Assembly (NCBI GenBank): GCA_965248195.1
Contig: CBDFIQ010000001.1
Coordinates: forward strand, 1,088,001-1,152,000
Source: Longimicrobiales bacterium
GTDB taxonomy: Bacteria; Gemmatimonadota; Gemmatimonadetes; Longimicrobiales; Gaopeijiaceae
Direction of reading: 5' to 3'
DNA: 64,000 bases
Shown: positions 1 to 64,000 of the stretch, in pieces
Numbering within the stretch: the first letter of the stretch is position 1
Layout of the letters: each line of letters opens with the position of its first letter
Program-made: the position numbers and the translations under genes
Notes under the pieces: generated by a model
Databases searched by the model: none
Told to the model about the DNA's origin: nothing
What the model saw: only the letters and a program-made list of their open reading frames with translations

Positions 1-132
1 CAAAGGTTCCAGCTAAGCACTGCCGATTAGTCGGAGCGGTCACGGGGCATCATGTGACTGGGCTGGCCGGCGACCTAGCCGCACCTCATGTTGAGGTGTG
101 ATCACTTCCCCTCACGTCCTCTGGAGCGACCC

Positions 133-645
133 ATGAAGATCAGCGCTCGATTTCTCGCTTCGATCATCCCCTTCAGCATCGGCATCACCGGGCCCTGGGC
201 TACCACTGAGGCCCAGACGAACTCGGACCTGCTGGGCGGTTGGGTCATCGACAGTTGGACGGCCCCGGGTGGACAGACCGGCCTAGTCCCAGAGAGCGGC
301 CTGTTCCTGTTCACCGAATCGGGACAGTACAGCATGATGTACGTGATCGGTGATGCTCGGGAGGCGCTCGGGGCGAATCCGACGGACGCCGGCATCGCGG
401 CCGCCTACAATCCCTTCGTGGCCAACTCCGGTCGTTATTCGGTCTCAGGGAGTGAGGTCACATACGAGGCCTTCGTAGCGAAGGACCCCGCGTATATGTC
501 CGAGTTCGGTCCGACCGGTGGCGAAGGCAACGCTCAAACGATGACGTTCAACATCGATGACGGCACCCTGACGCTGAGCTTCGGGGAGGGGGGGGCGATG
601 CAAGGAGCGACGGCTACCCTGCGCAGGCCGGGCGGAGGGGCGTAG
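133..645 (+). CDS. secreted lipocalin-like domain protein
   Basis: GGAG before ATG 133; signal peptide; LLGGW, G(Y)SMM and ANSGRY patterns of lipocalin-like beta-barrels. Confidence 0.55.
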   Translation: MKISARFLASIIPFSIGITGPWATTEAQTNSDLLGGWVIDSWTAPGGQTGLVPESGLFLFTESGQYSMMYVIGDAREALGANPTDAGIAAAYNPFVANSGRYSVSGSEVTYEAFVAKDPAYMSEFGPTGGEGNAQTMTFNIDDGTLTLSFGEGGAMQGATATLRRPGGGA

Positions 646-861
646 TGCAAGTCGCGAATGCCCAAGGCCGCGGACCTCCGCGCTGGAGCACGGCGTAGCG
701 GCGCCAGCTCCAGGTATTCGACTACTCAGACATCGTGCGGGGAGAATCGACGATCACGATAGCGGAGCCTCCTCACAGAGACTTGCTCGGCGAAACAGAG
801 CTCATTGACCGAATCCGAGCCGATGTCGAGCAGTCCTCGGTCCGCTCAAGCTAGGAAGACG

Positions 862-1176
862 ATGAAAACAGTGTACCTATCCTTCGCGCTTCTCGGAGCC
901 ATTGTCCCCTACGTTTTCTTCATCGCCCACTTCCAGACCGAAGGCCTCGGGCTCGGAGCGTTTGTGAGCGCTCTCTTTGTCAATGGCGCTGCGGGGGGGT
1001 TCACCTCTGACATACTGATCTCGTCTGTCGTGTTCTGGGTCTGGCTGCTCCGCAGCGGTGCGCGACGGCCCTGGCTATACATCGTTCTCAACCTTGCGAT
1101 CGGGCTTTCCTGCGCCTTTCCCGCCTACTTGTACTCCAGGGAGCGGGAGGCCAGGGCGGCTGGGGCGGCCATCTAA
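862..1176 (+). CDS. DUF2834-like small membrane protein (cassette gene)
   Basis: Hydrophobic ~104 aa with ANGAAGGFTSD-type and IGLSCAFPAYLY motifs; stop codon lies inside the attC inverse core ATCTAAC. Confidence 0.7.
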   Translation: MKTVYLSFALLGAIVPYVFFIAHFQTEGLGLGAFVSALFVNGAAGGFTSDILISSVVFWVWLLRSGARRPWLYIVLNLAIGLSCAFPAYLYSREREARAAGAAI

Positions 1177-1251
1177 CACGAGATTGCTGCTGTCGCGTGT
1201 GACATTAGGCCCGCGCGCTTCGCCTGCGGTCACCATTTTAGCCGCGCAGCA

Positions 1252-1578
1252 TCTATAAGGTGAAGGGAGTCAACAGGGCGTAGCCCTCCCTTACCCGTCC
1301 GGGGTCCCGGAGGGGTGGCTCGGTCCACTGGTCTGTAGCTCAAGGCCTGCGTGATCATCTTCCGTTTTTCATCCTTCAGTACCAACGTCGCGTCCGATCT
1401 TGGGTGAGTCTCCTCTCACGAGGAACTCAGGCATCTATTCAGGTTTCATCCCAGCGCGGGGATGTCCGAAGATCTGCTATGCGAGCGGGGGGCTCAATCA
1501 GAATCTGAGGGTCGTCGTGCGACATGCTGCGCGCGGAGCTCACCCCTGTCGTGGTACGGTCCATCATCGTGTGTCATC
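1252..1578 (-). ncRNA. putative bridge/seek RNA region of IS copy 1 (RNA ends unknown)
   Basis: Target-matching segments at 1499-1505 and 1473-1478; donor-matching segments at 1432-1438 and 1396-1401; each pair flanks a hairpin. Confidence 0.85.
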
Positions 1579-2616
1579 TCAGTTTGATCGAGCCACGGGT
1601 TCATCGTGCCAGACCTCACCCGTACGGAGCATCGCGTGCACAGCACGAGCGAGGCGCCGAGCGGTAGCGACCCGAGCGACCTGCCACCCGAGCCGTTGCC
1701 TGATCAGTTCGTACGACTGTGATAGCCAGCTGTCGGGCGCGTGAGTGACGTGGCTCACGACGGTCCGGACGAAGGTGCCCCTCAGCCAACGGTTGGCCCC
1801 GGCGGGGATCGATCCGTGGCGGATGGGCCGGAGCCCTGACTGTGAGGAGCGAGGGGCTAGACCGGCGTAGCTGACCAGGTGCCCCGGTGTACGAAATCGT
1901 TTGATGGGCAACGTCTCGGTGGCGATGAGCAATGCCCGATAGGAACCGACGCCCGGGATGGTCTCGAGCAGAGCTACAGCGGGGACCTTGCGGCCTACGT
2001 GCTCAACCCTGCGATCAAGCGTTTTGATCATCGGCACGATCTGGTCGATGAGTTCCCACTGCATGTCGATGAACAGACGCCGCTCGGCTCCGAGCAGCGG
2101 CCACGCCACGTCATGCACCCACTGGCGTCCATCCTGGGTGAGCAGACGCCCACGCTCCAGATGAAGCCCGACGTTGTGGATCTGGGCATGGATGCGGTTC
2201 ACCATGCGTGTGCGTTCGCGTACGAGTCGTGCCCGGTTGCGTAGCAGTACCGCCTGCTCCCGCTGCTCGACGCACTTCGGATGGACCTCGGGGATGAGGC
2301 CCGCGAGTCGCATACGCGCCAACAACTCGGCGTCGATGTCGTCACTCTTGTAGTTGGACTCGGCGATGACTCGGAGCCGCTTGGCGTGAGCGAGCACGAA
2401 GTCGATCCCCCGCTCTTGGAGTCGATCGAAGAGCCACGGCCAGGCCGGACTCGTCTCGACGACCACCTCCAGGGGCTGATACTGCTCCAGTAGATCATTG
2501 AGCCGATCCTCTTGCGTGTTCTTGATCCGGATGGGTCCGGCAACGAGCTGACCTGTGTTGCTCACGATGGCGATCACCGAATACGTTGCGTGAGCATCGA
2601 TTCCTGCGACAAACAT
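1579..2616 (-). CDS. IS110-family DEDD recombinase/transposase
   Basis: GIDAH, VVVET and KSDDIDA RuvC-like acidic residues; IPGVG; SYAGLAP..SQSG serine motif. Confidence 0.95.
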   Translation of the reverse strand: MFVAGIDAHATYSVIAIVSNTGQLVAGPIRIKNTQEDRLNDLLEQYQPLEVVVETSPAWPWLFDRLQERGIDFVLAHAKRLRVIAESNYKSDDIDAELLARMRLAGLIPEVHPKCVEQREQAVLLRNRARLVRERTRMVNRIHAQIHNVGLHLERGRLLTQDGRQWVHDVAWPLLGAERRLFIDMQWELIDQIVPMIKTLDRRVEHVGRKVPAVALLETIPGVGSYRALLIATETLPIKRFRTPGHLVSYAGLAPRSSQSGLRPIRHGSIPAGANRWLRGTFVRTVVSHVTHAPDSWLSQSYELIRQRLGWQVARVATARRLARAVHAMLRTGEVWHDEPVARSN

Positions 2617-2811
2617 GGCTGGCCTCCTTGGGTTGGGTGCCGCAGGCCTTTGAGCAAGATCAGCGTAACGCCACGCTCGAGTGAGGTCAGCCTTTCGCCT
2701 TATAAGATCAGAATCGCAGAGACGTTATACGGACCTGCGCTGTGGCGCCTCGTCGAGTGACCCAACCCACAAGAATTGGACCGAGAAGAGTCCAATCATG
2801 AGGAGAGAGAA

Positions 2812-3099
2812 GTGAAGAAGTTTGTGCTGCTCCACTACGGATTCGAGAAGCCCACCCCAGAGATCATGAAGGCATGGGGCACCTGGTTCGAGTCAATCGC
2901 CGACAGGACGGTTGATCAAGGTGGTTTCAGCGGCGGGCGAGAGATCTCCGCATCTGGAACAAAGGACCTCCCAATGGGAATGGAGTCCATCACTGGCTAC
3001 AATATTATCGAAGCCGAGAGCCTCGATGAGGCAGAGAAGATCGCTCACGGCAATCCCTATATCGCGAGCATCCGCGTCTACGAGATCAGAGGGATGTAA
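2812..3099 (+). CDS. YCII/YciI-related protein (cassette gene)
   Basis: GAGGAG then GTG; ITGYNIIEAESLDEA..IA..P.....IRVYEI motif. Confidence 0.8.
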   Translation: MKKFVLLHYGFEKPTPEIMKAWGTWFESIADRTVDQGGFSGGREISASGTKDLPMGMESITGYNIIEAESLDEAEKIAHGNPYIASIRVYEIRGM

Positions 3100-3148
3100 C
3101 GTGCCTGACTCACAAGGAGGCATCTGAACTCGTGGGATTCGCGATAGA

Positions 3149-3817
3149 GTGAACGTCGTCTTGTTTGGTGCCACCGGAATGGTCGGGGCCGGGGTCCTGA
3201 TCGAGTGTCTGGACGATTCCAGAGTCGAATCGGTCCTCGCGGTGGGGCGGAGGCCATGCGCTGTCGCGCACCCGAAGGTCCGCGAGCTCATTCGCTCAGA
3301 TCTGTTCGAATACGGGGATGCGACCGACGACTTTCTGAACCTCGACGCTTGCTTCTTCTGTCTCGGGGCCTCCGCCCTGGGCATGAGCGAGGCGGCCTAC
3401 CGAAGGGTGACCTACGACCTGACAGTCGCTGCCGCTGAGTCGCTCCTCGAAGTGAATCCTGGACTTACGTTCTGCTACGTCTCAGGAGAAGGGACCGACA
3501 GCAGCGAACGGGGGCGCCTCATGTGGGCACGGGTCAAGGGCAAGACGGAGAATCAGCTTCTAGGAATGCCGTTCAAGGCCTACATGTTTCGGCCAGGGTA
3601 CATTCAGCCGCTGCGAGGTGTGCACCACAGGACGCGTGTGTACCGGGTGCTCCACACCGTGCTCAGGCCTTTCTACCCTCTGCTTGAACGGCTGCTGCCG
3701 GCGCACGTGACGACGACTGTCAATGTCGGTCGGGCCATGATCGAAGTGGCGGCGCGGGGACACACGAATCTCGTGCTGGAGAACTCTGACATCAACTCTC
3801 TGGCGGTCGCTGTCTAA
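3149..3817 (+). CDS. NAD(P)-binding epimerase-like protein (cassette gene)
   Basis: GATGMVG Rossmann motif, DACFFCLG, WARVKGKTEN; stop codon within attC R''. Confidence 0.85.
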   Translation: MNVVLFGATGMVGAGVLIECLDDSRVESVLAVGRRPCAVAHPKVRELIRSDLFEYGDATDDFLNLDACFFCLGASALGMSEAAYRRVTYDLTVAAAESLLEVNPGLTFCYVSGEGTDSSERGRLMWARVKGKTENQLLGMPFKAYMFRPGYIQPLRGVHHRTRVYRVLHTVLRPFYPLLERLLPAHVTTTVNVGRAMIEVAARGHTNLVLENSDINSLAVAV

Positions 3818-3912
3818 CAAGCGATTGCTACTGTCGTGTGTGACATCAGGCTCGCGCGCTTCGCTCGCGGTCGGCACATTGGACGCGCAGTAGAATGGCA
3901 GATCCGTTAGGC
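3812..3912 (+). other. attC: attC site, uninterrupted
   Basis: GTCTAAC...GTTAGGC with paired inner arms ATT[G]CTACTG / CAGTAGAAT and one extra base. Confidence 0.9.
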
Positions 3913-4030
3913 AGCAAGACTCCGGGCCGGAGTGCGGAGACCTCAGGGAGGACGAACTCGTGAGCCAAGCACTTCCAGCGGTACCCAAGACGGAACCTGT
4001 CAACGACAATGGGACACTCTACGGGATTAA

Positions 4031-5038
4031 TTAGAGAGCAATATCCTGTGTGGTGAGGGAAGGGATGGGAGGATTGATGTAGACGGCCTCCGGGAGCGGT
4101 TTGGGCTTCGGCACACCTGTGACGAAGCGTTCGGGATGAGCGGCCCATGCTTCGCGGAGCACGGATTTCCTGCCGGCAATGACCTGATCGGCGTTCCCGA
4201 AGTGGACCTGCTCGGGGGTTAGCATCGAGATACCGCCATGGCGGTGCTCGGCATTGTACCAGCGGAAGAACGATCGACACAACGTCTTGGCCTGGCCCTG
4301 ATCCCCGAACCGCCCGGGAAACGAGGGATGGTACTTCAAGGTTTTGAACTGAGCCTCGGAAAACGGGTTGTCATCCGACACCTGAGGCCGGCTCAACGAG
4401 CGAGTCACGCCGAGGTCAGCGAGAAGTTGAGCGGTGCATTGGCTCGTCATTGGAGCTCCCCGATCCGAGTGCAGGGTCAGGACCCGGGGCTGGACGCCAT
4501 GCTTCAGGCAGCTCTGCTGGATCAACCGGCCGGCCAGGGCCGAGTTCTCCCGGTCCGCCACCATCCAGCCCACGACGTAGCGGCTGTAGATGTCCATGAT
4601 GACGTAGAGGTAGTAATAGCTCCACTTCTTCGGCCCGAGTAGCCGCGTGATATCCCAGGACCACACCTGGTTCGGCGCCGTGGCCATCAACTCGGGCTTC
4701 TTGTACTCGGGATGGGTGCGCTGCGCCCGGCGTTCCTGAACCGGCACCTCGGAGGCCAGAACACGATACATCGTGCGTTCGCTGCACAGGTAGACCTCTT
4801 CGTCGAGCAGCGTGGCCACCACCTCGGCGGGTGAGCGGTCCACGAACCGCTCCGAACACAGCGTGTCGAAGACCTCGCCTCGTTCCGTCTCGCTCAATGC
4901 CCGGGCGGGCGTCGGGCGGGGCTGCCGTTGCCCGGTCGATGGGCCTCGACGACGGTAGAACGTCGATCGGGAGACCTCGAGAGCCGCGCACGCCGGTTTT
5001 ACACCGACGTGCTTAGCCAGCTCATCGGCCGCCTTCAA
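4031..5038 (-). CDS. IS3-family transposase OrfB (DDE)
   Basis: WSWDIT, LHSDRG, DNPFSEAQFKTLK. Confidence 0.93.
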   Translation of the reverse strand: MKAADELAKHVGVKPACAALEVSRSTFYRRRGPSTGQRQPRPTPARALSETERGEVFDTLCSERFVDRSPAEVVATLLDEEVYLCSERTMYRVLASEVPVQERRAQRTHPEYKKPELMATAPNQVWSWDITRLLGPKKWSYYYLYVIMDIYSRYVVGWMVADRENSALAGRLIQQSCLKHGVQPRVLTLHSDRGAPMTSQCTAQLLADLGVTRSLSRPQVSDDNPFSEAQFKTLKYHPSFPGRFGDQGQAKTLCRSFFRWYNAEHRHGGISMLTPEQVHFGNADQVIAGRKSVLREAWAAHPERFVTGVPKPKPLPEAVYINPPIPSLTTQDIAL

Positions 5039-5484
5039 GAGTTCGTCCCGTCGTCGAGGCTTATCCCCAGCAGCCCCGCAACTTTTCCCTGCACGTCGAT
5101 GATCAGGTGTGCCTTCCTGAGCTCATTCTCGAGCCGTGCGTTTTGCCGCTCCAGCTTGCGTACCTTCTCATCCAGCGGATTCCGCTCCGGCTTGCGGCCG
5201 CGTTTCTTCGACAGGGCCTTCAGCGACCCGCTATGCGCCGCCTTGCGCCACGTCGTCAGGTGCGACGAGTACAGGCCCTCGCGCCGCAGGAGCTGACCCA
5301 CCTCGCCGGGCTCGGTGCACCGGTCCGCTTCTTCGACGATCCGCAGCTTGTACGATGGACTGAACCGCCGGCGTAGCGGCCTATCTACTACCTCCGGGTC
5401 CGCAGGAGCTGCCGCGCTTCGCTTGGCCTCCCCGATTCCAGGGGCACTACCATTCTCTTCCATTCTCTCTCGCAGTCCCAACAT
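5035..5484 (-). CDS. IS3-family transposase OrfA (HTH)
   Basis: RRRFSPSYKLRI..LLRREGLYSSHL..WR followed by a coiled coil; 4-nt overlap with orfB. Confidence 0.9.
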   Translation of the reverse strand: MLGLRERMEENGSAPGIGEAKRSAAAPADPEVVDRPLRRRFSPSYKLRIVEEADRCTEPGEVGQLLRREGLYSSHLTTWRKAAHSGSLKALSKKRGRKPERNPLDEKVRKLERQNARLENELRKAHLIIDVQGKVAGLLGISLDDGTNS

Positions 5485-5557
5485 GTTCGTTTTCTCTGCC
5501 TTCGCCCTACTCTAATTCTTTGCGTGCTCCGTGTCTCACGTACGTTGGCAGAGAGGG

Positions 5558-5768
5558 AGACGGCACGGTCCCTATCCAGCCCGGTCACCCGATACCCCGC
5601 CCTCGCCAGGCGTACTGCGTGCCGACCGGCACCGCAGCATAAGTCCAAGACCCGTGGAAACCGCGACACAGGAAGCCAACGCACCAGGAAGGCGGCCTCT
5701 GCGTCAGAATGGCTCTTCGGAACCGACCGGAGAAAGGTTTCGAACCAGGTGCTGGAATAATCATTCAT
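5558..5768 (-). pseudogene. class I SAM methyltransferase N-terminal fragment, interrupted by IS3, antisense to the array
   Basis: RVLDLCCGAGRH and VTGLD motifs, then the IS end; no convincing C-terminal half on the other side. Confidence 0.7.
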
Positions 5769-5815
5769 TCGGGGAGTAGTGCGGTGGAGACGGTGGGTTG
5801 GGCAACCCCCCCGCG

Positions 5816-5915
5816 GCCTAAGACGTGCTCGGTACTGTCGCGATAGTGGGGGGGTCGCGCGCTTCGCTTGCGGAACCCATGTTAGGCGCGTAACAGAAGC
5901 ACAGAGACGTTAGGC
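5816..5915 (+). other. attC: attC site, degenerate
   Basis: R'' GCCTAAG (AAC to AAG); TACTGTCGCG arm; CAGAGACGTTAGGC end shared with the other sites. Confidence 0.75.
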
Positions 5916-5938
5916 GGCTCAAAAGGAGGTGCGGCATC

Positions 5939-7342
5939 GTGAGAACATCGATCGCGCTCACCCTCGTATGCGGGGTGCTCGCATCCGCGTGTGGCGCGGG
6001 GGATTACGACGTCGTCATCCAAGGCGGCCGGGTGATGGATCCGGAATCGGGTCTGGATGCCGTCATGAACGTCGGCGTCCGCGACGGCCGCATCGAGGCA
6101 GTGACCGAAGACGCGATAGTCGGCACACGCACGATCGACGCGAGCGGTCTTGTCGTCACAGCTGGGTTCATTGACCTGCACGAGCACGCTCAGAACGAAG
6201 AGGCGTATGCCTTGATGGTGGCGGACGGCGTGACGAGCGCGTTCGAGCTCGAGCTTGGGACGGGCGACGTCGCCGCGTGGTACGCCGAGCGGGAGGGCGG
6301 GCAGATCGTCAACTACGGTGTCAGCATCGGCCACATACCCGTCCGTATGGTCGTAATGGACGATCCCGGTGAGCTCTTCCCGAGTGGTCCGGGCGGCTAC
6401 GGAACCGCGAGCGACGCGCAGGTAGCCGAGATGGCGCGCCGCATAGAGGAGGGCCTGGCGCAGGGAGCCGTGGCTGTGGGGTTCGGCACGGCCTACACGC
6501 CGGCAGCTACGATGGCGGAGATCGAAACGATGTTCCGGGTTGCGGCCGAGCATGATGCGTCGGCGCATATTCACGTACGGGGTGGGTCCAGCGGTTTGGC
6601 GGAAACGATAGAGACGGCTGTGCGGGCGAACGTCCCACTTCACATCGTGCACGCCAACTCGAGTGGGGGGGGGCAAATAACCGAGTTTCTCCAACTCATC
6701 GAGCGTGCGCAAGCCGACGGCAAAGACGTCACGACCGAGGCATACCCGTACGGAGCGGGCATGACGGTCATCGAGTCCGCCCTGTTCGACGATTGGGAAA
6801 CGTGGACCGACGACCGGTTCAACAACTACCAGTGGGTGGAGACGGGAGAGCGCCTCACTCGTGAGACCTTCGGTGAGTATCGGGCTGGCGGAGGCACGGT
6901 CATCATTCACGGCCGTACCGAGGACAACGCGCTCGCCGCCATTAGCAGCCCGTTCACGATGATCGCCAGCGACGGCTTCATGGTGAACGGCCGAGGGCAC
7001 CCCCGCACGTCGGGATCCTACTCAAAAGTGTTGGGGCGCTACGTGCGCGAGCAAGGAGTGCTCAACCTGATGGACGCTTTACGCCGTATGTCTCTCGAGC
7101 CAGCGCGCCGGTTGGAGGACCGTGTGCCTTCCATGCGCCAAAAAGGCCGTGTGCGTGTCGGGGCCGACGCAGACATCACCATATTCGATTCCAGGACTGT
7201 GATCGACCGATCGACTTACGTGGACGCGACGATTACTTCCCAGGGCATCGAGTACGTGTTGGTGAACGGCGTACCGGTGGTCAGCGGCGGCGAGTTGGTG
7301 GAAGGCCTGAGATCAGGCCAACCGGTTAGGGCGGATCGCTAG
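5939..7342 (+). CDS. N-acyl-D-amino-acid deacylase-like amidohydrolase, lipoprotein (cassette gene)
   Basis: GGAGG RBS just after R'; lipobox ASAC; GFIDLHEH, IASDG, HPR, GADADITIFD. Confidence 0.85.
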   Translation: MRTSIALTLVCGVLASACGAGDYDVVIQGGRVMDPESGLDAVMNVGVRDGRIEAVTEDAIVGTRTIDASGLVVTAGFIDLHEHAQNEEAYALMVADGVTSAFELELGTGDVAAWYAEREGGQIVNYGVSIGHIPVRMVVMDDPGELFPSGPGGYGTASDAQVAEMARRIEEGLAQGAVAVGFGTAYTPAATMAEIETMFRVAAEHDASAHIHVRGGSSGLAETIETAVRANVPLHIVHANSSGGGQITEFLQLIERAQADGKDVTTEAYPYGAGMTVIESALFDDWETWTDDRFNNYQWVETGERLTRETFGEYRAGGGTVIIHGRTEDNALAAISSPFTMIASDGFMVNGRGHPRTSGSYSKVLGRYVREQGVLNLMDALRRMSLEPARRLEDRVPSMRQKGRVRVGADADITIFDSRTVIDRSTYVDATITSQGIEYVLVNGVPVVSGGELVEGLRSGQPVRADR

Positions 7343-7374
7343 GGACTGGCTCACTTTCCCGCTACGCACGACAC

Positions 7375-7484
7375 GACCAACACCGGTTCGAATCGCTACC
7401 GAGAGATTCTGGTGGAGTTGAAATGAATCGTCTTGGACAGACAGAGATGGCTGACAGCACAGCGGAATCGCAGAGACGTTAGAC
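7375..7484 (+). other. attC: partial/degenerate attC
   Basis: Right half CAGCGGAATCGCAGAGACGTTAGAC is clear; left half uncertain (GACCAAC at 7375). Confidence 0.55.
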
Positions 7485-7500
7485 GGCGCAACTTGCGGAT

Positions 7501-8223
7501 ATGGCGAAACCCTTCCTGACAGCTCGATGGGAGAGTCTGGTTCTCCTGAACTTCGAATGCCCAAGGGAGATCCTCGAGCCTCTCGTGCCGAGGGGCACCG
7601 AGCTCGACCCTTGGCGTGACGTCGACCTCATCAGTCTCGTCGGCTTCCGCTTCGTCGACACCAGAGTCAGGGGGGTCCCGATTCCGTGTCACCGCACCTT
7701 CGAAGAGGTCAACCTCCGATTCTACGTCCGTCGTCGAAATACCGACGGGTCGTTCCGCCGAGCGGTGGTCTTCATCAAGGAGCTCGTTCCTCGCCGCACG
7801 ATTGCGGCGCTCGCTCGGCTCATCTACAACGAACCCTACAGCATGGTTGCAATGGCACACGACGTCTCCCTAGACAAGAATTCTGGCGGACGCGTTGCAT
7901 ATTCCTGGGTGCACGGCGGACTTGCGTATGGTCTCCAGGCCAGGGTCGCTGGAGCGGCAACACCTCTCGTCCCCGGCTCCGAGGCAGAATTCATCACAGA
8001 ACACTATTGGGGCTATACCAAGCAGCGCGGCGGCGGCACCTCGGAATACCGCGTGGATCATCCAAGTTGGCTTGTTTGGGATGCCCTGGAGTCGAGTTAC
8101 GAGAGTCCCCCGACCGAGACCCTTTACGGCCCGAAGTTCAGCGAGGTTCTTGGAGCGGAGCCCAAGTCGGCCTTCGTTGCGGTGGGAAGCGAAGTGAGTA
8201 TGTTTTCCTCGGTCACGGTGTGA
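7501..8223 (+). CDS. DUF2071/YqjF-family protein (cassette gene)
   Basis: FLTARW, FEEVNLRFYV, AEFITEHYWGY; the stop TGA is supplied by the IS481 end and no attC follows. Confidence 0.85.
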   Translation: MAKPFLTARWESLVLLNFECPREILEPLVPRGTELDPWRDVDLISLVGFRFVDTRVRGVPIPCHRTFEEVNLRFYVRRRNTDGSFRRAVVFIKELVPRRTIAALARLIYNEPYSMVAMAHDVSLDKNSGGRVAYSWVHGGLAYGLQARVAGAATPLVPGSEAEFITEHYWGYTKQRGGGTSEYRVDHPSWLVWDALESSYESPPTETLYGPKFSEVLGAEPKSAFVAVGSEVSMFSSVTV

Positions 8224-8848
8224 GCCCGAACCCTGATGGGTAACAAAAACTGAACCTTGATGGGTTACAGTTTTGGGTTACGAGAAGAGGAGCCATTGTG
8301 GTCGAGGATGGCACCTTTTCTTATGTGCAGCCAGCCGAGCGAGACGGGGCCAAAGTAGACGGCCCAGATGTCGTGGTCGATCTCTTCGAGACCGATGTAG
8401 TCTCCACCGAGCAGGTGAGAGACGTTGATCCAGACGGAGTGCCATCGGATACCTCCGTTTGTTGAGACTTTGCGGACTTCGAAGTGAGCAGGGTAGTCGG
8501 GTGTGCTCAGCTTCGTCGGGAACGAGCGGGTGGAGGGTTGATATGCGGAAGCAGGCGGCTTCTGGCCTAGGGCTTCGTGAGGACGGATCTGGTTGAAGTC
8601 GGTGCGGAAGAAGTTGAAGCGCTTCTGCTGGGCGGAACGGTTTCCGGCAGGCGGGATGGTGGCCTCGGCCTTGAGGTCTTTGTGCATGCGTTCGTGACGG
8701 CCGTTCTGTTGGGGTGAGGCGGGCTCGATGAGGTCGGGCAGGATACCGAGCTTGATCCACCAGACGGAGAGTCGGGAGAGGCGGCCGAGAGCAATGGAAG
8801 CGAAGGGTGTCCCGTTGTCGGTGCGGATGCGCTGGGGCAGGCCGAACT
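8221..8848 (-). mobile_element. IS481-family 3' remnant A
   Basis: FGLPQRIRTDNGTPF...QQNGRHERMHKDLK integrase core; terminal repeated TA(A)CCCATCA motifs; cut by IS256. Confidence 0.8.
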
Positions 8849-10224
8849 GGTAGTGTCCCTAGATTTGTGTAAAAGCGGATAAGCTGGACAGGAGGGAAAG
8901 AAAAACGGAAGCTCCTCTGTTGTTGTTCACTGTCACATGAACCCGGGAGTCCGGGTCTGCAGAGCAGGCTCGGAACCGGAGAGGAGCTTCCGATGCAAGA
9001 GATTGTGGAGATCGGTCGGGCCACGCAAGACGAGCTACGCGATGATTTGCGCGAGCTGTTTCAAGGCGCGATCCGGCTGACGCTCGAGATGGTGCTGGAA
9101 GAGGAGCTGAAGGCCATGGTAGGTGCACGCCGCTTCGAGCGGGTGGGAAGCCGGAAGGACCATAGGAACGGCACATACCTGAGGCGGCTGCTGACGAGCC
9201 TGGGGCAGATCGAGGTCGCCATGCCCCGGAGCCGGGACAACGGTTCGCCGGCCGACGTGATCGGCCGCTACCAGCGCAGGAGCCCCGAGCTCGACGAGAT
9301 GATGGTCGAGGCGTATGTGAGCGGCGTGTCACAGCGCAAGATGGGCGACGTCACCGAGGCGCTGATGGGCGAGCGTGTTGGGCGCTCGACGGTGAGTCGT
9401 GTGGCAAAACGGCTCGACGAGGCCGTGGAAGGGCTGCGCCGTGCGCCGATCGAGGGGCCTCACCCCTATCTGTACCTGGACGCCACGTTCTTGGACGCCC
9501 GCTGGGCCCGCAAAGTCGAGAACGTGAGTGCGCTCGTGGCGTATGCAGTGGGCCCTGAGGGTCACCGACGGCTCCTGGCCGTCACGCTGGGCGCTGAGGA
9601 GTCGCAGCAGAGCTGGTCGGAGCTCCTCGAGCAACTCCAGGACCGCGGCCTCGGCGGTGTCGAGCTCGTGATCGCCGATGAGCACGCAGGCCTGGCAGCT
9701 GCGGTCCGCCGCTTCCTGCCCGAGGCACGCCGTCAGAGGTGTACGGTCCATCTGCAGCGTAATGTGGGGGCGAGGGTCCCCCACCGCCTACGCAAGCGCG
9801 TGGCGCGTGAGGTCTCGGTGATCTTCCAGACATCCGGACTCGCCGAGGCGAAGAAGCTCCTGGGCGAGTTCGGCGCACGCTGGAAGAAGGAGCTGCCCGA
9901 GGCCGTGGAGGTCCTGGAGCGGGGCTTCGGGGCAGCGACGCAGTTCTACGCGTTCCCCGAGGCGCACTGGCCCCGGCTGCGTACCACCAACAGCCTCGAG
10001 CGGCTGCACGGCGAGATCAAACGCAGGATCAAGGCCGCCGGCGCCTTCCCGGACCGGGCCAGCGCCCTCAGGCTCATCACGGCCGTCGCACTCAGGACCA
10101 CACACGTCTGGGGCGACCGGCGTTACCTCGACCTCTCACTCCTCCAGAAACAGGAGGTCGCCCAAGCAGCCTAGCCGAAGGCGAGGAGCTTCCTCCGCTT
10201 TTACACACAAATCGGGACTTGACC
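8849..10224 (+). mobile_element. IS256-family element, copy 1, 1376 bp
   Basis: IRs GGTAGTGTCCC..TGTAAAAGCGGA / GGTCAAGTCCC..TGTAAAAGCGGA; flanks do not form a duplication. Confidence 0.93.
8993..10174 (+). CDS. IS256-family (Mutator) transposase
   Basis: YLYLDA, VIADEH, QRCTVH, LRTTNSLERL. Confidence 0.95.
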   Translation: MQEIVEIGRATQDELRDDLRELFQGAIRLTLEMVLEEELKAMVGARRFERVGSRKDHRNGTYLRRLLTSLGQIEVAMPRSRDNGSPADVIGRYQRRSPELDEMMVEAYVSGVSQRKMGDVTEALMGERVGRSTVSRVAKRLDEAVEGLRRAPIEGPHPYLYLDATFLDARWARKVENVSALVAYAVGPEGHRRLLAVTLGAEESQQSWSELLEQLQDRGLGGVELVIADEHAGLAAAVRRFLPEARRQRCTVHLQRNVGARVPHRLRKRVAREVSVIFQTSGLAEAKKLLGEFGARWKKELPEAVEVLERGFGAATQFYAFPEAHWPRLRTTNSLERLHGEIKRRIKAAGAFPDRASALRLITAVALRTTHVWGDRRYLDLSLLQKQEVAQAA

Positions 10225-10692
10225 CATGCACAAAGACCTCAAGGCCGAGGCCACCATCCCGCCTGCCGGAAACCGTTCCGCCCAGCAGAAGCGCTTCAAC
10301 TTCTTCCGCACCGACTTCAACCAGATCCGTCCTCACGAAGCCCTAGGCCAGAAGCCGCCTGCTTCCGCATATCAACCCTCCACCCGCTCGTTCCCGACGA
10401 AGCTGAGCACACCCGACTACCCTGCTCACTTCGAAGTCCGCAAAGTCTCAACAAACGGAGGTATCCGATGGCACTCCGTCTGGATCAACGTCTCTCACCT
10501 GCTCGGTGGAGACTACATCGGTCTCGAAGAGATCGACCACGACATCTGGGCCGTCTACTTTGGCCCCGTCTCGCTCGGCTGGCTGCACATAAGAAAAGGT
10601 GCCATCCTCGACCACAATGGCTCCTCTTCTCGTAACCCAAAACTGTAACCCATCAAGGTTCAGTTTTTGTTACCCATCAGGGTTCGGGCTCA
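10225..10692 (+). mobile_element. IS481-family 3' remnant B
   Basis: Reverse complement of 8221-8688. Confidence 0.8.
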
Positions 10693-10880
10693 TTCACATA
10701 CGTCGCCGCGGCCAGCCCAAGACCACGCCTTCCACGAAGACGCGGAGCCCAGGGGATGGCATCGGCTGGATCATTGTCGAGGGCGTGGCCGCAAGAAGGC
10801 TTCCGAGGTGTGGGAGGATCGGTGTCCTGCGACCCCGTCAGCTGCATCTTCCGGCCTCAGGGGACGTGCACTACGTCGCC

Positions 10881-12086
10881 TTACCGTGCCGGTCCCGTTC
10901 CCGTGAGGGTGAACCTCTGCACTCGCTTCCTCGTACCTCCGATCCCGTTGACTTCTACCGTGTATAGGTTGCCCTGCGCGTCCGTCGTCATGTCATGGAG
11001 AACGTAGAACTCTCCCAGCTCGTCTCCGTGCTGCCCGAACCGAGTCAGCTCCTCCAGCGTCTCCCTATCGAGTACCACGATCTGGTGATCGCTCCGCTCC
11101 GCGAGGAATAGCCAACGCTGGTCCGGATCCGGCGAAAACGCGGTCCGGTTGACCGACCTGTGCGCCCCCGCTGTTGCAGTGATCAGATCGGTGGTCGGCT
11201 CGCCGAAGGAGGTGTCGTTAGCGCGCGCGGCCATGAGCGCCGGATCGGGGTCGGGGAACCGGCCGATCATCTTCTCCGCCACGAACTCACCTTCCGGGGT
11301 GAACACCTGCAGCCGCATTGACTGGGAATCTGACACGTAGACGAGCCCATCGTTCGCGACCCGAACACCGTGCACGAGGTGGAAGTGCTGGGGGTCCCAC
11401 TCGGCCTCGCCCGGCGTTGGGTCCGTGGGCGGGTTGCCATACGCGTCCCACATCCTCTTGAACGCCCCTGTGGTGGCGTCGAACACGATGATGCGCCGGT
11501 TGCCGTATCCGTCGGCCACAAACACCTCGTTCCTCGGCTGGTACACATAAACGTCCGCGGGGCGGTTGACGTTCAGGGTGTCCAGGTTTCCCTGGCTTGA
11601 ATTCGCCCGCCCGATCTGCATGACGAAATCGCCCTCACGGGTGAACTTGAGGATCTGGTCGTCCCCACCTCCGCTTCCCGCGATCCAGACGTAGCCGTCC
11701 GGGTCCACGGCGATCCCGTGCTCGTTGCTGGGCCATTCGAACTCGTTCGAGTCGCGGTACTCTGTCCCGCCCCACCCCTGGACGTACGTACCGTCGGCGT
11801 CGAACTCGAGAACCGCCGGCGCCGCCCGGCCCTGGTTTTCGTCGGGGATGGTACGGGGGCGGTGGATGATCCAGATGTGGTTCTCCGTGTCCGTGGCAAG
11901 TCCCGACGCCAAACCGAGAACCCAGTCGTTGGGTACCTGCGGCCAGGCCTCCGCCTCGTAGATCGGGATCTCACCGCCTCCCGCACTAGCCCCCGCGGCC
12001 TCTCCGCCTCCAGCGCTCCCTTCCGGAGCGCAGCCGACGACGACCGAAGCCGAGACGGCGATCGTCATCCACGCCTTTCGCATCAT
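10881..12086 (-). CDS. NHL-repeat beta-propeller lipoprotein
   Basis: GAGGAGG before ATG 12086; lipobox VVGC; EHGIAVD, VADGYGNRRI; paralog of 57036-59529. Confidence 0.8.
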   Translation of the reverse strand: MMRKAWMTIAVSASVVVGCAPEGSAGGGEAAGASAGGGEIPIYEAEAWPQVPNDWVLGLASGLATDTENHIWIIHRPRTIPDENQGRAAPAVLEFDADGTYVQGWGGTEYRDSNEFEWPSNEHGIAVDPDGYVWIAGSGGGDDQILKFTREGDFVMQIGRANSSQGNLDTLNVNRPADVYVYQPRNEVFVADGYGNRRIIVFDATTGAFKRMWDAYGNPPTDPTPGEAEWDPQHFHLVHGVRVANDGLVYVSDSQSMRLQVFTPEGEFVAEKMIGRFPDPDPALMAARANDTSFGEPTTDLITATAGAHRSVNRTAFSPDPDQRWLFLAERSDHQIVVLDRETLEELTRFGQHGDELGEFYVLHDMTTDAQGNLYTVEVNGIGGTRKRVQRFTLTGTGPAR

Positions 12087-12234
12087 GTGCCTCCTCGAAA
12101 CAAGTGCTCGGTGAAAGGCCATCCAGGCCGACTGCGGCCCGAGGGCTGCGTTCAGGCGGGTGATTGGGTCGGTCATCAGCGCAACATAGCCCGAGGCCTC
12201 AGGTTGTGCCCCCCGCCGCCTGAATACGAGGGCC

Positions 12235-12335
12235 ATCTAACGGATATGCGATTCTGCTGCGCGTCCAACATGCCCTCCGCGTGCGTAGCGCGCGACCCTC
12301 ACGCTTCACGTGACAGTAGCAATCGCTTGTTAGAT
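12235..12335 (-). other. attC: attC site, uninterrupted
   Basis: Reverse complement of the same attC family; cores at 12235-12241 and 12329-12335. Confidence 0.9.
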
Positions 12336-12971
12336 TGCACCCCCGTCGAACGCGATGCGCCAACGCTCTCCAGGGTCGTCAAACTGAACCTCGGCCACAG
12401 AAAAGACCGTTGGGTCGATCGGCCCACCGGTCCACTCCATCATTTCTTTGTGCTCAGGATGTCCCGGGTCAGACAGGGCAGCAAGCAGGTTCGCATAGCC
12501 GTGGGACCCGCCGCAGTCCTCGGGAGGACATGCCCCGGCCCCCCCGACGCATTCGGGCCCGGTGCTTAGGCTGCCGGCCTGCTCAAAGCCCTCAAGGATC
12601 ACTGCATGGTCCCAATTGTCGCCGAAGTCGTAGGTGTATTGGATCGGTGGTGGGTCGCCCGCCGTAAAGTCGAACGGAAACTCCGTCCAGTCGGCCGTGA
12701 CCGAAAGATCGTTCGGCACGTCCGGATCTGGGATTCCGAGCATCATTGCGGTGCCCGAGCCCGGATCGAGAACGCGGAATGTATGGAGGTGGTAGTCGAG
12801 CCATCCCATTGCGTCTTGGATCGCGACGTGGAGATCCCAAAAGGAATAGGTCGCGGGAACCTGAATTCACCGCCAAACAAGCGGGTTAGTCCCGACCAGA
12901 ACTACGAGGTATTGGAGCATCAAGCCTGGAGGAACCGGCGCGTCCCTCGGTTGACCCTGCGTCGACATCAT
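12330..12971 (-). pseudogene. pRiA4b ORF-3 family protein with an internal TGA (cassette gene)
   Basis: PLVWR*IQVP..SFWDLHVAIQDAMGWLDYHLH, YTYDFGDNWDH, GACPPEDCGG; stop at 12867-12869. Confidence 0.8.
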
Positions 12972-13113
12972 CACCCTGCTCGGAGCATGATCAGGTGCAA
13001 TCTAACGTCTCTGCGATTCTGATCTTATAAGGCGAAAGGCTGACCTCACTCGAGCGTGGCGTTACGCTGATCTTGCTCAAAGGCCTGCGGCACCCAACCC
13101 AAGGAGGCCAGCC

Positions 13114-14151
13114 ATGTTTGTCGCAGGAATCGATGCTCACGCAACGTATTCGGTGATCGCCATCGTGAGCAATACAGGTCAGCTCGTGGCCGGACCCATC
13201 CGGATCAAGAACACACAAGAGGATCGACTCGATGATCTACTTCAGCAGTATCAGCCCCTGGAGGTGGTCGTCGAGACGAGTCCGGCCTGGCCGTGGCTCT
13301 TCGATCGACTCCAAGAGCGGGGGATCGACTTCGTGCTCGCTCACGCCAAGCGGCTCCGAGTCATTGCCGAGTCCAACTACAAGAGTGACGACATCGACGC
13401 CGAGTTGTTGGCGCGTATGCGGCTCGCGGGCCTCATCCCCGAGGTCCATCCGAAGTGCGTCGAGCAGCGGGAGCAGGCGGTACTGCTACGCAACCGGGCG
13501 AGACTCGTACGCGAACGGACGCGCATGGTGAACCGCATCCACTCCCAACTCCACAACGTTGGGCTTCACCTGGAGCGTGGGCGTCTGCTCACCCAGGACG
13601 GACGTCAGTGGGTGCGTACCGAGGCATGGCCCCTGCTCGGAGACGAGCGGCGTCTGTTCATCGACATGCAGTGGGAACTCATCGACCAGATCGTACCGAT
13701 GATCAAAACCCTCGATCGCAGAGTGGAACACGTGGGCCGCGAGATCCCGGCTGTGGCCCTGCTCGAGACCGTCCCGGGCATCGGTCCCTACCGGGCATTG
13801 CTCATCGCCACCGAGACGTTGCCCATCAAACGATTTCGTACACCGGGGCACCTGGTCAGCTACGCCGGTCTAGCCCCTCGCTCCTCACAGTCAGGGCTCC
13901 GGCCCATCCGCCACGGATCGATCCCCGCCGGGGCCAACCGTTGGCTGAGGGGCACCTTCGTCCGGACCGTCGTGAGCCACGTCACTCACGCGCCCGACAG
14001 CTGGCTATCACAGTCGTACGAACTGATCAGGCAACGGCTCGGGTGGCAGGTCGCTCGGGTCGCTACCGCTCGGCGCCTCGCTCGTGCTGTGCACGCGATG
14101 CTCCGTACGGGTGAGGTCTGGCACGATGAACCCGTGGCTCGATCAAACTGA
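13114..14151 (+). CDS. IS110-family recombinase (variant allele)
   Basis: Near-identical to 1579-2616; AAGGAGG RBS. Confidence 0.95.
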   Translation: MFVAGIDAHATYSVIAIVSNTGQLVAGPIRIKNTQEDRLDDLLQQYQPLEVVVETSPAWPWLFDRLQERGIDFVLAHAKRLRVIAESNYKSDDIDAELLARMRLAGLIPEVHPKCVEQREQAVLLRNRARLVRERTRMVNRIHSQLHNVGLHLERGRLLTQDGRQWVRTEAWPLLGDERRLFIDMQWELIDQIVPMIKTLDRRVEHVGREIPAVALLETVPGIGPYRALLIATETLPIKRFRTPGHLVSYAGLAPRSSQSGLRPIRHGSIPAGANRWLRGTFVRTVVSHVTHAPDSWLSQSYELIRQRLGWQVARVATARRLARAVHAMLRTGEVWHDEPVARSN

Positions 14152-14422
14152 GATGACACACGATGATGGACCGTACCACGACAGGGGTGAGCTCCGTGCG
14201 CAGCATGTCGCACGACGACCCTCAGATTCTGATTGAGCCCCCCGCTCGCATAGCAGATCTTCGGACATCCCCGCGCTGGGATGAAACCTGAATAGATGCC
14301 TGAGTTCCTCGTGAGAGGAGACTCACCCAAGATCGGACGCGACGTTGGTACTGAAGGATGAAAAACGGAAGATGATCACGCAGGCCTTGAGCTACAGACC
14401 AGTGGACCGAGCCACCCCTCCG
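14152..14422 (+). ncRNA. putative bridge/seek RNA region of IS copy 2
   Basis: GATTCTG 14225-14231 and AGCAGA 14252-14257 match the target; ATAGATG 14292-14298 and AAGATC 14329-14334 match the donor junction. Confidence 0.85.
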
Positions 14423-15327
14423 CCCTCTCTGCCAACGTACGTGAGACACGGAGCACGCAAAGAATTAGAGTAGGGCGAAGGCAGAGAAAACGAACATGTT
14501 GGGACTGCGAGAGAGAATGGAAGAGAATGGTAGTGCCCCTGGAATCGGGGAGGCCAAGCGAAGCGCGGCAGCTCCTGCGGACCCGGAGGTAGTAGATAGG
14601 CCGCTACGCCGGCGGTTCAGTCCATCGTACAAGCTGCGGATCGTCGAAGAAGCGGACCGGTGCACCGAGCCCGGCGAGGTGGGTCAGCTCCTGCGGCGCG
14701 AGGGCCTGTACTCGTCGCACCTGACGACGTGGCGCAAGGCGGCGCATAGCGGGTCGCTGAAGGCCCTGTCGAAGAAACGCGGCCGCAAGCCGGAGCGGAA
14801 TCCGCTGGATGAGAAGGTACGCAAGCTGGAGCGGCAAAACGCACGGCTCGAGAATGAGCTCAGGAAGGCACACCTGATCATCGACGTGCAGGGAAAAGTT
14901 GCGGGGCTGCTGGGGATAAGCCTCGACGACGGGACGAACTCTTGAAGGCGGCCGATGAGCTGGCTAAGCACGTCGGTGTAAAACCGGCGTGCGCGGCTCT
15001 CGAGGTCTCCCGATCGACGTTCTACCGTCGTCGAGGCCCATCGACCGGGCAACGGCAGCCCCGCCCGACGCCCGCCCGGGCATTGAGCGAGACGGAACGA
15101 GGCGAGGTTACCTGATCGGCGTTCCCGAAGTGGACACATTGCCGGCAGGAAATCCGTGCTCCGCGAAGCATGGGCCGCTCATCCCGAACGCTTCGTCACA
15201 GGTGTGCCGAAGCCCAAACCGCTCCCGGAGGCCGTCTACATCAATCCTCCCATCCCTTCCCTCACCACACAGGATATTGCTCTCTAATTAATCCCGTAGA
15301 GTGTCCCATTGTCGTTGACAGGTTCCG
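14423..15327 (+). mobile_element. IS3-family element, copy 2, internally deleted (905 bp)
   Basis: Both ends present; CCG/CCG duplication; orfB DDE core missing. Confidence 0.9.
14496..14945 (+). CDS. IS3-family OrfA
   Basis: Identical protein to 5035-5484. Confidence 0.9.
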   Translation: MLGLRERMEENGSAPGIGEAKRSAAAPADPEVVDRPLRRRFSPSYKLRIVEEADRCTEPGEVGQLLRREGLYSSHLTTWRKAAHSGSLKALSKKRGRKPERNPLDEKVRKLERQNARLENELRKAHLIIDVQGKVAGLLGISLDDGTNS

Positions 15328-15489
15328 CCGGGACCCCGGACGGGTAAGGGAGGGCTACGCCCTGTTGACTCCCTTCACCTTATAGATGCTGCGCGGCTAA
15401 TGTGGTGACCGCAAGCGAAGCGCGCGAGCCTAATGGCTACCGCGACAGTAGCAATCGCTTGTTAGATGGCGCGGACGCTCGGAAAGACC

Positions 15490-16197
15490 TCACTCGCCAG
15501 CGGGTCTAGACTCCGCAATCAGCCTAAGGATCGTCGCAGCCTCATCGAGTAGCCGCTGCCCACCCTGCACTAGGTCCTGCTGTATCCACACTCGACTCGT
15601 CACCACGTCCGCGAAATCCGAGGCAGCCAAGCGTCGCAGATCGACCCTATACTCCACGGGAGGGACCGCAATACCCTCATATTCGGGATAGAGGCCTGTG
15701 AGGGCCCGCGCTTCGATCATCAACGGTTCCTCGAAGCCGATCCAATGGTCCCAAGCCCATTGTGAGACATTGCCCTGGACCGCGACCTGGCTTTCGAACC
15801 GGGCAAGAGCCACGCGGAGACTGTCACTGCGCAGAAGCCGGATGTCGCCGGAGTTGACCATGTCGTGGTATGTAGCGAGAACGGGTCGGAAATGTTCGAT
15901 ACGAAACGCGTCTTCCAGAAGTAACCTGACACTCTCTCTTGAGGCGCTGGCATAGTCGGTGTCGAGGAGGCCGAGGTTGGCATCTCGTATCCGGGCGGCC
16001 GTTTCAACGTGCGCGGTCAACTCGCGCTGGTTTTCAAAGAAATCCTGTTCAAGCGCCTCGAGGTACTGGATTTCCTCTGCAACCTCACGCCGCGCATCCG
16101 TGGCCGAGTCGGCCCACAATGCGAGAGCTGCGCCGATCAAGAGGAGCCCTACCTCGGCTACAGCTTGGCGCCAGTTGATTCGATCGGTGAGGGCCAG
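15490..16197 (-). CDS. membrane-anchored helical protein, DUF6090-like (cassette gene)
   Basis: Frame open to 16200; INWRQAVAEVGLLLIGAALALWAD; GGAG before CTG at 16197; YHDMVNSGDIRLL; start uncertain. Confidence 0.6.
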   Translation of the reverse strand: MALTDRINWRQAVAEVGLLLIGAALALWADSATDARREVAEEIQYLEALEQDFFENQRELTAHVETAARIRDANLGLLDTDYASASRESVRLLLEDAFRIEHFRPVLATYHDMVNSGDIRLLRSDSLRVALARFESQVAVQGNVSQWAWDHWIGFEEPLMIEARALTGLYPEYEGIAVPPVEYRVDLRRLAASDFADVVTSRVWIQQDLVQGGQRLLDEAATILRLIAESRPAGE

Positions 16198-16227
16198 GAT
16201 TCACTCCAGCACGAGGAACTGAGCGCC

Positions 16228-16325
16228 ATCTAACGTCTCGTGTTTCTGCCGCGCGTCAATCTGCACTGCGCGCGCGTAGTGCGCGACCCTCCCGGTATCG
16301 CGACAGTAGCAAACACTTGTTAGAG
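16228..16325 (-). other. attC: attC site, uninterrupted
   Basis: Cores at 16228-16234 and 16319-16325; CGCGACAGTAGCAA arm shared with the other sites. Confidence 0.88.
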
Positions 16326-16338
16326 AGCCCGGAAGCCG

Positions 16339-16356
16339 GTAGCATTGAGGTGCTAC
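16339..16356. promoter_or_regulatory. palindromic operator upstream of the TA operon
   Basis: GTAGCA-N6-TGCTAC, 14 nt before the antitoxin ATG. Confidence 0.5.
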
Positions 16357-16370
16357 TTCGGAGGAATACC

Positions 16371-16598
16371 ATGGTTCGAAGTGTGAAATTGCGCAGAATG
16401 GGGGGATCTGTCGGGGCCACCCTGCCCAAGGAGATGGCGGAGCGCCTCCACCTTGAGGCGGGAGACGAAGTGCTTGCCGTTGAGACGGCAGACGGGATTC
16501 TGCTTAGCCCCTACAATCCAGAGGTAGAGGAGGGGCTCGCAATCGCGGCCGAGGCTCAGAAGCGGTACCAGGGGGCTCTTAGAGAACTCGCGAAGTGA
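16371..16598 (+). CDS. AbrB/MazE-family antitoxin
   Basis: KLRRMGGSVGATLPKE..L.LEAGD; GGAGG RBS; GTGA overlap with the toxin. Confidence 0.9.
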   Translation: MVRSVKLRRMGGSVGATLPKEMAERLHLEAGDEVLAVETADGILLSPYNPEVEEGLAIAAEAQKRYQGALRELAK

Positions 16599-16999
16599 CT
16601 CAGCCGGAGCCCCGGTGGGTTCCCCGGCTTGTCATTGAGGCCGTCCATCTCGACCAGATTCGCGAACACGGCGGCCTGATAGGCATCCGCGACGAGAATG
16701 CCCTGGAGTCAGCCCTAGCCCGGGCAAGGCAGAGATGGACGTATGAGCCGGAGTCGGACCTGGCACGGCTCGCCGCCGACTACGCTTTCGGAATTTGCTC
16801 CAGTCACCCCTTCCGAGACGGAAACAAGCGGATCTCGTTTTTAGCCGCCGTCATCTTTCTTGGCCTCAACGGACTCGACTTCATCGCCCCCGAAGACGAA
16901 GTGGTTGATAGATTGCTGGCCTTGGCTTCCGGAAACCTCGATGAGGAAGCACTAGCCGCGTGGATTCGCTCACGAATCCAACCTCAGTCAGGTGTCTGA
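16595..16999 (+). CDS. doc: Doc/Fic-family toxin
   Basis: HPFRDGNKRIS motif; GIRDENALESALAR. Confidence 0.9.
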   Translation: MTQPEPRWVPRLVIEAVHLDQIREHGGLIGIRDENALESALARARQRWTYEPESDLARLAADYAFGICSSHPFRDGNKRISFLAAVIFLGLNGLDFIAPEDEVVDRLLALASGNLDEEALAAWIRSRIQPQSGV

Positions 17000-17025
17000 A
17001 GAGGGCTCTCTAACGTCTCTGCGAT

Positions 17026-18401
17026 GGTCAAGTCCCGATTTGTGTGTAAAAGCGGAGGAAGCTCCTCGCCTTCGGCTAGGCTGCTTGGGCGACCTCCTGT
17101 TTCTGGAGGAGTGAGAGGTCGAGGTAACGCCGGTCGCCCCAGACGTGTGTGGTCCTGAGTGCGACGGCCGTGATGAGCCTGAGGGCGCTGGCCCGGTCCG
17201 GGAAGGCGCCGGCGGCCTTGATCCTGCGTTTGATCTCGCCGTGCAGCCGCTCGAGGCTGTTGGTGGTACGCAGCCGGGGCCAGTGCGCCTCGGGGAACGC
17301 GTAGAACTGCGTCGCTGCCCCGAAGCCCCGCTCCAGGACCTCCACGGCCTCGGGCAGCTCCTTCTTCCAGCGTGCGCCGAACTCGCCCAGGAGCTTCTTC
17401 GCCTCGGCGAGTCCGGATGTCTGGAAGATCACCGAGACCTCACGCGCCACGCGCTTGCGTAGGCGGTGGGGGACCCTCGCCCCCACATTACGCTGCAGAT
17501 GGACCGTACACCTCTGACGGCGTGCCTCGGGCAGGAAGCGGCGGACCGCAGCTGCCAGGCCTGCGTGCTCATCGGCGATCACGAGCTCGACACCGCCGAG
17601 GCCGCGGTCCTGGAGTTGCTCGAGGAGCTCCGACCAGCTCTGCTGCGACTCCTCAGCGCCCAGCGTGACGGCCAGGAGCCGTCGGTGACCCTCAGGGCCC
17701 ACTGCATACGCCACGAGCGCACTCACGTTCTCGACTTTGCGGGCCCAGCGGGCGTCCAAGAACGTGGCGTCCAGGTACAGATAGGGGTGAGGCCCCTCGA
17801 TCGGCGCACGGCGCAGCCCTTCCACGGCCTCGTCGAGCCGTTTTGCCACACGACTCACCGTCGAGCGCCCAACACGCTCGCCCATCAGCGCCTCGGTGAC
17901 GTCGCCCATCTTGCGCTGTGACACGCCGCTCACATACGCCTCGACCATCATCTCGTCGAGCTCGGGGCTCCTGCGCTGGTAGCGGCCGATCACGTCGGCC
18001 GGCGAACCGTTGTCCCGGCTCCGGGGCATGGCGACCTCGATCTGCCCCAGGCTCGTCAGCAGCCGCCTCAGGTATGTGCCGTTCCTATGGTCCTTCCGGC
18101 TTCCCACCCGCTCGAAGCGGCGTGCACCTACCATGGCCTTCAGCTCCTCTTCCAGCACCATCTCGAGCGTCAGCCGGATCGCGCCTTGAAACAGCTCGCG
18201 CAAATCATCGCGTAGCTCGTCTTGCGTGGCCCGACCGATCTCCACAATCTCTTGCATCGGAAGCTCCTCTCCGGTTCCGAGCCTGCTCTGCAGACCCGGA
18301 CTCCCGGGTTCATGTGACAGTGAACAACAACAGAGGAGCTTCCGTTTTTCTTTCCCTCCTGTCCAGCTTATCCGCTTTTACACAAATCTAGGGACACTAC
18401 C
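17026..18401 (-). mobile_element. IS256-family element, copy 2
   Basis: 9-bp duplication CTCTGCGAT (17017-17025, 18402-18410). Confidence 0.95.
17076..18257 (-). CDS. IS256-family transposase
   Basis: Identical to 8993-10174. Confidence 0.95.
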   Translation of the reverse strand: MQEIVEIGRATQDELRDDLRELFQGAIRLTLEMVLEEELKAMVGARRFERVGSRKDHRNGTYLRRLLTSLGQIEVAMPRSRDNGSPADVIGRYQRRSPELDEMMVEAYVSGVSQRKMGDVTEALMGERVGRSTVSRVAKRLDEAVEGLRRAPIEGPHPYLYLDATFLDARWARKVENVSALVAYAVGPEGHRRLLAVTLGAEESQQSWSELLEQLQDRGLGGVELVIADEHAGLAAAVRRFLPEARRQRCTVHLQRNVGARVPHRLRKRVAREVSVIFQTSGLAEAKKLLGEFGARWKKELPEAVEVLERGFGAATQFYAFPEAHWPRLRTTNSLERLHGEIKRRIKAAGAFPDRASALRLITAVALRTTHVWGDRRYLDLSLLQKQEVAQAA

Positions 18402-18414
18402 CTCTGCGATTCTG

Positions 18415-19575
18415 ATCTTATAAGGCGAAAGGCTGACCTCACTCGAGCGTGGCGTTACGCTGATCTTGCTCAAAGGCCTGCGGCACCCAACCCAAGGAGG
18501 CCAGCCATGTTTGTCGCAGGAATCGATGCTCACGCAACGTATTCGGTGATCGCCATCGTGAGCAACACAGGTCAGCTCGTTGCCGGACCCATCCGGATCA
18601 AGAACACGCAAGAGGATCGGCTCAATGATCTACTGGAGCAGTATCAGCCCCTGGAGGTGGTCGTCGAGACGAGTCCGGCCTGGCCGTGGCTCTTCGATCG
18701 ACTCCAAGAGCGGGGGATCGACTTCGTGCTCGCTCACGCCAAGCGGCTCCGAGTCATCGCCGAGTCCAACTACAAGAGTGACGACATCGACGCCGAGTTG
18801 TTGGCGCGTATGCGACTCGCGGGCCTCATCCCCGAGGTCCATCCGAAGTGCGTCGAGCAGCGGGAGCAGGCGGTACTGCTACGCAACCGGGCACGACTCG
18901 TACGCGAACGCACACGCATGGTGAACCGCATCCATGCCCAGATCCACAACGTCGGGCTTCATCTGGAGCGTGGGCGTCTGCTCACCCAGGATGGACGCCA
19001 GTGGGTGCATGACGTGGCGTGGCCGCTGCTCGGAGCCGAGCGGCGTCTGTTCATCGACATGCAGTGGGAACTCATCGACCAGATCGTGCCGATGATCAAA
19101 ACGCTTGATCGCAGGGTTGAGCACGTAGGCCGCAAGGTCCCCGCTGTAGCTCTGCTCGAGACCATCCCGGGCGTCGGTTCCTATCGGGCATTGCTCATCG
19201 CCACCGAGACGTTGCCCATCAAACGATTTCGTACACCGGGGCACCTGGTCAGCTACGCCGGTCTAGCCCCTCGCTCCTCACAGTCAGGGCTCCGGCCCAT
19301 CCGCCACGGATCGATCCCCGCCGGGGCCAACCGTTGGCTGAGGGGCACCTTCGTCCGGACCGTCGTGAGCCACGTCACTCACGCGCCCGACAGCTGGCTA
19401 TCACAGTCGTACGAACTGATCAGGCAACGGCTCGGGTGGCAGGTCGCTCGGGTCGCTACCGCTCGGCGCCTCGCTCGTGCTGTGCACGCGATGCTCCGTA
19501 CGGGTGAGGTCTGGCACGATGAACCCGTGGCTCGATCAAACTGAGATGACACACGATGATGGACCGTACCACGAC
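18415..19575 (+). mobile_element. IS110/IS1111 element, copy 3, right end truncated
   Basis: Left end ATCTTATAAGG follows the core TG; cut by IS256 31 nt after the stop, so the RNA region is lost. Confidence 0.9.
18507..19544 (+). CDS. IS110-family recombinase
   Basis: Protein identical to 1579-2616. Confidence 0.95.
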   Translation: MFVAGIDAHATYSVIAIVSNTGQLVAGPIRIKNTQEDRLNDLLEQYQPLEVVVETSPAWPWLFDRLQERGIDFVLAHAKRLRVIAESNYKSDDIDAELLARMRLAGLIPEVHPKCVEQREQAVLLRNRARLVRERTRMVNRIHAQIHNVGLHLERGRLLTQDGRQWVHDVAWPLLGAERRLFIDMQWELIDQIVPMIKTLDRRVEHVGRKVPAVALLETIPGVGSYRALLIATETLPIKRFRTPGHLVSYAGLAPRSSQSGLRPIRHGSIPAGANRWLRGTFVRTVVSHVTHAPDSWLSQSYELIRQRLGWQVARVATARRLARAVHAMLRTGEVWHDEPVARSN

Positions 19576-20951
19576 GGTAGTGTCCCTAGATTTGTGTAAA
19601 AGCGGATAAGCTGGACAGGAGGGAAAGAAAAACGGAAGCTCCTCTGTTGTTGTTCACTGTCACATGAACCCGGGAGTCCGGGTCTGCAGAGCAGGCTCGG
19701 AACCGGAGAGGAGCTTCCGATGCAAGAGATTGTGGAGATCGGTCGGGCCACGCAAGACGAGCTACGCGATGATTTGCGCGAGCTGTTTCAAGGCGCGATC
19801 CGGCTGACGCTCGAGATGGTGCTGGAAGAGGAGCTGAAGGCCATGGTAGGTGCACGCCGCTTCGAGCGGGTGGGAAGCCGGAAGGACCATAGGAACGGCA
19901 CATACCTGAGGCGGCTGCTGACGAGCCTGGGGCAGATCGAGGTCGCCATGCCCCGGAGCCGGGACAACGGTTCGCCGGCCGACGTGATCGGCCGCTACCA
20001 GCGCAGGAGCCCCGAGCTCGACGAGATGATGGTCGAGGCGTATGTGAGCGGCGTGTCACAGCGCAAGATGGGCGACGTCACCGAGGCGCTGATGGGCGAG
20101 CGTGTTGGGCGCTCGACGGTGAGTCGTGTGGCAAAACGGCTCGACGAGGCCGTGGAAGGGCTGCGCCGTGCGCCGATCGAGGGGCCTCACCCCTATCTGT
20201 ACCTGGACGCCACGTTCTTGGACGCCCGCTGGGCCCGCAAAGTCGAGAACGTGAGTGCGCTCGTGGCGTATGCAGTGGGCCCTGAGGGTCACCGACGGCT
20301 CCTGGCCGTCACGCTGGGCGCTGAGGAGTCGCAGCAGAGCTGGTCGGAGCTCCTCGAGCAACTCCAGGACCGCGGCCTCGGCGGTGTCGAGCTCGTGATC
20401 GCCGATGAGCACGCAGGCCTGGCAGCTGCGGTCCGCCGCTTCCTGCCCGAGGCACGCCGTCAGAGGTGTACGGTCCATCTGCAGCGTAATGTGGGGGCGA
20501 GGGTCCCCCACCGCCTACGCAAGCGCGTGGCGCGTGAGGTCTCGGTGATCTTCCAGACATCCGGACTCGCCGAGGCGAAGAAGCTCCTGGGCGAGTTCGG
20601 CGCACGCTGGAAGAAGGAGCTGCCCGAGGCCGTGGAGGTCCTGGAGCGGGGCTTCGGGGCAGCGACGCAGTTCTACGCGTTCCCCGAGGCGCACTGGCCC
20701 CGGCTGCGTACCACCAACAGCCTCGAGCGGCTGCACGGCGAGATCAAACGCAGGATCAAGGCCGCCGGCGCCTTCCCGGACCGGGCCAGCGCCCTCAGGC
20801 TCATCACGGCCGTCGCACTCAGGACCACACACGTCTGGGGCGACCGGCGTTACCTCGACCTCTCACTCCTCCAGAAACAGGAGGTCGCCCAAGCAGCCTA
20901 GCCGAAGGCGAGGAGCTTCCTCCGCTTTTACACACAAATCGGGACTTGACC
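19576..20951 (+). mobile_element. IS256-family element, copy 3
   Basis: Same IRs; right flank TCCTGAACC matches the outer flank of copy 4. Confidence 0.93.
19720..20901 (+). CDS. IS256-family transposase
   Basis: Identical to 8993-10174. Confidence 0.95.
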   Translation: MQEIVEIGRATQDELRDDLRELFQGAIRLTLEMVLEEELKAMVGARRFERVGSRKDHRNGTYLRRLLTSLGQIEVAMPRSRDNGSPADVIGRYQRRSPELDEMMVEAYVSGVSQRKMGDVTEALMGERVGRSTVSRVAKRLDEAVEGLRRAPIEGPHPYLYLDATFLDARWARKVENVSALVAYAVGPEGHRRLLAVTLGAEESQQSWSELLEQLQDRGLGGVELVIADEHAGLAAAVRRFLPEARRQRCTVHLQRNVGARVPHRLRKRVAREVSVIFQTSGLAEAKKLLGEFGARWKKELPEAVEVLERGFGAATQFYAFPEAHWPRLRTTNSLERLHGEIKRRIKAAGAFPDRASALRLITAVALRTTHVWGDRRYLDLSLLQKQEVAQAA

Positions 20952-21010
20952 TCCTGAACCGGGGTGGCTTGGGCATACGTAGCCCCTTGGACACCATCTG
21001 GGAGCCGTAG
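20952..21010 (+). pseudogene. intI: displaced C-terminal tail of the integron integrase
   Basis: Encodes LNRGGLGIRSPLDTIWEP*, the typical IntI ending; joins 24711 through the 9-bp duplication. Confidence 0.88.
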
Positions 21011-21232
21011 CTGTGGATCGTCCTAAGGTTTCCTCTCGATCCCTGCGTCCGAGGCGTTGTCCTACTGCCCGCGCAATGGGGCAATATGCAGCCTCCCCGG
21101 CCCAGTCTAACCAGTGTCTTCGGAGTGCGAGCAGTTTGGATTAGTCCCAAGGATCTGGCGCAAAGTCGACCCCTCCAGGTATTCTCTGCGCGTGTATACG
21201 TTCGATGCTTTGGCCCTGTCACTGCGAAAAGT

Positions 21233-21253
21233 GTCGAATAAAAGGAGTTAGGC
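21233..21253 (+). other. attI: probable attI
   Basis: GTCGAAT-AAAAGGA-GTTAGGC: degenerate L box, A-rich spacer and GTTRRRY, between the intI tail and the first cassette ORF; no attC palindrome. Confidence 0.6.
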
Positions 21254-21617
21254 TGATGTCTTCAGGCCTAGTGTTGACGTAGCACGCGATGGATGGAATT
21301 CTAGGTTGTCCCGAACCGGAGTGAGCGGTGCGCTACAGCGGCAAGTCACTTCTGGTGGTAGCAGCGCTCTTCGCGCTAGCTCTCGTGGCTGCCTGGGTAC
21401 TCTACGGGCAGCTTCAATCTGTGGCAGAAGGGACATATGCGGGTTTCAAACTAGGCGGAGCCGTCGCCGTCTTCGTGGTTGTGTTCCTACTGCTCCGAGC
21501 CACCTACGAACGCACACTGGGGAAGAGCGTCGTAAAGGTCCAAGTGAGCTTTGCAAACGGTCAAGTTCCCCCCGGTGCGGAACCTGTCAACGACAATGGG
21601 ACACTCTACGGGATTAA

Positions 21618-22625
21618 TTAGAGAGCAATATCCTGTGTGGTGAGGGAAGGGATGGGAGGATTGATGTAGACGGCCTCCGGGAGCGGTTTGGGCTTCGGCA
21701 CACCTGTGACGAAGCGTTCGGGATGAGCGGCCCATGCTTCGCGGAGCACGGATTTCCTGCCGGCAATGACCTGATCGGCGTTCCCGAAGTGGACCTGCTC
21801 GGGGGTTAGCATCGAGATACCGCCATGGCGGTGCTCGGCATTGTACCAGCGGAAGAACGATCGACACAACGTCTTGGCCTGGCCCTGATCCCCGAACCGC
21901 CCGGGAAACGAGGGATGGTACTTCAAGGTTTTGAACTGAGCCTCGGAAAACGGGTTGTCATCCGACACCTGAGGCCGGCTCAACGAGCGAGTCACGCCGA
22001 GGTCAGCGAGAAGTTGAGCGGTGCATTGGCTCGTCATTGGAGCTCCCCGATCCGAGTGCAGGGTCAGGACCCGGGGCTGGACGCCATGCTTCAGGCAGCT
22101 CTGCTGGATCAACCGGCCGGCCAGGGCCGAGTTCTCCCGGTCCGCCACCATCCAGCCCACGACGTAGCGGCTGTAGATGTCCATGATGACGTAGAGGTAG
22201 TAATAGCTCCACTTCTTCGGCCCGAGTAGCCGCGTGATATCCCAGGACCACACCTGGTTCGGCGCCGTGGCCATCAACTCGGGCTTCTTGTACTCGGGAT
22301 GGGTGCGCTGCGCCCGGCGTTCCTGAACCGGCACCTCGGAGGCCAGAACACGATACATCGTGCGTTCGCTGCACAGGTAGACCTCTTCGTCGAGCAGCGT
22401 GGCCACCACCTCGGCGGGTGAGCGGTCCACGAACCGCTCCGAACACAGCGTGTCGAAGACCTCGCCTCGTTCCGTCTCGCTCAATGCCCGGGCGGGCGTC
22501 GGGCGGGGCTGCCGTTGCCCGGTCGATGGGCCTCGACGACGGTAGAACGTCGATCGGGAGACCTCGAGAGCCGCGCACGCCGGTTTTACACCGACGTGCT
22601 TAGCCAGCTCATCGGCCGCCTTCAA
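21618..22625 (-). CDS. IS3-family OrfB
   Basis: Identical to 4031-5038. Confidence 0.93.
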   Translation of the reverse strand: MKAADELAKHVGVKPACAALEVSRSTFYRRRGPSTGQRQPRPTPARALSETERGEVFDTLCSERFVDRSPAEVVATLLDEEVYLCSERTMYRVLASEVPVQERRAQRTHPEYKKPELMATAPNQVWSWDITRLLGPKKWSYYYLYVIMDIYSRYVVGWMVADRENSALAGRLIQQSCLKHGVQPRVLTLHSDRGAPMTSQCTAQLLADLGVTRSLSRPQVSDDNPFSEAQFKTLKYHPSFPGRFGDQGQAKTLCRSFFRWYNAEHRHGGISMLTPEQVHFGNADQVIAGRKSVLREAWAAHPERFVTGVPKPKPLPEAVYINPPIPSLTTQDIAL

Positions 22626-23071
22626 GAGTTCGTCCCGTCGTCGAGGCTTATCCCCAGCAGCCCCGCAACTTTTCCCTGCACGTCGATGATCAGGTGTGCC
22701 TTCCTGAGCTCATTCTCGAGCCGTGCGTTTTGCCGCTCCAGCTTGCGTACCTTCTCATCCAGCGGATTCCGCTCCGGCTTGCGGCCGCGTTTCTTCGACA
22801 GGGCCTTCAGCGACCCGCTATGCGCCGCCTTGCGCCACGTCGTCAGGTGCGACGAGTACAGGCCCTCGCGCCGCAGGAGCTGACCCACCTCGCCGGGCTC
22901 GGTGCACCGGTCCGCTTCTTCGACGATCCGCAGCTTGTACGATGGACTGAACCGCCGGCGTAGCGGCCTATCTACTACCTCCGGGTCCGCAGGAGCTGCC
23001 GCGCTTCGCTTGGCCTCCCCGATTCCAGGGGCACTACCATTCTCTTCCATTCTCTCTCGCAGTCCCAACAT
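22622..23071 (-). CDS. IS3-family OrfA
   Basis: Identical to 5035-5484. Confidence 0.9.
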   Translation of the reverse strand: MLGLRERMEENGSAPGIGEAKRSAAAPADPEVVDRPLRRRFSPSYKLRIVEEADRCTEPGEVGQLLRREGLYSSHLTTWRKAAHSGSLKALSKKRGRKPERNPLDEKVRKLERQNARLENELRKAHLIIDVQGKVAGLLGISLDDGTNS

Positions 23072-23334
23072 GTTCGTTTTCTCTGCCTTCGCCCTACTCT
23101 AATTCTTTGCGTGCTCCGTGTCTCACGTACGTTGGCAGAGAGGGGTGCAGCCGATTCCAAGTGTACCTACTCGCTCTACAATCGTGATACGCTAGAACAG
23201 CTTGACGGCCAGCCCGCAAAGCTGCTCAAGGAAGGAGCAGGTTTGGTTTTCTACGTTGAGTCCCAGAGCGCCCACGATTTGATCAAGGTCGACCTTGAAG
23301 CCACAAATGGGGTAACATGGCAAAGTGGGTATTG

Positions 23335-24710
23335 GGTCAAGTCCCGATTTGTGTGTAAAAGCGGAGGAAGCTCCTCGCCTTCGGCTAGGCTGCTTGGGCG
23401 ACCTCCTGTTTCTGGAGGAGTGAGAGGTCGAGGTAACGCCGGTCGCCCCAGACGTGTGTGGTCCTGAGTGCGACGGCCGTGATGAGCCTGAGGGCGCTGG
23501 CCCGGTCCGGGAAGGCGCCGGCGGCCTTGATCCTGCGTTTGATCTCGCCGTGCAGCCGCTCGAGGCTGTTGGTGGTACGCAGCCGGGGCCAGTGCGCCTC
23601 GGGGAACGCGTAGAACTGCGTCGCTGCCCCGAAGCCCCGCTCCAGGACCTCCACGGCCTCGGGCAGCTCCTTCTTCCAGCGTGCGCCGAACTCGCCCAGG
23701 AGCTTCTTCGCCTCGGCGAGTCCGGATGTCTGGAAGATCACCGAGACCTCACGCGCCACGCGCTTGCGTAGGCGGTGGGGGACCCTCGCCCCCACATTAC
23801 GCTGCAGATGGACCGTACACCTCTGACGGCGTGCCTCGGGCAGGAAGCGGCGGACCGCAGCTGCCAGGCCTGCGTGCTCATCGGCGATCACGAGCTCGAC
23901 ACCGCCGAGGCCGCGGTCCTGGAGTTGCTCGAGGAGCTCCGACCAGCTCTGCTGCGACTCCTCAGCGCCCAGCGTGACGGCCAGGAGCCGTCGGTGACCC
24001 TCAGGGCCCACTGCATACGCCACGAGCGCACTCACGTTCTCGACTTTGCGGGCCCAGCGGGCGTCCAAGAACGTGGCGTCCAGGTACAGATAGGGGTGAG
24101 GCCCCTCGATCGGCGCACGGCGCAGCCCTTCCACGGCCTCGTCGAGCCGTTTTGCCACACGACTCACCGTCGAGCGCCCAACACGCTCGCCCATCAGCGC
24201 CTCGGTGACGTCGCCCATCTTGCGCTGTGACACGCCGCTCACATACGCCTCGACCATCATCTCGTCGAGCTCGGGGCTCCTGCGCTGGTAGCGGCCGATC
24301 ACGTCGGCCGGCGAACCGTTGTCCCGGCTCCGGGGCATGGCGACCTCGATCTGCCCCAGGCTCGTCAGCAGCCGCCTCAGGTATGTGCCGTTCCTATGGT
24401 CCTTCCGGCTTCCCACCCGCTCGAAGCGGCGTGCACCTACCATGGCCTTCAGCTCCTCTTCCAGCACCATCTCGAGCGTCAGCCGGATCGCGCCTTGAAA
24501 CAGCTCGCGCAAATCATCGCGTAGCTCGTCTTGCGTGGCCCGACCGATCTCCACAATCTCTTGCATCGGAAGCTCCTCTCCGGTTCCGAGCCTGCTCTGC
24601 AGACCCGGACTCCCGGGTTCATGTGACAGTGAACAACAACAGAGGAGCTTCCGTTTTTCTTTCCCTCCTGTCCAGCTTATCCGCTTTTACACAAATCTAG
24701 GGACACTACC
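23335..24710 (-). mobile_element. IS256-family element, copy 4
   Basis: Same IRs; abuts intI. Confidence 0.93.
23385..24566 (-). CDS. IS256-family transposase
   Basis: Identical to 8993-10174. Confidence 0.95.
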   Translation of the reverse strand: MQEIVEIGRATQDELRDDLRELFQGAIRLTLEMVLEEELKAMVGARRFERVGSRKDHRNGTYLRRLLTSLGQIEVAMPRSRDNGSPADVIGRYQRRSPELDEMMVEAYVSGVSQRKMGDVTEALMGERVGRSTVSRVAKRLDEAVEGLRRAPIEGPHPYLYLDATFLDARWARKVENVSALVAYAVGPEGHRRLLAVTLGAEESQQSWSELLEQLQDRGLGGVELVIADEHAGLAAAVRRFLPEARRQRCTVHLQRNVGARVPHRLRKRVAREVSVIFQTSGLAEAKKLLGEFGARWKKELPEAVEVLERGFGAATQFYAFPEAHWPRLRTTNSLERLHGEIKRRIKAAGAFPDRASALRLITAVALRTTHVWGDRRYLDLSLLQKQEVAQAA

Positions 24711-25266
24711 GGTTCAGGACGTGGGTGTAGATCATGGTGGTCTTCACGCTTCGGTGTCCAAGTAGCTCCTGGATGGTGCGTATGTCGTAGCCATCCTCGA
24801 GTAGGTGAGTGGCGAAGGAATGCCGGAGGGTGTGGCAGGTGACTCGCTTGGTGAGCCCGAGAACCCGGACCGCGGTTTTCAGAGCTCGTTGCACGGACGT
24901 GGGGTGGAGGTGAAATCTGCCCCGAGCTCCGGTGAGCGGGTCCGCGGTGAAGGTCGAGGCGGCAAAGAGGAACTGCCAACCCAACTCGACGCCCGACCTC
25001 GGTGATTTCGTCGCATACATCCCCGGCAGCACCGCCCAGCCGAAGCCAGCCGCGAGGTCCTTTTCGTGGATGGCGCGGCGCCGTTCGATCTGCTCCTTTA
25101 GTGGGCCGACCAGCACCGCGGGAACCACAGAGACCCGCTCCCTGCCACCTTTCGCCCCCCGGACCCTCAGCTCTCGACCATCGAGATCCAGGTCCTTCAC
25201 CCTCAGTTGGAGTCCCTCTTTCAGTCGGAGACCCGAGCCGTAAAGCACGTGCCCAGCTAAAGGGCG
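24711..25266 (-). pseudogene. intI: integron integrase catalytic domain; N-terminus missing, C-terminus split off
   Basis: LYGSGLR, HTLRHSFATHLL, LLGH..TTMIYTH, plus the IntI-specific insertion (HEKDLAAGFG..LP....K.P.....GWQFLF). Confidence 0.92.
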
Positions 25267-26334
25267 CTACTCTCCGGCCGCAGCCTCCTTCTCCTCCCCA
25301 TCCTTCCGGGTGAGCGCCGCGAGGTCGCGAATCTCTCCCGGCCGGCGGTCGTCTCCGAGCGCGCCCATCCACGCGGGGTACCCCAAGGGGATCTTGCTCA
25401 CTTCGTCGAGGCGTGCGACCTCGTCGTCGGTGAGCGTGACATCGACGGATCCGAGATTGTCCTCCAGTTGGTCCATCCGCTTAGCCCCGATGATCACGCT
25501 GGTGATGGGCTCTTTATGGAGAAGCCAGGCCAGGCCCACCTGGGCGACCGACACCTCGTGCGTCTTGGCGATGGGCTGCATCATGTCCACGATGTCGTAG
25601 CCCTGCTCCTTGTCGATCGGCGGGAAGTCGAAGGTGGCTCGGCGCGTGCCGTCCGGGCTGGCCTCACGCGTGAACTTTCCGGAAAGAAAGCCCCCAGCGA
25701 GCGGGCTCCAAACGAGGAGCCCGAGCCCCTGGTCCTGGATCAGCGGAATGGTCTGCTGCTCCAACTCCCGTCCGGCCAACGAATAATAGGACTGCGTGCA
25801 CTTGAAGGACTCGAGGCCCCGCTGCTCCGAAACTCCCAGCGCCTGCATCAGCTCCCACGCCTCCATGTTGGAGCACCCGATGTAACGGACTTTGCCGGCC
25901 CGGACGAGATCGGTCAGCGCGATGAGCGTCTCTTCGATGTGGGTCTCGGGATCGGAGCGGTGGATCTGATAGAGATCGATGTAGTCGGTGCCGAGACGTT
26001 TCAGACTCGCTTCAGCGGCCTGAATGATGTGCAGCCGCGAGAGCCCGACCTCGTTCGCGCCCGGCCCCATGCGACCGCGCACCTTGGTCGCGATCACCAC
26101 GTCCTGACGCTTGCCCTTCAACGATCGACCGAGAATCTCTTCGGACTCACCGGACGAGTACATATCGGCTGTGTCGAAGAAGTTGATGCCTTCATCGATC
26201 GAGCGATGCACCAACGCGTCGGACTCCTTCTGGCCGAGGGCGCCGATCGCTTCCCATTGGCTGCCGAAGGTCATTGTGCCGAGGCAGAGCTCCGAGACGA
26301 AGACACCGGTGTTGGCGAGCGGGCGGTATTTCAT
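25267..26334 (-). CDS. aldo/keto reductase
   Basis: LCLGTMTFG, DTADMY, IATK, DYIDLYQIH, WSPLAGG. Confidence 0.93.
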   Translation of the reverse strand: MKYRPLANTGVFVSELCLGTMTFGSQWEAIGALGQKESDALVHRSIDEGINFFDTADMYSSGESEEILGRSLKGKRQDVVIATKVRGRMGPGANEVGLSRLHIIQAAEASLKRLGTDYIDLYQIHRSDPETHIEETLIALTDLVRAGKVRYIGCSNMEAWELMQALGVSEQRGLESFKCTQSYYSLAGRELEQQTIPLIQDQGLGLLVWSPLAGGFLSGKFTREASPDGTRRATFDFPPIDKEQGYDIVDMMQPIAKTHEVSVAQVGLAWLLHKEPITSVIIGAKRMDQLEDNLGSVDVTLTDDEVARLDEVSKIPLGYPAWMGALGDDRRPGEIRDLAALTRKDGEEKEAAAGE

Positions 26335-26538
26335 GGGTTCATTTCTCCGGACTGACGGACGTGAGGTCGCACGGGACGGCCCCGCAGGATGATCGCGCGG
26401 GCCGTTGCTGTGCCAAGTATATCGGCTGCTTCGACTATGGTCCACGAGCGCCGACCCTCCCGGCCAAGAATACCGGCTCTACGGATGGTGGGCTACATTC
26501 ATCCTTCGCTTCGAGCCTTCGACCTCAGCCAATTCAGT

Positions 26539-27759
26539 ATGCCCCGTCCGCTCACATCGCCCCAGGAGAGCCCCCCGCGCCCAACTGCGGAGGTCGGCTT
26601 GGCGAGGCTCCGTGTAGCTGGCTCGACGCTGTTGCTCGCCGTCGGGTGGGCCGTCACGACGACATGTGCCTCCTATCAGATTTACAGCGACTGCGTCACA
26701 CCTTCATCGCCGTGCCCTGATCAGGGGTCACAGGATCAGGACGCGGTTCTTTTCCTGGTTGGGGACGCTGGATCCGAGGAGTTCGAGAGCAACCCTGTCC
26801 TTCAGCACATGAAGACGGCCGTGACGGCGCTCGACAGGCGCGGTGTGCCGGCGACCGTAGTCTTTCTCGGCGACAACGTCTACGAAGAGGGAGTGCGAGA
26901 CGGCCACCCCGAGGATCTTCGGCTCCTGGCGGGCCAGGTCGAGGTGGTCTCGGGCACGTCGGCCAAGGGGATCTTCCTGCCCGGCAACCACGACTGGGGC
27001 AACACCGCAGATGACCGGGGGCTCGAGCGTTTGATGAACCAGGAGCAGGCGCTCGCAGTCTTCAGCGGTAATGGCGCCAACGTTGACCTCATGCCTCGGG
27101 CTGGGTGTCCCGGCCCCGAGCGAGAGAATCTGGAGGATTCCCGCGGGGATGTCCTGGCCGCCCTCGTGTTGCTGGACACTCCCTGGTGGCTGCTGGAGGC
27201 GCCGGGCAACTCACGATGCAGCACATCCACGAAGGAGGATGTGATTCGAGAAATGGAGCGTGTACTCTCTGAAGCGTCGGGCCTCCCGGTAATCGTGGCG
27301 GGCCACCATCCGCTGCAATCGGGGGGGCCGCACGCAGGGAATGACAGTGGGCTGAGGTGGTTGGGGCACCGGCTCGGCTTGATGCGGGATGACCTCAACA
27401 GCCCTCAATACAGAGCCCTCATCGATGGCTTGTCCGAGGCCTTTGGCCGGGCTTCACCACCCACCATATACGTGGCCGGGCACGATCATTCGCTCCAGGT
27501 CATCGAGAAATCCGAGGAAGGTGCCTCCGTCTTCTACCTCGTTTCCGGCAGTGGCAGCAAGGTCACCGGTGCGGGGCCCATTGCCGGTAGCCGGTTCGCC
27601 GCGGGGCTACCCGGATACATGCGCGTCGATTTCCGGTCCGGCGGTAGGATCCAGCTCAGCGTGGTTGCGCAGTGCTCGGTGGAGGCGGTTGATGCGAATC
27701 TCTGTCGTGGAGTGGATGCGGGCCGCTTCCAGAGTGTCTATCGGGCACGCATCCGTTGA
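26539..27759 (+). CDS. calcineurin-like metallophosphoesterase (start uncertain)
   Basis: GDAG, GDNVY, GNHDW, GHHP, GHDH motifs. Confidence 0.85.
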   Translation: MPRPLTSPQESPPRPTAEVGLARLRVAGSTLLLAVGWAVTTTCASYQIYSDCVTPSSPCPDQGSQDQDAVLFLVGDAGSEEFESNPVLQHMKTAVTALDRRGVPATVVFLGDNVYEEGVRDGHPEDLRLLAGQVEVVSGTSAKGIFLPGNHDWGNTADDRGLERLMNQEQALAVFSGNGANVDLMPRAGCPGPERENLEDSRGDVLAALVLLDTPWWLLEAPGNSRCSTSTKEDVIREMERVLSEASGLPVIVAGHHPLQSGGPHAGNDSGLRWLGHRLGLMRDDLNSPQYRALIDGLSEAFGRASPPTIYVAGHDHSLQVIEKSEEGASVFYLVSGSGSKVTGAGPIAGSRFAAGLPGYMRVDFRSGGRIQLSVVAQCSVEAVDANLCRGVDAGRFQSVYRARIR

Positions 27760-27765
27760 AAACCC

Positions 27766-30339
27766 TCAGAACGGCAGGCCCGTTTCAATGTAGATTCTCG
27801 TCCCCTCGTCGTCACTTACGCCGAAGCCGGCACGCAGCATATACGGTTGGCCGATCGGCGTGAGCCAAATGCCGCCCCCCAGGCTCGTGTGCCAGCCTCC
27901 GGGTGATGCGCCATTCAGGTACACACGCCCGGCATCGGCGAATCCGAAGATGCCCATGTCCACGGGGACCACGACGCGCGGGTTCCCTAAGCGGAGGCGA
28001 AGCTCGCCGGTTCCGAATACCGCGGCGTCTCCGGCGAACCGCTCTCGCTGAAAACCTCGGACCGTCTCTGCTCCGCCCAGGAAGGCGGCCATGCTCCAAG
28101 GGATTTGGTCGCCCCAGACCTTCACGCCGCCGACTCGTAACGCAATGGAAATCGGCGACGAGACGGATGGCGATAGCCGCGCCGATATCGTGCCGTCTGC
28201 CTTGGAGAATGGGGTGACGACATCGAGAACGGTCGGGAACGTCGCTCCGTGGATCTCGAGGTGTAAACGATTGGGCGACTCGTTAGGGTCCACCGGCAGA
28301 TCGTACACGAGGCTAGCCGTGGCCCCGGCCTGCCAAAAATCGACGGCGCCATAAAGGGTGTCGCGTAGTTCGCGGAAGAAGCGGCCGTTGTTCTCCGACG
28401 TACTGGATCGGGACACCACCAGGCCCACCGCCAGGTCCAGGCCGGAGCCTCCGCTGACGCCTACAGCGGTTTCGACCGACGCTCTCTCGTGGTCAATCTC
28501 GTGGGATCTATCGCCGAGCGTCGCTGTGTTATTGCCGAATCCATGAAAATTGAGCACATCGAGCCCGGAGTAGCGGATCTGGAAAGCCGTGAAAATGGGA
28601 GAGTTCGAGCGGTTCAGACGTCCCGCGATTACCGCGCGTCCCGTCCCTTCGGTAGGAGAGAAACCGCCGCTGAAATCGAAGCCCGAGGAGAAAGGAGCCT
28701 TTCGAAAGCTGTAGCGTTCGAGGCGGACGCCGGTGCCGATGAAGAGTCCCATATCCGAGTTGTACAGCGACGTAAAAATGGGTAGTGTCCGGCCCCCCCA
28801 GTCGCGGGGCTGGTCCCGATCCTCCTGGCTCCAAACCCACCCGTCGAAGTTTCTGTTGTCGAGGCGTCCCCCACTGGATCCCGATACGGTGTTTTGGCCC
28901 TCCGAGTCATAGAGGTAAAGCCCTTGTCGCGAGTCTTCGACCTGAAAGACGTCATCACCGCGGCCACCAACGACCCGGATCTTGATGCCGGAGCCACCGT
29001 CTCCGCGGACCGAGATCCGATCATCGCCCATCTTCATGTAGAGGCGGATCTCACGGGTTTCCTCGGCGCTGAACCGCCTCTGAAGATAGGGTGCCTCCGC
29101 CCGCTCGGAGTCAGCCAACGAGACCGTCACGAAGTCGGGGTCGGTGCGATCGATGACCGCCAAGTCGGATATGTCCGTCGCGTGGAGGTCTACCGCTTCG
29201 ACGAGCAACTCATACAGGTTCGCCACCGGTTCCCTCAGGTTGTCTCGCCTCACCTTCAGCACACCCATCAGCTCAGGCCCGTTTTTTGCGAAGATCTCAG
29301 GGGGTAGGCTCCCCACCGCCTCTTCGATCACGTCGTCCGTAAGGCTCGCCTGAACCGATGCCGCGATTGAATCCCAGACCGGTCTCTCGAGTCCCGAAAG
29401 GAACTGTCGATCCAGCGCCCTCCCGTTCCAGTGCAGCCTGTCAATGCTCGGGTAGGTTTCTTCGAACCGCACGAACTGGGGCATGTAAAGGCTTAGGATC
29501 CGTGGAACGATCCCGTCGAACTTCGAGAAGGCCTGGTCCCGGTCTGTGGGAACCGGTACCCAGGACCGCTCATCGCCCTCGTCATAGGTAGCCCATCGCC
29601 ACTGGCGGCGATGCCGGTCCCAATCGCCAAGGAAGATGTCCACGACGCGAGCCGTCAGGAAAGCGCGCGCATCCACTCGATCGCGCGGACTCTCGTCGAC
29701 TCGCTCGGTCAGTCTTTCGTGGCCGATCACCCGCACCGCGTCTTCGAACGGCGTGCGCTCACCTTCGTTCTCGTCGGGACGTTCCTCGATGAGGCCGAGC
29801 ATCCCGGCGAAGTCGGCCCTGAACTCCCCGAGCGCCGGAATGTCCGGCATGATCCTGAGTACCGGAGTCACGTGAAGAACACCTGCCGCCTCCAACAGGG
29901 GAGCCGCCACGAGCGCGCCGTAGGGATGGGCCGCGCTGATTCCATCCTGTACAACGTCGTCTATCAAGCTCTCACGAAGAATAGAGTTGAGGAGAGGCGT
30001 CGGGTCCTTGTCCACAGAGCGGAAGGTGTATTCCCGACCGTCTGAGCCGAGGAATCTCAGCGCCCGGGTCGATAGCCCGCCCCCCCGCCTAAGGGGCGTG
30101 ATGCCTCCCGCGAAAGTAGAGAGATCCAGGACTTCGACTTCTATCGGGGTGGTCCAGAGGTCCCGATAGTGCCGTCCCAGAACCAGGCGATGGACGGGGC
30201 CCGCGCGGTATCGTTCTCCGGCAGCCGTGACCACGTTCCTCGTGGCCGGCGATTCCTGAGCGCTCGACCCCAGCGGGAAGACCATTGCACAACAGAGAAC
30301 AAAAAATGCATGTCGTGCGTGTCTCGCGGCGGTGATCAT
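27766..30339 (-). CDS. Omp85/BamA-TamA family outer-membrane protein with a large N-terminal domain
   Basis: Signal peptide; LGGAETVRGF..RFAG, FGFADAGRV, terminal Phe; GDWDRH motif in the N-domain. Confidence 0.8.
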   Translation of the reverse strand: MITAARHARHAFFVLCCAMVFPLGSSAQESPATRNVVTAAGERYRAGPVHRLVLGRHYRDLWTTPIEVEVLDLSTFAGGITPLRRGGGLSTRALRFLGSDGREYTFRSVDKDPTPLLNSILRESLIDDVVQDGISAAHPYGALVAAPLLEAAGVLHVTPVLRIMPDIPALGEFRADFAGMLGLIEERPDENEGERTPFEDAVRVIGHERLTERVDESPRDRVDARAFLTARVVDIFLGDWDRHRRQWRWATYDEGDERSWVPVPTDRDQAFSKFDGIVPRILSLYMPQFVRFEETYPSIDRLHWNGRALDRQFLSGLERPVWDSIAASVQASLTDDVIEEAVGSLPPEIFAKNGPELMGVLKVRRDNLREPVANLYELLVEAVDLHATDISDLAVIDRTDPDFVTVSLADSERAEAPYLQRRFSAEETREIRLYMKMGDDRISVRGDGGSGIKIRVVGGRGDDVFQVEDSRQGLYLYDSEGQNTVSGSSGGRLDNRNFDGWVWSQEDRDQPRDWGGRTLPIFTSLYNSDMGLFIGTGVRLERYSFRKAPFSSGFDFSGGFSPTEGTGRAVIAGRLNRSNSPIFTAFQIRYSGLDVLNFHGFGNNTATLGDRSHEIDHERASVETAVGVSGGSGLDLAVGLVVSRSSTSENNGRFFRELRDTLYGAVDFWQAGATASLVYDLPVDPNESPNRLHLEIHGATFPTVLDVVTPFSKADGTISARLSPSVSSPISIALRVGGVKVWGDQIPWSMAAFLGGAETVRGFQRERFAGDAAVFGTGELRLRLGNPRVVVPVDMGIFGFADAGRVYLNGASPGGWHTSLGGGIWLTPIGQPYMLRAGFGVSDDEGTRIYIETGLPF

Positions 30340-30648
30340 CTGTACCGTCCCTGTCGAATGATGAAAATCCGCGGTCCCCCATTTCTTCGAGGGGCAGAAT
30401 TCCTCGCCTGATCGTACGAAAGCTTTGAGGCCAGAGACAGTATCGGGGCTGTCGCGAAACGCGCCTGCCTCGGATGATGGCACAAGCAGAGTGCCACGCC
30501 ATGGAAACCTGCACCTCGATGGGGCAGTTCCTGGCGGAATCCGTGCCGAGGGCCGTATGCACGCCGCTGGACAAGACCCTCCACATGGTCGTAGGCTCGT
30601 ACTTCCATCCCGCGGTCTGTTTGAAGAGACATCTAAAGGAGACGTCCG

Positions 30649-31308
30649 ATGTCCGTACAACTTGGTGACGAGGTACCCGACTTTTCAGCCGAGAGCACGC
30701 AAGGAACGATCAACTTCCACGACTGGATCGGGGACGGCTGGGCCGTGCTGTTCTCCCACCCCAAGGACTTTACGCCGGTCTGCACCACAGAGCTGGGTTC
30801 CGTCGCCGGCCTTCAGGCGGAGTTCGAGAAGCGCAACTGCAAGATCGTCGGCCTGAGTGTCGACTCGGTGAGCGACCATACCGAGTGGTCCAAGGATATC
30901 GAGGAGACCATGGGGAACGCGGTGGGCTTTCCGCTCATCGGAGACACCGACCTGGCAGTCGCCAAGCTCTTTGGTATGCTCCAAGCCAGCGCGACCGGCA
31001 GCGCCGGGGAGAGGACGGCGGCCGACAACGCCACCGTGCGCAAACTGTTCGTGATCGGGCCGGACAAAAAGGTCAAACTCACCCTCACCTATCCCATGAC
31101 TACGGGCCGCAACTTCCATGAGGTGCTTCGTGTCCTGGACTCGATACAGTTGACGGCCAACCACCAGGTCGCGACGCCAGCCGACTGGAAACAGGGTGAG
31201 GACGTGATCATCGTGCCCTCGGTTTCCAATGAGGAAGCCGAAGAGAAGTACCCCCAGGGATGGAGCGCTCCCAAGCCGTACTTGCGGATCGTATCCCAGC
31301 CGAATTAG
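30649..31308 (+). CDS. 1-Cys peroxiredoxin (Prx6)
   Basis: FSHPKDFTPVCTTE, YPMTTGRNF, VATPADW. Confidence 0.95.
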   Translation: MSVQLGDEVPDFSAESTQGTINFHDWIGDGWAVLFSHPKDFTPVCTTELGSVAGLQAEFEKRNCKIVGLSVDSVSDHTEWSKDIEETMGNAVGFPLIGDTDLAVAKLFGMLQASATGSAGERTAADNATVRKLFVIGPDKKVKLTLTYPMTTGRNFHEVLRVLDSIQLTANHQVATPADWKQGEDVIIVPSVSNEEAEEKYPQGWSAPKPYLRIVSQPN

Positions 31309-31349
31309 CGGAGCGTAGCCGAAATCAGCCGGGATGGGCCCGCCTCGAC

Positions 31350-32222
31350 TCAGTCCATCCCGGCCAGCTCCGCGTATACGGCGGTAAGGAACCGCTCGGG
31401 GTCCCCCCATTTGCCTTCGAACTCGGCCGTCGTGTTCGCGGCGGCGACCTGCTCGTACGAGGCGCCATCCTCCACCAGAGCGGCCACGCGGTCGGCAACC
31501 GTCAGCACCATGTCCCGGAACTCGATCACTTCGGCCCGGGTCGAGACCTCACCGTGCCCTGGAATGAACTTCGTGTTCGGGCCGCCCAGTCCGGCCAGGA
31601 TCGCCAGCGCGTCGATGGTGCCCGGAAGCGTCCCTCCGTTGTTTCGATCGATGACGGGGAAGGCTACGGTCCGGAAGACATCCCCAACATGGATCACATC
31701 CTCATTGCGGAAGTGAATGTAGCTGTCGCCGTCCGTATGGCCGGGGGGAAGGGGAGCGGCGTAAACCTCGCCCCCGTTCAGGTGGATCGTGATCGCGTCG
31801 CTGTAGGTCAGTACGGGCAGCGCATCTTTCGGAGATTGCGCCGCGAGGCGGACCCGAACCTGATCCCGAGCGAGAATCAGTATACCCATCCGGCCCATGT
31901 TTTCGTTACCGCCCGTGTGGTCCCCATGAACATGCGTATTGATCAGGAAGCGGATTTCCGCGTCCGAGATCCCTCGAATTGCAGCGACGATCTTGTCGGT
32001 GAGCGGCGCGAACTGGTCGTCGATCATGACGATGCCGTCCTCACCCACCGAGACGCCAATGTTTCCACCCTGACCCGCAAGGTAGTAAACGCTCCCCGCG
32101 ACGTGATGCGCCACCACCTCGACGCCGTCGAACCTTCCTTGGGCGAGCGCTTCGCCTGGGAGCGACGCGCTCCCCGCGGCCAAGATCAGGGCCCCATATC
32201 CGAGCCTGGACAGAGTGTTCAT
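31350..32222 (-). CDS. MBL-fold metallo-hydrolase (cyclase-like), secreted
   Basis: THVHGDHTGGN, GHTDGD, IPGHG. Confidence 0.9.
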   Translation of the reverse strand: MNTLSRLGYGALILAAGSASLPGEALAQGRFDGVEVVAHHVAGSVYYLAGQGGNIGVSVGEDGIVMIDDQFAPLTDKIVAAIRGISDAEIRFLINTHVHGDHTGGNENMGRMGILILARDQVRVRLAAQSPKDALPVLTYSDAITIHLNGGEVYAAPLPPGHTDGDSYIHFRNEDVIHVGDVFRTVAFPVIDRNNGGTLPGTIDALAILAGLGGPNTKFIPGHGEVSTRAEVIEFRDMVLTVADRVAALVEDGASYEQVAAANTTAEFEGKWGDPERFLTAVYAELAGMD

Positions 32223-32287
32223 GGGTTGGCTCCTCCGACGGTGATGGACGAACGGACTTCCGCTCAGGCAAGGTCTGGCGGGCGCGG

Positions 32288-32707
32288 TCATCCGGCAAGG
32301 TCCGCTACTTCACCCTCTTCATCGTGAAGCGCGAAGGCGAAGTAGAGGATGCACGCGACCAGGCCTGGCCCGAGCAGCCACGCGATGATCAAGTCCAGCT
32401 CGAACCAGGACAGGATCACTCTTCCGGTGTAGCCGAAACGCACGGTCGCGAACATGGTGAGCGCCAGAAAGTGCAGGATCGCGAGGTTCTGGCCCAAGCA
32501 GCCGGGGTTCCAGCCCGTTTGGGCGAGCAGGGCCGACCACAGGAGCACTTCGGGAATCAGGGCGAGGAAGGCTCCCAGTACCAATGCCCAAACCGGAATG
32601 CACACCCCCTGGGAAGCCGCCAATGCTTCCACGACTCCCATATTGCCCACGACCGCCAAAGGCAGGAGCAGCCCGAGCGTGACCTTTTCAATGCTGGAAG
32701 CGAGCAT
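32288..32707 (-). CDS. hypothetical membrane protein
   Basis: Four hydrophobic segments; co-oriented with neighbours. Confidence 0.55.
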   Translation of the reverse strand: MLASSIEKVTLGLLLPLAVVGNMGVVEALAASQGVCIPVWALVLGAFLALIPEVLLWSALLAQTGWNPGCLGQNLAILHFLALTMFATVRFGYTGRVILSWFELDLIIAWLLGPGLVACILYFAFALHDEEGEVADLAG

Positions 32708-32760
32708 AGGGGCTCGGAGGAAGATTCGTTGGGCTGGATTTATGGCAGCCGGAACACGAT

Positions 32761-34545
32761 CTACGGCAGCTGGAACACGAAGAGTGTGTTGCCCCCACCC
32801 CGCTGCCGGATCTCCCGCGTGATGTTCCGGTAGTTTACGCCCCCGCCGGCCGCGATGGCGATATACTGAACGCCGTCCACGCTGTAGCTCACCGGAAACC
32901 CCCCGGCGCTCGAGTTGAGGATCTGCTCCCAGAGAATCTCGCCCGTGTCGGCGTCGAACGCCCGGAAACGCCGGGCGTCGTCGGTGACGAAAACCAACCC
33001 GCCCCCCGTGGTCAGCACTGATCCCCCGATTCCGGCCCTTTGCCGATGCGCCCAACGCGTCTGGCCGGTCGCCACGTCCACCGCCGTGAACTGCCCCACT
33101 TGGTCATTGGAGTTCGGCACCTCCACCCGCTGGGAGGTCGCCGAGGCGTGGTACCCTCCGAGCGTGGGCTCCACCGGGTTTAGCGCGTAGGTCATACACG
33201 TGTTGTTGGTGGGCGCGTAGAGGACGTTCGTCTGGGGGCTGTAGGCGACCGCCTGCCAGCTGATGCCGCCCCCGCTGAGGGACGGACAGACCAGGATCTC
33301 CTCCTCGATCGCCCTAAGCTTGAGGTCCGGGTTGGCGATTCCCTTCCGCCCCTGCACGTCGACACCCACGATTACGTTCTGGTAACTCGTCTCTCGCGCC
33401 CAGAGGAAGTCTCCAGTTGCCGCGTCCAGCGTCCAGACGATGCCTGGCTTGCCCGGGACGCCGGTGACCACCTTACGACGGCCCGGCGTGATGTCCGTAT
33501 TCAGCCACGCGACGGCGTCCGGGTCCGGCGCCACCTCGGTCTCTACCAGGATGCGCTCGAAGGGGTGGTCCTGATCCCAATCGTCTCCCGGAAGATGCTG
33601 AAAGTACCACTCGATCTCGCCGGAGTCGGCATTCAAGGCGAGCGTGGAGTTTGTGTAGAGGACGTCTCCACCCCCCGTGTCTCGCTGGACCGATCCCCAG
33701 GGGACCGGCACGGCCACGCCGATATAGATCAGGTTCAGGTCCGGATCGTAGCTCGGAGCAATCCACGCGGAGCCTCCGCGGCGCTGCTCGTCCGGAAGGG
33801 CTCCCCAGGTTTCGCTTCCGGGCTCTCCTTGCCGTGGGATCGTACGCGTGCGCCACAGCTCTTGACCCGTATCCACGTCGTGGGCCGAGATCCAGCAACT
33901 CGTGTTGATGTAGTAGCAGCCGGACATGCCCGCGACGATCTGACCCTTGATGATCTGGGGCCCGCCGGAGTAGTGCTGTCCGATGGTCCAATCCCCGACC
34001 TGATGCTCCCATATCACCTCCCCCGTGCGAGCGTCGAGGGCGACCAGAAAAGCGTCGTGGGTGGCGATGATGAGATGGTCGCCGTAGAGCGCGGCGTTGC
34101 GGTTGGCGCAAGCCAGCGTCGCCGCGTGCTCGACCCGCTCGCGGCGGTACTCCCAGATCAGCGTTCCGTCCCGCGCGTCCACAGCTTCGATGAAGTCACA
34201 CGCCTGAGGCAGGAACATGACACCGTCGTGCACCAGCGGGGTCGTCTCTTGCAGGCCCGGCTCCATGGTCCACGCCCACGCCAGGCGGAGGGTGCCCACG
34301 TTCGACGTATTGATCTGGCCGAGGGGGCTGTACCCCCAATGGTCGTAGGTTCGGCGCCACATGAGCCACTCACCGTCGGGCGGGTTGAGCAGCATGGCCT
34401 CGGTTACGGGCGAATAACTTTCCATGAGGGACTGGGCGCTCGCAGGGGAGGACAGACTGAAGACACCGACGAGGGAGGCGAGAAAAAAGGGGGCGACTGT
34501 TCGGATCGTGCTTCGACCCGTCGGTGCTCGAAGAGGAATGGTCAC
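32761..34545 (-). CDS. PQQ-binding beta-propeller dehydrogenase
   Basis: YSPLGQIN..NV..L, ETTPLVHDG, WYFQHLPGDDWD, PVSYSVDGVQY. Confidence 0.9.
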   Translation of the reverse strand: MTIPLRAPTGRSTIRTVAPFFLASLVGVFSLSSPASAQSLMESYSPVTEAMLLNPPDGEWLMWRRTYDHWGYSPLGQINTSNVGTLRLAWAWTMEPGLQETTPLVHDGVMFLPQACDFIEAVDARDGTLIWEYRRERVEHAATLACANRNAALYGDHLIIATHDAFLVALDARTGEVIWEHQVGDWTIGQHYSGGPQIIKGQIVAGMSGCYYINTSCWISAHDVDTGQELWRTRTIPRQGEPGSETWGALPDEQRRGGSAWIAPSYDPDLNLIYIGVAVPVPWGSVQRDTGGGDVLYTNSTLALNADSGEIEWYFQHLPGDDWDQDHPFERILVETEVAPDPDAVAWLNTDITPGRRKVVTGVPGKPGIVWTLDAATGDFLWARETSYQNVIVGVDVQGRKGIANPDLKLRAIEEEILVCPSLSGGGISWQAVAYSPQTNVLYAPTNNTCMTYALNPVEPTLGGYHASATSQRVEVPNSNDQVGQFTAVDVATGQTRWAHRQRAGIGGSVLTTGGGLVFVTDDARRFRAFDADTGEILWEQILNSSAGGFPVSYSVDGVQYIAIAAGGGVNYRNITREIRQRGGGNTLFVFQLP

Positions 34546-34552
34546 CTGGCTG

Positions 34553-35131
34553 CTAACGCTGAACGGCCGGATTCACGTAACCCGCCTCGAGCACCTTGTT
34601 GGGATCGGGCCGCACACTGAGGTACGTGACGTGATCGGCGATGTCGGTCCAACCGTGGAAGACTCCAGCCGGAATGATGATCACGTCCCCCACCTCCACG
34701 GTGCGGGCCCGACCGCCCTCATTGGTGCCGAACTGGGTGGGTCCGTTGAGGATCCGCACCACCTCGCTGGTAGGCGGCAGCTCCCTGGCGTTCGTCAAGC
34801 TACCGCCGGTCACGAGCGTACCGGTCCCGGAAGTGATGACGTACGTCTCGGTTACCAATGAGTGCGTGATGCCCGAGACCGGAGCACCGCTCCCCTGGGT
34901 GGCGCCCCGATGAATGACGCCCACGGCCAAGTTGTAGCTACCCATGTCCACGATACGAATTTGACGATCCGGGATTGCGCTCTCGACGGCGAGCACGGCC
35001 TCGATGTCGGACATGGGAATGTCGATGGCTGAGGTGGGCCCCCCCTGGGCGTGTACTGTGGTGGGCGGAAGTCCCACGAGAAGGCCGAAGAGGCAGAGAA
35101 CGGGTGTGACGTCGGAGATGACATTGCGCAT
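34553..35131 (-). CDS. secreted cupin-like protein, copy A
   Basis: H...TETYVI.SG.G and GDVIIIPAGVFHGW cupin motifs. Confidence 0.8.
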   Translation of the reverse strand: MRNVISDVTPVLCLFGLLVGLPPTTVHAQGGPTSAIDIPMSDIEAVLAVESAIPDRQIRIVDMGSYNLAVGVIHRGATQGSGAPVSGITHSLVTETYVITSGTGTLVTGGSLTNARELPPTSEVVRILNGPTQFGTNEGGRARTVEVGDVIIIPAGVFHGWTDIADHVTYLSVRPDPNKVLEAGYVNPAVQR

Positions 35132-35146
35132 GGTAGTCTCCTATTG

Positions 35147-35725
35147 CTAACGCTGCACGGCCGGGTTCACGTAACCCGCTTGGAGCACCTTGTTGGGATC
35201 GGGCCGCACGCTGAGGTACGTGACGTGATCGGCGATGTCGGTCCAACCGTGAAAGACGCCGGCCGGAATGATGATCACGTCGCCCACCACCACGGTGCGG
35301 GCCCGTCCTCCGTCGGTGTTGCCGGATTGGCTGGGTCCGTTGAGGATCTGCACCACGCGTCCGGTGGGATCGGCCTCTCTGGGGTTCGTGATGGTACCGC
35401 CGGTCACTAACCTACCGCTCCCCGAAATGATGACGTAGGTCTCGGTCACCAGGGAGTGCATGATGCCCCTGACGGGACCGCCGCTCCCCTGGGTGGCGCC
35501 CCGATGAATGACGCCCACGGCCAGGTTGTAGCTACCCATGTCCACAATCCGGATCTGGCGATCCGTGCCTCCGTTCTCGACGGCGAGCACGGTCTCGATG
35601 TCGGACATGGGAATGTCGATTGCCGACGTGGGACCGCCCTGGGCGTGGCTCGTCGTGGGCCACATGGTCACGAGAAGGCCGAAGAGGCAGAGAACGGGTG
35701 TGACGCGGGAGATGACGTTGCGCAT
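35147..35725 (-). CDS. secreted cupin-like protein, copy B
   Basis: Same length as copy A and near-identical; AGGAG RBS. Confidence 0.8.
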   Translation of the reverse strand: MRNVISRVTPVLCLFGLLVTMWPTTSHAQGGPTSAIDIPMSDIETVLAVENGGTDRQIRIVDMGSYNLAVGVIHRGATQGSGGPVRGIMHSLVTETYVIISGSGRLVTGGTITNPREADPTGRVVQILNGPSQSGNTDGGRARTVVVGDVIIIPAGVFHGWTDIADHVTYLSVRPDPNKVLQAGYVNPAVQR

Positions 35726-35817
35726 GGTAGTCTCCTGTTGCTGGAGCGGTGAACGTGGGGTGGGTGGACCACCGTGGATCGTCCGTAGGTCGGGACGACC
35801 AAGAGGTCGTCGCCCGC

Positions 35818-36750
35818 CTACAAGACCTGTGCTTCGCGCATCACGGCTTCGCACTTCCGGCGGATCTCGGTGGCGACCTGGAACGGATCCCCCCTCACCA
35901 ACTCGGCCCGAAACAACTCTACGGAAAGCGCTCCGTCGTACTCTTTCTCGGCCAGCTTCCGGAGGATCCGGTTCAACGGCGCGATTCCGTCGCCGGGGAT
36001 CAGCCTCGAGTCGTTGTTGATCAGCTCGCGGGGCCCAGCGAGCAGATCCTGGAAGTGTGCATGGGCGAGCTCACCCGGCTCGAGCAGGTCCAGATCTTCG
36101 AATTTGCTCAGTCCCGACCAGAAGTGGAAGAAGTCGAGCATGGGTCGGACGTTGGGATGCGCAGCCTCTCGGATCATCTGGAGCGAGGAGGCGAGGGTCG
36201 CCAGGTGCGTCGAGGTGCGAAGAAATTCGATCATCGCCGTCAGGTTGTACTCTCTGGCGATCTCTCCGGTCTCACGGATGCAGTCGGGCGTCGCCGCGAA
36301 GTCTTCGGTGGTGACCGGCCGCCTGGTGCTCGACGGGGAGTAGACCTTCTGCAGTCCGAGGCTGGCTACCTGATCGCAACGACTTCTCCAGGTCTCGAGC
36401 GATGCTGCCCTTGCCGGACCCGGGATCCAAATATCCGGCAAGCCCGCGGAAGCGGAAACCGGTGTCAATCCCAGATCGGTCAGAAGGTTTCTTGCGCCGG
36501 CCAAGGTATCATTCTCGAGGAAACCGTCGAGCAAGCCGGTATTCAGCTCGACGTACTGGATTCCAGCTCTCGCCCAACCCTCGAGTGACCCCCGGAATCC
36601 GGCTGCTCGGGAGGTATTCTGGTGAATACTGAGCAGCATCTTGCCAGGAGGGGCGGTCTGCGCGTGAGCCACCCGCGCCAGGGGCGCGTGAGCCACCCGC
36701 GCCAGGGGAGCCGCCAAAGTGGCTAAGACGAAGGTTCGGCGAGTGGGCAT
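35818..36750 (-). CDS. sugar-phosphate isomerase/epimerase (xylose-isomerase-like TIM barrel), Tat signal
   Basis: TRRTFV; MIEF, DFFH, HAHFQD, R.IPGDG, SVELF. Confidence 0.85.
   Translation of the reverse strand: MPTRRTFVLATLAAPLARVAHAPLARVAHAQTAPPGKMLLSIHQNTSRAAGFRGSLEGWARAGIQYVELNTGLLDGFLENDTLAGARNLLTDLGLTPVSASAGLPDIWIPGPARAASLETWRSRCDQVASLGLQKVYSPSSTRRPVTTEDFAATPDCIRETGEIAREYNLTAMIEFLRTSTHLATLASSLQMIREAAHPNVRPMLDFFHFWSGLSKFEDLDLLEPGELAHAHFQDLLAGPRELINNDSRLIPGDGIAPLNRILRKLAEKEYDGALSVELFRAELVRGDPFQVATEIRRKCEAVMREAQVL
36661..36708. repeat. 2 x 24-bp in-frame tandem repeat
   Basis: CGCGTGAGCCACCCGCGCCAGGGG twice. Confidence 0.95.
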
Positions 36751-36797
36751 ACGCCTACTGTATCGTCAATTGCGGGCAGCCGCCACATGGGCGGCCA

Positions 36798-38423
36798 TTA
36801 CCGTCCGATCTCGTCGGCGTCCACCGTCACCGGTCTCGTTGGGGGCCTGCTCACCGCCTCCAAGAATGCGTCCCCGTACCGTTCGAGCTTCAGCGGCCCA
36901 ACGCCCGAGACGGCCAGGAGCTCCTCCGGTGTGGAGGGACGTCCCTCGGCCATGGCACGCAGGGTCTTGTCGTTGAAAACGATGTAGGCCGGCACACCTT
37001 GGTGGTCCGCAATGGACTTGCGAAGCTCTCGCAGGTTCTGAAACAGGACCTCCCCCTCGTCAGAGAGTGGCCCCGGTTCGGCGACTCGATCATATGACTT
37101 CGAGGATCGCCGTCGGGGGCTCATCGCGGTGGCCGCCATCATCCCCTCCGCCGCCAAGTCCTCCGCCTTCACACCCGTGCACCAATCGCAGGACGTGCCA
37201 CAAGGTTCGATTTCCTCGCCGAAGTGGCCGAGGATTTTCCCGTGGCGGCATCCGCCGTTCTCCACCAACCGGAAAAAAGACTTGGCCGCCTCGACCTTGG
37301 TCCAGAACAGGTCGGGGTCGTCGATGTCGCTCAGGAATCGCTCCTGGAGCTTCACATCGGCCCAGGAATAGAAGAGAAAGCAGTCGCTTTCCAGCCCGTC
37401 CCTACCCGCGCGGCCCATCTCCTGATACCAGGACTCCACGTCCTTGGGCATGTCCCGATGGATGATGAAGCGCACATTCGACTTGTCGATTCCCATGCCG
37501 AAGGCGATGGTCGCGACGATCACGTCGGTGTCGTCCCGCGCGAACGCGTCCTGGTTCGCCGCCCGATCGGCGTCTTCCATTCCCGCGTGATACGGCAACG
37601 CCCGTACCCCCTGATCACTGAGGAAATCGGCCATCTGATCGACCGCCTTCCGCGAAGCGCAGTACAGGATGCCGCTCTGCCCCGACCGTGCCTGGATCAG
37701 CCCTGCGATCTCGCGGCGCGTGGGTCCCGTACCCTTCCTCCTGCAGTAGATGTTCAGGTTGGGGCGGAAGAACGAGCCCTTGAAGCCGGCCGGCTTGCTC
37801 ATGTCGAGTTGCCGGATGATGTCGCGAGCCACGACGTTGGTGGCGGTTGCAGTGAGCGCCAGCACGGGTACACCCGGTAACGCCTCCCGGAGCCTTTGCA
37901 GCCGCCGGTACGACGGTCGGAAGTCGTGGCCCCATTGGCTGATGCAGTGGGCCTCGTCGACGACGAGCAGCGAGAGCGGCCAGTTTCCGGCCTCCCGGCT
38001 CAAGCGGCCGTCGAGTCCTTCCGGGGCCAGATAGACGAGCTCGTACTCGCCGGCTCTGAGCGCCTGGAGTCTCCGCTCTCGCTCGCCCGGCTCCAACGAC
38101 GAGTTGATCGCAGCGGCCCGAAAGCCCAGCTCGTTGAGTGCATCCACCTGGTCCTTCATGAGGGAAATCAGCGGCGACACCACGAGCACCGTGCCGTCCA
38201 ACATGCGGGCCGGCACCTGAAACGTCAGAGATTTGCCAGCGCCGGTGGGCATGAGCGCGATGCAGTCCCGGCCGTCGACCACGGCCTCGATGACTTCTAG
38301 CTGGCCCGGGCGGAAGTCCTCGTAGCCGAATACGTCGCGAAGAATGCCGAGGGGCGTGGCCGTCGGGTCGGGGGCGATCGGGGACTCCGTGTCCGGGTAG
38401 CGGATGCGAGCCCCAACGTACAC
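36798..38423 (-). CDS. recQ: RecQ-family DNA helicase (start uncertain)
   Basis: [35 protein letters not shown], Zn-binding Cys cluster, HRDC. Confidence 0.92.
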
Positions 38424-38476
38424 GAATGCATGGGGCGGGGAGAGGGGTGGGTGGGTCTGATTGCGGGCACCGCTCC

Positions 38477-39163
38477 CTATCGCTCCGGAATCCGAGCCAC
38501 CCAGATGAGGTGCCGAGCGCCCTTCCCCCGGTGCGCCCGCACCACGACCTCCTCCACTGCGAAACCGGCCTGGCCTAGGCGTTTCGTGAACGAGCGATCC
38601 GGCCCGGCCGACCACACCGCGAGCACGCCCTTGGGCCGGAGCGCGTTGTAGGACGCGTTCAGCCCGGCTCTCGAGTAGAGCCAATTGTTGGCCTCTTGGG
38701 TCAATCCCTCCGGGCCGTTGTCGACGTCCAACAAGATGGCGTCGAAGGACCGCGGCTCCGCCCTCAGAATGAGGGAGACGTCGACCTCCTGCACTGTGAC
38801 CCGCCCGTCCCGGAGAGGATGACCGGCGTGCTCGCCGAGAGGGCCCCGGTTCCACTCGACCACAGCAGGCACCAACTCGGCCATCACCACTTCCGCGTCG
38901 GGCCCGAGGTGGCGCAGCGCCGCAGCCAACGTGAAGCCAACGCCCAGGCCGCCGATCAGCACGCGGGGCCGCTCGCACAAGGCGACCTCGGGGCAGGTGA
39001 GGTCCGCCAGCGCCTCCGCCGACCCGTGGGTCCGAGTGCTCATCAGGTCCTGGCCGCCCACGACCTTGATCACGAAGTCCTCGCCGTGCTGGTAGAGCGC
39101 GAGCTCACCCCCGTCGCCCGGGATCGGTGCGGTATCGAGTAATTTCACTCGGGTCCTAGACAT
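38477..39163 (-). CDS. spermidine-synthase-like SAM-binding protein
   Basis: [22 protein letters not shown]. Confidence 0.85.
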
Positions 39164-39370
39164 GTCAGGCCGAGCCCGGCTCGTGTGGTTCCTCCGCCTC
39201 CTGCGGCGAGAACAGTTTACCTATACAGGGAGCGTCAATCCACCGGTGACGATGAGGCGCCACGGCCCACACAGCCTGGCCCGAGTTCTAACCTTCCTCC
39301 ATCTTCCAGTGCGGACTCCGCATGCTACGGGTCCCTCTCCTATGAGCTTTTCGAACCCACAGGGCGCCCA

Positions 39371-40057
39371 TTGGCCAACCTGAGTCCGTCGGAGACCGAA
39401 GGCTCCCTGCGGTGGCGCTCCTGGATTTCCAGGGTGCTGGTGGAGTCGGTGCTGGTGGTCGGGAGCATACTCCTAGCCCTCGGCCTCGACGAGTGGAGCG
39501 AGGATCGGGAGTTCGAGGATCTTGCAAGCCGCTCGCTGGTCAACTTTGAACGGGAAATCCAGCAAAACCGCCTCCGTGTGGAGGACGTCGCCCTATTCCA
39601 TGCCGGGCTTCGGGACGTTCTGGCCAATATGGACGCCGGCGGCGAGGCCGTGCCTACGACCACCATCCGAAACATCATGGAGGGCTTTCAGCCCGCCCTT
39701 CTGGTCAGCACGGCGTGGGAAACGGCAGTTGCAACCGGCGCCTTGGGATACATGGATTACGATGTCGTTGCCGGCCTCTCGCTTACCTACAACATGCAGG
39801 GGCGTCTGGCGACCCTGAACCAATCGGGGCTGAATGATCTTCTGGTGGGAGGGTTCCGAAGCGGGGAAGCGGATTTGCTGGTCTATGCGGCCAACCGCTA
39901 CATGCGGGAGTTGACGGAGGCGGAGCAGCGGCTCCAGGGGGTCTACGACCTGGTGCTCGGCCTCATCGCAGAAACGATCGGAGAGCGCCAAGACACCGCT
40001 GTGGAGGCAGACCCAACGGCACGGGCAGACGCGACGGCACGGGCAGACGCTCCTTAG
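39371..40057 (+). CDS. membrane-anchored helical protein (start uncertain)
   Basis: ESVLVVGSILLALGLDEW, AWETAVATG; resembles the cassette gene at 15490-16197. Confidence 0.65.
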   Translation: MANLSPSETEGSLRWRSWISRVLVESVLVVGSILLALGLDEWSEDREFEDLASRSLVNFEREIQQNRLRVEDVALFHAGLRDVLANMDAGGEAVPTTTIRNIMEGFQPALLVSTAWETAVATGALGYMDYDVVAGLSLTYNMQGRLATLNQSGLNDLLVGGFRSGEADLLVYAANRYMRELTEAEQRLQGVYDLVLGLIAETIGERQDTAVEADPTARADATARADAP

Positions 40058-40070
40058 GGGGGTCCGCCCG

Positions 40071-40562
40071 TCAATTCAGCGGATAGCCCTCATCGCCGGG
40101 CAGCCTTCCGTCGATACGGATTACCTTGAGGTCGGGGCCCACCTCAGACATCGGCACGAATCCGATGGATCCGGGAATGACCGCACCCAGATCTCGGAGC
40201 ATGTCTGTGCTGAACACGATTTTGGGCCCCGACGCCACCTCGCTGCGAAACATCTTCGCGATCCAGTACTGTCGGTAGCGGTCCTCGCTCATGCCGTAGA
40301 CTGCGGTCAAGACCAGGTCGCGCTCGGGCGCGATCGCAGCCCTCACTAGGAGCGTGATCCGCGAGCGATCCCGCCAATGCTGCTGTTCCGCCAGGAAGAT
40401 GCTCTTGAGCTGGGTGAGCGACAGATCGTCGACGGCGACCTGCGGATGGACGACGATGGCAACAGCCTCCCGCGTCGCGACCTGTGCCTCGACCAGAGAA
40501 GCCATCGCACCCGGCGCCGCGATCGTGACCAAGGCCACGACAGTTGCCCGCACCATACTCAC
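40071..40562 (-). CDS. phosphate-binding-protein-like periplasmic protein
   Basis: AIVVHP..LS..QLKSIF, PGSIGFV, IDGRLPG..YPL. Confidence 0.7.
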   Translation of the reverse strand: MSMVRATVVALVTIAAPGAMASLVEAQVATREAVAIVVHPQVAVDDLSLTQLKSIFLAEQQHWRDRSRITLLVRAAIAPERDLVLTAVYGMSEDRYRQYWIAKMFRSEVASGPKIVFSTDMLRDLGAVIPGSIGFVPMSEVGPDLKVIRIDGRLPGDEGYPLN

Positions 40563-41638
40563 CCCCCTCGAGAGCCGGCCAGAACGAAGCTGGCTTGTGC
40601 GTAGAGACTGCTCGTTTCGGGCAGCCCCTCGAACTGTTCGTAGCGATACTCCAAGCGCAGAGCCAGGAAAACCCCGGGATCATACCGGACTCCGGCCACG
40701 ACCCCGTCGTAGTTCAAGCCCAGAGGCCCGAAAACGTACGCGTCGAAAGGTACGACGACCTGCTCGATCCTGACGTAAGGCTTCAGTGAAATGGCCGAGC
40801 CACGCAGCCGGTACCCGAACTGGACGTAGTACCCATTTGAGCCGGGGAAGTCTCCGGCGCCGGTCACGGGGTCATGGGTCACGTGGGCGTATTCGGCGAG
40901 GATCTCGGGACCGCCGCGGTCCAACGCAGCGTGCAGCGAGTAGATCCGTTCATCGGCATCGCTCCCGTCGGGTGCCAGAAGTCGGTCGCTGTAAAAGCTC
41001 GCGCCGAGCTCCAGTCCGGCGATCGAGACCGGTCGCGACCGTATCCGCGCCACCCACGCAAGTTGGTCGTTGACGTCGCCGGCGTCCCCGGCACGCGCGC
41101 TGTTGGCGGCCCTCCCGTTGCCGATTCCCAGTCTATAGCCGAGCCCCAGCGGGGAGGCCGGCATTCCACCTTCGACGATGAGGCCCACGAAGTGGGTCGG
41201 GATGAAGCGGCTCCCGAACTTGATCATCTCGGGCCGCGCCACCGAGGTCTGTAGCCAGGACCCATGGTGGAACGCCGTGTTCCAATACCCCACCGGCGTG
41301 TGGAACCGACCCGCGGAGACCTTGAGAATATCGGTGAAATCGTACCGAACCAGGGCACGCTCGACCTCGATCGAATAGCCGTTGTCCCTGCCCGTGACCG
41401 AGACCTCGCCAAAAAACGTGAACCGCTCGTCGATGTCGGCAATCACGTGGCCCACCATCTGGCCCATGCGGAACCCTTCTTGGCGATCCAACTCGGTCAC
41501 CAGATAGTTGAAGTCACCGAACCCCATGACCCGAACGAGGGGGTCATCGAGCGCCTGGCCGGTGAGCCCCACGGCGGGCGAAAGAACTATGACGAGTACG
41601 CCTAACCAGGATCCACGCATGGCTTGGGCTCTCAGCAC
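40559..41638 (-). CDS. outer-membrane porin-like protein
   Basis: Signal peptide; VERALVRY, GRFHTPVGYWN; alternating beta strands; overlaps the next gene. Confidence 0.7.
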   Translation of the reverse strand: MLRAQAMRGSWLGVLVIVLSPAVGLTGQALDDPLVRVMGFGDFNYLVTELDRQEGFRMGQMVGHVIADIDERFTFFGEVSVTGRDNGYSIEVERALVRYDFTDILKVSAGRFHTPVGYWNTAFHHGSWLQTSVARPEMIKFGSRFIPTHFVGLIVEGGMPASPLGLGYRLGIGNGRAANSARAGDAGDVNDQLAWVARIRSRPVSIAGLELGASFYSDRLLAPDGSDADERIYSLHAALDRGGPEILAEYAHVTHDPVTGAGDFPGSNGYYVQFGYRLRGSAISLKPYVRIEQVVVPFDAYVFGPLGLNYDGVVAGVRYDPGVFLALRLEYRYEQFEGLPETSSLYAQASFVLAGSRGG

Positions 41639-41792
41639 CTATTGAGGTTGTCTTGAATTGAGGTCGTCTTGAAACACGGTTCCGTGCCGTGCCGAACCTT
41701 GCACGACCCCGGCCGACTCTCGGCCCGGGACCCACGCTACGTGAGCATCGGACCCTTAGCAACATCCCGGTGCGTTCAGCCTGGGAAAGCCC

Positions 41793-43283
41793 TCAATCGG
41801 CGAAGCGGTTCACCCTCCAACGCCGCTTCCCGTCCCAATCGACCCATCCCCGGTCCTCCCCGGAACCCTTTCCAATGAGTCGCCGGCGATTGAACTCGGG
41901 GCGAGGGCCGTTGCCCGTCACCCCGAAGAGGAACTTCGCTCCTCGTCCAACTCCGTGCGAGCTCACGCCGATGCCCTGATACCTCAACGGTTCCGCGAAT
42001 CGGTAGCGTCCCAGTTCGGTCCAATCGTGCCCGTCGACGGAGCCCCATGCCCGGGCCCCATGCCCTTCTTGGCTCACGCTGAGCTTGACGAAAACGAGTG
42101 TGTCCGCGTCGAAGAGTCCCTCAGGGCCAAGCGTTTTCTCCCGCGCCATCGTTGGACCCTCGGGCGCGACGCGGTACTGGATGCGGAGCCCGTGGTGCTC
42201 CCCCACGCGGAATACGCCGAAGTAGGGGGAATTCCTCGCGAGAGAAGATCGGGCCAGCACGCCTCCCTTGACCCAATCATCGACCTTGGAGTTCGGACCC
42301 GAGATATGGAACGTGTACTGATTGTTCAAGTGGTCTGAGCAGTCCCGGTAATGATACAGAAAGCTGTCCCGTTTCCCCCAAATATCCTCAGAGCGCGCCC
42401 ACACTCCGCACACCTCGCCCGCCTCCGTGACAGATGGCGTGTAGCCCCGCAGGGCCTGGAAGGGGAAGCCGGTGCTCCGACGAGTCCTCGACCACGGGTC
42501 CACGCGAGTGTTCACATGGTCGGTCGCGATGTGGTGGCAGTCGTGATCGATCGCGGACTGCCATCGTTCCTCGGTGTCGACGTAATAGGCACGAGAGATC
42601 AGGCCCGCCTCATGAACGTTTTTCGCGAAGCGCACATTCTGGCCGTTCATATTGTAGAAGACGATGTGCGGCTCCGCTGGGACCTCGCTGGCATTCGACA
42701 TGGAGGTGGACAGGAAAGCCACCCGTCCGTTTGCTGAACCGGAGTTCGCGTAGGTACCCAGCTCGTCCTCTCCCCCAGTGAGCACGAAGAGGAATTTCCC
42801 CCTCAGCTCCTCGAGGGTCGGCCATCCTTGGGCCGCCACCGCCTCCTGGAGTGACCCAGCTCCCGGATCCCGAGCCAGCAAGTCCTGCGGTCGGTAGATG
42901 TGGTCTTCGCCGAGGGCGTCAATGAGAAGGCCGTCGAATACGGCGGCTGATTGCGACGCCGACGCCGTCGTATGAAAGCGGTCTTTGATGTCGAGGAAGA
43001 CCGTCATCACTTCGTGCTGTGGCATCGCCCGTCGGATCCCGCTGCAGATTTGAAGGAATCCGGTAAACCGGTCCACCGAAGTGTCGGGGTCGATGACCGC
43101 CACGTGATAGATGTACCAGTCCTTCTTCAGGGGATCTCGGAAGGGTTTACCACGGTGCAGGTCGATCTCGAGCGAGCGGATTCTCCAGTACACGACTTGG
43201 TCGTAGATGCCCTCGAACCGCTGAAACGCGTTGTGACTCGACGTCTGGCGAACCTCGTTGTAGCGCAGATCCTCGTATGACAT
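41793..43283 (-). CDS. PI-PLC-like phosphodiesterase with a C-terminal beta-sandwich
   Basis: SHNAF, IRSLEIDLH, GWPTLEELRGKFLF, HIATD; DIWG..DSF and W.KGG..R.S. Confidence 0.75.
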   Translation of the reverse strand: MSYEDLRYNEVRQTSSHNAFQRFEGIYDQVVYWRIRSLEIDLHRGKPFRDPLKKDWYIYHVAVIDPDTSVDRFTGFLQICSGIRRAMPQHEVMTVFLDIKDRFHTTASASQSAAVFDGLLIDALGEDHIYRPQDLLARDPGAGSLQEAVAAQGWPTLEELRGKFLFVLTGGEDELGTYANSGSANGRVAFLSTSMSNASEVPAEPHIVFYNMNGQNVRFAKNVHEAGLISRAYYVDTEERWQSAIDHDCHHIATDHVNTRVDPWSRTRRSTGFPFQALRGYTPSVTEAGEVCGVWARSEDIWGKRDSFLYHYRDCSDHLNNQYTFHISGPNSKVDDWVKGGVLARSSLARNSPYFGVFRVGEHHGLRIQYRVAPEGPTMAREKTLGPEGLFDADTLVFVKLSVSQEGHGARAWGSVDGHDWTELGRYRFAEPLRYQGIGVSSHGVGRGAKFLFGVTGNGPRPEFNRRRLIGKGSGEDRGWVDWDGKRRWRVNRFAD

Positions 43284-43527
43284 GGTATAGCCCTTCTCTC
43301 AGCGGGCGGTGGCTTATAGTCGAGCTCCGGATAGGCCGGGCTCCGGAGGTGTGTGGGGTCGATCCCCGGAGCCCAGTGTTGGCCTGCGCACCGTCTTTGT
43401 ACAGCCCTGGCCGCGCGAATCTCGCCGTTGGATCGGACGCTCTACGTCGGTGGCGTGGTTTTGGGAGTGCGGGTAGCTTGCCTACCGTCTTCTAACAGGG
43501 AGCCGAGCCAGCGGGGTTGGAGCAAGC

Positions 43528-44163
43528 ATGACAAGCACTTTGGCGAGACCGGGAGAGGAGCTCGCGAACAGTCTCAGCCACGGTGTGGGCTTCATATGCG
43601 CCGTGGCGGCGACGCCGATTCTCATCATCGGCGCCGTGAACCATGGGAGCGCCGCCGACGTGGTCGGCAGTAGCGTCTTCGGGGCGACGATGATGCTGCT
43701 CTATCTTGCCTCCACCTGGTATCACGCTGTGCCGACAGGCCGACTCAAGGAACGGCTCCATAGGCTCGATCATGCCGCGATCTACCTACTCATCGCCGGG
43801 ACGTACACGCCTTTCACTCTTGGTGTCCTGGGCGGAGCATGGGGGTGGACTCTGTTCGGTATCGTGTGGAGTGCCGCCGCGGTCGGAGTGTGCGACAAGC
43901 TGATCGCCGGTATTCGCCATCCTCATCTGTCCACGGCCCTGTACCTGATCATGGGTTGGGCAGTCCTGATCGTGATTCGACCGTTGGTGCTCAACATGCA
44001 GCCCCATGGATTACGATGGCTCGTTGCAGGCGGCGTAGCGTACACCGCGGGTGTGGCGTTCTATTCCGCCCGCCGGCTCCCCTACAACCACTTCGTATGG
44101 CATCTGTTCGTGCTGGCTGGCTCGACCTGCCACTTCTTTTCGGTCCTTTGGTACGCGGCATGA
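43528..44163 (+). CDS. hemolysin III/PAQR membrane protein
   Basis: EELANSLSHG, DHAAIYLLIAGTYTP, HFVWHLFV. Confidence 0.93.
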   Translation: MTSTLARPGEELANSLSHGVGFICAVAATPILIIGAVNHGSAADVVGSSVFGATMMLLYLASTWYHAVPTGRLKERLHRLDHAAIYLLIAGTYTPFTLGVLGGAWGWTLFGIVWSAAAVGVCDKLIAGIRHPHLSTALYLIMGWAVLIVIRPLVLNMQPHGLRWLVAGGVAYTAGVAFYSARRLPYNHFVWHLFVLAGSTCHFFSVLWYAA

Positions 44164-44249
44164 TTCCGAAATCCGTTGGAAGGCTGACTTGGCCGGAAGG
44201 CTGTTGAAGGAGTTCAGACAACAGCCTTCACAAGCCGGAGCGAGTGTTT

Positions 44250-45812
44250 ATGAACCGACCAGAAACGAAGGTCTACCGCCAAGAACTACTCCCGACGCAC
44301 TTCCTGGAACGCGCCGGCCAGGCGTACGGGGATCGCATCGCAGTGGTGGACGGGGAGGTCGAATACTCCTGGCGCGATTTTCGCACACGTGCCAGGCGCT
44401 TCGCGTCCGCACTTCAAGCTCGGGGACTCGAGAGGGGCGATCGGGTCGCGTTTCTCGCGTTGAACTCCGAGCCGTTGCTCCTCGGCCACTACGGTGTGCC
44501 GCTCGCCGGAGGCACGCTCGTGTCCATCAACACGCGCCTGTCGCCTGACGAAATCGGGTACATCATCGAGCAATCGGGATCGACCCAAGTGTTTTTTTCT
44601 CCCGAGCTCCGTGACCAACTCCCGGACACGCTGTCCGGCGTCACGCTGTTCGACACCCGAGAGGGGCTCGAGGATCTGCTGACTCAGGGGGTGGACGAGG
44701 TGGTGCCCACGAACGGGTTCCACGAGGACGAGACCATCACGATCAACTACACGTCCGGGACCACGGGCCGACCCAAGGGCGTCATGTATCATCATCGCGG
44801 CGCGTACTTGAACGCGCTGGCGATGGTCCTCGATCAGGGGCTCAACGCGGACAGTGTGTATCTCTGGACGCTGCCGATGTTCCACTGCAATGGGTGGACG
44901 TTTGCCTGGGGGGTTGCTGCCGTTGGCGCGAAGAGCGTCTGCATTCCGCGGATCGATCCTGCGGACGTGTGGCGAAGGTTCGAGGAGGGTGTCACCCACT
45001 TCTGCGCCGCACCCACGGTGCTCACCATGCTGGTCAACGATCCCGCCGCCCACCGACTCGAGCGACCGGTGCGGCTCTTCACGGCAGGCGCGCCACCGTC
45101 GCCCACGCTCATCGCACAGATGGCCGCCCTCAATTTCGAGCTCGAGCATACGTATGGCCTGACGGAGACCTTTGGTCCGTGTACGATCAACGTCGCGCCA
45201 GCGAATTCGGCGAGTCTGGCGCCGGAGGAACGATCGCGTCACAAGGCACGACAGGGGTTCGGGAATGTCTGCACCGGAGAAGTGGGTGTCGTGGATGCCG
45301 ACATGCAGCCTGTTCCGGCCGATGGCGAGACCATGGGTGAAGTCGTCATGCGCGGCAATATCGTCATGAAGGGCTACCACGACGACGCGGAAGCGACGAA
45401 GCAGGCGTTCGCCGGCGGGTGGTTCCACAGCGGCGACATCGCCGTGCGCCATCCCGACGGCTCGATCGAGCTCCGCGACCGGAAGAAGGACATCATCATC
45501 TCGGGTGGTGAGAACATCAGCACGGTCGAAGTAGAGCAGGCCGTGGTCACACATCCCGCCGTGATGGAGTGTGCCGTCATTCCCATCCCGCACGAAAAAT
45601 GGGGCGAAGTGCCCAAGGCCTTCGTCACTCTGAAGCCGAAGCAGGAGGCCTCACAGGACGAGATCATAGAGCACTGTCGCGGCAAGCTCGCGGGGTTCAA
45701 GGTGCCCAAGGCGGTCGAGTTCGGCGAGCTGCCCAAGACGTCGACTGGGAAGATTCAGAAGTTCCTGCTGCGCAATCGCGAGTGGGAGGGTCACGGGGGG
45801 CGGATCAATTGA
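44250..45812 (+). CDS. AMP-dependent acyl-CoA synthetase
   Basis: YTSGTTGRPKG, YGLTET, WFHSGD, PKTSTGKIQK. Confidence 0.93.
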   Translation: MNRPETKVYRQELLPTHFLERAGQAYGDRIAVVDGEVEYSWRDFRTRARRFASALQARGLERGDRVAFLALNSEPLLLGHYGVPLAGGTLVSINTRLSPDEIGYIIEQSGSTQVFFSPELRDQLPDTLSGVTLFDTREGLEDLLTQGVDEVVPTNGFHEDETITINYTSGTTGRPKGVMYHHRGAYLNALAMVLDQGLNADSVYLWTLPMFHCNGWTFAWGVAAVGAKSVCIPRIDPADVWRRFEEGVTHFCAAPTVLTMLVNDPAAHRLERPVRLFTAGAPPSPTLIAQMAALNFELEHTYGLTETFGPCTINVAPANSASLAPEERSRHKARQGFGNVCTGEVGVVDADMQPVPADGETMGEVVMRGNIVMKGYHDDAEATKQAFAGGWFHSGDIAVRHPDGSIELRDRKKDIIISGGENISTVEVEQAVVTHPAVMECAVIPIPHEKWGEVPKAFVTLKPKQEASQDEIIEHCRGKLAGFKVPKAVEFGELPKTSTGKIQKFLLRNREWEGHGGRIN

Positions 45813-45910
45813 AGGCGTCGCTGGCGCCCGCTCGCACCGGACCCCACGTTGAGTCCCCGCGCAACTCACGCGAGGACCATTGGCGAGTCACCCGCGACAA
45901 GGAGGTTGTC

Positions 45911-46345
45911 ATGACGACGACGCAGCCGATGACGGAAGCCGAGGGGATGCGGAACACCACCAGGCGGGTCTTCGAGGAGATAGTAAACGGGCGAAACCTC
46001 GACCTACTCCCACAGTTGTTCACCGAGGACTTCACATGGCACCTCGGGGCTCTTGACCTCACGGGACTCGACCAAGTCCGTGAGATGATTCAGGGATACC
46101 TCACGGCGTTCCCCGACCTGCGCATGACGGTCGAGCAGCAGATCGTAGAGGGCAACCTTATCGTCAACCGATGGAGGATGACCGGGACACACGACGGTCC
46201 GCTCGAGGCCATCGAGCCGACCGGCAAGAGCATCAACATGACCGGCACACTCATCTCGCGGTTCGAGGGCACGAAGATCGCCGAGGAGTGGGAGAACTTC
46301 GACGAGCTGGGGATGCTCCAGCAGATCGGGGCGATCCCAGAGTAG
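45911..46345 (+). CDS. SnoaL-like ester cyclase
   Basis: AAGGAGG RBS; AFPDL, GTHDG, PTGK, GMLQQIG. Confidence 0.9.
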   Translation: MTTTQPMTEAEGMRNTTRRVFEEIVNGRNLDLLPQLFTEDFTWHLGALDLTGLDQVREMIQGYLTAFPDLRMTVEQQIVEGNLIVNRWRMTGTHDGPLEAIEPTGKSINMTGTLISRFEGTKIAEEWENFDELGMLQQIGAIPE

Positions 46346-46665
46346 GGCGAGAGCCGGCGCGGCCTCTATCCTTTCGGAGGCCCCCGCCTCCGCAGAAAAA
46401 CCGCCGGGAGGGGAAACGCCCCCGGGCGGCTCACGGCCCCGGGGCGCCGTGCGTCCCGCGCCCTTGGGAGCCAGGCACCAAGGCGTATCCGAGTCGCCTT
46501 TTGGACTCCTTCGGACTCCTTCCGGAGCCCGTTCTGAATAGCCCGAATTAACGTTTCTCCCCCGAACGCCATCTCACCCGTGCAGGGGAAGTGACGGAGC
46601 GCCCCGGCAAGGCGTTTTGCCGCGGTTCGGAACAGGTCCGCCGATCATCGAAGAGGCATGAGGAA

Positions 46666-46781
46666 GACGAGCGAGGATGACGGGGATGACGAGCGAGGAT
46701 GACGGGGACGACGAGCGAGGATGACGGGGACGACGAGAGAGGATGACGGGGACGACGAGAGAGGATGACGGGGACGACGAG
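46666..46781 (+). repeat. 5 x 22-bp tandem repeat
   Basis: GACGAG(C/A)GAGGATGACGGGGA(T/C), no spacers. Confidence 0.95.
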
Positions 46782-46790
46782 GAGAGGCCG

Positions 46791-49184
46791 ATGCGTGTTT
46801 GGGCACTAAAGACCATTCTGCTGCTGACCACCCTGGCTTTTCTGTCGCCCCTGGGCGTGCGCGGCCAGAGCACCGACCTGACGGGGACCGTGGTCGACTC
46901 CCTCACCAACGAGGTCCTTCCCAGCGTATTGGTTTCCCTAGGCGAGTCGTCCTTCGGTGTGCTCACCGATGCGTTCGGACGGTTCGCCTTGGTGGGCCTC
47001 CCTGCCGGACCTATCCAGCTCACCATCGAGCATCTCAGCTACCGCACGCTGGTGCTGGAGCTTTCCGAGGTACCGGCGGACCCGCTGAGGGTGATGCTGG
47101 CGCCGGACGCCATCGAGCTCGCTGGAATACGCGTTCGTGCCCAGACACAGGTCATGGACGCTGCGCGCGGGATCAGCCAGGTCTCGATCGCCCCGGAGGA
47201 GATCCAGGTTCTGCCGTCCTTGGGCGAGCCGGACATCTTCCGCTCGCTCCAACTCCTGCCGGGCGTGAGCGGCACCAACGACGCCACCTCGGGACTCTTC
47301 GTGCGGGGCGGCACGCCCGAGGAGAATCTGGTGCTCCTGGACGGCATGACCGTTTACCATGTGGACCACTTCTTCGGGATCTTCAGCGCCTTCAACGCCG
47401 ATGCCATCAAGGACGTGCAGCTCTACAAGTCCGCGTATCCGGCCCGCTTCGGTGGGCGCACGTCCAGCGTGGTGAACATGATCGGGAGGGCGGGGGATCC
47501 ACAGGCCTTCCGCATGAGCGCTGGCGCGAATCTGCTGAGTGGCCGTACTGCCGTGGAGATCCCGCTCGGGGACGCCGCCGCGCTCATGGTCTCGGCCCGG
47601 AGGTCGTATACGGACGTCATCCAGAGCGGCCTCTTCAACAACCTCTTCAATACGCTGACCGACGCGGACGAGGCAGCGGAAACACAGCAGCCCGCAGGCT
47701 TCGGTGGCCGTCGCAGGCGATTCGAGGTCCAGGAGGCTACTCCCTCGTTCTACTTCTACGACGTGAACGCCAAGCTGACATGGACGCCGTCGCCCCGCGA
47801 CGTAGTCGCGGCGAGCCTCTACGGCGGGGCGGACAATCTGGACCAGTCCACCGCGGGCCAGGCCATCCAGTTCGGTGGCAACACCTTCAACACACCGAAC
47901 CGCCAGGAGATCACCGACTGGGGGAACCGCGGTGTCAGCGCCCGCTGGTTCCGGCAGTGGGGAGGACGCTTCAGCTCGGACGCACAGATCGCCGCGAGCG
48001 AATACTTCAGCGACGGCGCCCGGGAGATCACGTCCGATCAGTTCGCCAACGGGTTCCTGGAAGAGAACCGGGTCCAGGATATGAGCCTCCGTTTGGACAA
48101 CTCCTGGAGAGTTGCGCGGTCCTCCACCGTCGAGTTTGGGGCTCTGCTGACTCAGAGCGACGTCCGCTACGGCTTCGAGCAGCTTCTGGGGGACTCGGTC
48201 CGGGGGAGCCTGGCCCTGGCCGGCGATGCACTCCAGACCAGCGGCTACGTCCAGCACGTCTGGACCGGTCCCGCGGGGCTCAAGCTCACTACGGGAGCCC
48301 GGGGCACCCACTCCGACGCTACGGGGAGGGGCTACTTCGAACCCCGTGCCTCCCTCGAACTCCCCCTCGGCGCGAATCTTAAGGCCAAGGGTGCCTGGGG
48401 GCGTTACAACCAGTTCATCAAGCGAGTGGAGAACGAGGATATTCTCGAGGGGAGCCGTGACTTCTGGGTGCTCGCTGACTCTGTGCTGGCCCCCACCACC
48501 GCCGAGCATCGTGTTTTGGGTGTCAGCTACGAGACCCGGGGTTTCCTCTTCGACCTCGAGGGTTACCACAAGGGTCTCGACGGTTTAACGCAGTTCTCCA
48601 CACGCTCCCGTCGAGGCCCGGGGCAGGCCTTCGGCGACCTCTTTTTCTCGGGGACGGGTGTCGCGAAAGGTGTGGAGCTACTCGTTCAGAGGAAGGTGGG
48701 TCCGCTCACCGGCTGGGTGAGTTATTCGCTGAGCCAGGTGGAATACGATCTGGACGACTTCAACCGCGGGGAGCCCTTCGCGGCGAGCCACGACCAAACG
48801 CACGAATTCAAGACGGTGGGTGTCTACCAAATGGGACCCTGGACGTTCTCCGGTACCTGGGTCTACGGGTCGGGTCGGCCGTTTACAGCGCCCGAGAGCG
48901 AGTATGCCGTGGAGCTACTCGACGGAACCTCTTTCAGCTACATCCACGTGGGGGGCAAGAATGCCGAGCGCCTTCCCGCCTACCATCGGATGGATGTGGG
49001 CGCTACCCGCCGATTCGAGTCCGCCCGCTTCTTCTACGAACTGAACATCTCCGCGTTCAACGCTTACGGGCGCAACAATGTGTGGTATCGGAAGTTCGAC
49101 CTGACCGACAGCGCGGTCGTGGTGACGGACGTGACCACCCTCCCGTTCACGCCCAGTATCGGTTTCCGGATGGGGATCAAGTAG
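46791..49184 (+). CDS. TonB-dependent receptor
   Basis: Signal peptide; plug QLLPGV..VRGG..N.VLLDG; RLPAYHRMD. Confidence 0.9.
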   Translation: MRVWALKTILLLTTLAFLSPLGVRGQSTDLTGTVVDSLTNEVLPSVLVSLGESSFGVLTDAFGRFALVGLPAGPIQLTIEHLSYRTLVLELSEVPADPLRVMLAPDAIELAGIRVRAQTQVMDAARGISQVSIAPEEIQVLPSLGEPDIFRSLQLLPGVSGTNDATSGLFVRGGTPEENLVLLDGMTVYHVDHFFGIFSAFNADAIKDVQLYKSAYPARFGGRTSSVVNMIGRAGDPQAFRMSAGANLLSGRTAVEIPLGDAAALMVSARRSYTDVIQSGLFNNLFNTLTDADEAAETQQPAGFGGRRRRFEVQEATPSFYFYDVNAKLTWTPSPRDVVAASLYGGADNLDQSTAGQAIQFGGNTFNTPNRQEITDWGNRGVSARWFRQWGGRFSSDAQIAASEYFSDGAREITSDQFANGFLEENRVQDMSLRLDNSWRVARSSTVEFGALLTQSDVRYGFEQLLGDSVRGSLALAGDALQTSGYVQHVWTGPAGLKLTTGARGTHSDATGRGYFEPRASLELPLGANLKAKGAWGRYNQFIKRVENEDILEGSRDFWVLADSVLAPTTAEHRVLGVSYETRGFLFDLEGYHKGLDGLTQFSTRSRRGPGQAFGDLFFSGTGVAKGVELLVQRKVGPLTGWVSYSLSQVEYDLDDFNRGEPFAASHDQTHEFKTVGVYQMGPWTFSGTWVYGSGRPFTAPESEYAVELLDGTSFSYIHVGGKNAERLPAYHRMDVGATRRFESARFFYELNISAFNAYGRNNVWYRKFDLTDSAVVVTDVTTLPFTPSIGFRMGIK

Positions 49185-50048
49185 ATGACACAGAGGAGAC
49201 GATTTGTAGCTTGGGCTTTGGCGATCGTCGGAGGGCTGGCGGCCCAGGCCTGTGCCGACTCCGATCCGGTGGGCCCCGACGGCGATCTTCTCGTGGTTCG
49301 CGCGTTCCTGTTCGCCGGCGAGCCCGTGGCCGATATTCGCATCACGACCACGGTTCCACTGGTGTCCGAGGACACGCTCGGCGTACCCGTGAGCGATGCC
49401 ACGGTCTGGCTGGAGCGTGACGATGTTTGCTTCGACCTGATCGCCACTCCGGGAGTGGCGGGAGCCTATCACTATCCGGGCTCGGATCTGGTGGTCGGGG
49501 TGGGCGAAGTCTTTGAGCTGGGGATCTCCCGTGGTTCCGAGAGCATCTCGGCAACGACCGTCGTGCCGTCTCCACCGGAGGGATTCACCGTGTCGTCCGA
49601 TGTCATGGATGTGGTGGATCTCACCGCTGGGGGATTCGGCGGGCGAGGCGGCGGGCGGGGCGGTGGCCCGGGCGGCGGCCTGGCCTTCGGTGGCCTCATC
49701 GTCCGCTGGACCAACCCTGAGCGGGACCTGTTCTTCGTGGTGGTGGACAACCTCGAGACCGATCCGGTCCAGATCCCGGCTCCGGATTTCATCGGAATCG
49801 CGAGGCGCTTCGTGTCGGCACCTACACCGGCCGACAGCACCACGATCAGCCAGCTCTCCCTCACGCACCTCGGCGAGCATCGGATTCGCCTGTACCACGT
49901 GAATCAGGAATACGCCGACCTCTATGAGGGTCGAGTGCAGGATTCCCGTGACCTCAATGAGCCACCCAGCAATATTCTCGGTGGGTTGGGTGTATTCTCA
50001 GCGTTTTCCTCCCGTGAGGGGACCTTCACGGCACTCTTGACTGGATGA
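49185..50048 (+). CDS. DUF4249-like lipoprotein
   Basis: Lipobox AQAC; C-terminal PSNI.GGLGVF; directly follows the receptor. Confidence 0.75.
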   Translation: MTQRRRFVAWALAIVGGLAAQACADSDPVGPDGDLLVVRAFLFAGEPVADIRITTTVPLVSEDTLGVPVSDATVWLERDDVCFDLIATPGVAGAYHYPGSDLVVGVGEVFELGISRGSESISATTVVPSPPEGFTVSSDVMDVVDLTAGGFGGRGGGRGGGPGGGLAFGGLIVRWTNPERDLFFVVVDNLETDPVQIPAPDFIGIARRFVSAPTPADSTTISQLSLTHLGEHRIRLYHVNQEYADLYEGRVQDSRDLNEPPSNILGGLGVFSAFSSREGTFTALLTG

Positions 50049-50241
50049 GCCCACCTGGGGGCAACCCGCTCGGAACGTGACCTGCGCCCGGTCGGGCTCG
50101 ACACTTCTCGACATTCATCGGAGTCAGCCTTCGGCAAGCCCCCACCGGTCAGGCCGGAACCCCACGGGACTGGGAAAGGTATGCCCTGCGTCGGTAAGGC
50201 GCCCCTAGACTCCTCCCATCCCGTAGCGGACAGGAATCCAC

Positions 50242-53100
50242 ATGATTGTCCGCTGGGACACGCACACTGAAGTCCCGGGCCGATCCGTCGGCGTGTCCTC
50301 GTTTGCTCTGCGACTCTTCCTCGGGCTCATCCTGCTCGGGCCCATCCTGCCCTCCACTCCCCTGGGGCTCCAGGCGCAGGACGTCGAGTCCGGCCAGGGC
50401 AGCACAGAGCCAGCTCAGGAAGAGACAGTCGACGCCGAATATGACCACGAGTCGGCGGCGCGGGCGCGGGCCGTCCGGGTGCGAACGTCCATCGATGTGG
50501 ACGGTCGCCTTGACGAGCCGGTGTGGGCAGAGGCGCCGCCCATCAAGGAGTTCATCCAGGAGGACCCGGCGGAAGGAGAACCTGGAACCGAGCGTACCGA
50601 GTTCCGCGTGGCCTATGACGATGACGCGATCTATATCGGGGCGATGCTCTACGACAGATTCCCGATCACGACGCGCCTCGCTCGCCGTGATCCGGGGAGC
50701 GGCGCCTTCGACTTCATCACAGTCAGTCTCGACAGCTACCACGACCACGAGACGGCGTACCATTTTTCAGTGAATCCGTCGGGCACGACTGACGATGCAG
50801 TGTCATCCAGCGGCGGCGGTGGAGGGGGCCGGGGTGGGGGCGGAGGCGGGGGCCGGGACTCCTCGTGGGACCCCGTCTGGGACGTCGCTACCCTGATCAC
50901 CGAGGCGGGGTGGTCCGCGGAGATGCGGATCCCGTTCAGCCAGCTTCGTTTCAGCCCCGAAGATGAGCAGGTGTGGGGCATCGAAATCAGGCGGAACATC
51001 CACCGTAACCAGGAGCGAGTGGCCTTCCCCTTTACACCCACCCTGGAAAGGGGAGGGGCCTCCCGGTTCACGCACCTCGACGGGATCGAGGGAATCGAGC
51101 CGGGCCAGAGGTTGGAGCTCCTGCCCTACGTGGCGGCTCGTGGAGAGTATCTTCAGCTGGGGGTTCCCTCGGGCGTCAACTTCTCGAACCCCTATCGAAG
51201 CGGATCCGATTACTTCGGTCAGGCGGGGCTGGACCTGAAGTACCGGTTGGCACCGAACGTCACGCTGGACGCCACGGTGAACCCCGATTTCGGCCAGGTG
51301 GAGGTGGATCCCTCCGTAATCAACCTGACGGCGTTCGAGACCCGGTTCCAGGAGCGTCGCCCGTTCTTCGTGGAGGGTGGGGATATCTTCCAAGTTGGCG
51401 AAGGGGGACCGGGCGGTAGCACGGGGCGGCCTCCGCAGCTGTTTTACTCCCGCCGGATCGGACGATCTCCGTCGGGCTCACCTCCTGCGGAGGCCGTGTT
51501 CGCCGATGTGGCCTCCGCCACGACGATTCTGGGCGCCGCGAAGGTCACGGGGAGGGTAGGAGATGGTTGGTCGCTCGGGCTCCTCGAGGCGGTCACCGGC
51601 CAGGAGACAGCCACGTACATGGAGGCCGACCAGGCCGTGAGTGAAGCCGTAATCGAACCCGCGGCGAACTACCTCGTGGGGAGGGTTCGAAGGCAGATCA
51701 GGGGCGGCGAGACCCGCTTCGGAGTTTTTGGCACGGCGGCGAATCGGGCCGTGGAGGGGACGGGGCTGGGTGAGCGTCTTCACTCGGCGGCGTACTCCGG
51801 GGGCGCCGACTTTGCCCACGAGTGGGGGAATCGGACCTACCGAATCAGCACCATGGTCAGCGGGAGCTACGTGCAGGGGGATCCGGCCGCGATCACACGT
51901 ACACAGAGCACCTCCACCCGATACTTTCAACGTCCAGACGCCGACCACCTGACCCTCGATCCAAATGCGACCTCGCTGGGCGGGTACTATGCGATGGTCG
52001 ACATTGCGAAGCAGGCCGGAGCTTTCGGTGCAAAGCTCGCCGTGGCGGCGGCCAGCCCGGGTTACGAAGTGAACGACCTCGGGTTCCAGTCCGCCTCGGA
52101 CCGGCTCATCGTCGACACGAATTTCAGCTACAACCACCCCGACCCCGGTCGGATTCTGAGGCAGTGGGACGTCCGGTGGAGCCCAGACGCGGTGTGGAAC
52201 TATGCTGGTGACCGAGTCTGGACCGAGGTGAACGGCAACTTCAACTTGCAGTTTCTGAACTACTGGGGCCTGGGGGCCAGACTCGGCTACAACCCTCGCC
52301 ACGACGACGATCGTCTGACCCGCGGAGGACCGCTGGCGCGCACCCCGAGCCGCCTCGCGGGAAGCTTGAACGTTCGCTCGGACGGAAGGCGCGAGACCGT
52401 TGGGCGCCTCAGCTATGATTGGGTGGTCGAGAGCGGGGATTCCTGGAACCGCAGCGTCAGTTTCGACCTGACCGTGAATCCCAGCGAGCGGCTCACGATC
52501 CAGTTCGGACCGTCGCTGAGCCGCGGCCATACGTCGGCTCAATACGTTTCGTCGGTGGCGGACCCTCTGGCGGTCCAGACCTTCGGTCAGCGCTACATCT
52601 TCGGCGGACTCGACCAGACCACGGTCTCCATCGACACGAGGGTAAACGTCACGTTCACGCCCACCCTGTCTCTACAGGTGTATGTCGAGCCTTTCATTTC
52701 CACCGGGGACTACCGTGAGCTGAAGGAGTTCGAGCGGCCCGGAACGTTCAAGTTCCTGGAGTACGGGACGGACATCGGGACGGTCTCCCAGGACCCCGGC
52801 CGGGGCTACACCATCGATCCAGACGGGACCGGTCCCGCCGCGCCCTTCGAAGTGACGGATCGCGACTTCAGCTACCGCAGCCTCATCGGGAACGCGGTGC
52901 TCCGTTGGGAGTGGCGGCAGGGGTCGACGCTGTTTTTCGTGTGGCAGCAGCGCCGGATCAGCTCGCTCACGGGAGACGGCGTCAATGGGACCGACCCCTG
53001 GATCGGCGGGTTCGAGCTCGGCCGAGACCCTGGCGACATGTTCGCGACGCCGGCGGACAACATTTTCGTGATCAAGGTGAACTACTGGCTGAACCCCTGA
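50242..53100 (+). CDS. CBM9-like/DUF5916 outer-membrane protein
   Basis: DGRLDEPVW, WSAEMRIPFSQLRF, NPDFGQVE, ERRPFFVEG, FYSRRIG. Confidence 0.85.
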   Translation: MIVRWDTHTEVPGRSVGVSSFALRLFLGLILLGPILPSTPLGLQAQDVESGQGSTEPAQEETVDAEYDHESAARARAVRVRTSIDVDGRLDEPVWAEAPPIKEFIQEDPAEGEPGTERTEFRVAYDDDAIYIGAMLYDRFPITTRLARRDPGSGAFDFITVSLDSYHDHETAYHFSVNPSGTTDDAVSSSGGGGGGRGGGGGGGRDSSWDPVWDVATLITEAGWSAEMRIPFSQLRFSPEDEQVWGIEIRRNIHRNQERVAFPFTPTLERGGASRFTHLDGIEGIEPGQRLELLPYVAARGEYLQLGVPSGVNFSNPYRSGSDYFGQAGLDLKYRLAPNVTLDATVNPDFGQVEVDPSVINLTAFETRFQERRPFFVEGGDIFQVGEGGPGGSTGRPPQLFYSRRIGRSPSGSPPAEAVFADVASATTILGAAKVTGRVGDGWSLGLLEAVTGQETATYMEADQAVSEAVIEPAANYLVGRVRRQIRGGETRFGVFGTAANRAVEGTGLGERLHSAAYSGGADFAHEWGNRTYRISTMVSGSYVQGDPAAITRTQSTSTRYFQRPDADHLTLDPNATSLGGYYAMVDIAKQAGAFGAKLAVAAASPGYEVNDLGFQSASDRLIVDTNFSYNHPDPGRILRQWDVRWSPDAVWNYAGDRVWTEVNGNFNLQFLNYWGLGARLGYNPRHDDDRLTRGGPLARTPSRLAGSLNVRSDGRRETVGRLSYDWVVESGDSWNRSVSFDLTVNPSERLTIQFGPSLSRGHTSAQYVSSVADPLAVQTFGQRYIFGGLDQTTVSIDTRVNVTFTPTLSLQVYVEPFISTGDYRELKEFERPGTFKFLEYGTDIGTVSQDPGRGYTIDPDGTGPAAPFEVTDRDFSYRSLIGNAVLRWEWRQGSTLFFVWQQRRISSLTGDGVNGTDPWIGGFELGRDPGDMFATPADNIFVIKVNYWLNP

Positions 53101-53236
53101 GGTGGGGGCTCTTGCCAGAGGGTCTCGAGATGAACGTACTGGCTCGACTAAACGGACCGCACGGTCACGGAGCAAGAACGCCGGCCGTCAGGCAGACCGG
53201 CCGGCGTTCAGCACGAGCCAACAGGTTCGGACTAAC

Positions 53237-54387
53237 TCACCGGTTCCGGTAGGTCCTCACCGGAGGGAGACGGACGCCCGCCGGGCCTTGTGGCCTCTCC
53301 TCACTGACCACCGGCATCCGGAGCGTCCCGATTCCATCGATGGTCGCCTCGACAACGTCGCCCGGCTGTAGCCATTGCGCCTCACCGGTCTGAACGACGG
53401 CCATACCGGTACCGCCCGACGTGCCGCCGTTGATCACGTCACCCGGGAGGAGCGTGTTGATCGACGAGGCGTACTCGATCAGCTCCCAGAGCGAGTGGAT
53501 CATGTCGCCCGCTCTCGCCTCCTGCAGGACCCTACCATCAACGCTCAGCGTCTGCCTCAGGTTCTGCATCGGGTCGCCGTAGAACTCCTTCGGAACGATC
53601 CAGGGCCCGTGGGGCGCAAACGTGTCGTGGCCTTTGCCGACGAACCAGTCGCCGCCCGACTCGCGGTTCCCCGGAGGACGGCCACCACGGTCGGACACAT
53701 CGATCGTCACCATGTAGCCGAACACGTAATCCTGGGCCTCTGCCGCCGTGACGTATTTCGCGGTGCGGCCGATCACCGTCCCGATCTCGACTTCCCAGTC
53801 CGTCCGGTCACGGCCGAAGGGAATCGTGATGAAGCGCCATTCCCAATGATCGAGCCCCAGGTCGGCTTCAGGAAGAGATAGGGTACGCCCCGATTTGCGG
53901 CGCGTTCGCGTGCCGCCGCTGCCTGCTGTTCGGGCCCACCGCCCTCCCCAACGTGGCTGTAGAAATTCCCTGCCGCGTTCAAGACTTTTCTAGGGTACAT
54001 GATCGGCGGGAGTATCCGGATGTCGTCCACGTCGTGGACAAAATCGGTGCGCATGGCTCCAGTCAGCCGGCCGTTTTCCACGAGGTAGTTGGCGATCTCG
54101 TAGAGGCGGTACTTGAGGCCGTACTCATAGCGGCCGATCAGCTCGAGCATGTCTTCCGGCATCGGGATCTCTGGGTAAGTCGGATCCAGCTCGAGCAACC
54201 TGTTCGCGGCGTTGAGATCAACGACGAGCGCATCGCGGAAGACGAGTCCCACGGTGGGGGCCCCACCGATCTCGAAGGTTCCTACTTTGAACGGCTCGAC
54301 AACACCGACGGCTTGGGCGGAGAGCTCCACGGGGCCGGCGAGTAGGATGAGTGCGCTGAGCGCGCCCAAGATGGTAGCGATTCGCAT
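53237..54387 (-). pseudogene. fumarylacetoacetate-hydrolase family protein, frameshifted
   Basis: PYLFLK..IIGNG in one frame; TIPFGRDRTDWEVE..GKGHDTFAP in the next; shift near 53834. Confidence 0.85.
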
Positions 54388-54565
54388 GATGTTCCTCGGT
54401 CTGGAGTCACGGGGTCAAGAGTACCCAATGCTTTATCTCCGCACACCCTCGACTGTCAATAGGCGGACGAGTGCTATCTTGGCTCATATCGTCACCCGCA
54501 TTTAGGCTGACCGACCACGATGACCTTTTTGAGGATCCCCAACATGCCCACGGAAGTCACAGCAG

Positions 54566-54891
54566 ATGCTGTTTAGTCGATATCGGATAGACAATGTGCC
54601 TCTCGTATTCCGGGTGCCTTTCCTGGTCTACGGGTATGTGTTGGGGTCCCTGTGGTTCGTCTTCCTCCTGCTGCTGCGTCTGACAATATCCGTTCGGGTA
54701 ACGGGCACGCAGAACCTCTCGGCCGATGCGAACTACATTTTTTGCCTGTGGCACGAGTCTGGCCCCCTGTCCTTCCAGGGGTGGACACCGCGTCTTCCGG
54801 CCTACCTTCGGGAGCGCCCGCACGCCTGGTTGCAGCATCCGCCCTGGTATACGAAGCCGGTTGCCGTGCTTCTAAATCTTCTCGGTGTGCA
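54566..54891 (+). pseudogene. DUF374/acyltransferase-like protein truncated by IS256
   Basis: LTISVRVTG....IFCLWH; runs into the IS end. Confidence 0.55.
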
Positions 54892-56267
54892 GGTAGTGTC
54901 CCTAGATTTGTGTAAAAGCGGATAAGCTGGACAGGAGGGAAAGAAAAACGGAAGCTCCTCTGTTGTTGTTCACTGTCACATGAACCCGGGAGTCCGGGTC
55001 TGCAGAGCAGGCTCGGAACCGGAGAGGAGCTTCCGATGCAAGAGATTGTGGAGATCGGTCGGGCCACGCAAGACGAGCTACGCGATGATTTGCGCGAGCT
55101 GTTTCAAGGCGCGATCCGGCTGACGCTCGAGATGGTGCTGGAAGAGGAGCTGAAGGCCATGGTAGGTGCACGCCGCTTCGAGCGGGTGGGAAGCCGGAAG
55201 GACCATAGGAACGGCACATACCTGAGGCGGCTGCTGACGAGCCTGGGGCAGATCGAGGTCGCCATGCCCCGGAGCCGGGACAACGGTTCGCCGGCCGACG
55301 TGATCGGCCGCTACCAGCGCAGGAGCCCCGAGCTCGACGAGATGATGGTCGAGGCGTATGTGAGCGGCGTGTCACAGCGCAAGATGGGCGACGTCACCGA
55401 GGCGCTGATGGGCGAGCGTGTTGGGCGCTCGACGGTGAGTCGTGTGGCAAAACGGCTCGACGAGGCCGTGGAAGGGCTGCGCCGTGCGCCGATCGAGGGG
55501 CCTCACCCCTATCTGTACCTGGACGCCACGTTCTTGGACGCCCGCTGGGCCCGCAAAGTCGAGAACGTGAGTGCGCTCGTGGCGTATGCAGTGGGCCCTG
55601 AGGGTCACCGACGGCTCCTGGCCGTCACGCTGGGCGCTGAGGAGTCGCAGCAGAGCTGGTCGGAGCTCCTCGAGCAACTCCAGGACCGCGGCCTCGGCGG
55701 TGTCGAGCTCGTGATCGCCGATGAGCACGCAGGCCTGGCAGCTGCGGTCCGCCGCTTCCTGCCCGAGGCACGCCGTCAGAGGTGTACGGTCCATCTGCAG
55801 CGTAATGTGGGGGCGAGGGTCCCCCACCGCCTACGCAAGCGCGTGGCGCGTGAGGTCTCGGTGATCTTCCAGACATCCGGACTCGCCGAGGCGAAGAAGC
55901 TCCTGGGCGAGTTCGGCGCACGCTGGAAGAAGGAGCTGCCCGAGGCCGTGGAGGTCCTGGAGCGGGGCTTCGGGGCAGCGACGCAGTTCTACGCGTTCCC
56001 CGAGGCGCACTGGCCCCGGCTGCGTACCACCAACAGCCTCGAGCGGCTGCACGGCGAGATCAAACGCAGGATCAAGGCCGCCGGCGCCTTCCCGGACCGG
56101 GCCAGCGCCCTCAGGCTCATCACGGCCGTCGCACTCAGGACCACACACGTCTGGGGCGACCGGCGTTACCTCGACCTCTCACTCCTCCAGAAACAGGAGG
56201 TCGCCCAAGCAGCCTAGCCGAAGGCGAGGAGCTTCCTCCGCTTTTACACACAAATCGGGACTTGACC
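54892..56267 (+). mobile_element. IS256-family element, copy 5
   Basis: Same IRs; no target duplication. Confidence 0.93.
55036..56217 (+). CDS. IS256-family transposase
   Basis: Identical to 8993-10174. Confidence 0.95.
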   Translation: MQEIVEIGRATQDELRDDLRELFQGAIRLTLEMVLEEELKAMVGARRFERVGSRKDHRNGTYLRRLLTSLGQIEVAMPRSRDNGSPADVIGRYQRRSPELDEMMVEAYVSGVSQRKMGDVTEALMGERVGRSTVSRVAKRLDEAVEGLRRAPIEGPHPYLYLDATFLDARWARKVENVSALVAYAVGPEGHRRLLAVTLGAEESQQSWSELLEQLQDRGLGGVELVIADEHAGLAAAVRRFLPEARRQRCTVHLQRNVGARVPHRLRKRVAREVSVIFQTSGLAEAKKLLGEFGARWKKELPEAVEVLERGFGAATQFYAFPEAHWPRLRTTNSLERLHGEIKRRIKAAGAFPDRASALRLITAVALRTTHVWGDRRYLDLSLLQKQEVAQAA

Positions 56268-56930
56268 CCTCGTGGATTTTTCGATGTTACGCTTGTCGGG
56301 GCACAGCCCACGGGGGACTTCGGGCTGATTGTCGACGAGGGGTGGGGTGTAGAGTTGGGCGGACGTTATGAGTTGGATTCGACCGGACTGCTCAGCGTTC
56401 GGGGCAGCCTAGGCTTCATCAACTACGGGAGCGAGACGCTCCGGTTCTGCAGCGTCTACAGCTGTCGGGTAGGCATGGATCTCGACACGTCGAACAACAT
56501 CCTTTTCTTTGGTGTCGGCCCCGAGCTGGCCGTACAAATGGGCCCGATACGACCCTATGCCAGGGGCTCCCTTGGTATCGGCTATTTCGTGACGACCTCC
56601 GGACTCAGCGGAAGCGATGACTGGACCGGCCACTCCTACGCCAATACCAACAACTTCGACGACCTCGTCTTTCAAAAACGGCTGGGCGCGGGATTGGGGC
56701 TTCGGTTATCGAACGGACGGCGTCCGGTCTGGTTGGATCTCGGTGCCGACTATCATCACAACGGCATGGCCAGCTACCTGAGAGAGGGGGATATCGTCGA
56801 CCAGCCGGACGGCAGCATCGTCATCTATCCCCGTAGGACCGAGGCGAACCTGTGGAGCTTCCGGGTGGGGGTGTCGATCGGGATTGCACGGGACCGGGGT
56901 CATGACGGCGATGAATGGCACGGGGGATAG
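56268..56930 (+). pseudogene. outer-membrane beta-barrel protein lacking its N-terminus
   Basis: Amphipathic strands ending FRVGVSIG; no signal peptide; the called start lies inside the IS. Confidence 0.65.
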
Positions 56931-56965
56931 CGTCGCCCCACTTCTTCAACGGGGCTTATATCGAC

Positions 56966-57010
56966 ACAGGGCCGCGCCACCGGGGTGGTGGCGCGGCCCT
57001 GTTCGTTTTC
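56966..57010 (+). terminator. intrinsic terminator between convergent genes
   Basis: 16-bp stem ACAGGGCCGCGCCACC/GGTGGCGCGGCCCTGT followed by TCGTTTT. Confidence 0.75.
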
Positions 57011-57035
57011 TCGCTGGTTGGAGAGCGTCGGGCCT

Positions 57036-58220
57036 CTAGTTCGGCCTCGCCACGCCGGTCGACCCCATCGGCGCCGGCCCCATGCCTCTATAGAGGTGCT
57101 TCTGGACCCGCTTCCCTTCGTAGGTCTCCGTGGTGTAGATGTTTCCGTCCGAGTCGGTTGCGATGCTGTGCGCTCCGTAGAACTGGCCGGGGGTACGCCC
57201 GCCGTCGCCGAAGTTGTACACGTACTCGAGCCCTTCGCGTCTGATGACGTGGATCTTTTCGTTCATGCCGTCGACGACATACATGAACGTTTGAGCCGGA
57301 TCGGGTGAGAAAGCCACGTCCCATACGGCCCCGGCGCCCCGCGTGGCCCTCTCGATGAAGATCTCATCCACGAATGTGCCGTCCTTCTGAAAGACCTGGA
57401 CTCGGTCTGACCCACGGTCGCAGACGTACACCAAGTCATCGTCGGCCGGATCGGCGCAGTGCACCGGACCGCGGAACTGCTGGGTCGCCATGGTGGCGTC
57501 ATAGTCTCCGAGGTTGTCGTCGCTCGGTACATTGCCGTAGGCACCCCAGAATCGCTTGAGGTCACCGTTCGTCGCGTCGATGACCGCGACCCGCTTGTTC
57601 CCGTAGCCGTCGGCGAGGTACATCTCGTTGGCGGGGCCGTCGAAGCTGACCTTGGCCACCCGTGAAAAGTGGTTCGTGGCGTTGCTGTTGACATCATGGC
57701 CCGACTCACCTACCTGCATCAAGAAATCTCCGGCGCGGGAGAACTTCAAGACGTGCGAGTCTCCAGCCCCATTCCCGCCGATCCAAACGTTGTCCATGTG
57801 GTCGACGACAATACCGTGATTCGACGTCGGCCAGTCGTATCCTTGACCCGGGCCGCCCCAGGAATTGACCAGGTTGCCCTCGGCATCGAACTCGAGAACG
57901 GGCGGCGCCGCGAAGCAGCACTCCTCGGCGCTCGGCGGATCGAGGGCCGCGGGTATCTCGTTGTTCGCCAGATTCCCTCGGTGGATGATCCACACGTGAT
58001 TCCGCGAGTCCACCCCCACGCCGATCGTCGAGCCGAGCAGCCAATGATTCGGCAGCGGCTTCGGCCAGAACGGATCCACCTCGAACATCGGGGCCATCGA
58101 CCCGTCGGCGACCGCCGGATCGGACGCCATATCCATGGGCGCTCCGGCTTCGGCGGCGCCGCCACAGGCGGCGCAAAGGATGATAAGGGCAGCTGCGGCT
58201 GGATACTTGGACGGCATCAT
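57036..58220 (-). CDS. NHL-repeat beta-propeller lipoprotein, copy A
   Basis: Lipobox; FEVDPFWPKPLP, NHGIVVD, ADGYGNKRV, HSIATDS. Confidence 0.85.
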   Translation of the reverse strand: MMPSKYPAAAALIILCAACGGAAEAGAPMDMASDPAVADGSMAPMFEVDPFWPKPLPNHWLLGSTIGVGVDSRNHVWIIHRGNLANNEIPAALDPPSAEECCFAAPPVLEFDAEGNLVNSWGGPGQGYDWPTSNHGIVVDHMDNVWIGGNGAGDSHVLKFSRAGDFLMQVGESGHDVNSNATNHFSRVAKVSFDGPANEMYLADGYGNKRVAVIDATNGDLKRFWGAYGNVPSDDNLGDYDATMATQQFRGPVHCADPADDDLVYVCDRGSDRVQVFQKDGTFVDEIFIERATRGAGAVWDVAFSPDPAQTFMYVVDGMNEKIHVIRREGLEYVYNFGDGGRTPGQFYGAHSIATDSDGNIYTTETYEGKRVQKHLYRGMGPAPMGSTGVARPN

Positions 58221-58344
58221 GTCCCCCTTTTGGTTCTAGGTATATCGCTGAGGGTGGGGACATGACGTGCCGGGCGCAAGTACCCCTAGGGATCAACCCA
58301 CCAAATCCCTCGCATCGCGCCCATCTCCATTTACGTAGCGGCGA

Positions 58345-59529
58345 TCAATTCGGCCTGACCACGCCCACGGACCCACTGGGTGCCGGCCCCATTCCCATGT
58401 AGACGAACTTCTGGACGCGCTTACCCTCGTAAGTCTCCGTCACGAATATGTTACCGCGGGAGTCGGTCGCGACGCTGTGCGCTCCGTAGAACTGGCCTGG
58501 GGTACGGCCGCCATCACCGAAGTTGTACAGGTATTGCAGCCCCTCGCGCCTGATGACGTGGACCTTCTCGTTTACGCCGTCCGTCATGTAGATGAACGAC
58601 TGGGCCGGATCCGGAGAGAAGGCCACATCCCACGCGGAGCCAGAACCCAGGGTATTTCCCGCGACGATGATCTCGTCAACAAAGGTGCCGTCCTTCTGGA
58701 ACACTTGAATCCGATCACCGGGGCGGTCACAGACGTACACGAACCCGTCGTCCGTGGGGTCGGCGCAGTGGACCGGATTGCGGAACTGCTGAGACGGGGG
58801 TGCACTGGGATCGTAGGCCCCGAGGTCGTCGTCGTTCGGTACGTTGCCGTAGGCGCCCCAGAATCGCTTGAGATCACCGGTGGTTGCGTCGATGACGGCG
58901 ACCCGCTTGTTGCCGTAGCCGTCGGCCAAGTACATCTCGTTGGCTCCGGCGTCGAACCTGAGCTTGGCCACCCGCGAGTAGTGGTTCCTGGCGTTGCTGT
59001 CGATGCCGTAGCCCGACTCTCCCACCTGCATCAGGAAGTCGCCGCTGCGGCTGAACTTCAAGACGTGCGAGTCGCCAGCACCGTTCCCTCCAATCCACAC
59101 GTTGTCCATATCGTCCACGACGATGCCGTGATTCGACGTCGGCCAGTCGTATCCGGAGCCCGGACCACCCCAGGACCCGACCAGGTTGCCCTCGGCATCG
59201 AGCTCGAGAACGGGCGGCGCTGCGAAACAGCAATCCTCGGCGACCGGCGGATCGAGCGCCGCCGGTATCTCGTTGTTCGCCAGGTTACCCCGGTGGATGA
59301 TCCATATGTGATCGCGGGAGTCCACCGCTACACCGATCGTCGAACCGAGCAGCCAATGATTCGGAAACGGCTTGGGCCACAGTGGATCGACCTCGAAGAT
59401 CGGCGCCATAGAGCCGTCGGTGACCGCCGGATCGGACGCCATGTCCATCGGCGCCCCGGCTTCGGCGGCGCCGCGACAGGCGGCGCAAAGGACGATAAGG
59501 GCAGCTGCTACTGGATACTTGGACGGCAT
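58345..59529 (-). CDS. NHL-repeat beta-propeller lipoprotein, copy B
   Basis: Close paralog of copy A. Confidence 0.85.
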   Translation of the reverse strand: MPSKYPVAAALIVLCAACRGAAEAGAPMDMASDPAVTDGSMAPIFEVDPLWPKPFPNHWLLGSTIGVAVDSRDHIWIIHRGNLANNEIPAALDPPVAEDCCFAAPPVLELDAEGNLVGSWGGPGSGYDWPTSNHGIVVDDMDNVWIGGNGAGDSHVLKFSRSGDFLMQVGESGYGIDSNARNHYSRVAKLRFDAGANEMYLADGYGNKRVAVIDATTGDLKRFWGAYGNVPNDDDLGAYDPSAPPSQQFRNPVHCADPTDDGFVYVCDRPGDRIQVFQKDGTFVDEIIVAGNTLGSGSAWDVAFSPDPAQSFIYMTDGVNEKVHVIRREGLQYLYNFGDGGRTPGQFYGAHSVATDSRGNIFVTETYEGKRVQKFVYMGMGPAPSGSVGVVRPN

Positions 59530-59608
59530 CGTGACCCCCTTTTGGTGTTAGGTACATCGGTGAGGGTGCGGTCAATGCGTGACAGGCGCAAGTACCCGTA
59601 GGGAGCCG

Positions 59609-60424
59609 TCAGTGGGTCAGCGCATAAATGATGTAGTTCACACCGAGCCTGTACGCGTCGTTCGTGGGATCGACCGCGAAGAGTCCTGATGCGGACCCCT
59701 CCCAGTACTCCGCCAGGTCCGAGTTGTGGTTGGCCAGGACCATCACACGCTTCCTCGGATCATTGTCCTCGAAGATGGCCATGTATCGCGGCTCCACGGC
59801 CACAAACGGGTGGGACACATAAATGTCTTCGACGTAGAAAAACGTCCCGAAGATCGGATGCGTATCGTCCAATTCGACCCATTCCCGTTCCGGAAGTGCT
59901 CGAAGTAGCTGGGCATCCATGTTGTACCACTGGTCTGCCTCGAAGTCGTCGAAGATGAGGAAGCCGCCCTTTAGTAGGTAGTTCCGGAGATTCAAGGCTC
60001 CCTCCTCGGAAATACTCCAATAGCCCGGCTCCGATATGTAGATGAGCGGGTGCAGGAACATTCGAGTGTCCTCGAGAAGGACCACGTTGCTCCCGTTCGT
60101 GTTGGGAGACATCGCGGTGAACTCGTCCAGGATGGTCTGCATGTTCCGGTCCGCATCCGGATAGTCATGGGACCAAGACGAGCCCCCAAATCTTCGAAAG
60201 CCTGGCCCGCCGTACCGGATGCGAGTGAACGTAAAGTGCCCGTTGTATGGAACCTGGTAGAGCGGGTCGTCCTGGACCGCGCCGATCGCCCCGGCCGTCA
60301 TGAGAGCCGAGAGGACACCCGCCAACAGGTTGCGTCCCGGCCCACCAAGCGTAGCCACGCCTAGGCCCCCGTCACGTTCCACGCACCGGAAGCGAAACGT
60401 GGAGGTGATCCGCCGAACCGACAT
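59609..60424 (-). CDS. DUF4159 domain protein
   Basis: WSHDYP.AD, LRNYLLKGGFLIFDDF, LGVNYIIYALTH. Confidence 0.85.
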   Translation of the reverse strand: MSVRRITSTFRFRCVERDGGLGVATLGGPGRNLLAGVLSALMTAGAIGAVQDDPLYQVPYNGHFTFTRIRYGGPGFRRFGGSSWSHDYPDADRNMQTILDEFTAMSPNTNGSNVVLLEDTRMFLHPLIYISEPGYWSISEEGALNLRNYLLKGGFLIFDDFEADQWYNMDAQLLRALPEREWVELDDTHPIFGTFFYVEDIYVSHPFVAVEPRYMAIFEDNDPRKRVMVLANHNSDLAEYWEGSASGLFAVDPTNDAYRLGVNYIIYALTH

Positions 60425-61133
60425 GGTGGAGACTACGGAAGCCCATGATCCGGAAGTAGGCCACGGTCAGGGCATTCCTCCTCGGACTGCGGCCCACGGT
60501 GCGGAGATCCATCGCATGGACATACCGGTCCTCGAGCTTGAAGTGGAGGGAGACCTCATTGATGGGGAGACCCATAGCGAGGTAATCCTCTGCCGATCGC
60601 TCCAGATCCGTGACAACCGCGTTTCGGTCGAAAAGGAAGTAGGTGCTGGCTGCGAGTCTCATGAGTGGATGCAGAGATTTGTAATCGTCCCGGAGATCGG
60701 GATCTTTCGCGTTGGCGGAGGAGAAGTAGAGGAGCCCGTACAAGCTGTATCCCGCGACGACGGCGATCAGCACCGGCCGCACGATTCGAGACAAACGGGC
60801 CTCGCCGGTGATGCTGCGCCAGAGCCATGACGCGTACGCGGAAAAGACCACGACCGTGCCAAACATGCCCAGCCCGATCGACGACCAAGTGCCCCAACCC
60901 AGGCTCTGATACGCGAACATCGATCCTCGGACCAGAACAAAAAACGGCAGAGACAGCACGACGATCCATTTGACGGCAGGCCACCCCCAACGTCGTCCCC
61001 AACGCAGTCCGTACCGCAGTCCGAGGCCCCGGTAGCGCCTTAAGTAGCTGGCGGCCTCCTGCCAGGGACGCTTCTCCTTCGGCAAGACCTCGCCGGGGTC
61101 CACGTCAAGTACGCTCTCCTGCTCCTCGTCCAT
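60372..61133 (-). CDS. hypothetical membrane protein
   Basis: AGGAG before ATG 61133; three TM segments; C-terminal HAMDLR and H.GSADHLHVS. Confidence 0.65.
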   Translation of the reverse strand: MDEEQESVLDVDPGEVLPKEKRPWQEAASYLRRYRGLGLRYGLRWGRRWGWPAVKWIVVLSLPFFVLVRGSMFAYQSLGWGTWSSIGLGMFGTVVVFSAYASWLWRSITGEARLSRIVRPVLIAVVAGYSLYGLLYFSSANAKDPDLRDDYKSLHPLMRLAASTYFLFDRNAVVTDLERSAEDYLAMGLPINEVSLHFKLEDRYVHAMDLRTVGRSPRRNALTVAYFRIMGFRSLHHVGSADHLHVSLPVRGT

Positions 61134-61302
61134 CCCGCTCTCCTGCACCTTTGTCACCGTACGCCCAGCCCCCGTAGACGCGGGGGGTCGATGCACCTTA
61201 CTCTGCTCGTGCCATGCACCGCCAGGCGCCTCGTTGTACGGTTTTAAGACTCGAAGGCTCCGCCCCGGGGATCGAGGAGACCCCGTCCGACCCAGAGGTC
61301 CG

Positions 61303-62592
61303 ATGCATTCAAGGCTGCCTGACCCCTTTCCGCCGATCCTGATGAGCCGCGCCGATTGGGCATCAGGTGTTGCTTCGACAGGTGCTGGAAAAGAGCTCAA
61401 AGCCCTGTGGTTGGGGGCCGCGATCATGAACGCGCTCGGCTTGCCAGTCGGCTGGCTGGCGCTCTTCGGTGGCCAAACTTTGCCGCTGTACATCCAGGTG
61501 GTGCTTCCCGTATTCACTCTGGTGGGCCTGCATGTGTTATTCGTGGCCGTGAGGGATTCCCTTCGCTGGCGCCGCTTCGGTCGCCTCCAGATGACCCTCG
61601 ATCCGCTCCCGGGCTCGATCGGGGGACACGTGGGCGGAATGCTCGAGCTTCCGTTTCATCAGGCCGCAGCTGCGGATTTCCGAGTGGTGCTGATATGTAT
61701 CAGGGACCGGTTGGTGCGGACGAGTGAGGGCTCCAACCGTAGCGACTCGGTGGAGTGGGCCAGGGAGATGGTTCCGGACGTGGAGCGGTCGGGGAGGGGC
61801 GTCCGGCTCCGATACACCTTCGAGGTTCCGGAGGGGTTACCCCAGTCCGAAGAGCCGTCGGACGCCTACCACAGGTGGGTCATTCGCGTCCAAGCCGACG
61901 TGCCAGGCCCGGACCTCGATCAGGTGTTCGAGGTCCCGGTACTTCTCATGGATCCGCCATTGGAGGCCCGGGAGCCGGCGTTGTCTGAGGTCACGGCCGC
62001 GGATGTCCCCGAGTTGGCGCCTCGGGTCGTACGGGTGCACAGGGGCCGCGGGAGGCTGACCCTTTCCTTCCCATCTGGCCGAGGGGGTGTTGGCGGGATC
62101 ATGCTTCTGGCCTTCGGGGCCGTGTTCGCGGGTGCGGGCCTGTTCGCGTTCATGAGCACGAGTGACATCGGGGCGGGCGGTCTGATCGGGGGCGTCACGG
62201 TCGCCTTCGGCGGGTTTTTCCTCCTGATTTTCGGAGGCTTTGGCGCACTCATGATGTTCCTGGGTTTCTACTCTCTGGTGAACTCCTTGGTCGTGGAAAT
62301 CGGCAACGGCAAGGTGGTCGCTCGCAGGAGCTTCTTTCTCCCGTTCCGGCGGACAGCCCGTTTCGAAGAGTTTCAGAAGATCGAGATGGACGTGCACAGC
62401 CGCGTCGGACAAGGGGCGAAGTCGTCGGCCCACGTGAGGATTCGTGGGTTCCTACGTGGGGGGAGGCGCATTTCACTGGGTGATGACGTACCTTTGGGCC
62501 GCCAGTCGGAGATCCTTGCCGCCCTGCTCGAGGAGGCGATAGGGATTCCGGTAGAGACCGTGAAACGATCAAGACCGAGGTTACGCTCATGA
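61303..62592 (+). CDS. hypothetical membrane protein (start uncertain)
   Basis: Two TM pairs around a beta-rich domain; ATGA overlap with the next gene. Confidence 0.65.
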   Translation: MHSRLPDPFPPILMSRADWASGVASTGAGKELKALWLGAAIMNALGLPVGWLALFGGQTLPLYIQVVLPVFTLVGLHVLFVAVRDSLRWRRFGRLQMTLDPLPGSIGGHVGGMLELPFHQAAAADFRVVLICIRDRLVRTSEGSNRSDSVEWAREMVPDVERSGRGVRLRYTFEVPEGLPQSEEPSDAYHRWVIRVQADVPGPDLDQVFEVPVLLMDPPLEAREPALSEVTAADVPELAPRVVRVHRGRGRLTLSFPSGRGGVGGIMLLAFGAVFAGAGLFAFMSTSDIGAGGLIGGVTVAFGGFFLLIFGGFGALMMFLGFYSLVNSLVVEIGNGKVVARRSFFLPFRRTARFEEFQKIEMDVHSRVGQGAKSSAHVRIRGFLRGGRRISLGDDVPLGRQSEILAALLEEAIGIPVETVKRSRPRLRS

Positions 62593-63932
62593 TTAAGCAA
62601 CGGACGCTTCTCTCGCCCCTCTTCGCAGGCTGGGTCTTCGCCGGCCTCGCCATGGGTCTCCTCGCGGGTCTCGTCGCGGATCTCGCCCTTCCCGGGATGG
62701 TGTCGGCCGCCCAGGGGAGAGGGTCCGCCGGTCAGACTGGAGTGACGGCGCTCGTCGGTGCCCGTATCTGGGACGGAACCGGTGCGGCGGCCATCCCCGA
62801 CGGCGTGATGCTCGTTCGGGATGGGCGGATCATGTACGTGGGGTCGCGCGGCGCTGTGCCGGTTCCGGACGGCGCCACGGTGGTGAATCTCAATGGCCGA
62901 ACGATCATTCCGGGTCTGATCAACACGCACGGACATGTGAGTGACGTGGTGGGCTTGCAGGGCGGGCAGTACAACACCCGCAATCTGATTCGCCAACTCC
63001 GGCTCTACGGCGAGTACGGAGTCACCACCGTGACCAGCTTGGGTGGAGACGGACCGGAGGCCATCGCACTCCGGGACGCGCAGTCGATGCCTGGTCTGGA
63101 TCGGGCTCGGATCTTCGTCGCCGGCGCTGTGGTGAGCGGCACCACCGTCTCGGAGGCACTCGCCCAGGTCCAGCAGAATGCCGATATGAATGTCGACTGG
63201 ATGAAGCTCCGGGTGGACGACAACCTGGGCAACTCCCAGAAGATGTCCCCGGAGATCTACTCGGCCATCATCGACCGCAGCCACGAGCTCGGCCTGCGGC
63301 TGGCTTCCCACCTCTTTTACCTGGACGACGCCAAGGCGCTCATGAGAGCCGGTACGGACTTCATCGCGCACAGCGTACGGGACAGGGGTGTCGACGACGA
63401 GTTCCTGGGGATGCTCGCCCAGAGCGGTATTTGCTACACGCCGACGTTGACGCGCGAGGTCTCCACTTACGTCTACGAAAACCGCCCGGACTTCTTCGAC
63501 GATCCATTCTTCCTTTCGCATGCCGACCCAGCGGTGCTCGAGCAGCTCCAGGAACCGGACCGTCAAGCCAGATACGCCAGGGCGCAGGGGTACAAAGCGG
63601 CGCTGGAGGTGGCCTTGAGGAATCTCAAGACGATCTCGGATGCCGGTTTACCGGTCGTGATGGGCACCGATACCGGGCCGGCGGCGCGGTTCCAGGGCTA
63701 TTTCGAGCACATGGAGCTCGATCTCATGGCCGAAGCGGGCCTCACGCCGGAGCAGATTCTCCGATCGGCGACCGGGGTGGCCGCCGAGTGTCTGCGTCTG
63801 GACGACGAGATCGGAACGCTACGACCCAATCGGTGGGCCGACTTCCTCGTTCTGACCGAGAATCCGTTGGAGGACATCCGAAACGCACGGAGCATCGAGT
63901 CGGTGTGGATTGCGGGAGAGGCGCTGCGGTAA
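62589..63932 (+). CDS. amidohydrolase family protein
   Basis: PGLINTHGH, MGTDTG, ADFLVL..NPL.DI. Confidence 0.9.
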   Translation: MIKQRTLLSPLFAGWVFAGLAMGLLAGLVADLALPGMVSAAQGRGSAGQTGVTALVGARIWDGTGAAAIPDGVMLVRDGRIMYVGSRGAVPVPDGATVVNLNGRTIIPGLINTHGHVSDVVGLQGGQYNTRNLIRQLRLYGEYGVTTVTSLGGDGPEAIALRDAQSMPGLDRARIFVAGAVVSGTTVSEALAQVQQNADMNVDWMKLRVDDNLGNSQKMSPEIYSAIIDRSHELGLRLASHLFYLDDAKALMRAGTDFIAHSVRDRGVDDEFLGMLAQSGICYTPTLTREVSTYVYENRPDFFDDPFFLSHADPAVLEQLQEPDRQARYARAQGYKAALEVALRNLKTISDAGLPVVMGTDTGPAARFQGYFEHMELDLMAEAGLTPEQILRSATGVAAECLRLDDEIGTLRPNRWADFLVLTENPLEDIRNARSIESVWIAGEALR

Positions 63933-64000
63933 GGCCAAACGCTCCTGGCCCGGGCGGTCCCTGGGCTGAAGCCTTGCGGCCCAACAGGGCTTTGGATCTA

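What the first reader, a model, noticed from the sequence alone, without database searches (positions are those of the whole stretch)
1171..18414. Three independent insertions at the identical base of three different attC sites
All copies are inserted at GCGATTC-TG, within the L' arm of attC (cores at 2709-2710, 13020-13021, 18413-18414). All are antiparallel to the cassette array, and only the 2-bp core appears at both junctions. The flanking cassettes differ, so these are separate events rather than a duplication. Inference: splitting L' should block attC folding and lock neighbouring cassettes together, while precise excision would restore the site, acting as a reversible lock on cassette mobility.
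Basis: partly seen in the sequence, partly recalled or inferred. Interest (0 to 1): 0.8.

Follow-up and report, generated by a model that had tools for sequence, protein, structure and literature searches.

The report
RNA-guided transposon invading integron attC sites
A jumping gene uses its own small guide RNA to land at one exact base of this bacterium's integron recombination sites; this is a known kind of element, seen here in a separate lineage, and nothing shows that it works as a reversible lock.

Summary
The three junctions are real and at the stated coordinates. They belong to one 1,459-bp IS1111-type element (IS110 family), inserted antiparallel at the TG core in the L' box of three different attC sites. 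Copy 3 has lost its right end, so the two-junction claim holds for 2 of 3 copies. Genome-wide, 12 of 13 left junctions lie at this attC base. A bridge/seek RNA in the right end explains the targeting: its guides spell the target and covary with relatives' targets (0 of 5,000 permutations as high). attC targeting, antisense orientation and the idea that insertion immobilises cassettes are all in print for IS1111-attC elements. What differs: this lineage does not group with ISPa21 (AU p 1.3e-5), hits the opposite arm, and relatives have shifted the guide by 3 nt or to the apex. Four other IS110 lineages hit the same attC family at other bases in sister genomes. The 'reversible lock' is not supported. 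No precise empty site or circle was seen in contigs, occupancy follows guide match (p 1.3e-5), copies are being destroyed by other IS, and the only IntI found is broken. The scan already reported this element at another locus of this genome.

The parts
1171..1251 (+). attC of the DUF2834 cassette, 5' part (R'' 1171-1177, L'' 1183-1190, up to the core at 1250-1251 in L')
   Evidence: sequence; attC profile hit from model position 21; fold
1252..2710 (-). IS copy 1, intact, 1,459 bp counting one TG core (2709-2710)
1579..2616 (-). IS110-family recombinase, 345 aa, with DEDD-type motifs and the GL-P----SG motif
   Evidence: PF01548 and PF02371 above cut-off; motifs located
1390..1550 (-). Predicted bridge/seek RNA of copy 1: target-binding loop followed by a multi-branched donor-binding loop (ends approximate)
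   Evidence: alignment A1 of 44 sequences: 95.6% of cells paired, 13 of 29 pairs with double changes, 0 of 500 shuffles as high
1525..1533 (-). Right-target guide (complement of core plus right flank)
   Evidence: covariation with targets; position
1499..1505 (-). Left-target guide (same sense as left flank plus core)
1432..1438 (-). Left-donor guide (matches the element's own right end plus core)
   Evidence: the variable base agrees in 74 of 75 loci
1254..1267 (-). Right sub-terminal inverted repeat (12 of 14 match to the left repeat at 2691-2704)
   Evidence: the two repeats vary together across 64 loci
2691..2704 (-). Left sub-terminal inverted repeat
1268..1273 (-). -35-like hexamer that would form a junction promoter in the circle (inferred)
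   Evidence: spacing to the junction identical in 64 of 64 loci with both ends
2711..2730 (+). attC of copy 1, 3' remainder (rest of L', spacer, R' 2724-2730)
13000..13019 (-). attC of copy 2, L' remainder and R' (array on the - strand)
13020..15386 (+). IS copy 2: both ends, recombinase gene (13114-14151) and RNA region (about 14180-14340) present, but interrupted; 45 differences from copy 1
14423..15328 (+). Internally deleted IS3-like element inside the right end of copy 2
   Evidence: repeats I9, I10, I12, I13; Pfam of the full copy at 3991-5557
15387..15467 (-). attC of copy 2, core to R''
17008..17025 (-). R' box and spacer of the attC hit by copy 3
17026..18401 (-). IS256-family element inserted in that attC spacer (9-bp duplication 17017-17025 / 18402-18410)
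18413..19575 (+). IS copy 3: left end and intact gene (18507-19544); right end and guide RNA missing; identical to copy 1 over 1,163 nt
19576..20951 (+). IS256-family element that truncates copy 3
12236..12337 (-). Empty attC with a perfect target (core at 12255-12256)
3810..3911 (+). Empty attC, target with 2 mismatches
5815..5914 (+). Empty attC, target with 3 mismatches
16229..16327 (-). Empty attC of the toxin-antitoxin cassette, target with 2 mismatches
24706..25248 (-). Integron-integrase fragment: N-terminal part absent, cut by IS256; its C-terminal tail lies inverted at 20954-21010
   Evidence: TIGR02249 238.7 bits, below the 265 cut-off

Best explanation
A selfish IS1111-type element whose recombinase is steered by an RNA encoded in its long right end. 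The RNA's target loop reads about 5 nt left of a TG core and about 7 nt right of it. That 14-nt word is the conserved L' arm of this host's attC family, so every insertion lands at the same base and in the same orientation. Shown here: the anatomy, the junctions, the guide-target covariation and the conserved RNA fold. Inferred from characterised relatives: the element forms a circle whose junction makes a promoter, and the recombinase-RNA complex joins the circle to a new target without duplicating more than the core. attC sites are a repeated, intergenic, low-cost landing place. Destroying the attC and fusing two cassettes is a side effect, mostly permanent, in an array that is decaying under several IS families.
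For: Pfam and motifs. 12 of 13 left junctions and 10 of 11 right junctions in the genome lie at one attC base. Guides track targets across relatives: left guide 0.86 match against 0.40 permuted (42 distinct guides), right guide 0.88 against 0.37 (33 distinct guides), 0 of 5,000 permutations as high; donor guide base agrees in 74 of 75. Relatives at 88-90% identity with changed guides insert 3 nt further along the same attC (L034, L035, L037). The fold has compensatory changes. Occupancy follows guide match: perfect target 9 occupied and 2 empty; mismatched target 1 occupied and 21 empty; Fisher p 1.3e-5. Decay: 104 full IS256 and 50 full IS3-like copies; IntI broken. ISEc11 and CazIS110-1 are reported to leave no rejoined site or to copy out.
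Against: No RNA expression, circle or transposition is shown for this element. A single-sequence fold of the RNA is unremarkable (z -1.59), and Rfam has no match. No right-donor guide was identified. Two perfect targets are empty, and 17 of 24 genomic words within one mismatch of the 12-mer are outside attC and unoccupied, so extra context may matter. Relatives are not independent samples even after collapsing to distinct guides.
Confidence: 0.8

Rival explanations
1. Reversible lock: the element cuts out precisely, restores attC and so switches cassette mobility on and off, in the manner of IS492 phase variation or IS621 excision.
For: Only the core is repeated, so a reverse reaction would restore the site exactly. 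Rejoined sites fold as attC (-18.3 and -24.3 kcal/mol). Post-excision junctions were detected for IS621 at native loci (PMC13626964 section 5). Two perfect empty targets could be excision products. Seven copies are intact.
Against: No precise joint 1251 to 2711 and no circle joint were listed in contigs of 4 runs; the nearest joint carries a different base and has only 26 nt on its short side. The rejoined target was not detected for IS1111-type ISEc11. Excision is less efficient than insertion for IS621 (abstract). Copy 3 and three other fragments have one end only. No intact IntI was found in this 91.8%-complete genome, so there is currently nothing to lock. Occupancy is explained by guide match alone.
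Confidence: 0.1
2. The element recognises the folded single-stranded attC hairpin (as group IIC-attC introns are thought to), not just a 14-nt word in double-stranded DNA.
For: All five IS110 lineages seen on this attC family insert in the bottom-strand orientation. One-mismatch words outside attC are not occupied.
Against: Close relatives in the same family target non-attC words with the same RNA scaffold. One diverged copy here (C2:1762335) sits at a CGATTC|TG word with no attC hit. A bridge RNA pairs with both strands, which already fixes orientation.
Confidence: 0.07
3. The three copies come from duplication or rearrangement of one insertion, not from separate events.
For: Copies 1 and 3 are identical over 1,163 nt. 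The array flips orientation between 8.2 and 10.7 kb, and IS256-bounded rearrangements are evident.
Against: The three left flanks diverge immediately beyond R'. The cassette flanks of copies 1 and 2 are unique in the genome. Copy 2 differs at 45 positions. Recombination between copies swaps flanks but does not create new ones.
Confidence: 0.03

Closest known systems
IS1111-attC group: ISPa21, ISPst6, ISKpn4, ISPa25 (Tetu & Holmes 2008; Post & Hall 2009; neither was held, so known here through citing papers)
   Same: IS110-family recombinase, long right end, sub-terminal inverted repeats, insertion at one fixed base of attC, antisense to the array (PMC3001079 passages), seekRNA order with the top-strand match 5' of the bottom-strand match (PMC11187229). 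Cassette immobilisation was already proposed (PMC11616780).
   Different: They insert at the R''/L'' end (PMC13604230 Table 1; ISPa21 seen 6 nt after the R'' AAC in L155). This element inserts in L', 13 nt from R'. Its recombinase is 25% identical to ISPa21 over 252 aa, and a shared clade is rejected (p-AU 1.3e-5). The terminal repeats are unrelated in sequence.
Bridge RNA / seekRNA systems (IS621, ISEc11, ISPa11; PMC11208160, PMC11187229)
   Same: Two-loop RNA with guides for target and donor around a 2-nt core; right-end location and multi-loop donor part as described for IS1111 elements; natural redirection between close relatives as for ISEc11/ISXne4.
   Different: New scaffold with no Rfam match. 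Natural redirection here moves the site along one and the same attC (offsets 12-13 nt, 15-16 nt, and the apex).
ISHvo10 (Haloferax volcanii; listed among the more diverged IS1111-side elements in PMC11187229 section 6)
   Same: Best named protein match: 31% over 336 aa, E 2.6e-46 in a pairwise search; also among the top plasmid hits.
   Different: Distant; long branch, so no close kinship is shown. Its target was not examined.
Group IIC-attC introns
   Same: Unrelated mobile elements that also insert at a fixed attC position, antisense to the array.
   Different: Retro-element mechanism; no reverse transcriptase here.

Membership tests
IS110 family (broad) | DEDD (PF01548) plus PF02371 recombinase | tested here: met
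   both above curated cut-offs; motifs present in 3 of 3 copies
IS110 family (broad) | No target duplication beyond a short core | tested here: met
   10 of 10 two-ended copies show only TG at both junctions
IS110 family (broad) | Circular intermediate | tested here: inconclusive
   no circle joint listed in contigs of 4 runs; junction-promoter spacing constant in 64 of 64 loci
IS1111 type | Long non-coding region downstream of tnp, short left end | tested here: met
   94 nt left, 327 nt right
IS1111 type | Sub-terminal inverted repeats | tested here: met
   12 of 14 match; vary together in relatives. Leaving the outermost pair out gives 7 nt outside on the left (the length named) and 3 on the right (recalled rule)
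IS1111 type | 330-350 aa and a GL-P----S(t)G motif | tested here: met
   345 aa, GLAPRSSQSG (criterion)
IS1111 type | Recombinase in the tight IS1111 cluster | tested here: inconclusive
   falls outside the IS4321/ISPa21 clade; may be one of the diverged branches; only three named references were in the tree
IS1111-attC group | Inserted at a fixed position of attC, antisense | tested here: met
IS1111-attC group | Same position near the 5' (R''/L'') end as ISKpn4, ISPst6, ISPa21 | tested here: not met
   L' arm at the 3' end
IS1111-attC group | Monophyletic with ISPa21/ISPst6 | tested here: not met
   p-AU 1.3e-5 on 27 proteins; only ISPa21 stood for the group. ISKpn4 and ISPst6 proteins were not obtained; their right ends resemble ISPa21's
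Bridge/seek RNA system | Target guides that covary with insertion sites | tested here: met
Bridge/seek RNA system | Donor guides | tested here: inconclusive
   left-donor guide covaries (74 of 75); right-donor guide not identified
Bridge/seek RNA system | RNA is expressed and bound by the recombinase | not testable with these tools
   the one RNA run laid was contigs of relatives and shows nothing about ends or strand
attC site | R''/L''/L'/R' boxes, hairpin with an extrahelical base, cassette start complementary to its own R'' | tested here: met
   sequence and fold; the extra base in L'' is G on the top strand. The profile used was home-made from 8 sites of this genome
attC site | Recombined by IntI | not testable with these tools
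   no intact IntI found

The most novel reading that the evidence does not exclude
The attC family of this Gemmatimonadota genus is a shared niche divided base by base among at least five unrelated RNA-guided IS110 lineages (R' crossover, L' at two registers, L''-R'' spacer, two positions in R''), with guides that walk along the site by natural reprogramming. This lineage cuts out precisely, so intact copies act as a heritable, reversible switch that holds cassette pairs together until excision frees them. The division of the site is seen in the data; the reversible, useful switch is not excluded but has no support.
Probability: 0.12. Interest if true: 0.65.

Novelty: new variant of a known kind. 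Interest (0 to 1): 0.36.

Why it matters
It shows that attC targeting by RNA-guided IS110 elements has arisen more than once and at different positions of the site, beyond the known clinical IS1111-attC group. It gives a compact bridge-RNA scaffold with more than 30 natural guide settings, including pairs of about 90%-identical elements whose insertion point differs by 3 nt: a ready natural test set for guide rules. For integron biology it illustrates how a chromosomal cassette array can be frozen and eroded. The open question whether IS1111-type elements restore their site on excision could be tested with it, but no more easily than with ISKpn4.

Tried and rejected
Read evidence for excision or circles: 4 of 22 listed runs laid, all contigs. 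The joint 1251 to 2712 in X1 and X3 (one sample) has a C where the precise product needs a G and only 26 nt on its short side, so it is read as another member of the attC family, not a restored site. No circle joint was listed; some rows were not shown and contigs drop rare forms, so this is no evidence of absence. RNA run X17: contigs of relatives, uninformative.

First guess at the right-target guide (the stretch after the second stem, around 1472-1480): rejected, because it stays nearly constant while targets change.

Rfam search of 1-21000 at E 0.1: 0 matches. Single-sequence RNA fold: not better than shuffles (16 of 200 as good).

Duplication of copies d and g (identical attC interior): rejected, because their cassette genes differ on both sides.

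Three other tyrosine recombinases of the genome as stand-in integrases: they match TIGR02249 only outside positions 178-234 and lack the integron-specific insert seen in the window's fragment.

tblastn of plasmids: best hits about 33-34% identity, none of the 40 listed (of 511 records) named as an attC-group element.

Search for the empty DUF2834 cassette in 40 relatives: only attC matches and one distant gene match.

Literature: Tetu & Holmes 2008 and Post & Hall 2009 not held, so I cannot exclude that they describe further insertion positions such as that of ISUnCu1. Searches 'IS110 + attC site + bridge RNA' gave 0 papers; 'Gemmatimonad + attC + integron' gave 6 listings, none with an insertion-sequence title; 'IS110 + attC + chromosomal integron + insertion sequence' gave 3 listings. 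PMC5034289 and PMC4129628 passages gave nothing useful. Figures of PMC11187229 (target logos) could not be seen; 1 of its 6 supplements was searched.
Full report
OBSERVATION. Each reads GCGATTC|TG|ATCTTATAAGG on the strand opposite to the cassette genes, with the core at 2709-2710, 13020-13021 and 18413-18414. The array runs on the + strand from 1 to about 8.2 kb and on the - strand from 17.0 to 10.7 kb, and the element flips with it. For copy 1 the site is a full attC: R'' 1171-1177, a 5-nt spacer, L'' 1183-1190, and R' 2724-2730; the core is positions 5-6 of the L' box on the bottom strand. Cassette starts are complementary to their own R'' (for example the cassettes ending at 12337, 15467 and 16327), as expected of integrase-inserted cassettes. 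Copy 1 (1252-2710) is intact. Copy 2 has both ends but carries a deleted IS3-like element (14423-15328). Copy 3 stops 31 nt after its stop codon at an IS256 and has lost its right end and the R''/L'' half of the site; another IS256 sits in its L'-R' spacer. So 'core at both junctions' is seen in 2 of 3 copies.

INDEPENDENCE AND SPECIFICITY. The genome (4.86 Mb, 2 contigs, 91.8% complete) holds 14 copies or fragments: 7 intact, 3 interrupted but two-ended, 4 one-ended (two of the one-ended pieces may be remains of one copy). Twelve of 13 left junctions lie at this attC base. Ten of 11 right junctions begin a hit of a home-made attC profile at the same model position. The exceptions count against strict attC exclusivity. 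A diverged 231-nt stump (C2:1762335) sits at CGATTC|TG with no R' box or profile hit. One right end (C2:1909506) has the right-target word but no profile hit. Flanks of copies 1 and 2 are single-copy, and copy 2 differs from copy 1 at 45 positions while copy 3 is identical to it. Separate insertion events are the plain reading.

WHAT THE ELEMENT IS. The 345-aa protein carries PF01548 and PF02371 with the catalytic-type motifs in 3 of 3 copies. The left end is 94 nt, the right end 327 nt, and 14-nt sub-terminal repeats match at 12 positions: IS1111 architecture as defined in PMC11187229 (section 6). Records holding the closest relatives are mostly titled Gemmatimonadota or Longimicrobiales, so the host probably belongs there (inference).

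HOW IT FINDS THE SITE. I parsed the 122 loci, of 150 then held, that matched on the + strand at 45% identity or more. The right end holds a conserved scaffold with two variable stretches. In this element they read as the complement of core plus right flank (1525-1533) and as left flank plus core (1499-1505), in the order reported for IS1111 seekRNAs. Leaving the core out, the left guide matches the first 5 flank bases at 0.88 in 77 of 122 loci with both parts (0.86 for 42 distinct guides; permuted 0.40). The right guide matches the first 7 bases at 0.89 in 64 of 122 loci (0.88 for 33 distinct guides; permuted 0.37). None of 5,000 permutations reached either value; kinship inflates such tests, but the distinct-guide sets limit this. 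A third stretch matches the element's own right end, and its one variable base agrees in 74 of 75 loci. On 44 sequences the scaffold pairs in 95.6% of cells, 13 of 29 pairs show changes on both sides, and 0 of 500 shuffles and none of six slid controls come near. I drew that structure by eye from the alignment, but RNAalifold recovers most of it. A -35-like hexamer lies at one fixed distance from the junction in 64 of 64 two-ended loci, which suggests a circle-junction promoter (inference). Against: the single sequence folds no better than shuffles, no right-donor guide was found, and expression is not shown.

Occupancy agrees. Of 37 attC profile hits, 10 are occupied, 23 are empty and cover the target, and 4 partial hits were left out; one-ended copies were also left out. 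Perfect 13-mer targets are 9 occupied and 2 empty; mismatched targets are 1 occupied and 21 empty (Fisher p 1.3e-5). The element has nearly saturated the sites its guide fits, whatever the cassette. One perfect empty site lies in the window (12236-12337).

NATURAL REPROGRAMMING. Relatives at 88-90% identity (L034, L035, L037) insert 3 nt further along the same attC, with the right guide changed to fit in all three and the left guide too where it is held (L034). L127 and L129 (64%) use the same shifted site, L136 inserts at the apex of an attC, and many 55-75% relatives target words that are not attC. A rough screen found an R'-like box 10-16 nt from the core in 42 of 99 left junctions, clustering at 12-13 and 15-16 nt (the screen makes errors).

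THE LOCK. Insertion separates R' and part of L' from R''/L'' by 1.46 kb. The rejoined sites fold as attC hairpins, and R-box pairing falls from about 0.24 to about 0.016 with the element in place. Loss of attC function, and fusion of two cassettes for IntI, is a sound inference. It is not new: PMC11616780 proposes it for ISPa21 (abstract and passages). Reversibility is the unsupported part. For it: only the core is repeated, and IS621 leaves post-excision junctions at native loci (PMC13626964 section 5). Against it: ISEc11 gave circles but no rejoined target (PMC11187229 passages); CazIS110-1 copies out (bioRxiv 2025.10.25.684509, abstract); IS621 excises less well than it inserts (abstract). 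Contigs of 4 runs listed no precise empty joint and no circle (weak). Half of the copies are broken by other IS, in a genome with 104 full IS256 and 50 full IS3-like copies. The only integron-integrase match is the window's fragment at 24706-25248, below the family cut-off, without its N-terminal part and with its tail displaced to 20954-21010. The picture is saturation and decay, not regulation.

COMPARISON WITH WHAT IS KNOWN. It works like the IS1111-attC elements: fixed attC position, antisense (PMC3001079 passages), seekRNA-guided. It is not a member of that group. ISKpn4, ISPst6 and ISPa25 insert at the R''/L'' end (PMC13604230 Table 1), and I saw the same for ISPa21 in a plasmid record. 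ISPa21 is 25% identical over 252 aa and groups with IS4321; holding it with this family costs 87.7 log units (p-AU 1.3e-5, 27 proteins; long branches present, one group member tested). The two founding papers were not held, so further described positions cannot be excluded. Three searches found no paper on this lineage.

CONTEXT IN SISTER GENOMES. In six regions from four genomes of the same genus, chosen because IS110 genes lay beside attC hits, four other IS110-family lineages (25-33% identical to this one) sit in the same attC family, each at its own base and all in the bottom-strand orientation. One is at the R' AAC (9 of 9 left ends found), one at the edge of R'' (6 of 6), one inside R'' (3 of 3), and one ISPa21-like element (47% to ISPa21) at the classical position (1). 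In L174 two lineages occupy one attC about 13 nt apart. None of the four was found in the window's genome at E 1e-30. Repeated, convergent use of attC fits a safe-haven strategy better than a host-selected lock.

EARLIER SCAN NOTES. e1-7899395 and e1-7899402 describe this same element at another locus of this genome; e1-8066101 describes a lineage at the R' crossover in another genome. I had the guide model before seeing them.

VERDICT. Real, ordinary in kind, and a separate lineage at a different arm of attC. Observation partly confirmed; independence supported; inactivation plausible and already proposed; reversible lock unsupported. New variant of a known kind; interest 0.36.

Noticed in passing
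L170-L175 (G004, G005, G006, G011): Four further IS110-family lineages insert into the same attC family at four other fixed bases (R' AAC, edge of R'', inside R'', classical ISPa21 position); in L174 two lineages share one attC. Their guide RNAs were not analysed.
   Followed up: partly
L034, L035, L037, L127, L129, L136: Natural guide changes move the insertion 3 nt along L' or to the attC apex.
   Followed up: yes
window 20952-23334 and 24706-25248: The integron integrase gene is split by IS256 (9-bp duplication). The segment between the inverted IS256 copies at 19576-20951 and 23335-24710 appears flipped, and the integrase's N-terminal part was not found in the genome.
   Followed up: partly
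window 8221-10692: Two inverted 3' fragments of an IS481-like element around an IS256 mark the point where the cassette array changes strand.
   Followed up: no
window 1183-1190 and other attC sites: This attC family has G as the extra base in L'' on the top strand (C on the bottom strand) and a 9-nt L'-R' spacer; the usual extra base is recalled as G on the bottom strand.
   Followed up: no
G000:C1:487000-503000: A second cassette array with four copies of the element (c, d, e, f) at nearby attC sites.
   Followed up: partly
window 16317-16999: MazE-type antitoxin plus Fic/Doc toxin cassette oriented against the array.
   Followed up: no
L138:3538-3970: A relative's right end is followed directly by a second copy of its own RNA region, as if it had inserted into a guide-RNA gene at the left-guide word.
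   Followed up: no
L130, L131: Relatives whose two junction cores differ (TG left, AG right) at a perfect palindromic target.
   Followed up: no
G000 copies at C1:489609, C1:1101020, C2:833207, C2:1143763: Patches of shared differences among copies suggest recombination or gene conversion between two variants of the element.
   Followed up: no
L061-L096 (several): A large subfamily targets CCTC|TG|CG-type short repeats, not attC.
   Followed up: no

What the first reader, a model, noticed from the sequence alone, without database searches (positions are those of the whole stretch)
3812..16325. attC occupancy tracks guide match; one perfect empty site is the predicted next target
Occupied sites with both flanks read GATTCTGCTG. 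Four empty attCs mismatch the guides: CATTCTACTG (3812 site), GCTTCTGTTA (5816), GATTCCGCTG (7478) and GTTTCTGCCG (16228). The empty attC at 12235 is a perfect match (12250-12259). This is a natural specificity series that independently supports the guide assignment. It may also reflect attC escape variants (inference).
Basis: partly seen in the sequence, partly recalled or inferred. Interest (0 to 1): 0.7.

Follow-up and report, generated by a model that had tools for sequence, protein, structure and literature searches.

The report
RNA-guided jumping gene fills integron sites
A jumping gene that finds its landing site with a short guide RNA has filled most of the gene-cassette recombination sites in this genome that match its guide and almost none that do not; this is a clean natural picture of a known mechanism, and it gives no good sign that the host sites evolved to escape.

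Summary
The sequences are as described, but the window alone is too small to show the pattern (2/2 vs 1/5, P=0.14), and the 7478 site is only a half-attC. Genome-wide the pattern holds: 9 of 10 occupied sites match versus 5 of 29 empty ones (P=8e-5). The element is an IS1111-type IS with a 3' seek/bridge RNA. Guide-flank covariation in homologues (46 left, 35 right distinct guides; 0/5000 permutations) is the real independent proof of the guides. It sets the footprint at (G)ATTC-TG-CTGCGC(G), not the 10-mer. 12235 is one of two fully matched empty attCs in the genome, with three near-matched ones, so it is not the unique next target. Escape is not supported. The matched sequence is the genus consensus (38/65 sites in congeners without an intact copy; 11/22 here when occupied and empty are pooled, P=0.62). 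Empty sites diverge as much outside the footprint as inside, and the only IntI found is broken. Known kind (IS1111-attC); the scan reported this same element before elsewhere in this genome (e1-7899395).

The parts
1252..2710 (-). IS1111-type IS, copy 1, intact (1459 bp: 94-nt 5' end, 345-aa DEDD transposase at 1579-2616, 327-nt 3' non-coding region)
1172..1251 (+). R''-L''-loop part of the occupied attC split by copy 1 (its L'/R' end lies at 2711-2735)
1525..1533 (-). right target guide of copy 1 (complementary to the top strand of core plus right target)
1499..1505 (-). left target guide of copy 1 (reads left target plus core)
3813..3911 (+). empty attC; footprint CATTC-TA-CTGCGCG on the minus strand (core mismatch, -5 mismatch)
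5817..5914 (+). empty, degenerate attC (R'' box altered); footprint GCTTC-TG-TTACGCG, 3 mismatches
7453..7484 (+). half-attC remnant (L'-R' only); footprint GATTC-CG-CTGTGCT
12235..12335 (-). empty full attC of the pRiA4b-ORF3-like cassette; target fully matched over 14 nt at 12250-12263 (read on + strand), core TG at 12255-12256; body has 7 departures from the genus consensus, more than any occupied site (max 5)
13020..15386 (+). IS copy 2 in an attC; transposase 13114-14151; guides at 14197-14205 and 14225-14231; IS3-like fragment inserted in the 3' non-coding region at about 14423-15330, downstream of the guides
16228..16325 (-). empty attC; footprint GTTTC-TG-CCGCGCG (2 mismatches; the -4 change is compensated on the partner arm)
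18413..19573 (+). IS copy 3: left end and transposase only, cut just before the guide loop by an IS256-like element; its attC R' end lies at 17004-17019 beyond a second IS256-like element with a 9-bp duplication
24697..25260 (-). broken integron integrase gene (C-terminal part only, 238.7 bits, under the 265 cut-off); the best IntI match in the genome

Best explanation
An IS1111-type element recently spread in this genome. Its 3' RNA has a target-binding internal loop whose two guides pair with opposite strands of (G)ATTC-TG-CTGCGC(G) in the L' arm of the host's attC family, 13 nt in from the R' AAC, and the element inserts antiparallel to the cassette gene. The guide is tuned to the genus-wide attC consensus. 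Insertion removes matched sites from the empty pool, so the empty sites left are mostly those that already carried, or have since drifted to, a mismatch (target depletion), in an array whose IntI is broken. About 9 of 11 fully matched attCs are filled. Window 12250 and C1:489075 are the two left, with three near-matched sites; my estimate that 12235 is the next attC hit is about 0.35. Shown: anatomy, covariation, occupancy statistics. Inferred: RNA expression, circle formation, activity today, order of events.
For: Element anatomy. Copies are mostly 99.3-100% identical, copy 2 96.8%. Guide-flank covariation: left -1..-4 match 91-96%, right +1..+6 match 86-97%, 0/5000 permutations each. Loop stems covary: 8 of 12 pairs with two-sided changes, 0/500 shuffles. 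The donor guide tracks the right-end junction in 68 of 69 elements. Occupied 9/10 vs empty 5/29 (10-mer) or 2/29 (14-mer). Footprint-specific conservation in occupied sites, P=0.002, none in empties (23/182 vs 66/546, P=0.90). Congeners 38/65 perfect vs 2/13 empties here (P=0.006), but 11/22 pooled (P=0.62). IntI broken here, over the cut-off in 4 of 4 congeners.
Against: Empty sites are more decayed than occupied ones outside the footprint too (66/546 vs 23/378, P=0.002), so age explains part of the contrast. Pooled footprint departures exceed congeners (23/308 vs 21/672, P=0.004), though other columns do too (ratio of odds ratios 1.29, 95% CI 0.66-2.53). Core-changed sites are 5/22 here vs 2/48 in congeners (P=0.028, post hoc). 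attC copies and IS homologues are related by descent, so all P values overstate. The genome is 91.8% complete, so an intact IntI could be missing. No expression or transposition data.
Confidence: 0.8

Rival explanations
1. Host escape: selection fixed attC changes in the guide footprint (above all the TG core) that keep the hairpin but block the IS.
For: Core changes in 5/22 pooled full-length sites vs 2/48 in congeners, P=0.028. The TA core at 3812 pairs perfectly with its partner arm, so it is hairpin-neutral. A close clade has guides shifted by 3 nt, and one member (L072) sits in a TA-core site.
Against: 6 core departures observed vs 4.2 expected from this genome's general attC decay, P=0.25. 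Ratio of odds ratios 1.29, P=0.46. Pooled perfect fraction equals congeners, P=0.62. TA-core and GTTTC variants also occur in other genomes of the genus. IntI is broken, so there is little to protect.
Confidence: 0.12
2. The contrast is only age: recent insertions hit fresh consensus attCs and the empty ones are old and decayed everywhere; guide match is incidental.
For: Empties are twice as diverged outside the footprint (P=0.002), and 16 of 29 empties are partial.
Against: Occupied sites tolerate 23/378 departures outside but 0/126 inside the footprint (P=0.002). Only 1 of 8 well-preserved empties is perfect (P=4e-4). 9/9 perfect has P=0.02 at the congener rate.
Confidence: 0.05
3. 12235 is empty for a reason other than chance: it is an excision scar of an earlier copy, or its divergent attC body lacks a structural feature needed besides guide pairing.
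For: IS621 excision regenerates the target at native loci (PMC13626964, section 5 read). ISPpu10 needs a target stem-loop besides guide pairing (10.64898/2026.03.19.712850, abstract and parts 1-2 read). The 12235 body has 7 departures vs at most 5 in occupied sites.
Against: For the IS1111 member ISEc11 the rejoined target was not detected (PMC11187229, part 2 read). 12235 folds into a full hairpin (z=-2.9). Two leftovers among 11 matched sites need no special cause. This rival is compatible with the best explanation for the other sites.
Confidence: 0.2

Closest known systems
IS1111-attC elements ISKpn4, ISPst6, ISPa25 and their seekRNAs (Siddiquee et al. 2024, PMC11187229; parts 1-3 and passages read; Tetu & Holmes 2008 and Post & Hall 2009 seen only as entries in its reference list)
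   Same: 3' non-coding region, subterminal inverted repeats with 7- and 3-bp extensions, 330-350 aa DEDD transposase, target at one end of attC, top-strand complement lying 5' of the bottom-strand match.
   Different: Different attC family and guides. The transposase has no close relative in PLSDB (all 595 records under 60%; the 25 best full-length rows 30.7-34.6%, mostly haloarchaeal), so it is probably a separate lineage that reached attC independently (inference; ISKpn4 itself was not fetched).
IS621 bridge RNA system (Durrant et al. 2024, PMC11208160; passages read)
   Same: Two-loop logic (target and donor guides on both strands around a dinucleotide core), low mismatch tolerance with G:T wobble allowed, targets in a repeated hairpin family.
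   Different: RNA lies 3' of the transposase, guide order reversed, core TG rather than CT, short left guide (4-5 nt) and long right guide (6-7 nt).
ISPpu10 sequence-structure dual match (bioRxiv 10.64898/2026.03.19.712850; abstract and parts 1-2 of 8 read)
   Same: RNA-guided IS110-type element in a hairpin-forming repeat; left guide permissive away from the core.
   Different: REP target and 5' RNA; no mention of attC, integron or IS1111 in its main text. A structural requirement was not tested for the present element.

Membership tests
IS1111 family | DEDD (RuvC-like) transposase with C-terminal SG motif, 330-350 aa | tested here: met
   PF01548 and PF02371 over cut-off; 345 aa with D7, E54, D92, D95 and GL-P----SG at 252-261
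IS1111 family | Long non-coding region downstream of the transposase | tested here: met
   327 nt downstream vs 94 nt upstream
IS1111 family | Subterminal inverted repeats of 11-13 bp with 7-bp left and 3-bp right extensions | tested here: met
   13-bp repeat with 11 matches, 7 nt and 3 nt in from the ends
IS1111 family | Two target matches in the RNA, top-strand complement 5' of bottom-strand match | tested here: met
IS1111 family | Circular intermediate with junction promoter; RNA co-purifies with transposase and is needed for movement | not testable with these tools
   Only contigs were available. A TTGACT hexamer lies 17 nt before a weak -10-like hexamer across the predicted junction (inference)
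IS1111 family | Transposase groups with IS1111 in the ISfinder phylogeny | not tested
   No tree with named members was built; the only PDB match is ISCro4 at E=0.0075
IS1111-attC group (ISKpn4/ISPst6) | Inserts at one fixed position and orientation in attC | tested here: met
   12 of 12 left ends and 11 of 11 right ends found by exact end motifs share register and core
IS1111-attC group (ISKpn4/ISPst6) | Transposase or seekRNA closely related to ISKpn4; same target position | tested here: inconclusive
   No close plasmid relative, but ISKpn4 was not compared directly; Tetu & Holmes 2008 not held
Integron attC | R''/R' boxes, paired L arms with two extrahelical bases, hairpin | tested here: met
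   Full-length at 3812, 5816 (R'' altered), 12235, 16228. Fold z-scores +0.2, -1.4, -2.9, -2.6, so only two fold better than shuffles. Not met for 7478
Integron attC | Intact IntI in the genome | tested here: not met
   Best match is the window remnant, below cut-off; genome 91.8% complete

The most novel reading that the evidence does not exclude
The attC family of this genus is an arena for an arms race. At least five RNA-guided IS110/IS1111 types divide one ~100-bp site among them (R' box, L' arm, L' arm +3 nt, apical loop, R'' box). Hosts fix hairpin-neutral core changes to escape, and the IS answers by shifting its guides 3 nt (seen at 89-90% transposase identity; L072 sits in a TA-core site). 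The crowding and the shifted guides are seen. The escape-and-answer causality is not shown.
Probability: 0.12. Interest if true: 0.7.

Novelty: new member of a known kind. Interest (0 to 1): 0.32.

Why it matters
It gives a natural mismatch-tolerance map for an IS1111-type seek/bridge RNA in a transposase lineage far from the tested ones: strict at the core and -1..-3, loose at -5, G:T wobble allowed, long right guide. More than 40 naturally reprogrammed guides are on hand for tool building. It also shows an RNA-guided IS close to using up its targets in an integron array, which would freeze cassette shuffling (inference). The mechanism itself is published; the step that would be new, host escape, is not supported by the tests here.

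Tried and rejected
Reads: only Logan contigs, host depth about 2-8, and X1/X2 are one sample that may be the assembly's source. Contigs 12239-13030 (X1) and 12237-13029 (X2) carry the empty allele with 0 differences, but have under 31 letters left of the core, so they do not formally bridge it. No joint from 12256 into the IS left end is among the 15 joints shown of 52. Inconclusive for rare insertion. Joined forms that skip copy 2 (sides 18-21 nt; depth 6.5 in X1, 14.6 in X2, 100 in X14) cannot be told from empty attCs of other organisms, so they were not used. Related genomes: of 300 family genomes, 7 hold the cassette that owns the 12235 attC. In the 6 loci examined (G258 not examined) the attC is replaced or unrecognisable. 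The neighbouring NHL cassette start gave only short matches. So no orthologous site could be scored. Rfam: no match in the window. Folding the whole non-coding region alone gave z=-0.7; the structure claim rests on covariation. One translation was the wrong frame. The window row in alignment A1 was cut short at its 3' end. Rows dropped: L047 and L141 from the right-guide test (anchor off by one). Of 121 loci only 78 left and 63 right guide-flank pairs could be parsed. The C1:930162 site, whose target is cut by another IS, and hits at E>=0.1 were left out of the census of 29. 19 of 86 congener anchors had no recognisable 5' arm and 2 were IS remnants; three doubtful rows stayed in the 65. Literature: searches 'IS1111+attC', 'IS1111/seekRNA/target mismatch', 'bridge RNA+attC+integron', and 'IS110/target site/escape/bridge RNA/saturat' listed no paper on attC escape from, or saturation by, these elements, judged from titles and abstract starts; most subscription papers are not searched. 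No supplements were read; those of PMC11187229 hold the ISKpn4 target alignment, which bears on the position comparison.
Full report
What is there. The window is C1:1088001-1152000 of a 4.86-Mb, 63% GC genome in two contigs. Named records with the closest transposases are mostly titled Gemmatimonadota. Positions 1-25 kb are a fragmented integron cassette array, plus-oriented up to 8.2 kb and minus-oriented from 10.9 kb, with a broken intI at 24697-25260. It holds three copies of a 1459-bp IS with a 345-aa DEDD transposase, 94-nt 5' and 327-nt 3' non-coding ends, and 13-bp subterminal repeats set in by 7 and 3 nt. These are the IS1111 marks given in PMC11187229 (parts 1-3 read). Both junctions carry TG. 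The insertion lies in the L' arm of attC, 13 nt from the R' AAC, antiparallel to the cassette gene.

Observation. The five empty-site sequences are right. The 7478 site is a half-site, only two occupied sites have both flanks, and the window series gives P=0.14. So I took the test to the genome. Exact end motifs found 12 left and 11 right ends. All 12 left flanks end TGCGATTC-TG; 10 of 11 right flanks begin TG-CTGCGC and one begins TG-TTGCGC. Ten copies have both flanks, in distinct cassette contexts (one 221-bp shared repeat among the 500-bp flanks). An HMM census (no hits at E<0.1 in a shuffled genome) gave 29 empty sites with a readable target, 13 of them full length. Perfect: occupied 9/10 vs empty 5/29 (10-mer, P=8e-5), 3/29 (12-mer), 2/29 (14-mer). 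Allowing G:T wobble in the 12-mer it is 10/10 vs 5/29.

The guides. The occupancy series cannot prove RNA guidance, because the motif came from the occupied sites. Homologues can. From 121 loci, 46 distinct left guides match their own flank at 96, 91, 93 and 91% at -1..-4, 50% at -5 (null 30%) and at null beyond. 35 distinct right guides match at 86-97% over +1..+6, 57% at +7 and at null beyond. 0 of 5000 permutations reached either total. The guides lie on the two sides of an internal loop closed by covarying stems (97.5% of cells paired, 8 of 12 pairs with two-sided change, far above slid controls). The donor guide follows the right-end junction in 68 of 69 elements. The footprint is therefore (G)ATTC-TG-CTGCGC(G). 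In the 30 relatives with the same register, occupied flanks match at -1..-3 in 21/21, -4 in 19/21, -5 in 14/21, and +1..+6 in 22-24 of 25 (related elements, not independent).

Is it the footprint or just age? Using columns defined as conserved in 48 full-length congener attCs, occupied sites depart at 0/126 footprint cells vs 23/378 others (P=0.002), and empties at 23/182 vs 66/546 (P=0.90). Empties are more decayed overall (P=0.002), but among the 8 as well preserved as occupied sites only 1 is perfect (P=4e-4). So guide match matters on top of age.

Next target. The 14-mer occurs twice in the genome, at window 12250 and C1:489075. C1:487998 differs only at the loosely read -5. C1:47826 and the truncated C2:2522110 differ by one wobble. 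12235 is a fair candidate (my estimate 0.35), not the sole one, and its body is more divergent than any occupied site. It could also be an excision scar: IS621 regenerates its target (PMC13626964, section 5 read), though ISEc11 did not detectably (PMC11187229). Copy-out is reported for another IS110 (10.1101/2025.10.25.684509, abstract only). Reads and related genomes gave no answer.

Escape. attCs were anchored on their loop, independently of the footprint, in all 12 genomes of the genus, and read in the regions fetched for eight congeners (the single hits in G002 and G010 were not fetched). G005 and G007 have no close transposase, G006 only two right-end remnants, G011 one partial copy. In these four, 38/65 sites are perfect. 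Here 2/13 empties are perfect (P=0.006), but 11/22 when occupied sites are added back (P=0.62). That is depletion. Against this reading: pooled footprint departures (23/308 vs 21/672, P=0.004) and core-changed sites (5/22 vs 2/48, P=0.028) are higher here. But all conserved columns are (89/924 vs 105/2016); the ratio of odds ratios is 1.29 (0.66-2.53), and 6 core departures are seen vs 4.2 expected (P=0.25). The only IntI found is broken, while 4 of 4 congeners have one over the cut-off, which fits relaxed decay. Escape is unsupported, not excluded; the power is low.

Comparison and verdict. It works like, and meets every testable mark of, an IS1111 seek/bridge-RNA element. attC targeting by such elements is published (ISKpn4, ISPst6, ISPa25). 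The transposase is remote from plasmid records and PDB, so it is likely a separate attC-targeting lineage (inference). The scan had reported the same element at another locus of this genome (e1-7899395); this finding adds the occupancy statistics. The livelier lead is the crowding of one attC family by several IS110 types and a 3-nt guide shift (7 of 95 homologue left flanks). New member of a known kind; interest 0.32.

Noticed in passing
L073, L074, L072, L037, L038, L104, L140: Homologues (65-90% transposase identity) insert 3 nt further into the same attC arm; where the RNA is on the contig the left guide is shifted to match (L073, L037, L038, L104). L072 occupies a TA-core site. G006 holds a right-end remnant of this register (L194:3636).
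   Followed up: partly
G005 (L179, L181, L184), G006 (L195, L196), G011 (L205, L208, L212): Three other IS110-family elements (about 26-30% identity; Pfam DEDD confirmed) hit the same attC family: at the R' box (9 of 31 anchors in G005), just past R'' (9 of 25 in G006) and inside R'' (7 of 21 in G011). L022 and L023 carry two different elements in one attC. Their guides were not analysed.
   Followed up: partly
L045: A 64% homologue with different guides sits in the apical loop of a long variant of this attC family (like C1:43877).
   Followed up: no
L048: The right end is followed by a second copy of the element's own non-coding region starting at the left-guide core: self-insertion into guide-coding DNA or a tandem duplication.
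   Followed up: no
L005, L067, L042, L043: The core differs between the junctions (TG left; CG or AG right), and the right guide ends in CG; this may tell which junction keeps the target's core.
   Followed up: no
window 8224-10692: Two inverted copies of the 3' end of an rve-type IS flank an IS256-like element exactly where the cassette array switches orientation; probably an IS-made rearrangement.
   Followed up: no
window 17011-18410: IS256-like element inserted inside an attC, 2 nt from the IS1111 left end, with a 9-bp duplication; further copies cut IS copy 3 and the intI remnant.
   Followed up: partly
window 16317-16999: MazE-like antitoxin plus Fic/DOC cassette; an 87% identical copy lies in the G005 array (L184).
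   Followed up: no
window attCs, e.g. 3812 and 12235: The two extrahelical bases read G and T on the gene-sense strand, so C and A on the bottom strand; the usual bottom-strand G and T are recalled, not checked.
   Followed up: no
L239-L242: Homologues of the pRiA4b-ORF3-like cassette sit next to a different, ~60-bp attC-like hairpin family and have lost their own attC.
   Followed up: no

What the first reader, a model, noticed from the sequence alone, without database searches (positions are those of the whole stretch)
14152..14422. RNA-guided recombinase aimed at integron attC sites: readable bridge/seek RNA with target and donor guides
Seen: the empty target reads GCGATTC-TG-CTGCG, and joining the element ends gives the donor TATAGA-TG-ATCTTA. 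The 3' non-coding region holds two modules in order. Module 1 is GATTCTG (14225-14231, left target plus core), a GAGC/GCTC hairpin, then AGCAGA (14252-14257, reverse complement of TCTGCT across core and right target). Module 2 is ATAGATG (14292-14298, left donor plus core), a long TGAGT-TCCTC/GAGGA-ACTCA hairpin with a GTGA loop, then AAGATC (14329-14334, reverse complement of the right donor). Copy 1 has the same segments at 1396-1505. Established: IS110-family bridge/seek RNAs use this left-guide/right-guide layout, and IS1111 members encode the RNA 3' of the transposase. attC-targeting IS1111 elements are already known from Proteobacteria. Inference: this is a compact (345 aa) programmable recombinase with a TG core from a probably unrelated lineage, with all four guides identifiable. 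Its novelty was not checked.
Basis: partly seen in the sequence, partly recalled or inferred. Interest (0 to 1): 0.95.

Follow-up and report, generated by a model that had tools for sequence, protein, structure and literature searches.

The report
RNA-guided jumping gene in integron sites

Summary
The element is real. It is a 1459-bp IS1111-type insertion sequence with a 345-aa DEDD transposase and a long 3' non-coding region. In this genome 13 left and 11 right junctions lie at one position of attC sites, GATTC-TG-CTGCGCG.

Forty related loci (39 titled as Gemmatimonadota lineages) test them as follows:
- **Left-target guide, 14225-14231:** confirmed by covariation.
- **Right-target guide, AGCAGA 14252-14257:** rejected. 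It lies in a scaffold kept in elements with unrelated targets. The real guide is 14195-14205, 5' of the left guide, the order published for IS1111 seekRNAs.
- **Left-donor guide, 14292-14298:** supported at its one variable position.
- **Right-donor guide, 14329-14334:** not supported.

Cognate guides match their own flanks at 10.6 of 14 positions, against 5.0 for non-cognate pairs.

RNA guidance to attC sites was already shown by experiment for ISKpn4, ISPst6 and ISPa25 (PMC11187229). This is therefore a new member of a known kind, in a new phylum and at a different attC subsite. No RNA was shown here. The scan had already reported another copy of this element in the same genome (e1-7899395), with the same verdict.

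The parts
13003..13019 (+). Left half of the interrupted attC site (TAACGTCTCTGCGATTC); the last 5-7 nt are the left target
   Evidence: Shared by 11 of 13 left junctions in the genome, with a YTAACG motif upstream; attC hairpin of an uninterrupted site
13020..13021 (+). TG core at the left junction
   Evidence: TG at all 13 left and 11 right junctions of this genome; one TG in empty sites
13022..13113 (+). Left end of copy 2, with the subterminal inverted repeat TATAAGGCGAAAGG at 13026-13039
   Evidence: read directly, it matches the right arm CCCTTCACCTTATA (15371-15384) at 12 of 14 positions
13114..14151 (+). Transposase gene, 345 aa. Inferred residues: DEDD D7, E54, D92, D95; GLAPRSSQSG motif with S259-G260
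   Evidence: alignment to IS4321 transposase
14184..14243 (+). Predicted target-binding domain of the seekRNA: closing helices GGGG/CCCC and GCTC/GAGC around two guide blocks and a small hairpin
   Evidence: RNAalifold consensus; 97.2% of cells paired against 34-51% with slid partners
14195..14205 (+). Right-target guide CGTGCGCAG plus CA. It is complementary to TG-CTGCGCG; the other copies have C at 14197, where this copy's T would give a U-G pair
   Evidence: Complement fractions 0.92, 0.83, 0.78, 0.83, 0.87 for right-target positions +2 to +6; permutation test
14207..14219 (+). Small hairpin GTCG/CGAC between the two target guides
   Evidence: one pair changes on both sides, UA to CG, in 3 sequences
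14225..14231 (+). Left-target guide GATTC plus core TG, same sense as the target's top strand
   Evidence: Identity 1.0, 1.0 and 0.92 at left-target positions -2, -3, -4 across relatives with different targets
14248..14261 (+). It resembles the donor junction in the same sense. Role unknown
   Evidence: Near-invariant in 22 aligned sequences whatever the target
14288..14336 (+). Predicted donor-binding internal loop: closing helix CUG/CGG, hairpin 14301-14325
   Evidence: the hairpin has one pair with changes on both sides in 4 sequences
14292..14298 (+). Left-donor guide ATAGA plus TG
   Evidence: Guide base equals the last base of the right end (A, G or C) in 0.96 of 24 sequences
14329..14334 (+).
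14423..15327 (+). IS3-family deletion derivative inserted into copy 2 (CCG duplication at 14420-14422 and 15328-15330)
15328..15386 (+). Displaced right end of copy 2, ending TATAGA
15387..15470 (+). TG core (15387-15388) and the right half of the attC site, ending GTTAGAT
1250..2710 (-). Copy 1, complete, with a CA (TG) core at each junction
18402..19582 (+). Copy 3, cut short by an IS256-family element
12233..12335 (+). Unoccupied attC site with a perfect target (GCGATTC-TG-CTGCGCG at 12248-12263)
24697..25260 (-). Broken integron-integrase gene
   Evidence: TIGR02249 238.7 bits (cut-off 265), model positions 120-307, two TAG stops

Best explanation
The finding covers most of the 3' non-coding region of one copy of a 1459-bp IS1111-type insertion sequence. 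Its DEDD/serine recombinase is most likely steered by an RNA from this region (a seekRNA, or bridge RNA).

The target-binding part (14184-14243) holds two guides in one loop. The 5' guide at 14195-14205 would pair with the top strand of the TG core plus the right target CTGCGCG. The 3' guide at 14225-14231 would pair with the bottom strand of the left target GATTC plus TG.

A second conserved loop (14288-14336) carries ATAGATG, which matches the element's own right end plus core. It probably reads the donor, meaning the joined ends of the excised circle.

The target lies in one arm of integron attC sites, 13 nt from the GTT of the R' core. In the two window copies that could be checked, the element lies antisense to the cassette gene.

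Shown here: the element, its copies, the attC target, and the covariation between guide and target. Inferred by analogy with published relatives: that an RNA is made, that it binds the protein, and that it directs recombination.
For: 1. Family. Pfam PF01548 and PF02371; NCBIfam NF033542 at 202.5 bits against a cut-off of 140; 23% identity over 293 aa to IS4321 transposase, with E54, D92, D95 and the GL-P----SG motif aligned.
2. Copies. There are 7 uninterrupted full-length copies 99.4-100% identical to copy 1, 3 copies split by other insertion sequences, and 4 fragments. Every junction lies at one position of attC-like sites.
3. attC identity. An uninterrupted site folds as a hairpin closed by ATCTAAC/GTTAGAT. 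It lies at cassette ends beside a broken intI.
4. Comparative test. Of 40 related loci, 30 were analysed. A conserved scaffold holds two hypervariable blocks. Block V2 plus TG equals each element's left flank (GATTC, TTCTGC, TTAAGC, TAACC, GTTTC). The reverse complement of block V1 plus CA equals TG plus each right flank (CTGCGCG 7 of 7, TGGTGAA 7, CGCGACC 7, CTGAAAC 7, CAAGGCG 7, CCCCGGG 7, TGTCTC 6, CTGCAC 6).
5. Single-base compensations inside the close clade: L050 (right target G to A, guide C to T) and L051 (left target G to C, guide G to C).
6. Statistics. Over 16 distinct guide pairs from 22 loci with both junctions, cognate matches average 10.56 of 14 and 238 non-cognate pairings average 4.97. 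None of 20000 permutations reached the observed sum.
7. Guide order. The guide pairing with the top strand lies 5' of the one pairing with the bottom strand, and both overlap the core, as PMC11187229 sections 9 and 12 state for ISEc11, ISPa11, ISKpn4 and ISPst6.
8. Donor. The guide base follows the last base of the right end (A, G or C) in 0.96 of 24 sequences.
Against: - No RNA was shown. Rfam has no match. The single-sequence fold is no better than shuffles (z -1.24, 23 of 200 shuffles fold as well).
- The scaffold helices are almost invariant, so structural covariation is thin: 3 of 21 pairs change on both sides, a count that 48 of 500 shuffles reach.
- Exceptions to guide-target matching: L079 right guide 4 of 7, L065 5 of 7, L073 0 of 7, L074 0 of 7 (a rearranged site), L055 left guide 4 of 7.
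- No guide for the right donor half could be established.
- The relatives are kin, so the counts overstate independence.
- This particular copy is split by another insertion sequence and may no longer move as a unit.
Confidence: 0.82

Rival explanations
1. Both modules are IS621-like, with the left guide 5' and the right guide 3' of a hairpin, so that AGCAGA (14252-14257) reads the right target and AAGATC (14329-14334) reads the right donor half.
For: The segments exist at those places. The GAGC/GCTC hairpin between GATTCTG and AGCAGA is compatible with the alignment: 3 pairs are 100% paired and the fourth 72.7%. AAGATC sits on the 3' side of the predicted donor loop, opposite ATAGATG.
Against: AGCAGA lies in GCATAG(C/G)AGATC, which is kept in relatives whose right targets share nothing with CTGCG. 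6-mers occur by chance 2-3 times per region. The hypervariable block V1 accounts for the right flank in most relatives. GATCGG does not change where the left end is ACCTTA. Published IS1111 seekRNAs have the opposite order (PMC11187229, sections 9 and 12).
Confidence: 0.05
2. Target choice is made by the protein alone, for instance by recognising the attC hairpin. The matching segments in the non-coding region would be by-products with no guiding role.
For: No RNA or RNA-protein complex was observed here. attC sites are structured DNA that proteins such as IntI read by shape (established knowledge, recalled).
Against: Base-by-base covariation of two internal blocks with the two flanks over at least 8 different target sequences, some of which are not attC-like. 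Two subclades use the same attC family 3 bp apart, each with guides that fit its own register. Direct experiments on family members show that the RNA is essential (PMC11187229, abstract and sections 7-10).
Confidence: 0.03
3. The short target-binding RNA alone is the functional guide, as with the 82-nt ISEc11 seekRNA. The second conserved loop (14288-14336) would then be a protein-binding or processing scaffold, not a donor-binding loop, and the ATAGATG match would be a shared relic of conserved ends.
For: PMC11187229 section 10 reports that the short 82-nt seekRNA, described as carrying the two target matches, was enough and moved the mini-IS more efficiently. No right-donor guide could be found here.
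Against: The guide base tracks the last base of the right end through three states (A, G, C) in 0.96 of 24 sequences. The internal-loop geometry resembles the donor-binding loop of IS621. PMC11208160 (section 12) predicts donor-binding nucleotides in IS1111 RNAs.
Confidence: 0.1

Closest known systems
IS1111-attC elements ISKpn4, ISPst6 and ISPa25 with their seekRNAs (Siddiquee et al. 2024, PMC11187229; Post and Hall 2009 and Tetu and Holmes 2008 seen only as references)
   Same: IS1111-type layout: short left end, transposase gene, long 3' non-coding region. Insertion at one fixed position and orientation in integron attC sites. Two short RNA segments match both strands of the target and overlap at the insertion point, with the top-strand match 5' of the bottom-strand match.
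   Different: - Host phylum is Gemmatimonadota, not Proteobacteria.
- The transposase is only 23% identical to the IS1111-family reference IS4321. No Klebsiella, Pseudomonas or Escherichia genus was among the ten most frequent of the 595 plasmid records matched at E <= 1e-5.
- Different subsite. A review table (PMC13604230) gives the ISKpn4 target as CGGCTTGAA*CGAATTGTTAG, 6 nt from GTTAG. Here the cut lies 13 nt from GTTA and the element is antisense to the cassette gene.
- A direct sequence comparison with ISKpn4, ISPst6 or ISPa25 could not be made.
ISEc11 / ISXne4 natural retargeting (PMC11187229, section 10)
   Same: Close relatives keep the RNA stem and swap the two target-matching blocks, and their flanks change accordingly.
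   Different: Here the series is larger, with 16 distinct guide pairs. It includes two subclades aimed at the same attC family 3 bp apart (GATTC-TG-CTGCGCG and TTCTGC-TG-CGCGACC).
IS621 bridge RNA (Durrant et al. 2024, PMC11208160; Hiraizumi et al. 2024, PMC11208158)
   Same: DEDD plus serine recombinase, a 2-nt core shared by target and donor, and internal loops whose two sides read opposite strands on either side of the core.
   Different: The RNA is encoded 3' rather than 5' of the gene. The guide order in the target loop is reversed. The subterminal repeats are long (14 bp). The protein is barely alignable (phmmer E 0.094 to IS621, 0.0075 to ISCro4). The right-donor guide is not identified.
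Group IIC-attC introns (PMC3001079; abstract seen in the search listing)
   Same: Another mobile-element lineage that specifically invades attC sites of cassette arrays.
   Different: These are retroelements with a different mechanism. They are not related.

Membership tests
IS110 family (RNA-guided DEDD transposases) | Transposase with an N-terminal DEDD RuvC-like domain and a C-terminal Tnp domain | tested here: met
   PF01548 E 4.4e-17 and PF02371 E 1.5e-15; NF033542 at 202.5 bits against a cut-off of 140
IS110 family (RNA-guided DEDD transposases) | Catalytic residues D, E, D, D and the serine of the SG motif | tested here: met
   E54, D92, D95 and S259-G260 align with IS4321 residues. D7 in GIDAH was read from the sequence and lies outside the alignment. 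Comparison with IS621 D11/E60/D102/D105/S241 (PMC11208158) is by motif spacing only
IS110 family (RNA-guided DEDD transposases) | No target duplication; a short core present once in the empty site and at both junctions | tested here: met
   TG at 13 of 13 left and 11 of 11 right junctions; one TG in two empty sites
IS1111 group | Subterminal inverted repeats of 7-17 bp | tested here: met
   TATAAGGCGAAAGG (13026-13039) against the right arm 15371-15384, 12 of 14, starting 4 and 2 nt inside the ends (read directly). Length range from PMC11208160, section 12
IS1111 group | Longer non-coding region downstream of the transposase gene | tested here: met
   92 nt upstream, 327 nt downstream
IS1111 group | Transposase of 330-350 aa with a GL-P----S(t)G motif | tested here: met
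   345 aa; GLAPRSSQSG at 251-260. Criterion from PMC11187229, section 6
IS1111 group | Transposase related over its full length to that of IS1111, placed inside the IS1111 clade | tested here: inconclusive
   23% identity over residues 38-324 to IS4321 (51 bits), against 15-19 bits to the IS110-group structures. No tree with ISfinder references could be built
IS1111 group | seekRNA with the top-strand match 5' of the bottom-strand match | tested here: met
   V1 (14195-14205) lies 5' of V2 (14225-14231). Criterion from PMC11187229, sections 9 and 12
IS1111 group | An RNA from the non-coding region that co-purifies with the transposase and is needed for movement | not testable with these tools
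   RNA-library contigs lie on the element but cannot show a transcript, its ends or its strand
IS1111-attC group (Tetu and Holmes 2008) | Insertion at a fixed position and orientation in attC sites | tested here: met
   Both window copies checked lie antisense to the adjacent cassette gene (ORFs 866-1176 + and 15490-16140 -)
IS1111-attC group (Tetu and Holmes 2008) | Membership of the phylogenetic cluster of ISPst6, ISKpn4, ISPa21 and relatives (definition recalled; paper not held) | not tested
   No sequence of these elements could be fetched. The different subsite and low identity to IS4321 suggest a separate origin

The most novel reading that the evidence does not exclude
attC targeting arose here independently of the proteobacterial IS1111-attC group. 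It would have arisen in a Gemmatimonadota clade of seekRNA elements that keeps retargeting among attC families and registers (3 bp apart on the same attC), and that pairs an IS1111-order target loop with an IS110-like donor loop. In this genome the element occupies at least 9 of the 11 sites that carry the perfect 14-nt target, so it may effectively cripple the host's cassette arrays.
Probability: 0.3. Interest if true: 0.5.

Novelty: new member of a known kind. Interest (0 to 1): 0.35.

Why it matters
The mechanism is not new. The value is as material for further work:
- A compact 345-aa recombinase whose two target guides are now mapped correctly.
- A natural series of 16 guide-target pairs, including single-base compensations, which shows which positions count: about 5 nt on the left and 6-7 nt on the right of a TG core.
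- A case outside Proteobacteria where such elements have colonised nearly every matching attC site of an integron-rich genome. This bears on how cassette arrays decay.

It also gives a practical warning. Guides cannot be read off one sequence from 6-nt matches. Here that approach misplaced one guide and left another unsupported.

Tried and rejected
- **Rfam.** No match at gathering threshold over the window, and none at E <= 1 over copy 1's non-coding region.
- **Single-sequence RNA fold of 14178-14345.** z -1.24, and the fold differs from the consensus. Not used.
- **AGATGATC near 14370.** This 8-mer is a same-sense copy of the circle junction, but it is not conserved in 78-92% identical relatives. 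Judged to be chance.
- **Another right-donor guide.** Matches of 6 nt or more to core plus left end were sought in 16 elements. No consistent place emerged.
- **The scaffold GCATAG(C/G)AGATC.** It resembles the donor junction in the same sense, but its variable bases do not follow the ends. Role left open.
- **Fetching ISKpn4-type transposases.** tblastn of the window's protein against plasmids gave 595 records, all below 60% identity, the best about 34% in haloarchaeal and alphaproteobacterial plasmids. PMC2447020 is not held.
- **Expression.** Contigs of four metatranscriptome runs from three studies lie on most of the element, including the non-coding region. Some join the two flanks without the element. 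Contigs from RNA libraries can hold DNA and show no ends or strand, so this is not evidence for a seekRNA.
- **Junction promoter.** TTGACT lies 16 nt inside the right end and TTGAC is kept in most relatives, but no -10 hexamer at a usual spacing appears across the joined ends (read by eye). Not pursued.
- **Literature.** A search for attC, Gemmatimonad, IS110 and integron listed no paper on such elements in this phylum. That covers this library only.

Full report
**What is there.** The finding (14152-14422) is the first 271 nt of the 3' non-coding region of one copy of an insertion sequence.

- The full element is 1459 bp, counting one TG core.
- Copy 1 is complete on the minus strand at 1250-2710.
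- Copy 2, the finding's copy, starts at 13020 and is split at 14422/14423 by a 905-bp IS3-family remnant. Its last 59 nt lie at 15328-15386.
- Copy 3 (18402-19582) is cut by an IS256-family element.
- The 345-aa ORF at 13114-14151 carries PF01548 and PF02371. It scores 202.5 bits against NCBIfam NF033542, 'IS110 family RNA-guided transposase', cut-off 140.

**Copies and target.**

- In the two-contig genome a blastn with copy 1 gives 7 uninterrupted full-length copies (99.4-100% identical), 3 copies split by other insertions, and 4 fragments.
- All 13 left junctions read CGATTC-TG, 12 of them GCGATTC-TG. Of 11 right junctions, 9 read TG-CTGCGCG; one starts TTGCGCG and one reads CTGCGCA.
- Eleven of the 13 left flanks have YTAACG 10-11 nt further out.
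- An uninterrupted site at 12233-12335 folds as single-stranded DNA into a long imperfect hairpin closed by ATCTAAC/GTTAGAT (-26.2 kcal/mol, z -1.87). It lies at a cassette boundary.
- A broken integron-integrase gene sits at 24697-25260: TIGR02249 238.7 bits, below the 265 cut-off, with two TAG stops.
- Only two sites with a perfect 14-nt target remain empty in the genome, one of them at 12248-12263.
- In both window copies that could be checked, the element lies antisense to the neighbouring cassette ORF (866-1176 + beside copy 1; 15490-16140 - beside copy 2). The cut lies 13 nt from the GTT of the R' core.

All four strings are at the stated coordinates. By chance alone, 6-mer matches to a 24-nt target or donor window occur 2.9 and 2.1 times per non-coding region in 1000 dinucleotide shuffles, so AGCAGA and AAGATC prove nothing. 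An unbiased scan showed a 9-nt match that had been missed: CGCGCAGCA, the reverse complement of TG-CTGCGCG, at 14197-14205. In copy 2 its first base is T.

**Relatives.**

- The search for related loci returned 40 loci with 51-92% identical transposases. Thirty-nine are titled as Gemmatimonadota-lineage MAGs and one as a 'Deltaproteobacteria' MAG.
- I analysed 30 and left out 10 with truncated matches (L054, L058, L075, L076, L078, L081-L085).
- The non-coding regions align as a strongly conserved scaffold: GAGCTC-[V1, about 9 nt]-CA-TGTCGC..CGACGACC-[V2, about 9 nt]-TG-AYTGAGCCCCCC..CTCGCATAG(C/G)AGATC. V1 and V2 are hypervariable.
- The left and right ends also align, which gives each element's flanks.

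**Guide-target covariation.**

- The 3' part of V2 plus TG repeats each element's left flank: GATTC, TTCTGC, TTAAGC, TAACC, GTTTC, CGAGC.
- The reverse complement of V1 plus CA repeats TG plus each right flank: CTGCGCG, TGGTGAA, CGCGACC, CTGAAAC, CAAGGCG, CCCCGGG, TGTCTC.
- Column-by-position statistics show the expected diagonals. Identity is 1.0, 1.0 and 0.92 for left-target positions -2 to -4. Complementarity is 0.92, 0.83, 0.78, 0.83 and 0.87 for right-target positions +2 to +6.
- Two single-base compensations occur inside the close clade, in L050 and L051.
- Over 16 distinct guide pairs from the 22 loci with both junctions, cognate pairs match at 10.56 of 14 positions and 238 non-cognate pairings at 4.97. 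None of 20000 permutations reached the observed sum.
- Exceptions were kept in these counts: L079 (right guide 4 of 7), L065 (5), L073 (0), L074 (0, a rearranged site), L055 (left guide 4 of 7), and L060, whose right guide was mis-extracted because of alignment gaps.
- The loci are kin, so the test overstates independence. The variety of targets and the single-base changes are the stronger argument.

**Consequences for the reading.**

- The left-target guide at 14225-14231 is confirmed.
- The right-target guide is 14195-14205, not AGCAGA. AGCAGA lies in GCATAG(C/G)AGATC, which is unchanged in elements with quite different right targets.
- The order, with the top-strand-pairing guide 5' and the bottom-strand-pairing guide 3' and both overlapping the core, is the one reported for every IS1111 seekRNA tested. 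It is the reverse of the IS110-type order (PMC11187229, sections 9 and 12).

**Structure.**

- The RNAalifold consensus puts both target guides in one loop. The loop is closed by GGGG/CCCC and GCTC/GAGC and holds a small GTCG/CGAC hairpin between the guides.
- On a 22-sequence alignment, 97.2% of cells pair, against 34-51% with slid partners. Only 3 of 21 pairs change on both sides.

**Donor module.**

- A second conserved internal loop (14288-14336) has ATAGATG on its 5' side.
- The base before the core follows the last base of the right end (A in this clade, G in most others, C in L068/L069) in 0.96 of 24 sequences. L071 is the exception.
- The 3' side (CCCAAGAT) is complementary to ATCTT of the left end in this clade. 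However, GATCGG stays fixed where the left end is ACCTTA or ACTTTA. No column covaries with the left end, and no other consistent match exists.
- The claim that all four guides are identifiable is therefore not met. Two target guides and one donor guide are supported.

**Comparison with what is known.**

- PMC11187229 (abstract, introduction and sections 6, 8-10, 12 and 13 read) shows by RNP purification, small-RNA-seq and transposition assays that IS1111 elements use a seekRNA from the 3' non-coding region. These include ISKpn4 and ISPst6, which target one end of attC sites, and the same matches were predicted for ISPa25.
- PMC11208160 (passages on IS1111 read) predicts bridge RNAs in the right end of 93% of IS1111 elements.
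- The idea of an RNA-guided recombinase aimed at attC is therefore published.
- What differs here is the phylum, the sequence distance, the subsite and the orientation:
  - Sequence distance: 23% identity to IS4321 transposase, and only marginal hits to IS621 and ISCro4 structures.
  - Subsite: a review table gives the ISKpn4 cut 6 nt from GTTAG (PMC13604230).
- The clade is sparse. It was found at E <= 1e-60 in 4 of 401 sampled genomes of the phylum, G000 included, and at E <= 1e-20 in 8 of 61 relatives.
- Whether it is a separate origin of attC targeting could not be tested, because no ISKpn4-group sequence was reachable.

**Other attC-directed subclades.** Several subclades also sit in attC-like sites (YTAACG upstream), with other guides: L060, L063-L067 and L079. 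L063/L064 use the same attC family as the window's element but 3 bp to the right (TTCTGC-TG-CGCGACC), with both guides shifted to match.

**Earlier notes of the scan.** Another copy of this element in the same genome was already followed up, with the same verdict (e1-7899395). I reached my reading before seeing that note and tested the claim myself.

**Verdict.** This is a real and probably recently active IS1111-type, seekRNA-guided element aimed at attC sites. It is a new member of a known kind.

Noticed in passing
window 8844-10226, 17026-18404, 19573-20951, 23333-24715, 54892-56268: Five identical copies of a 1.38-kb IS256-family element (Transposase_mut, E 5.5e-100). One cuts copy 3 of the IS1111-type element and one abuts the broken intI. 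An earlier scan note (e1-7899410) reports such copies 17 nt from att cores.
   Followed up: partly
window 3991-5557, 21577-23144 and 14423-15327: IS3-family element (orfA HTH_Tnp_1, orfB rve). A 905-bp internal-deletion derivative is inserted in copy 2's right non-coding region, with a CCG duplication.
   Followed up: partly
L074 (locus coordinates about 3860 onward): In a related genome the right end of one copy is followed directly by ACTGAGCCCCCCGCTCGCATAGCAGATCTT. That is the part of another copy's non-coding region just after its own left-target guide plus TG. The guide's DNA looks like a half-target, so this may be self-targeting or recombination between copies. The left flank does not fit a simple insertion.
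   Followed up: no
L068 and L069: Two copies in one genome have TG at the left junction but AG at the right junction. Their right-target guide carries CG where others have CA. The flanks GTTTC..CTGAAAC form an inverted repeat. The first core position seems tolerant of mismatch.
   Followed up: no
window 14232-14233 and the aligned column in relatives: The two bases after the left-target guide plus TG (AT or AC) equal the first two bases of the element's left end in 20 of 26 loci. All 6 misses are in the window's close clade. This could be a handshake-like extension, as described for IS621 (PMC11208158), or merely shared descent.
   Followed up: partly
window 15364-15369 and relatives' right ends: TTGACT lies 16 nt inside the right end and TTGAC is kept in most relatives. 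It may be the -35 of a junction promoter, but no -10 at a usual spacing appears across the joined ends.
   Followed up: no
window 3849-3915 (minus strand) and other empty attC sites in the genome: attC sites that differ from the target in the core (TA for TG) or by one or two guide positions are unoccupied, for example GCCATTC-TA-CTGCGCG. This fits guide and core specificity.
   Followed up: partly
L050: One 85%-identical copy lies on a contig titled as a Deltaproteobacteria MAG. This may be mis-binning or transfer between phyla.
   Followed up: no
window 46640-46803: A 22-bp tandem repeat, about 6-7 units rich in GACGAG and GATGAC, unrelated to the finding.
   Followed up: no
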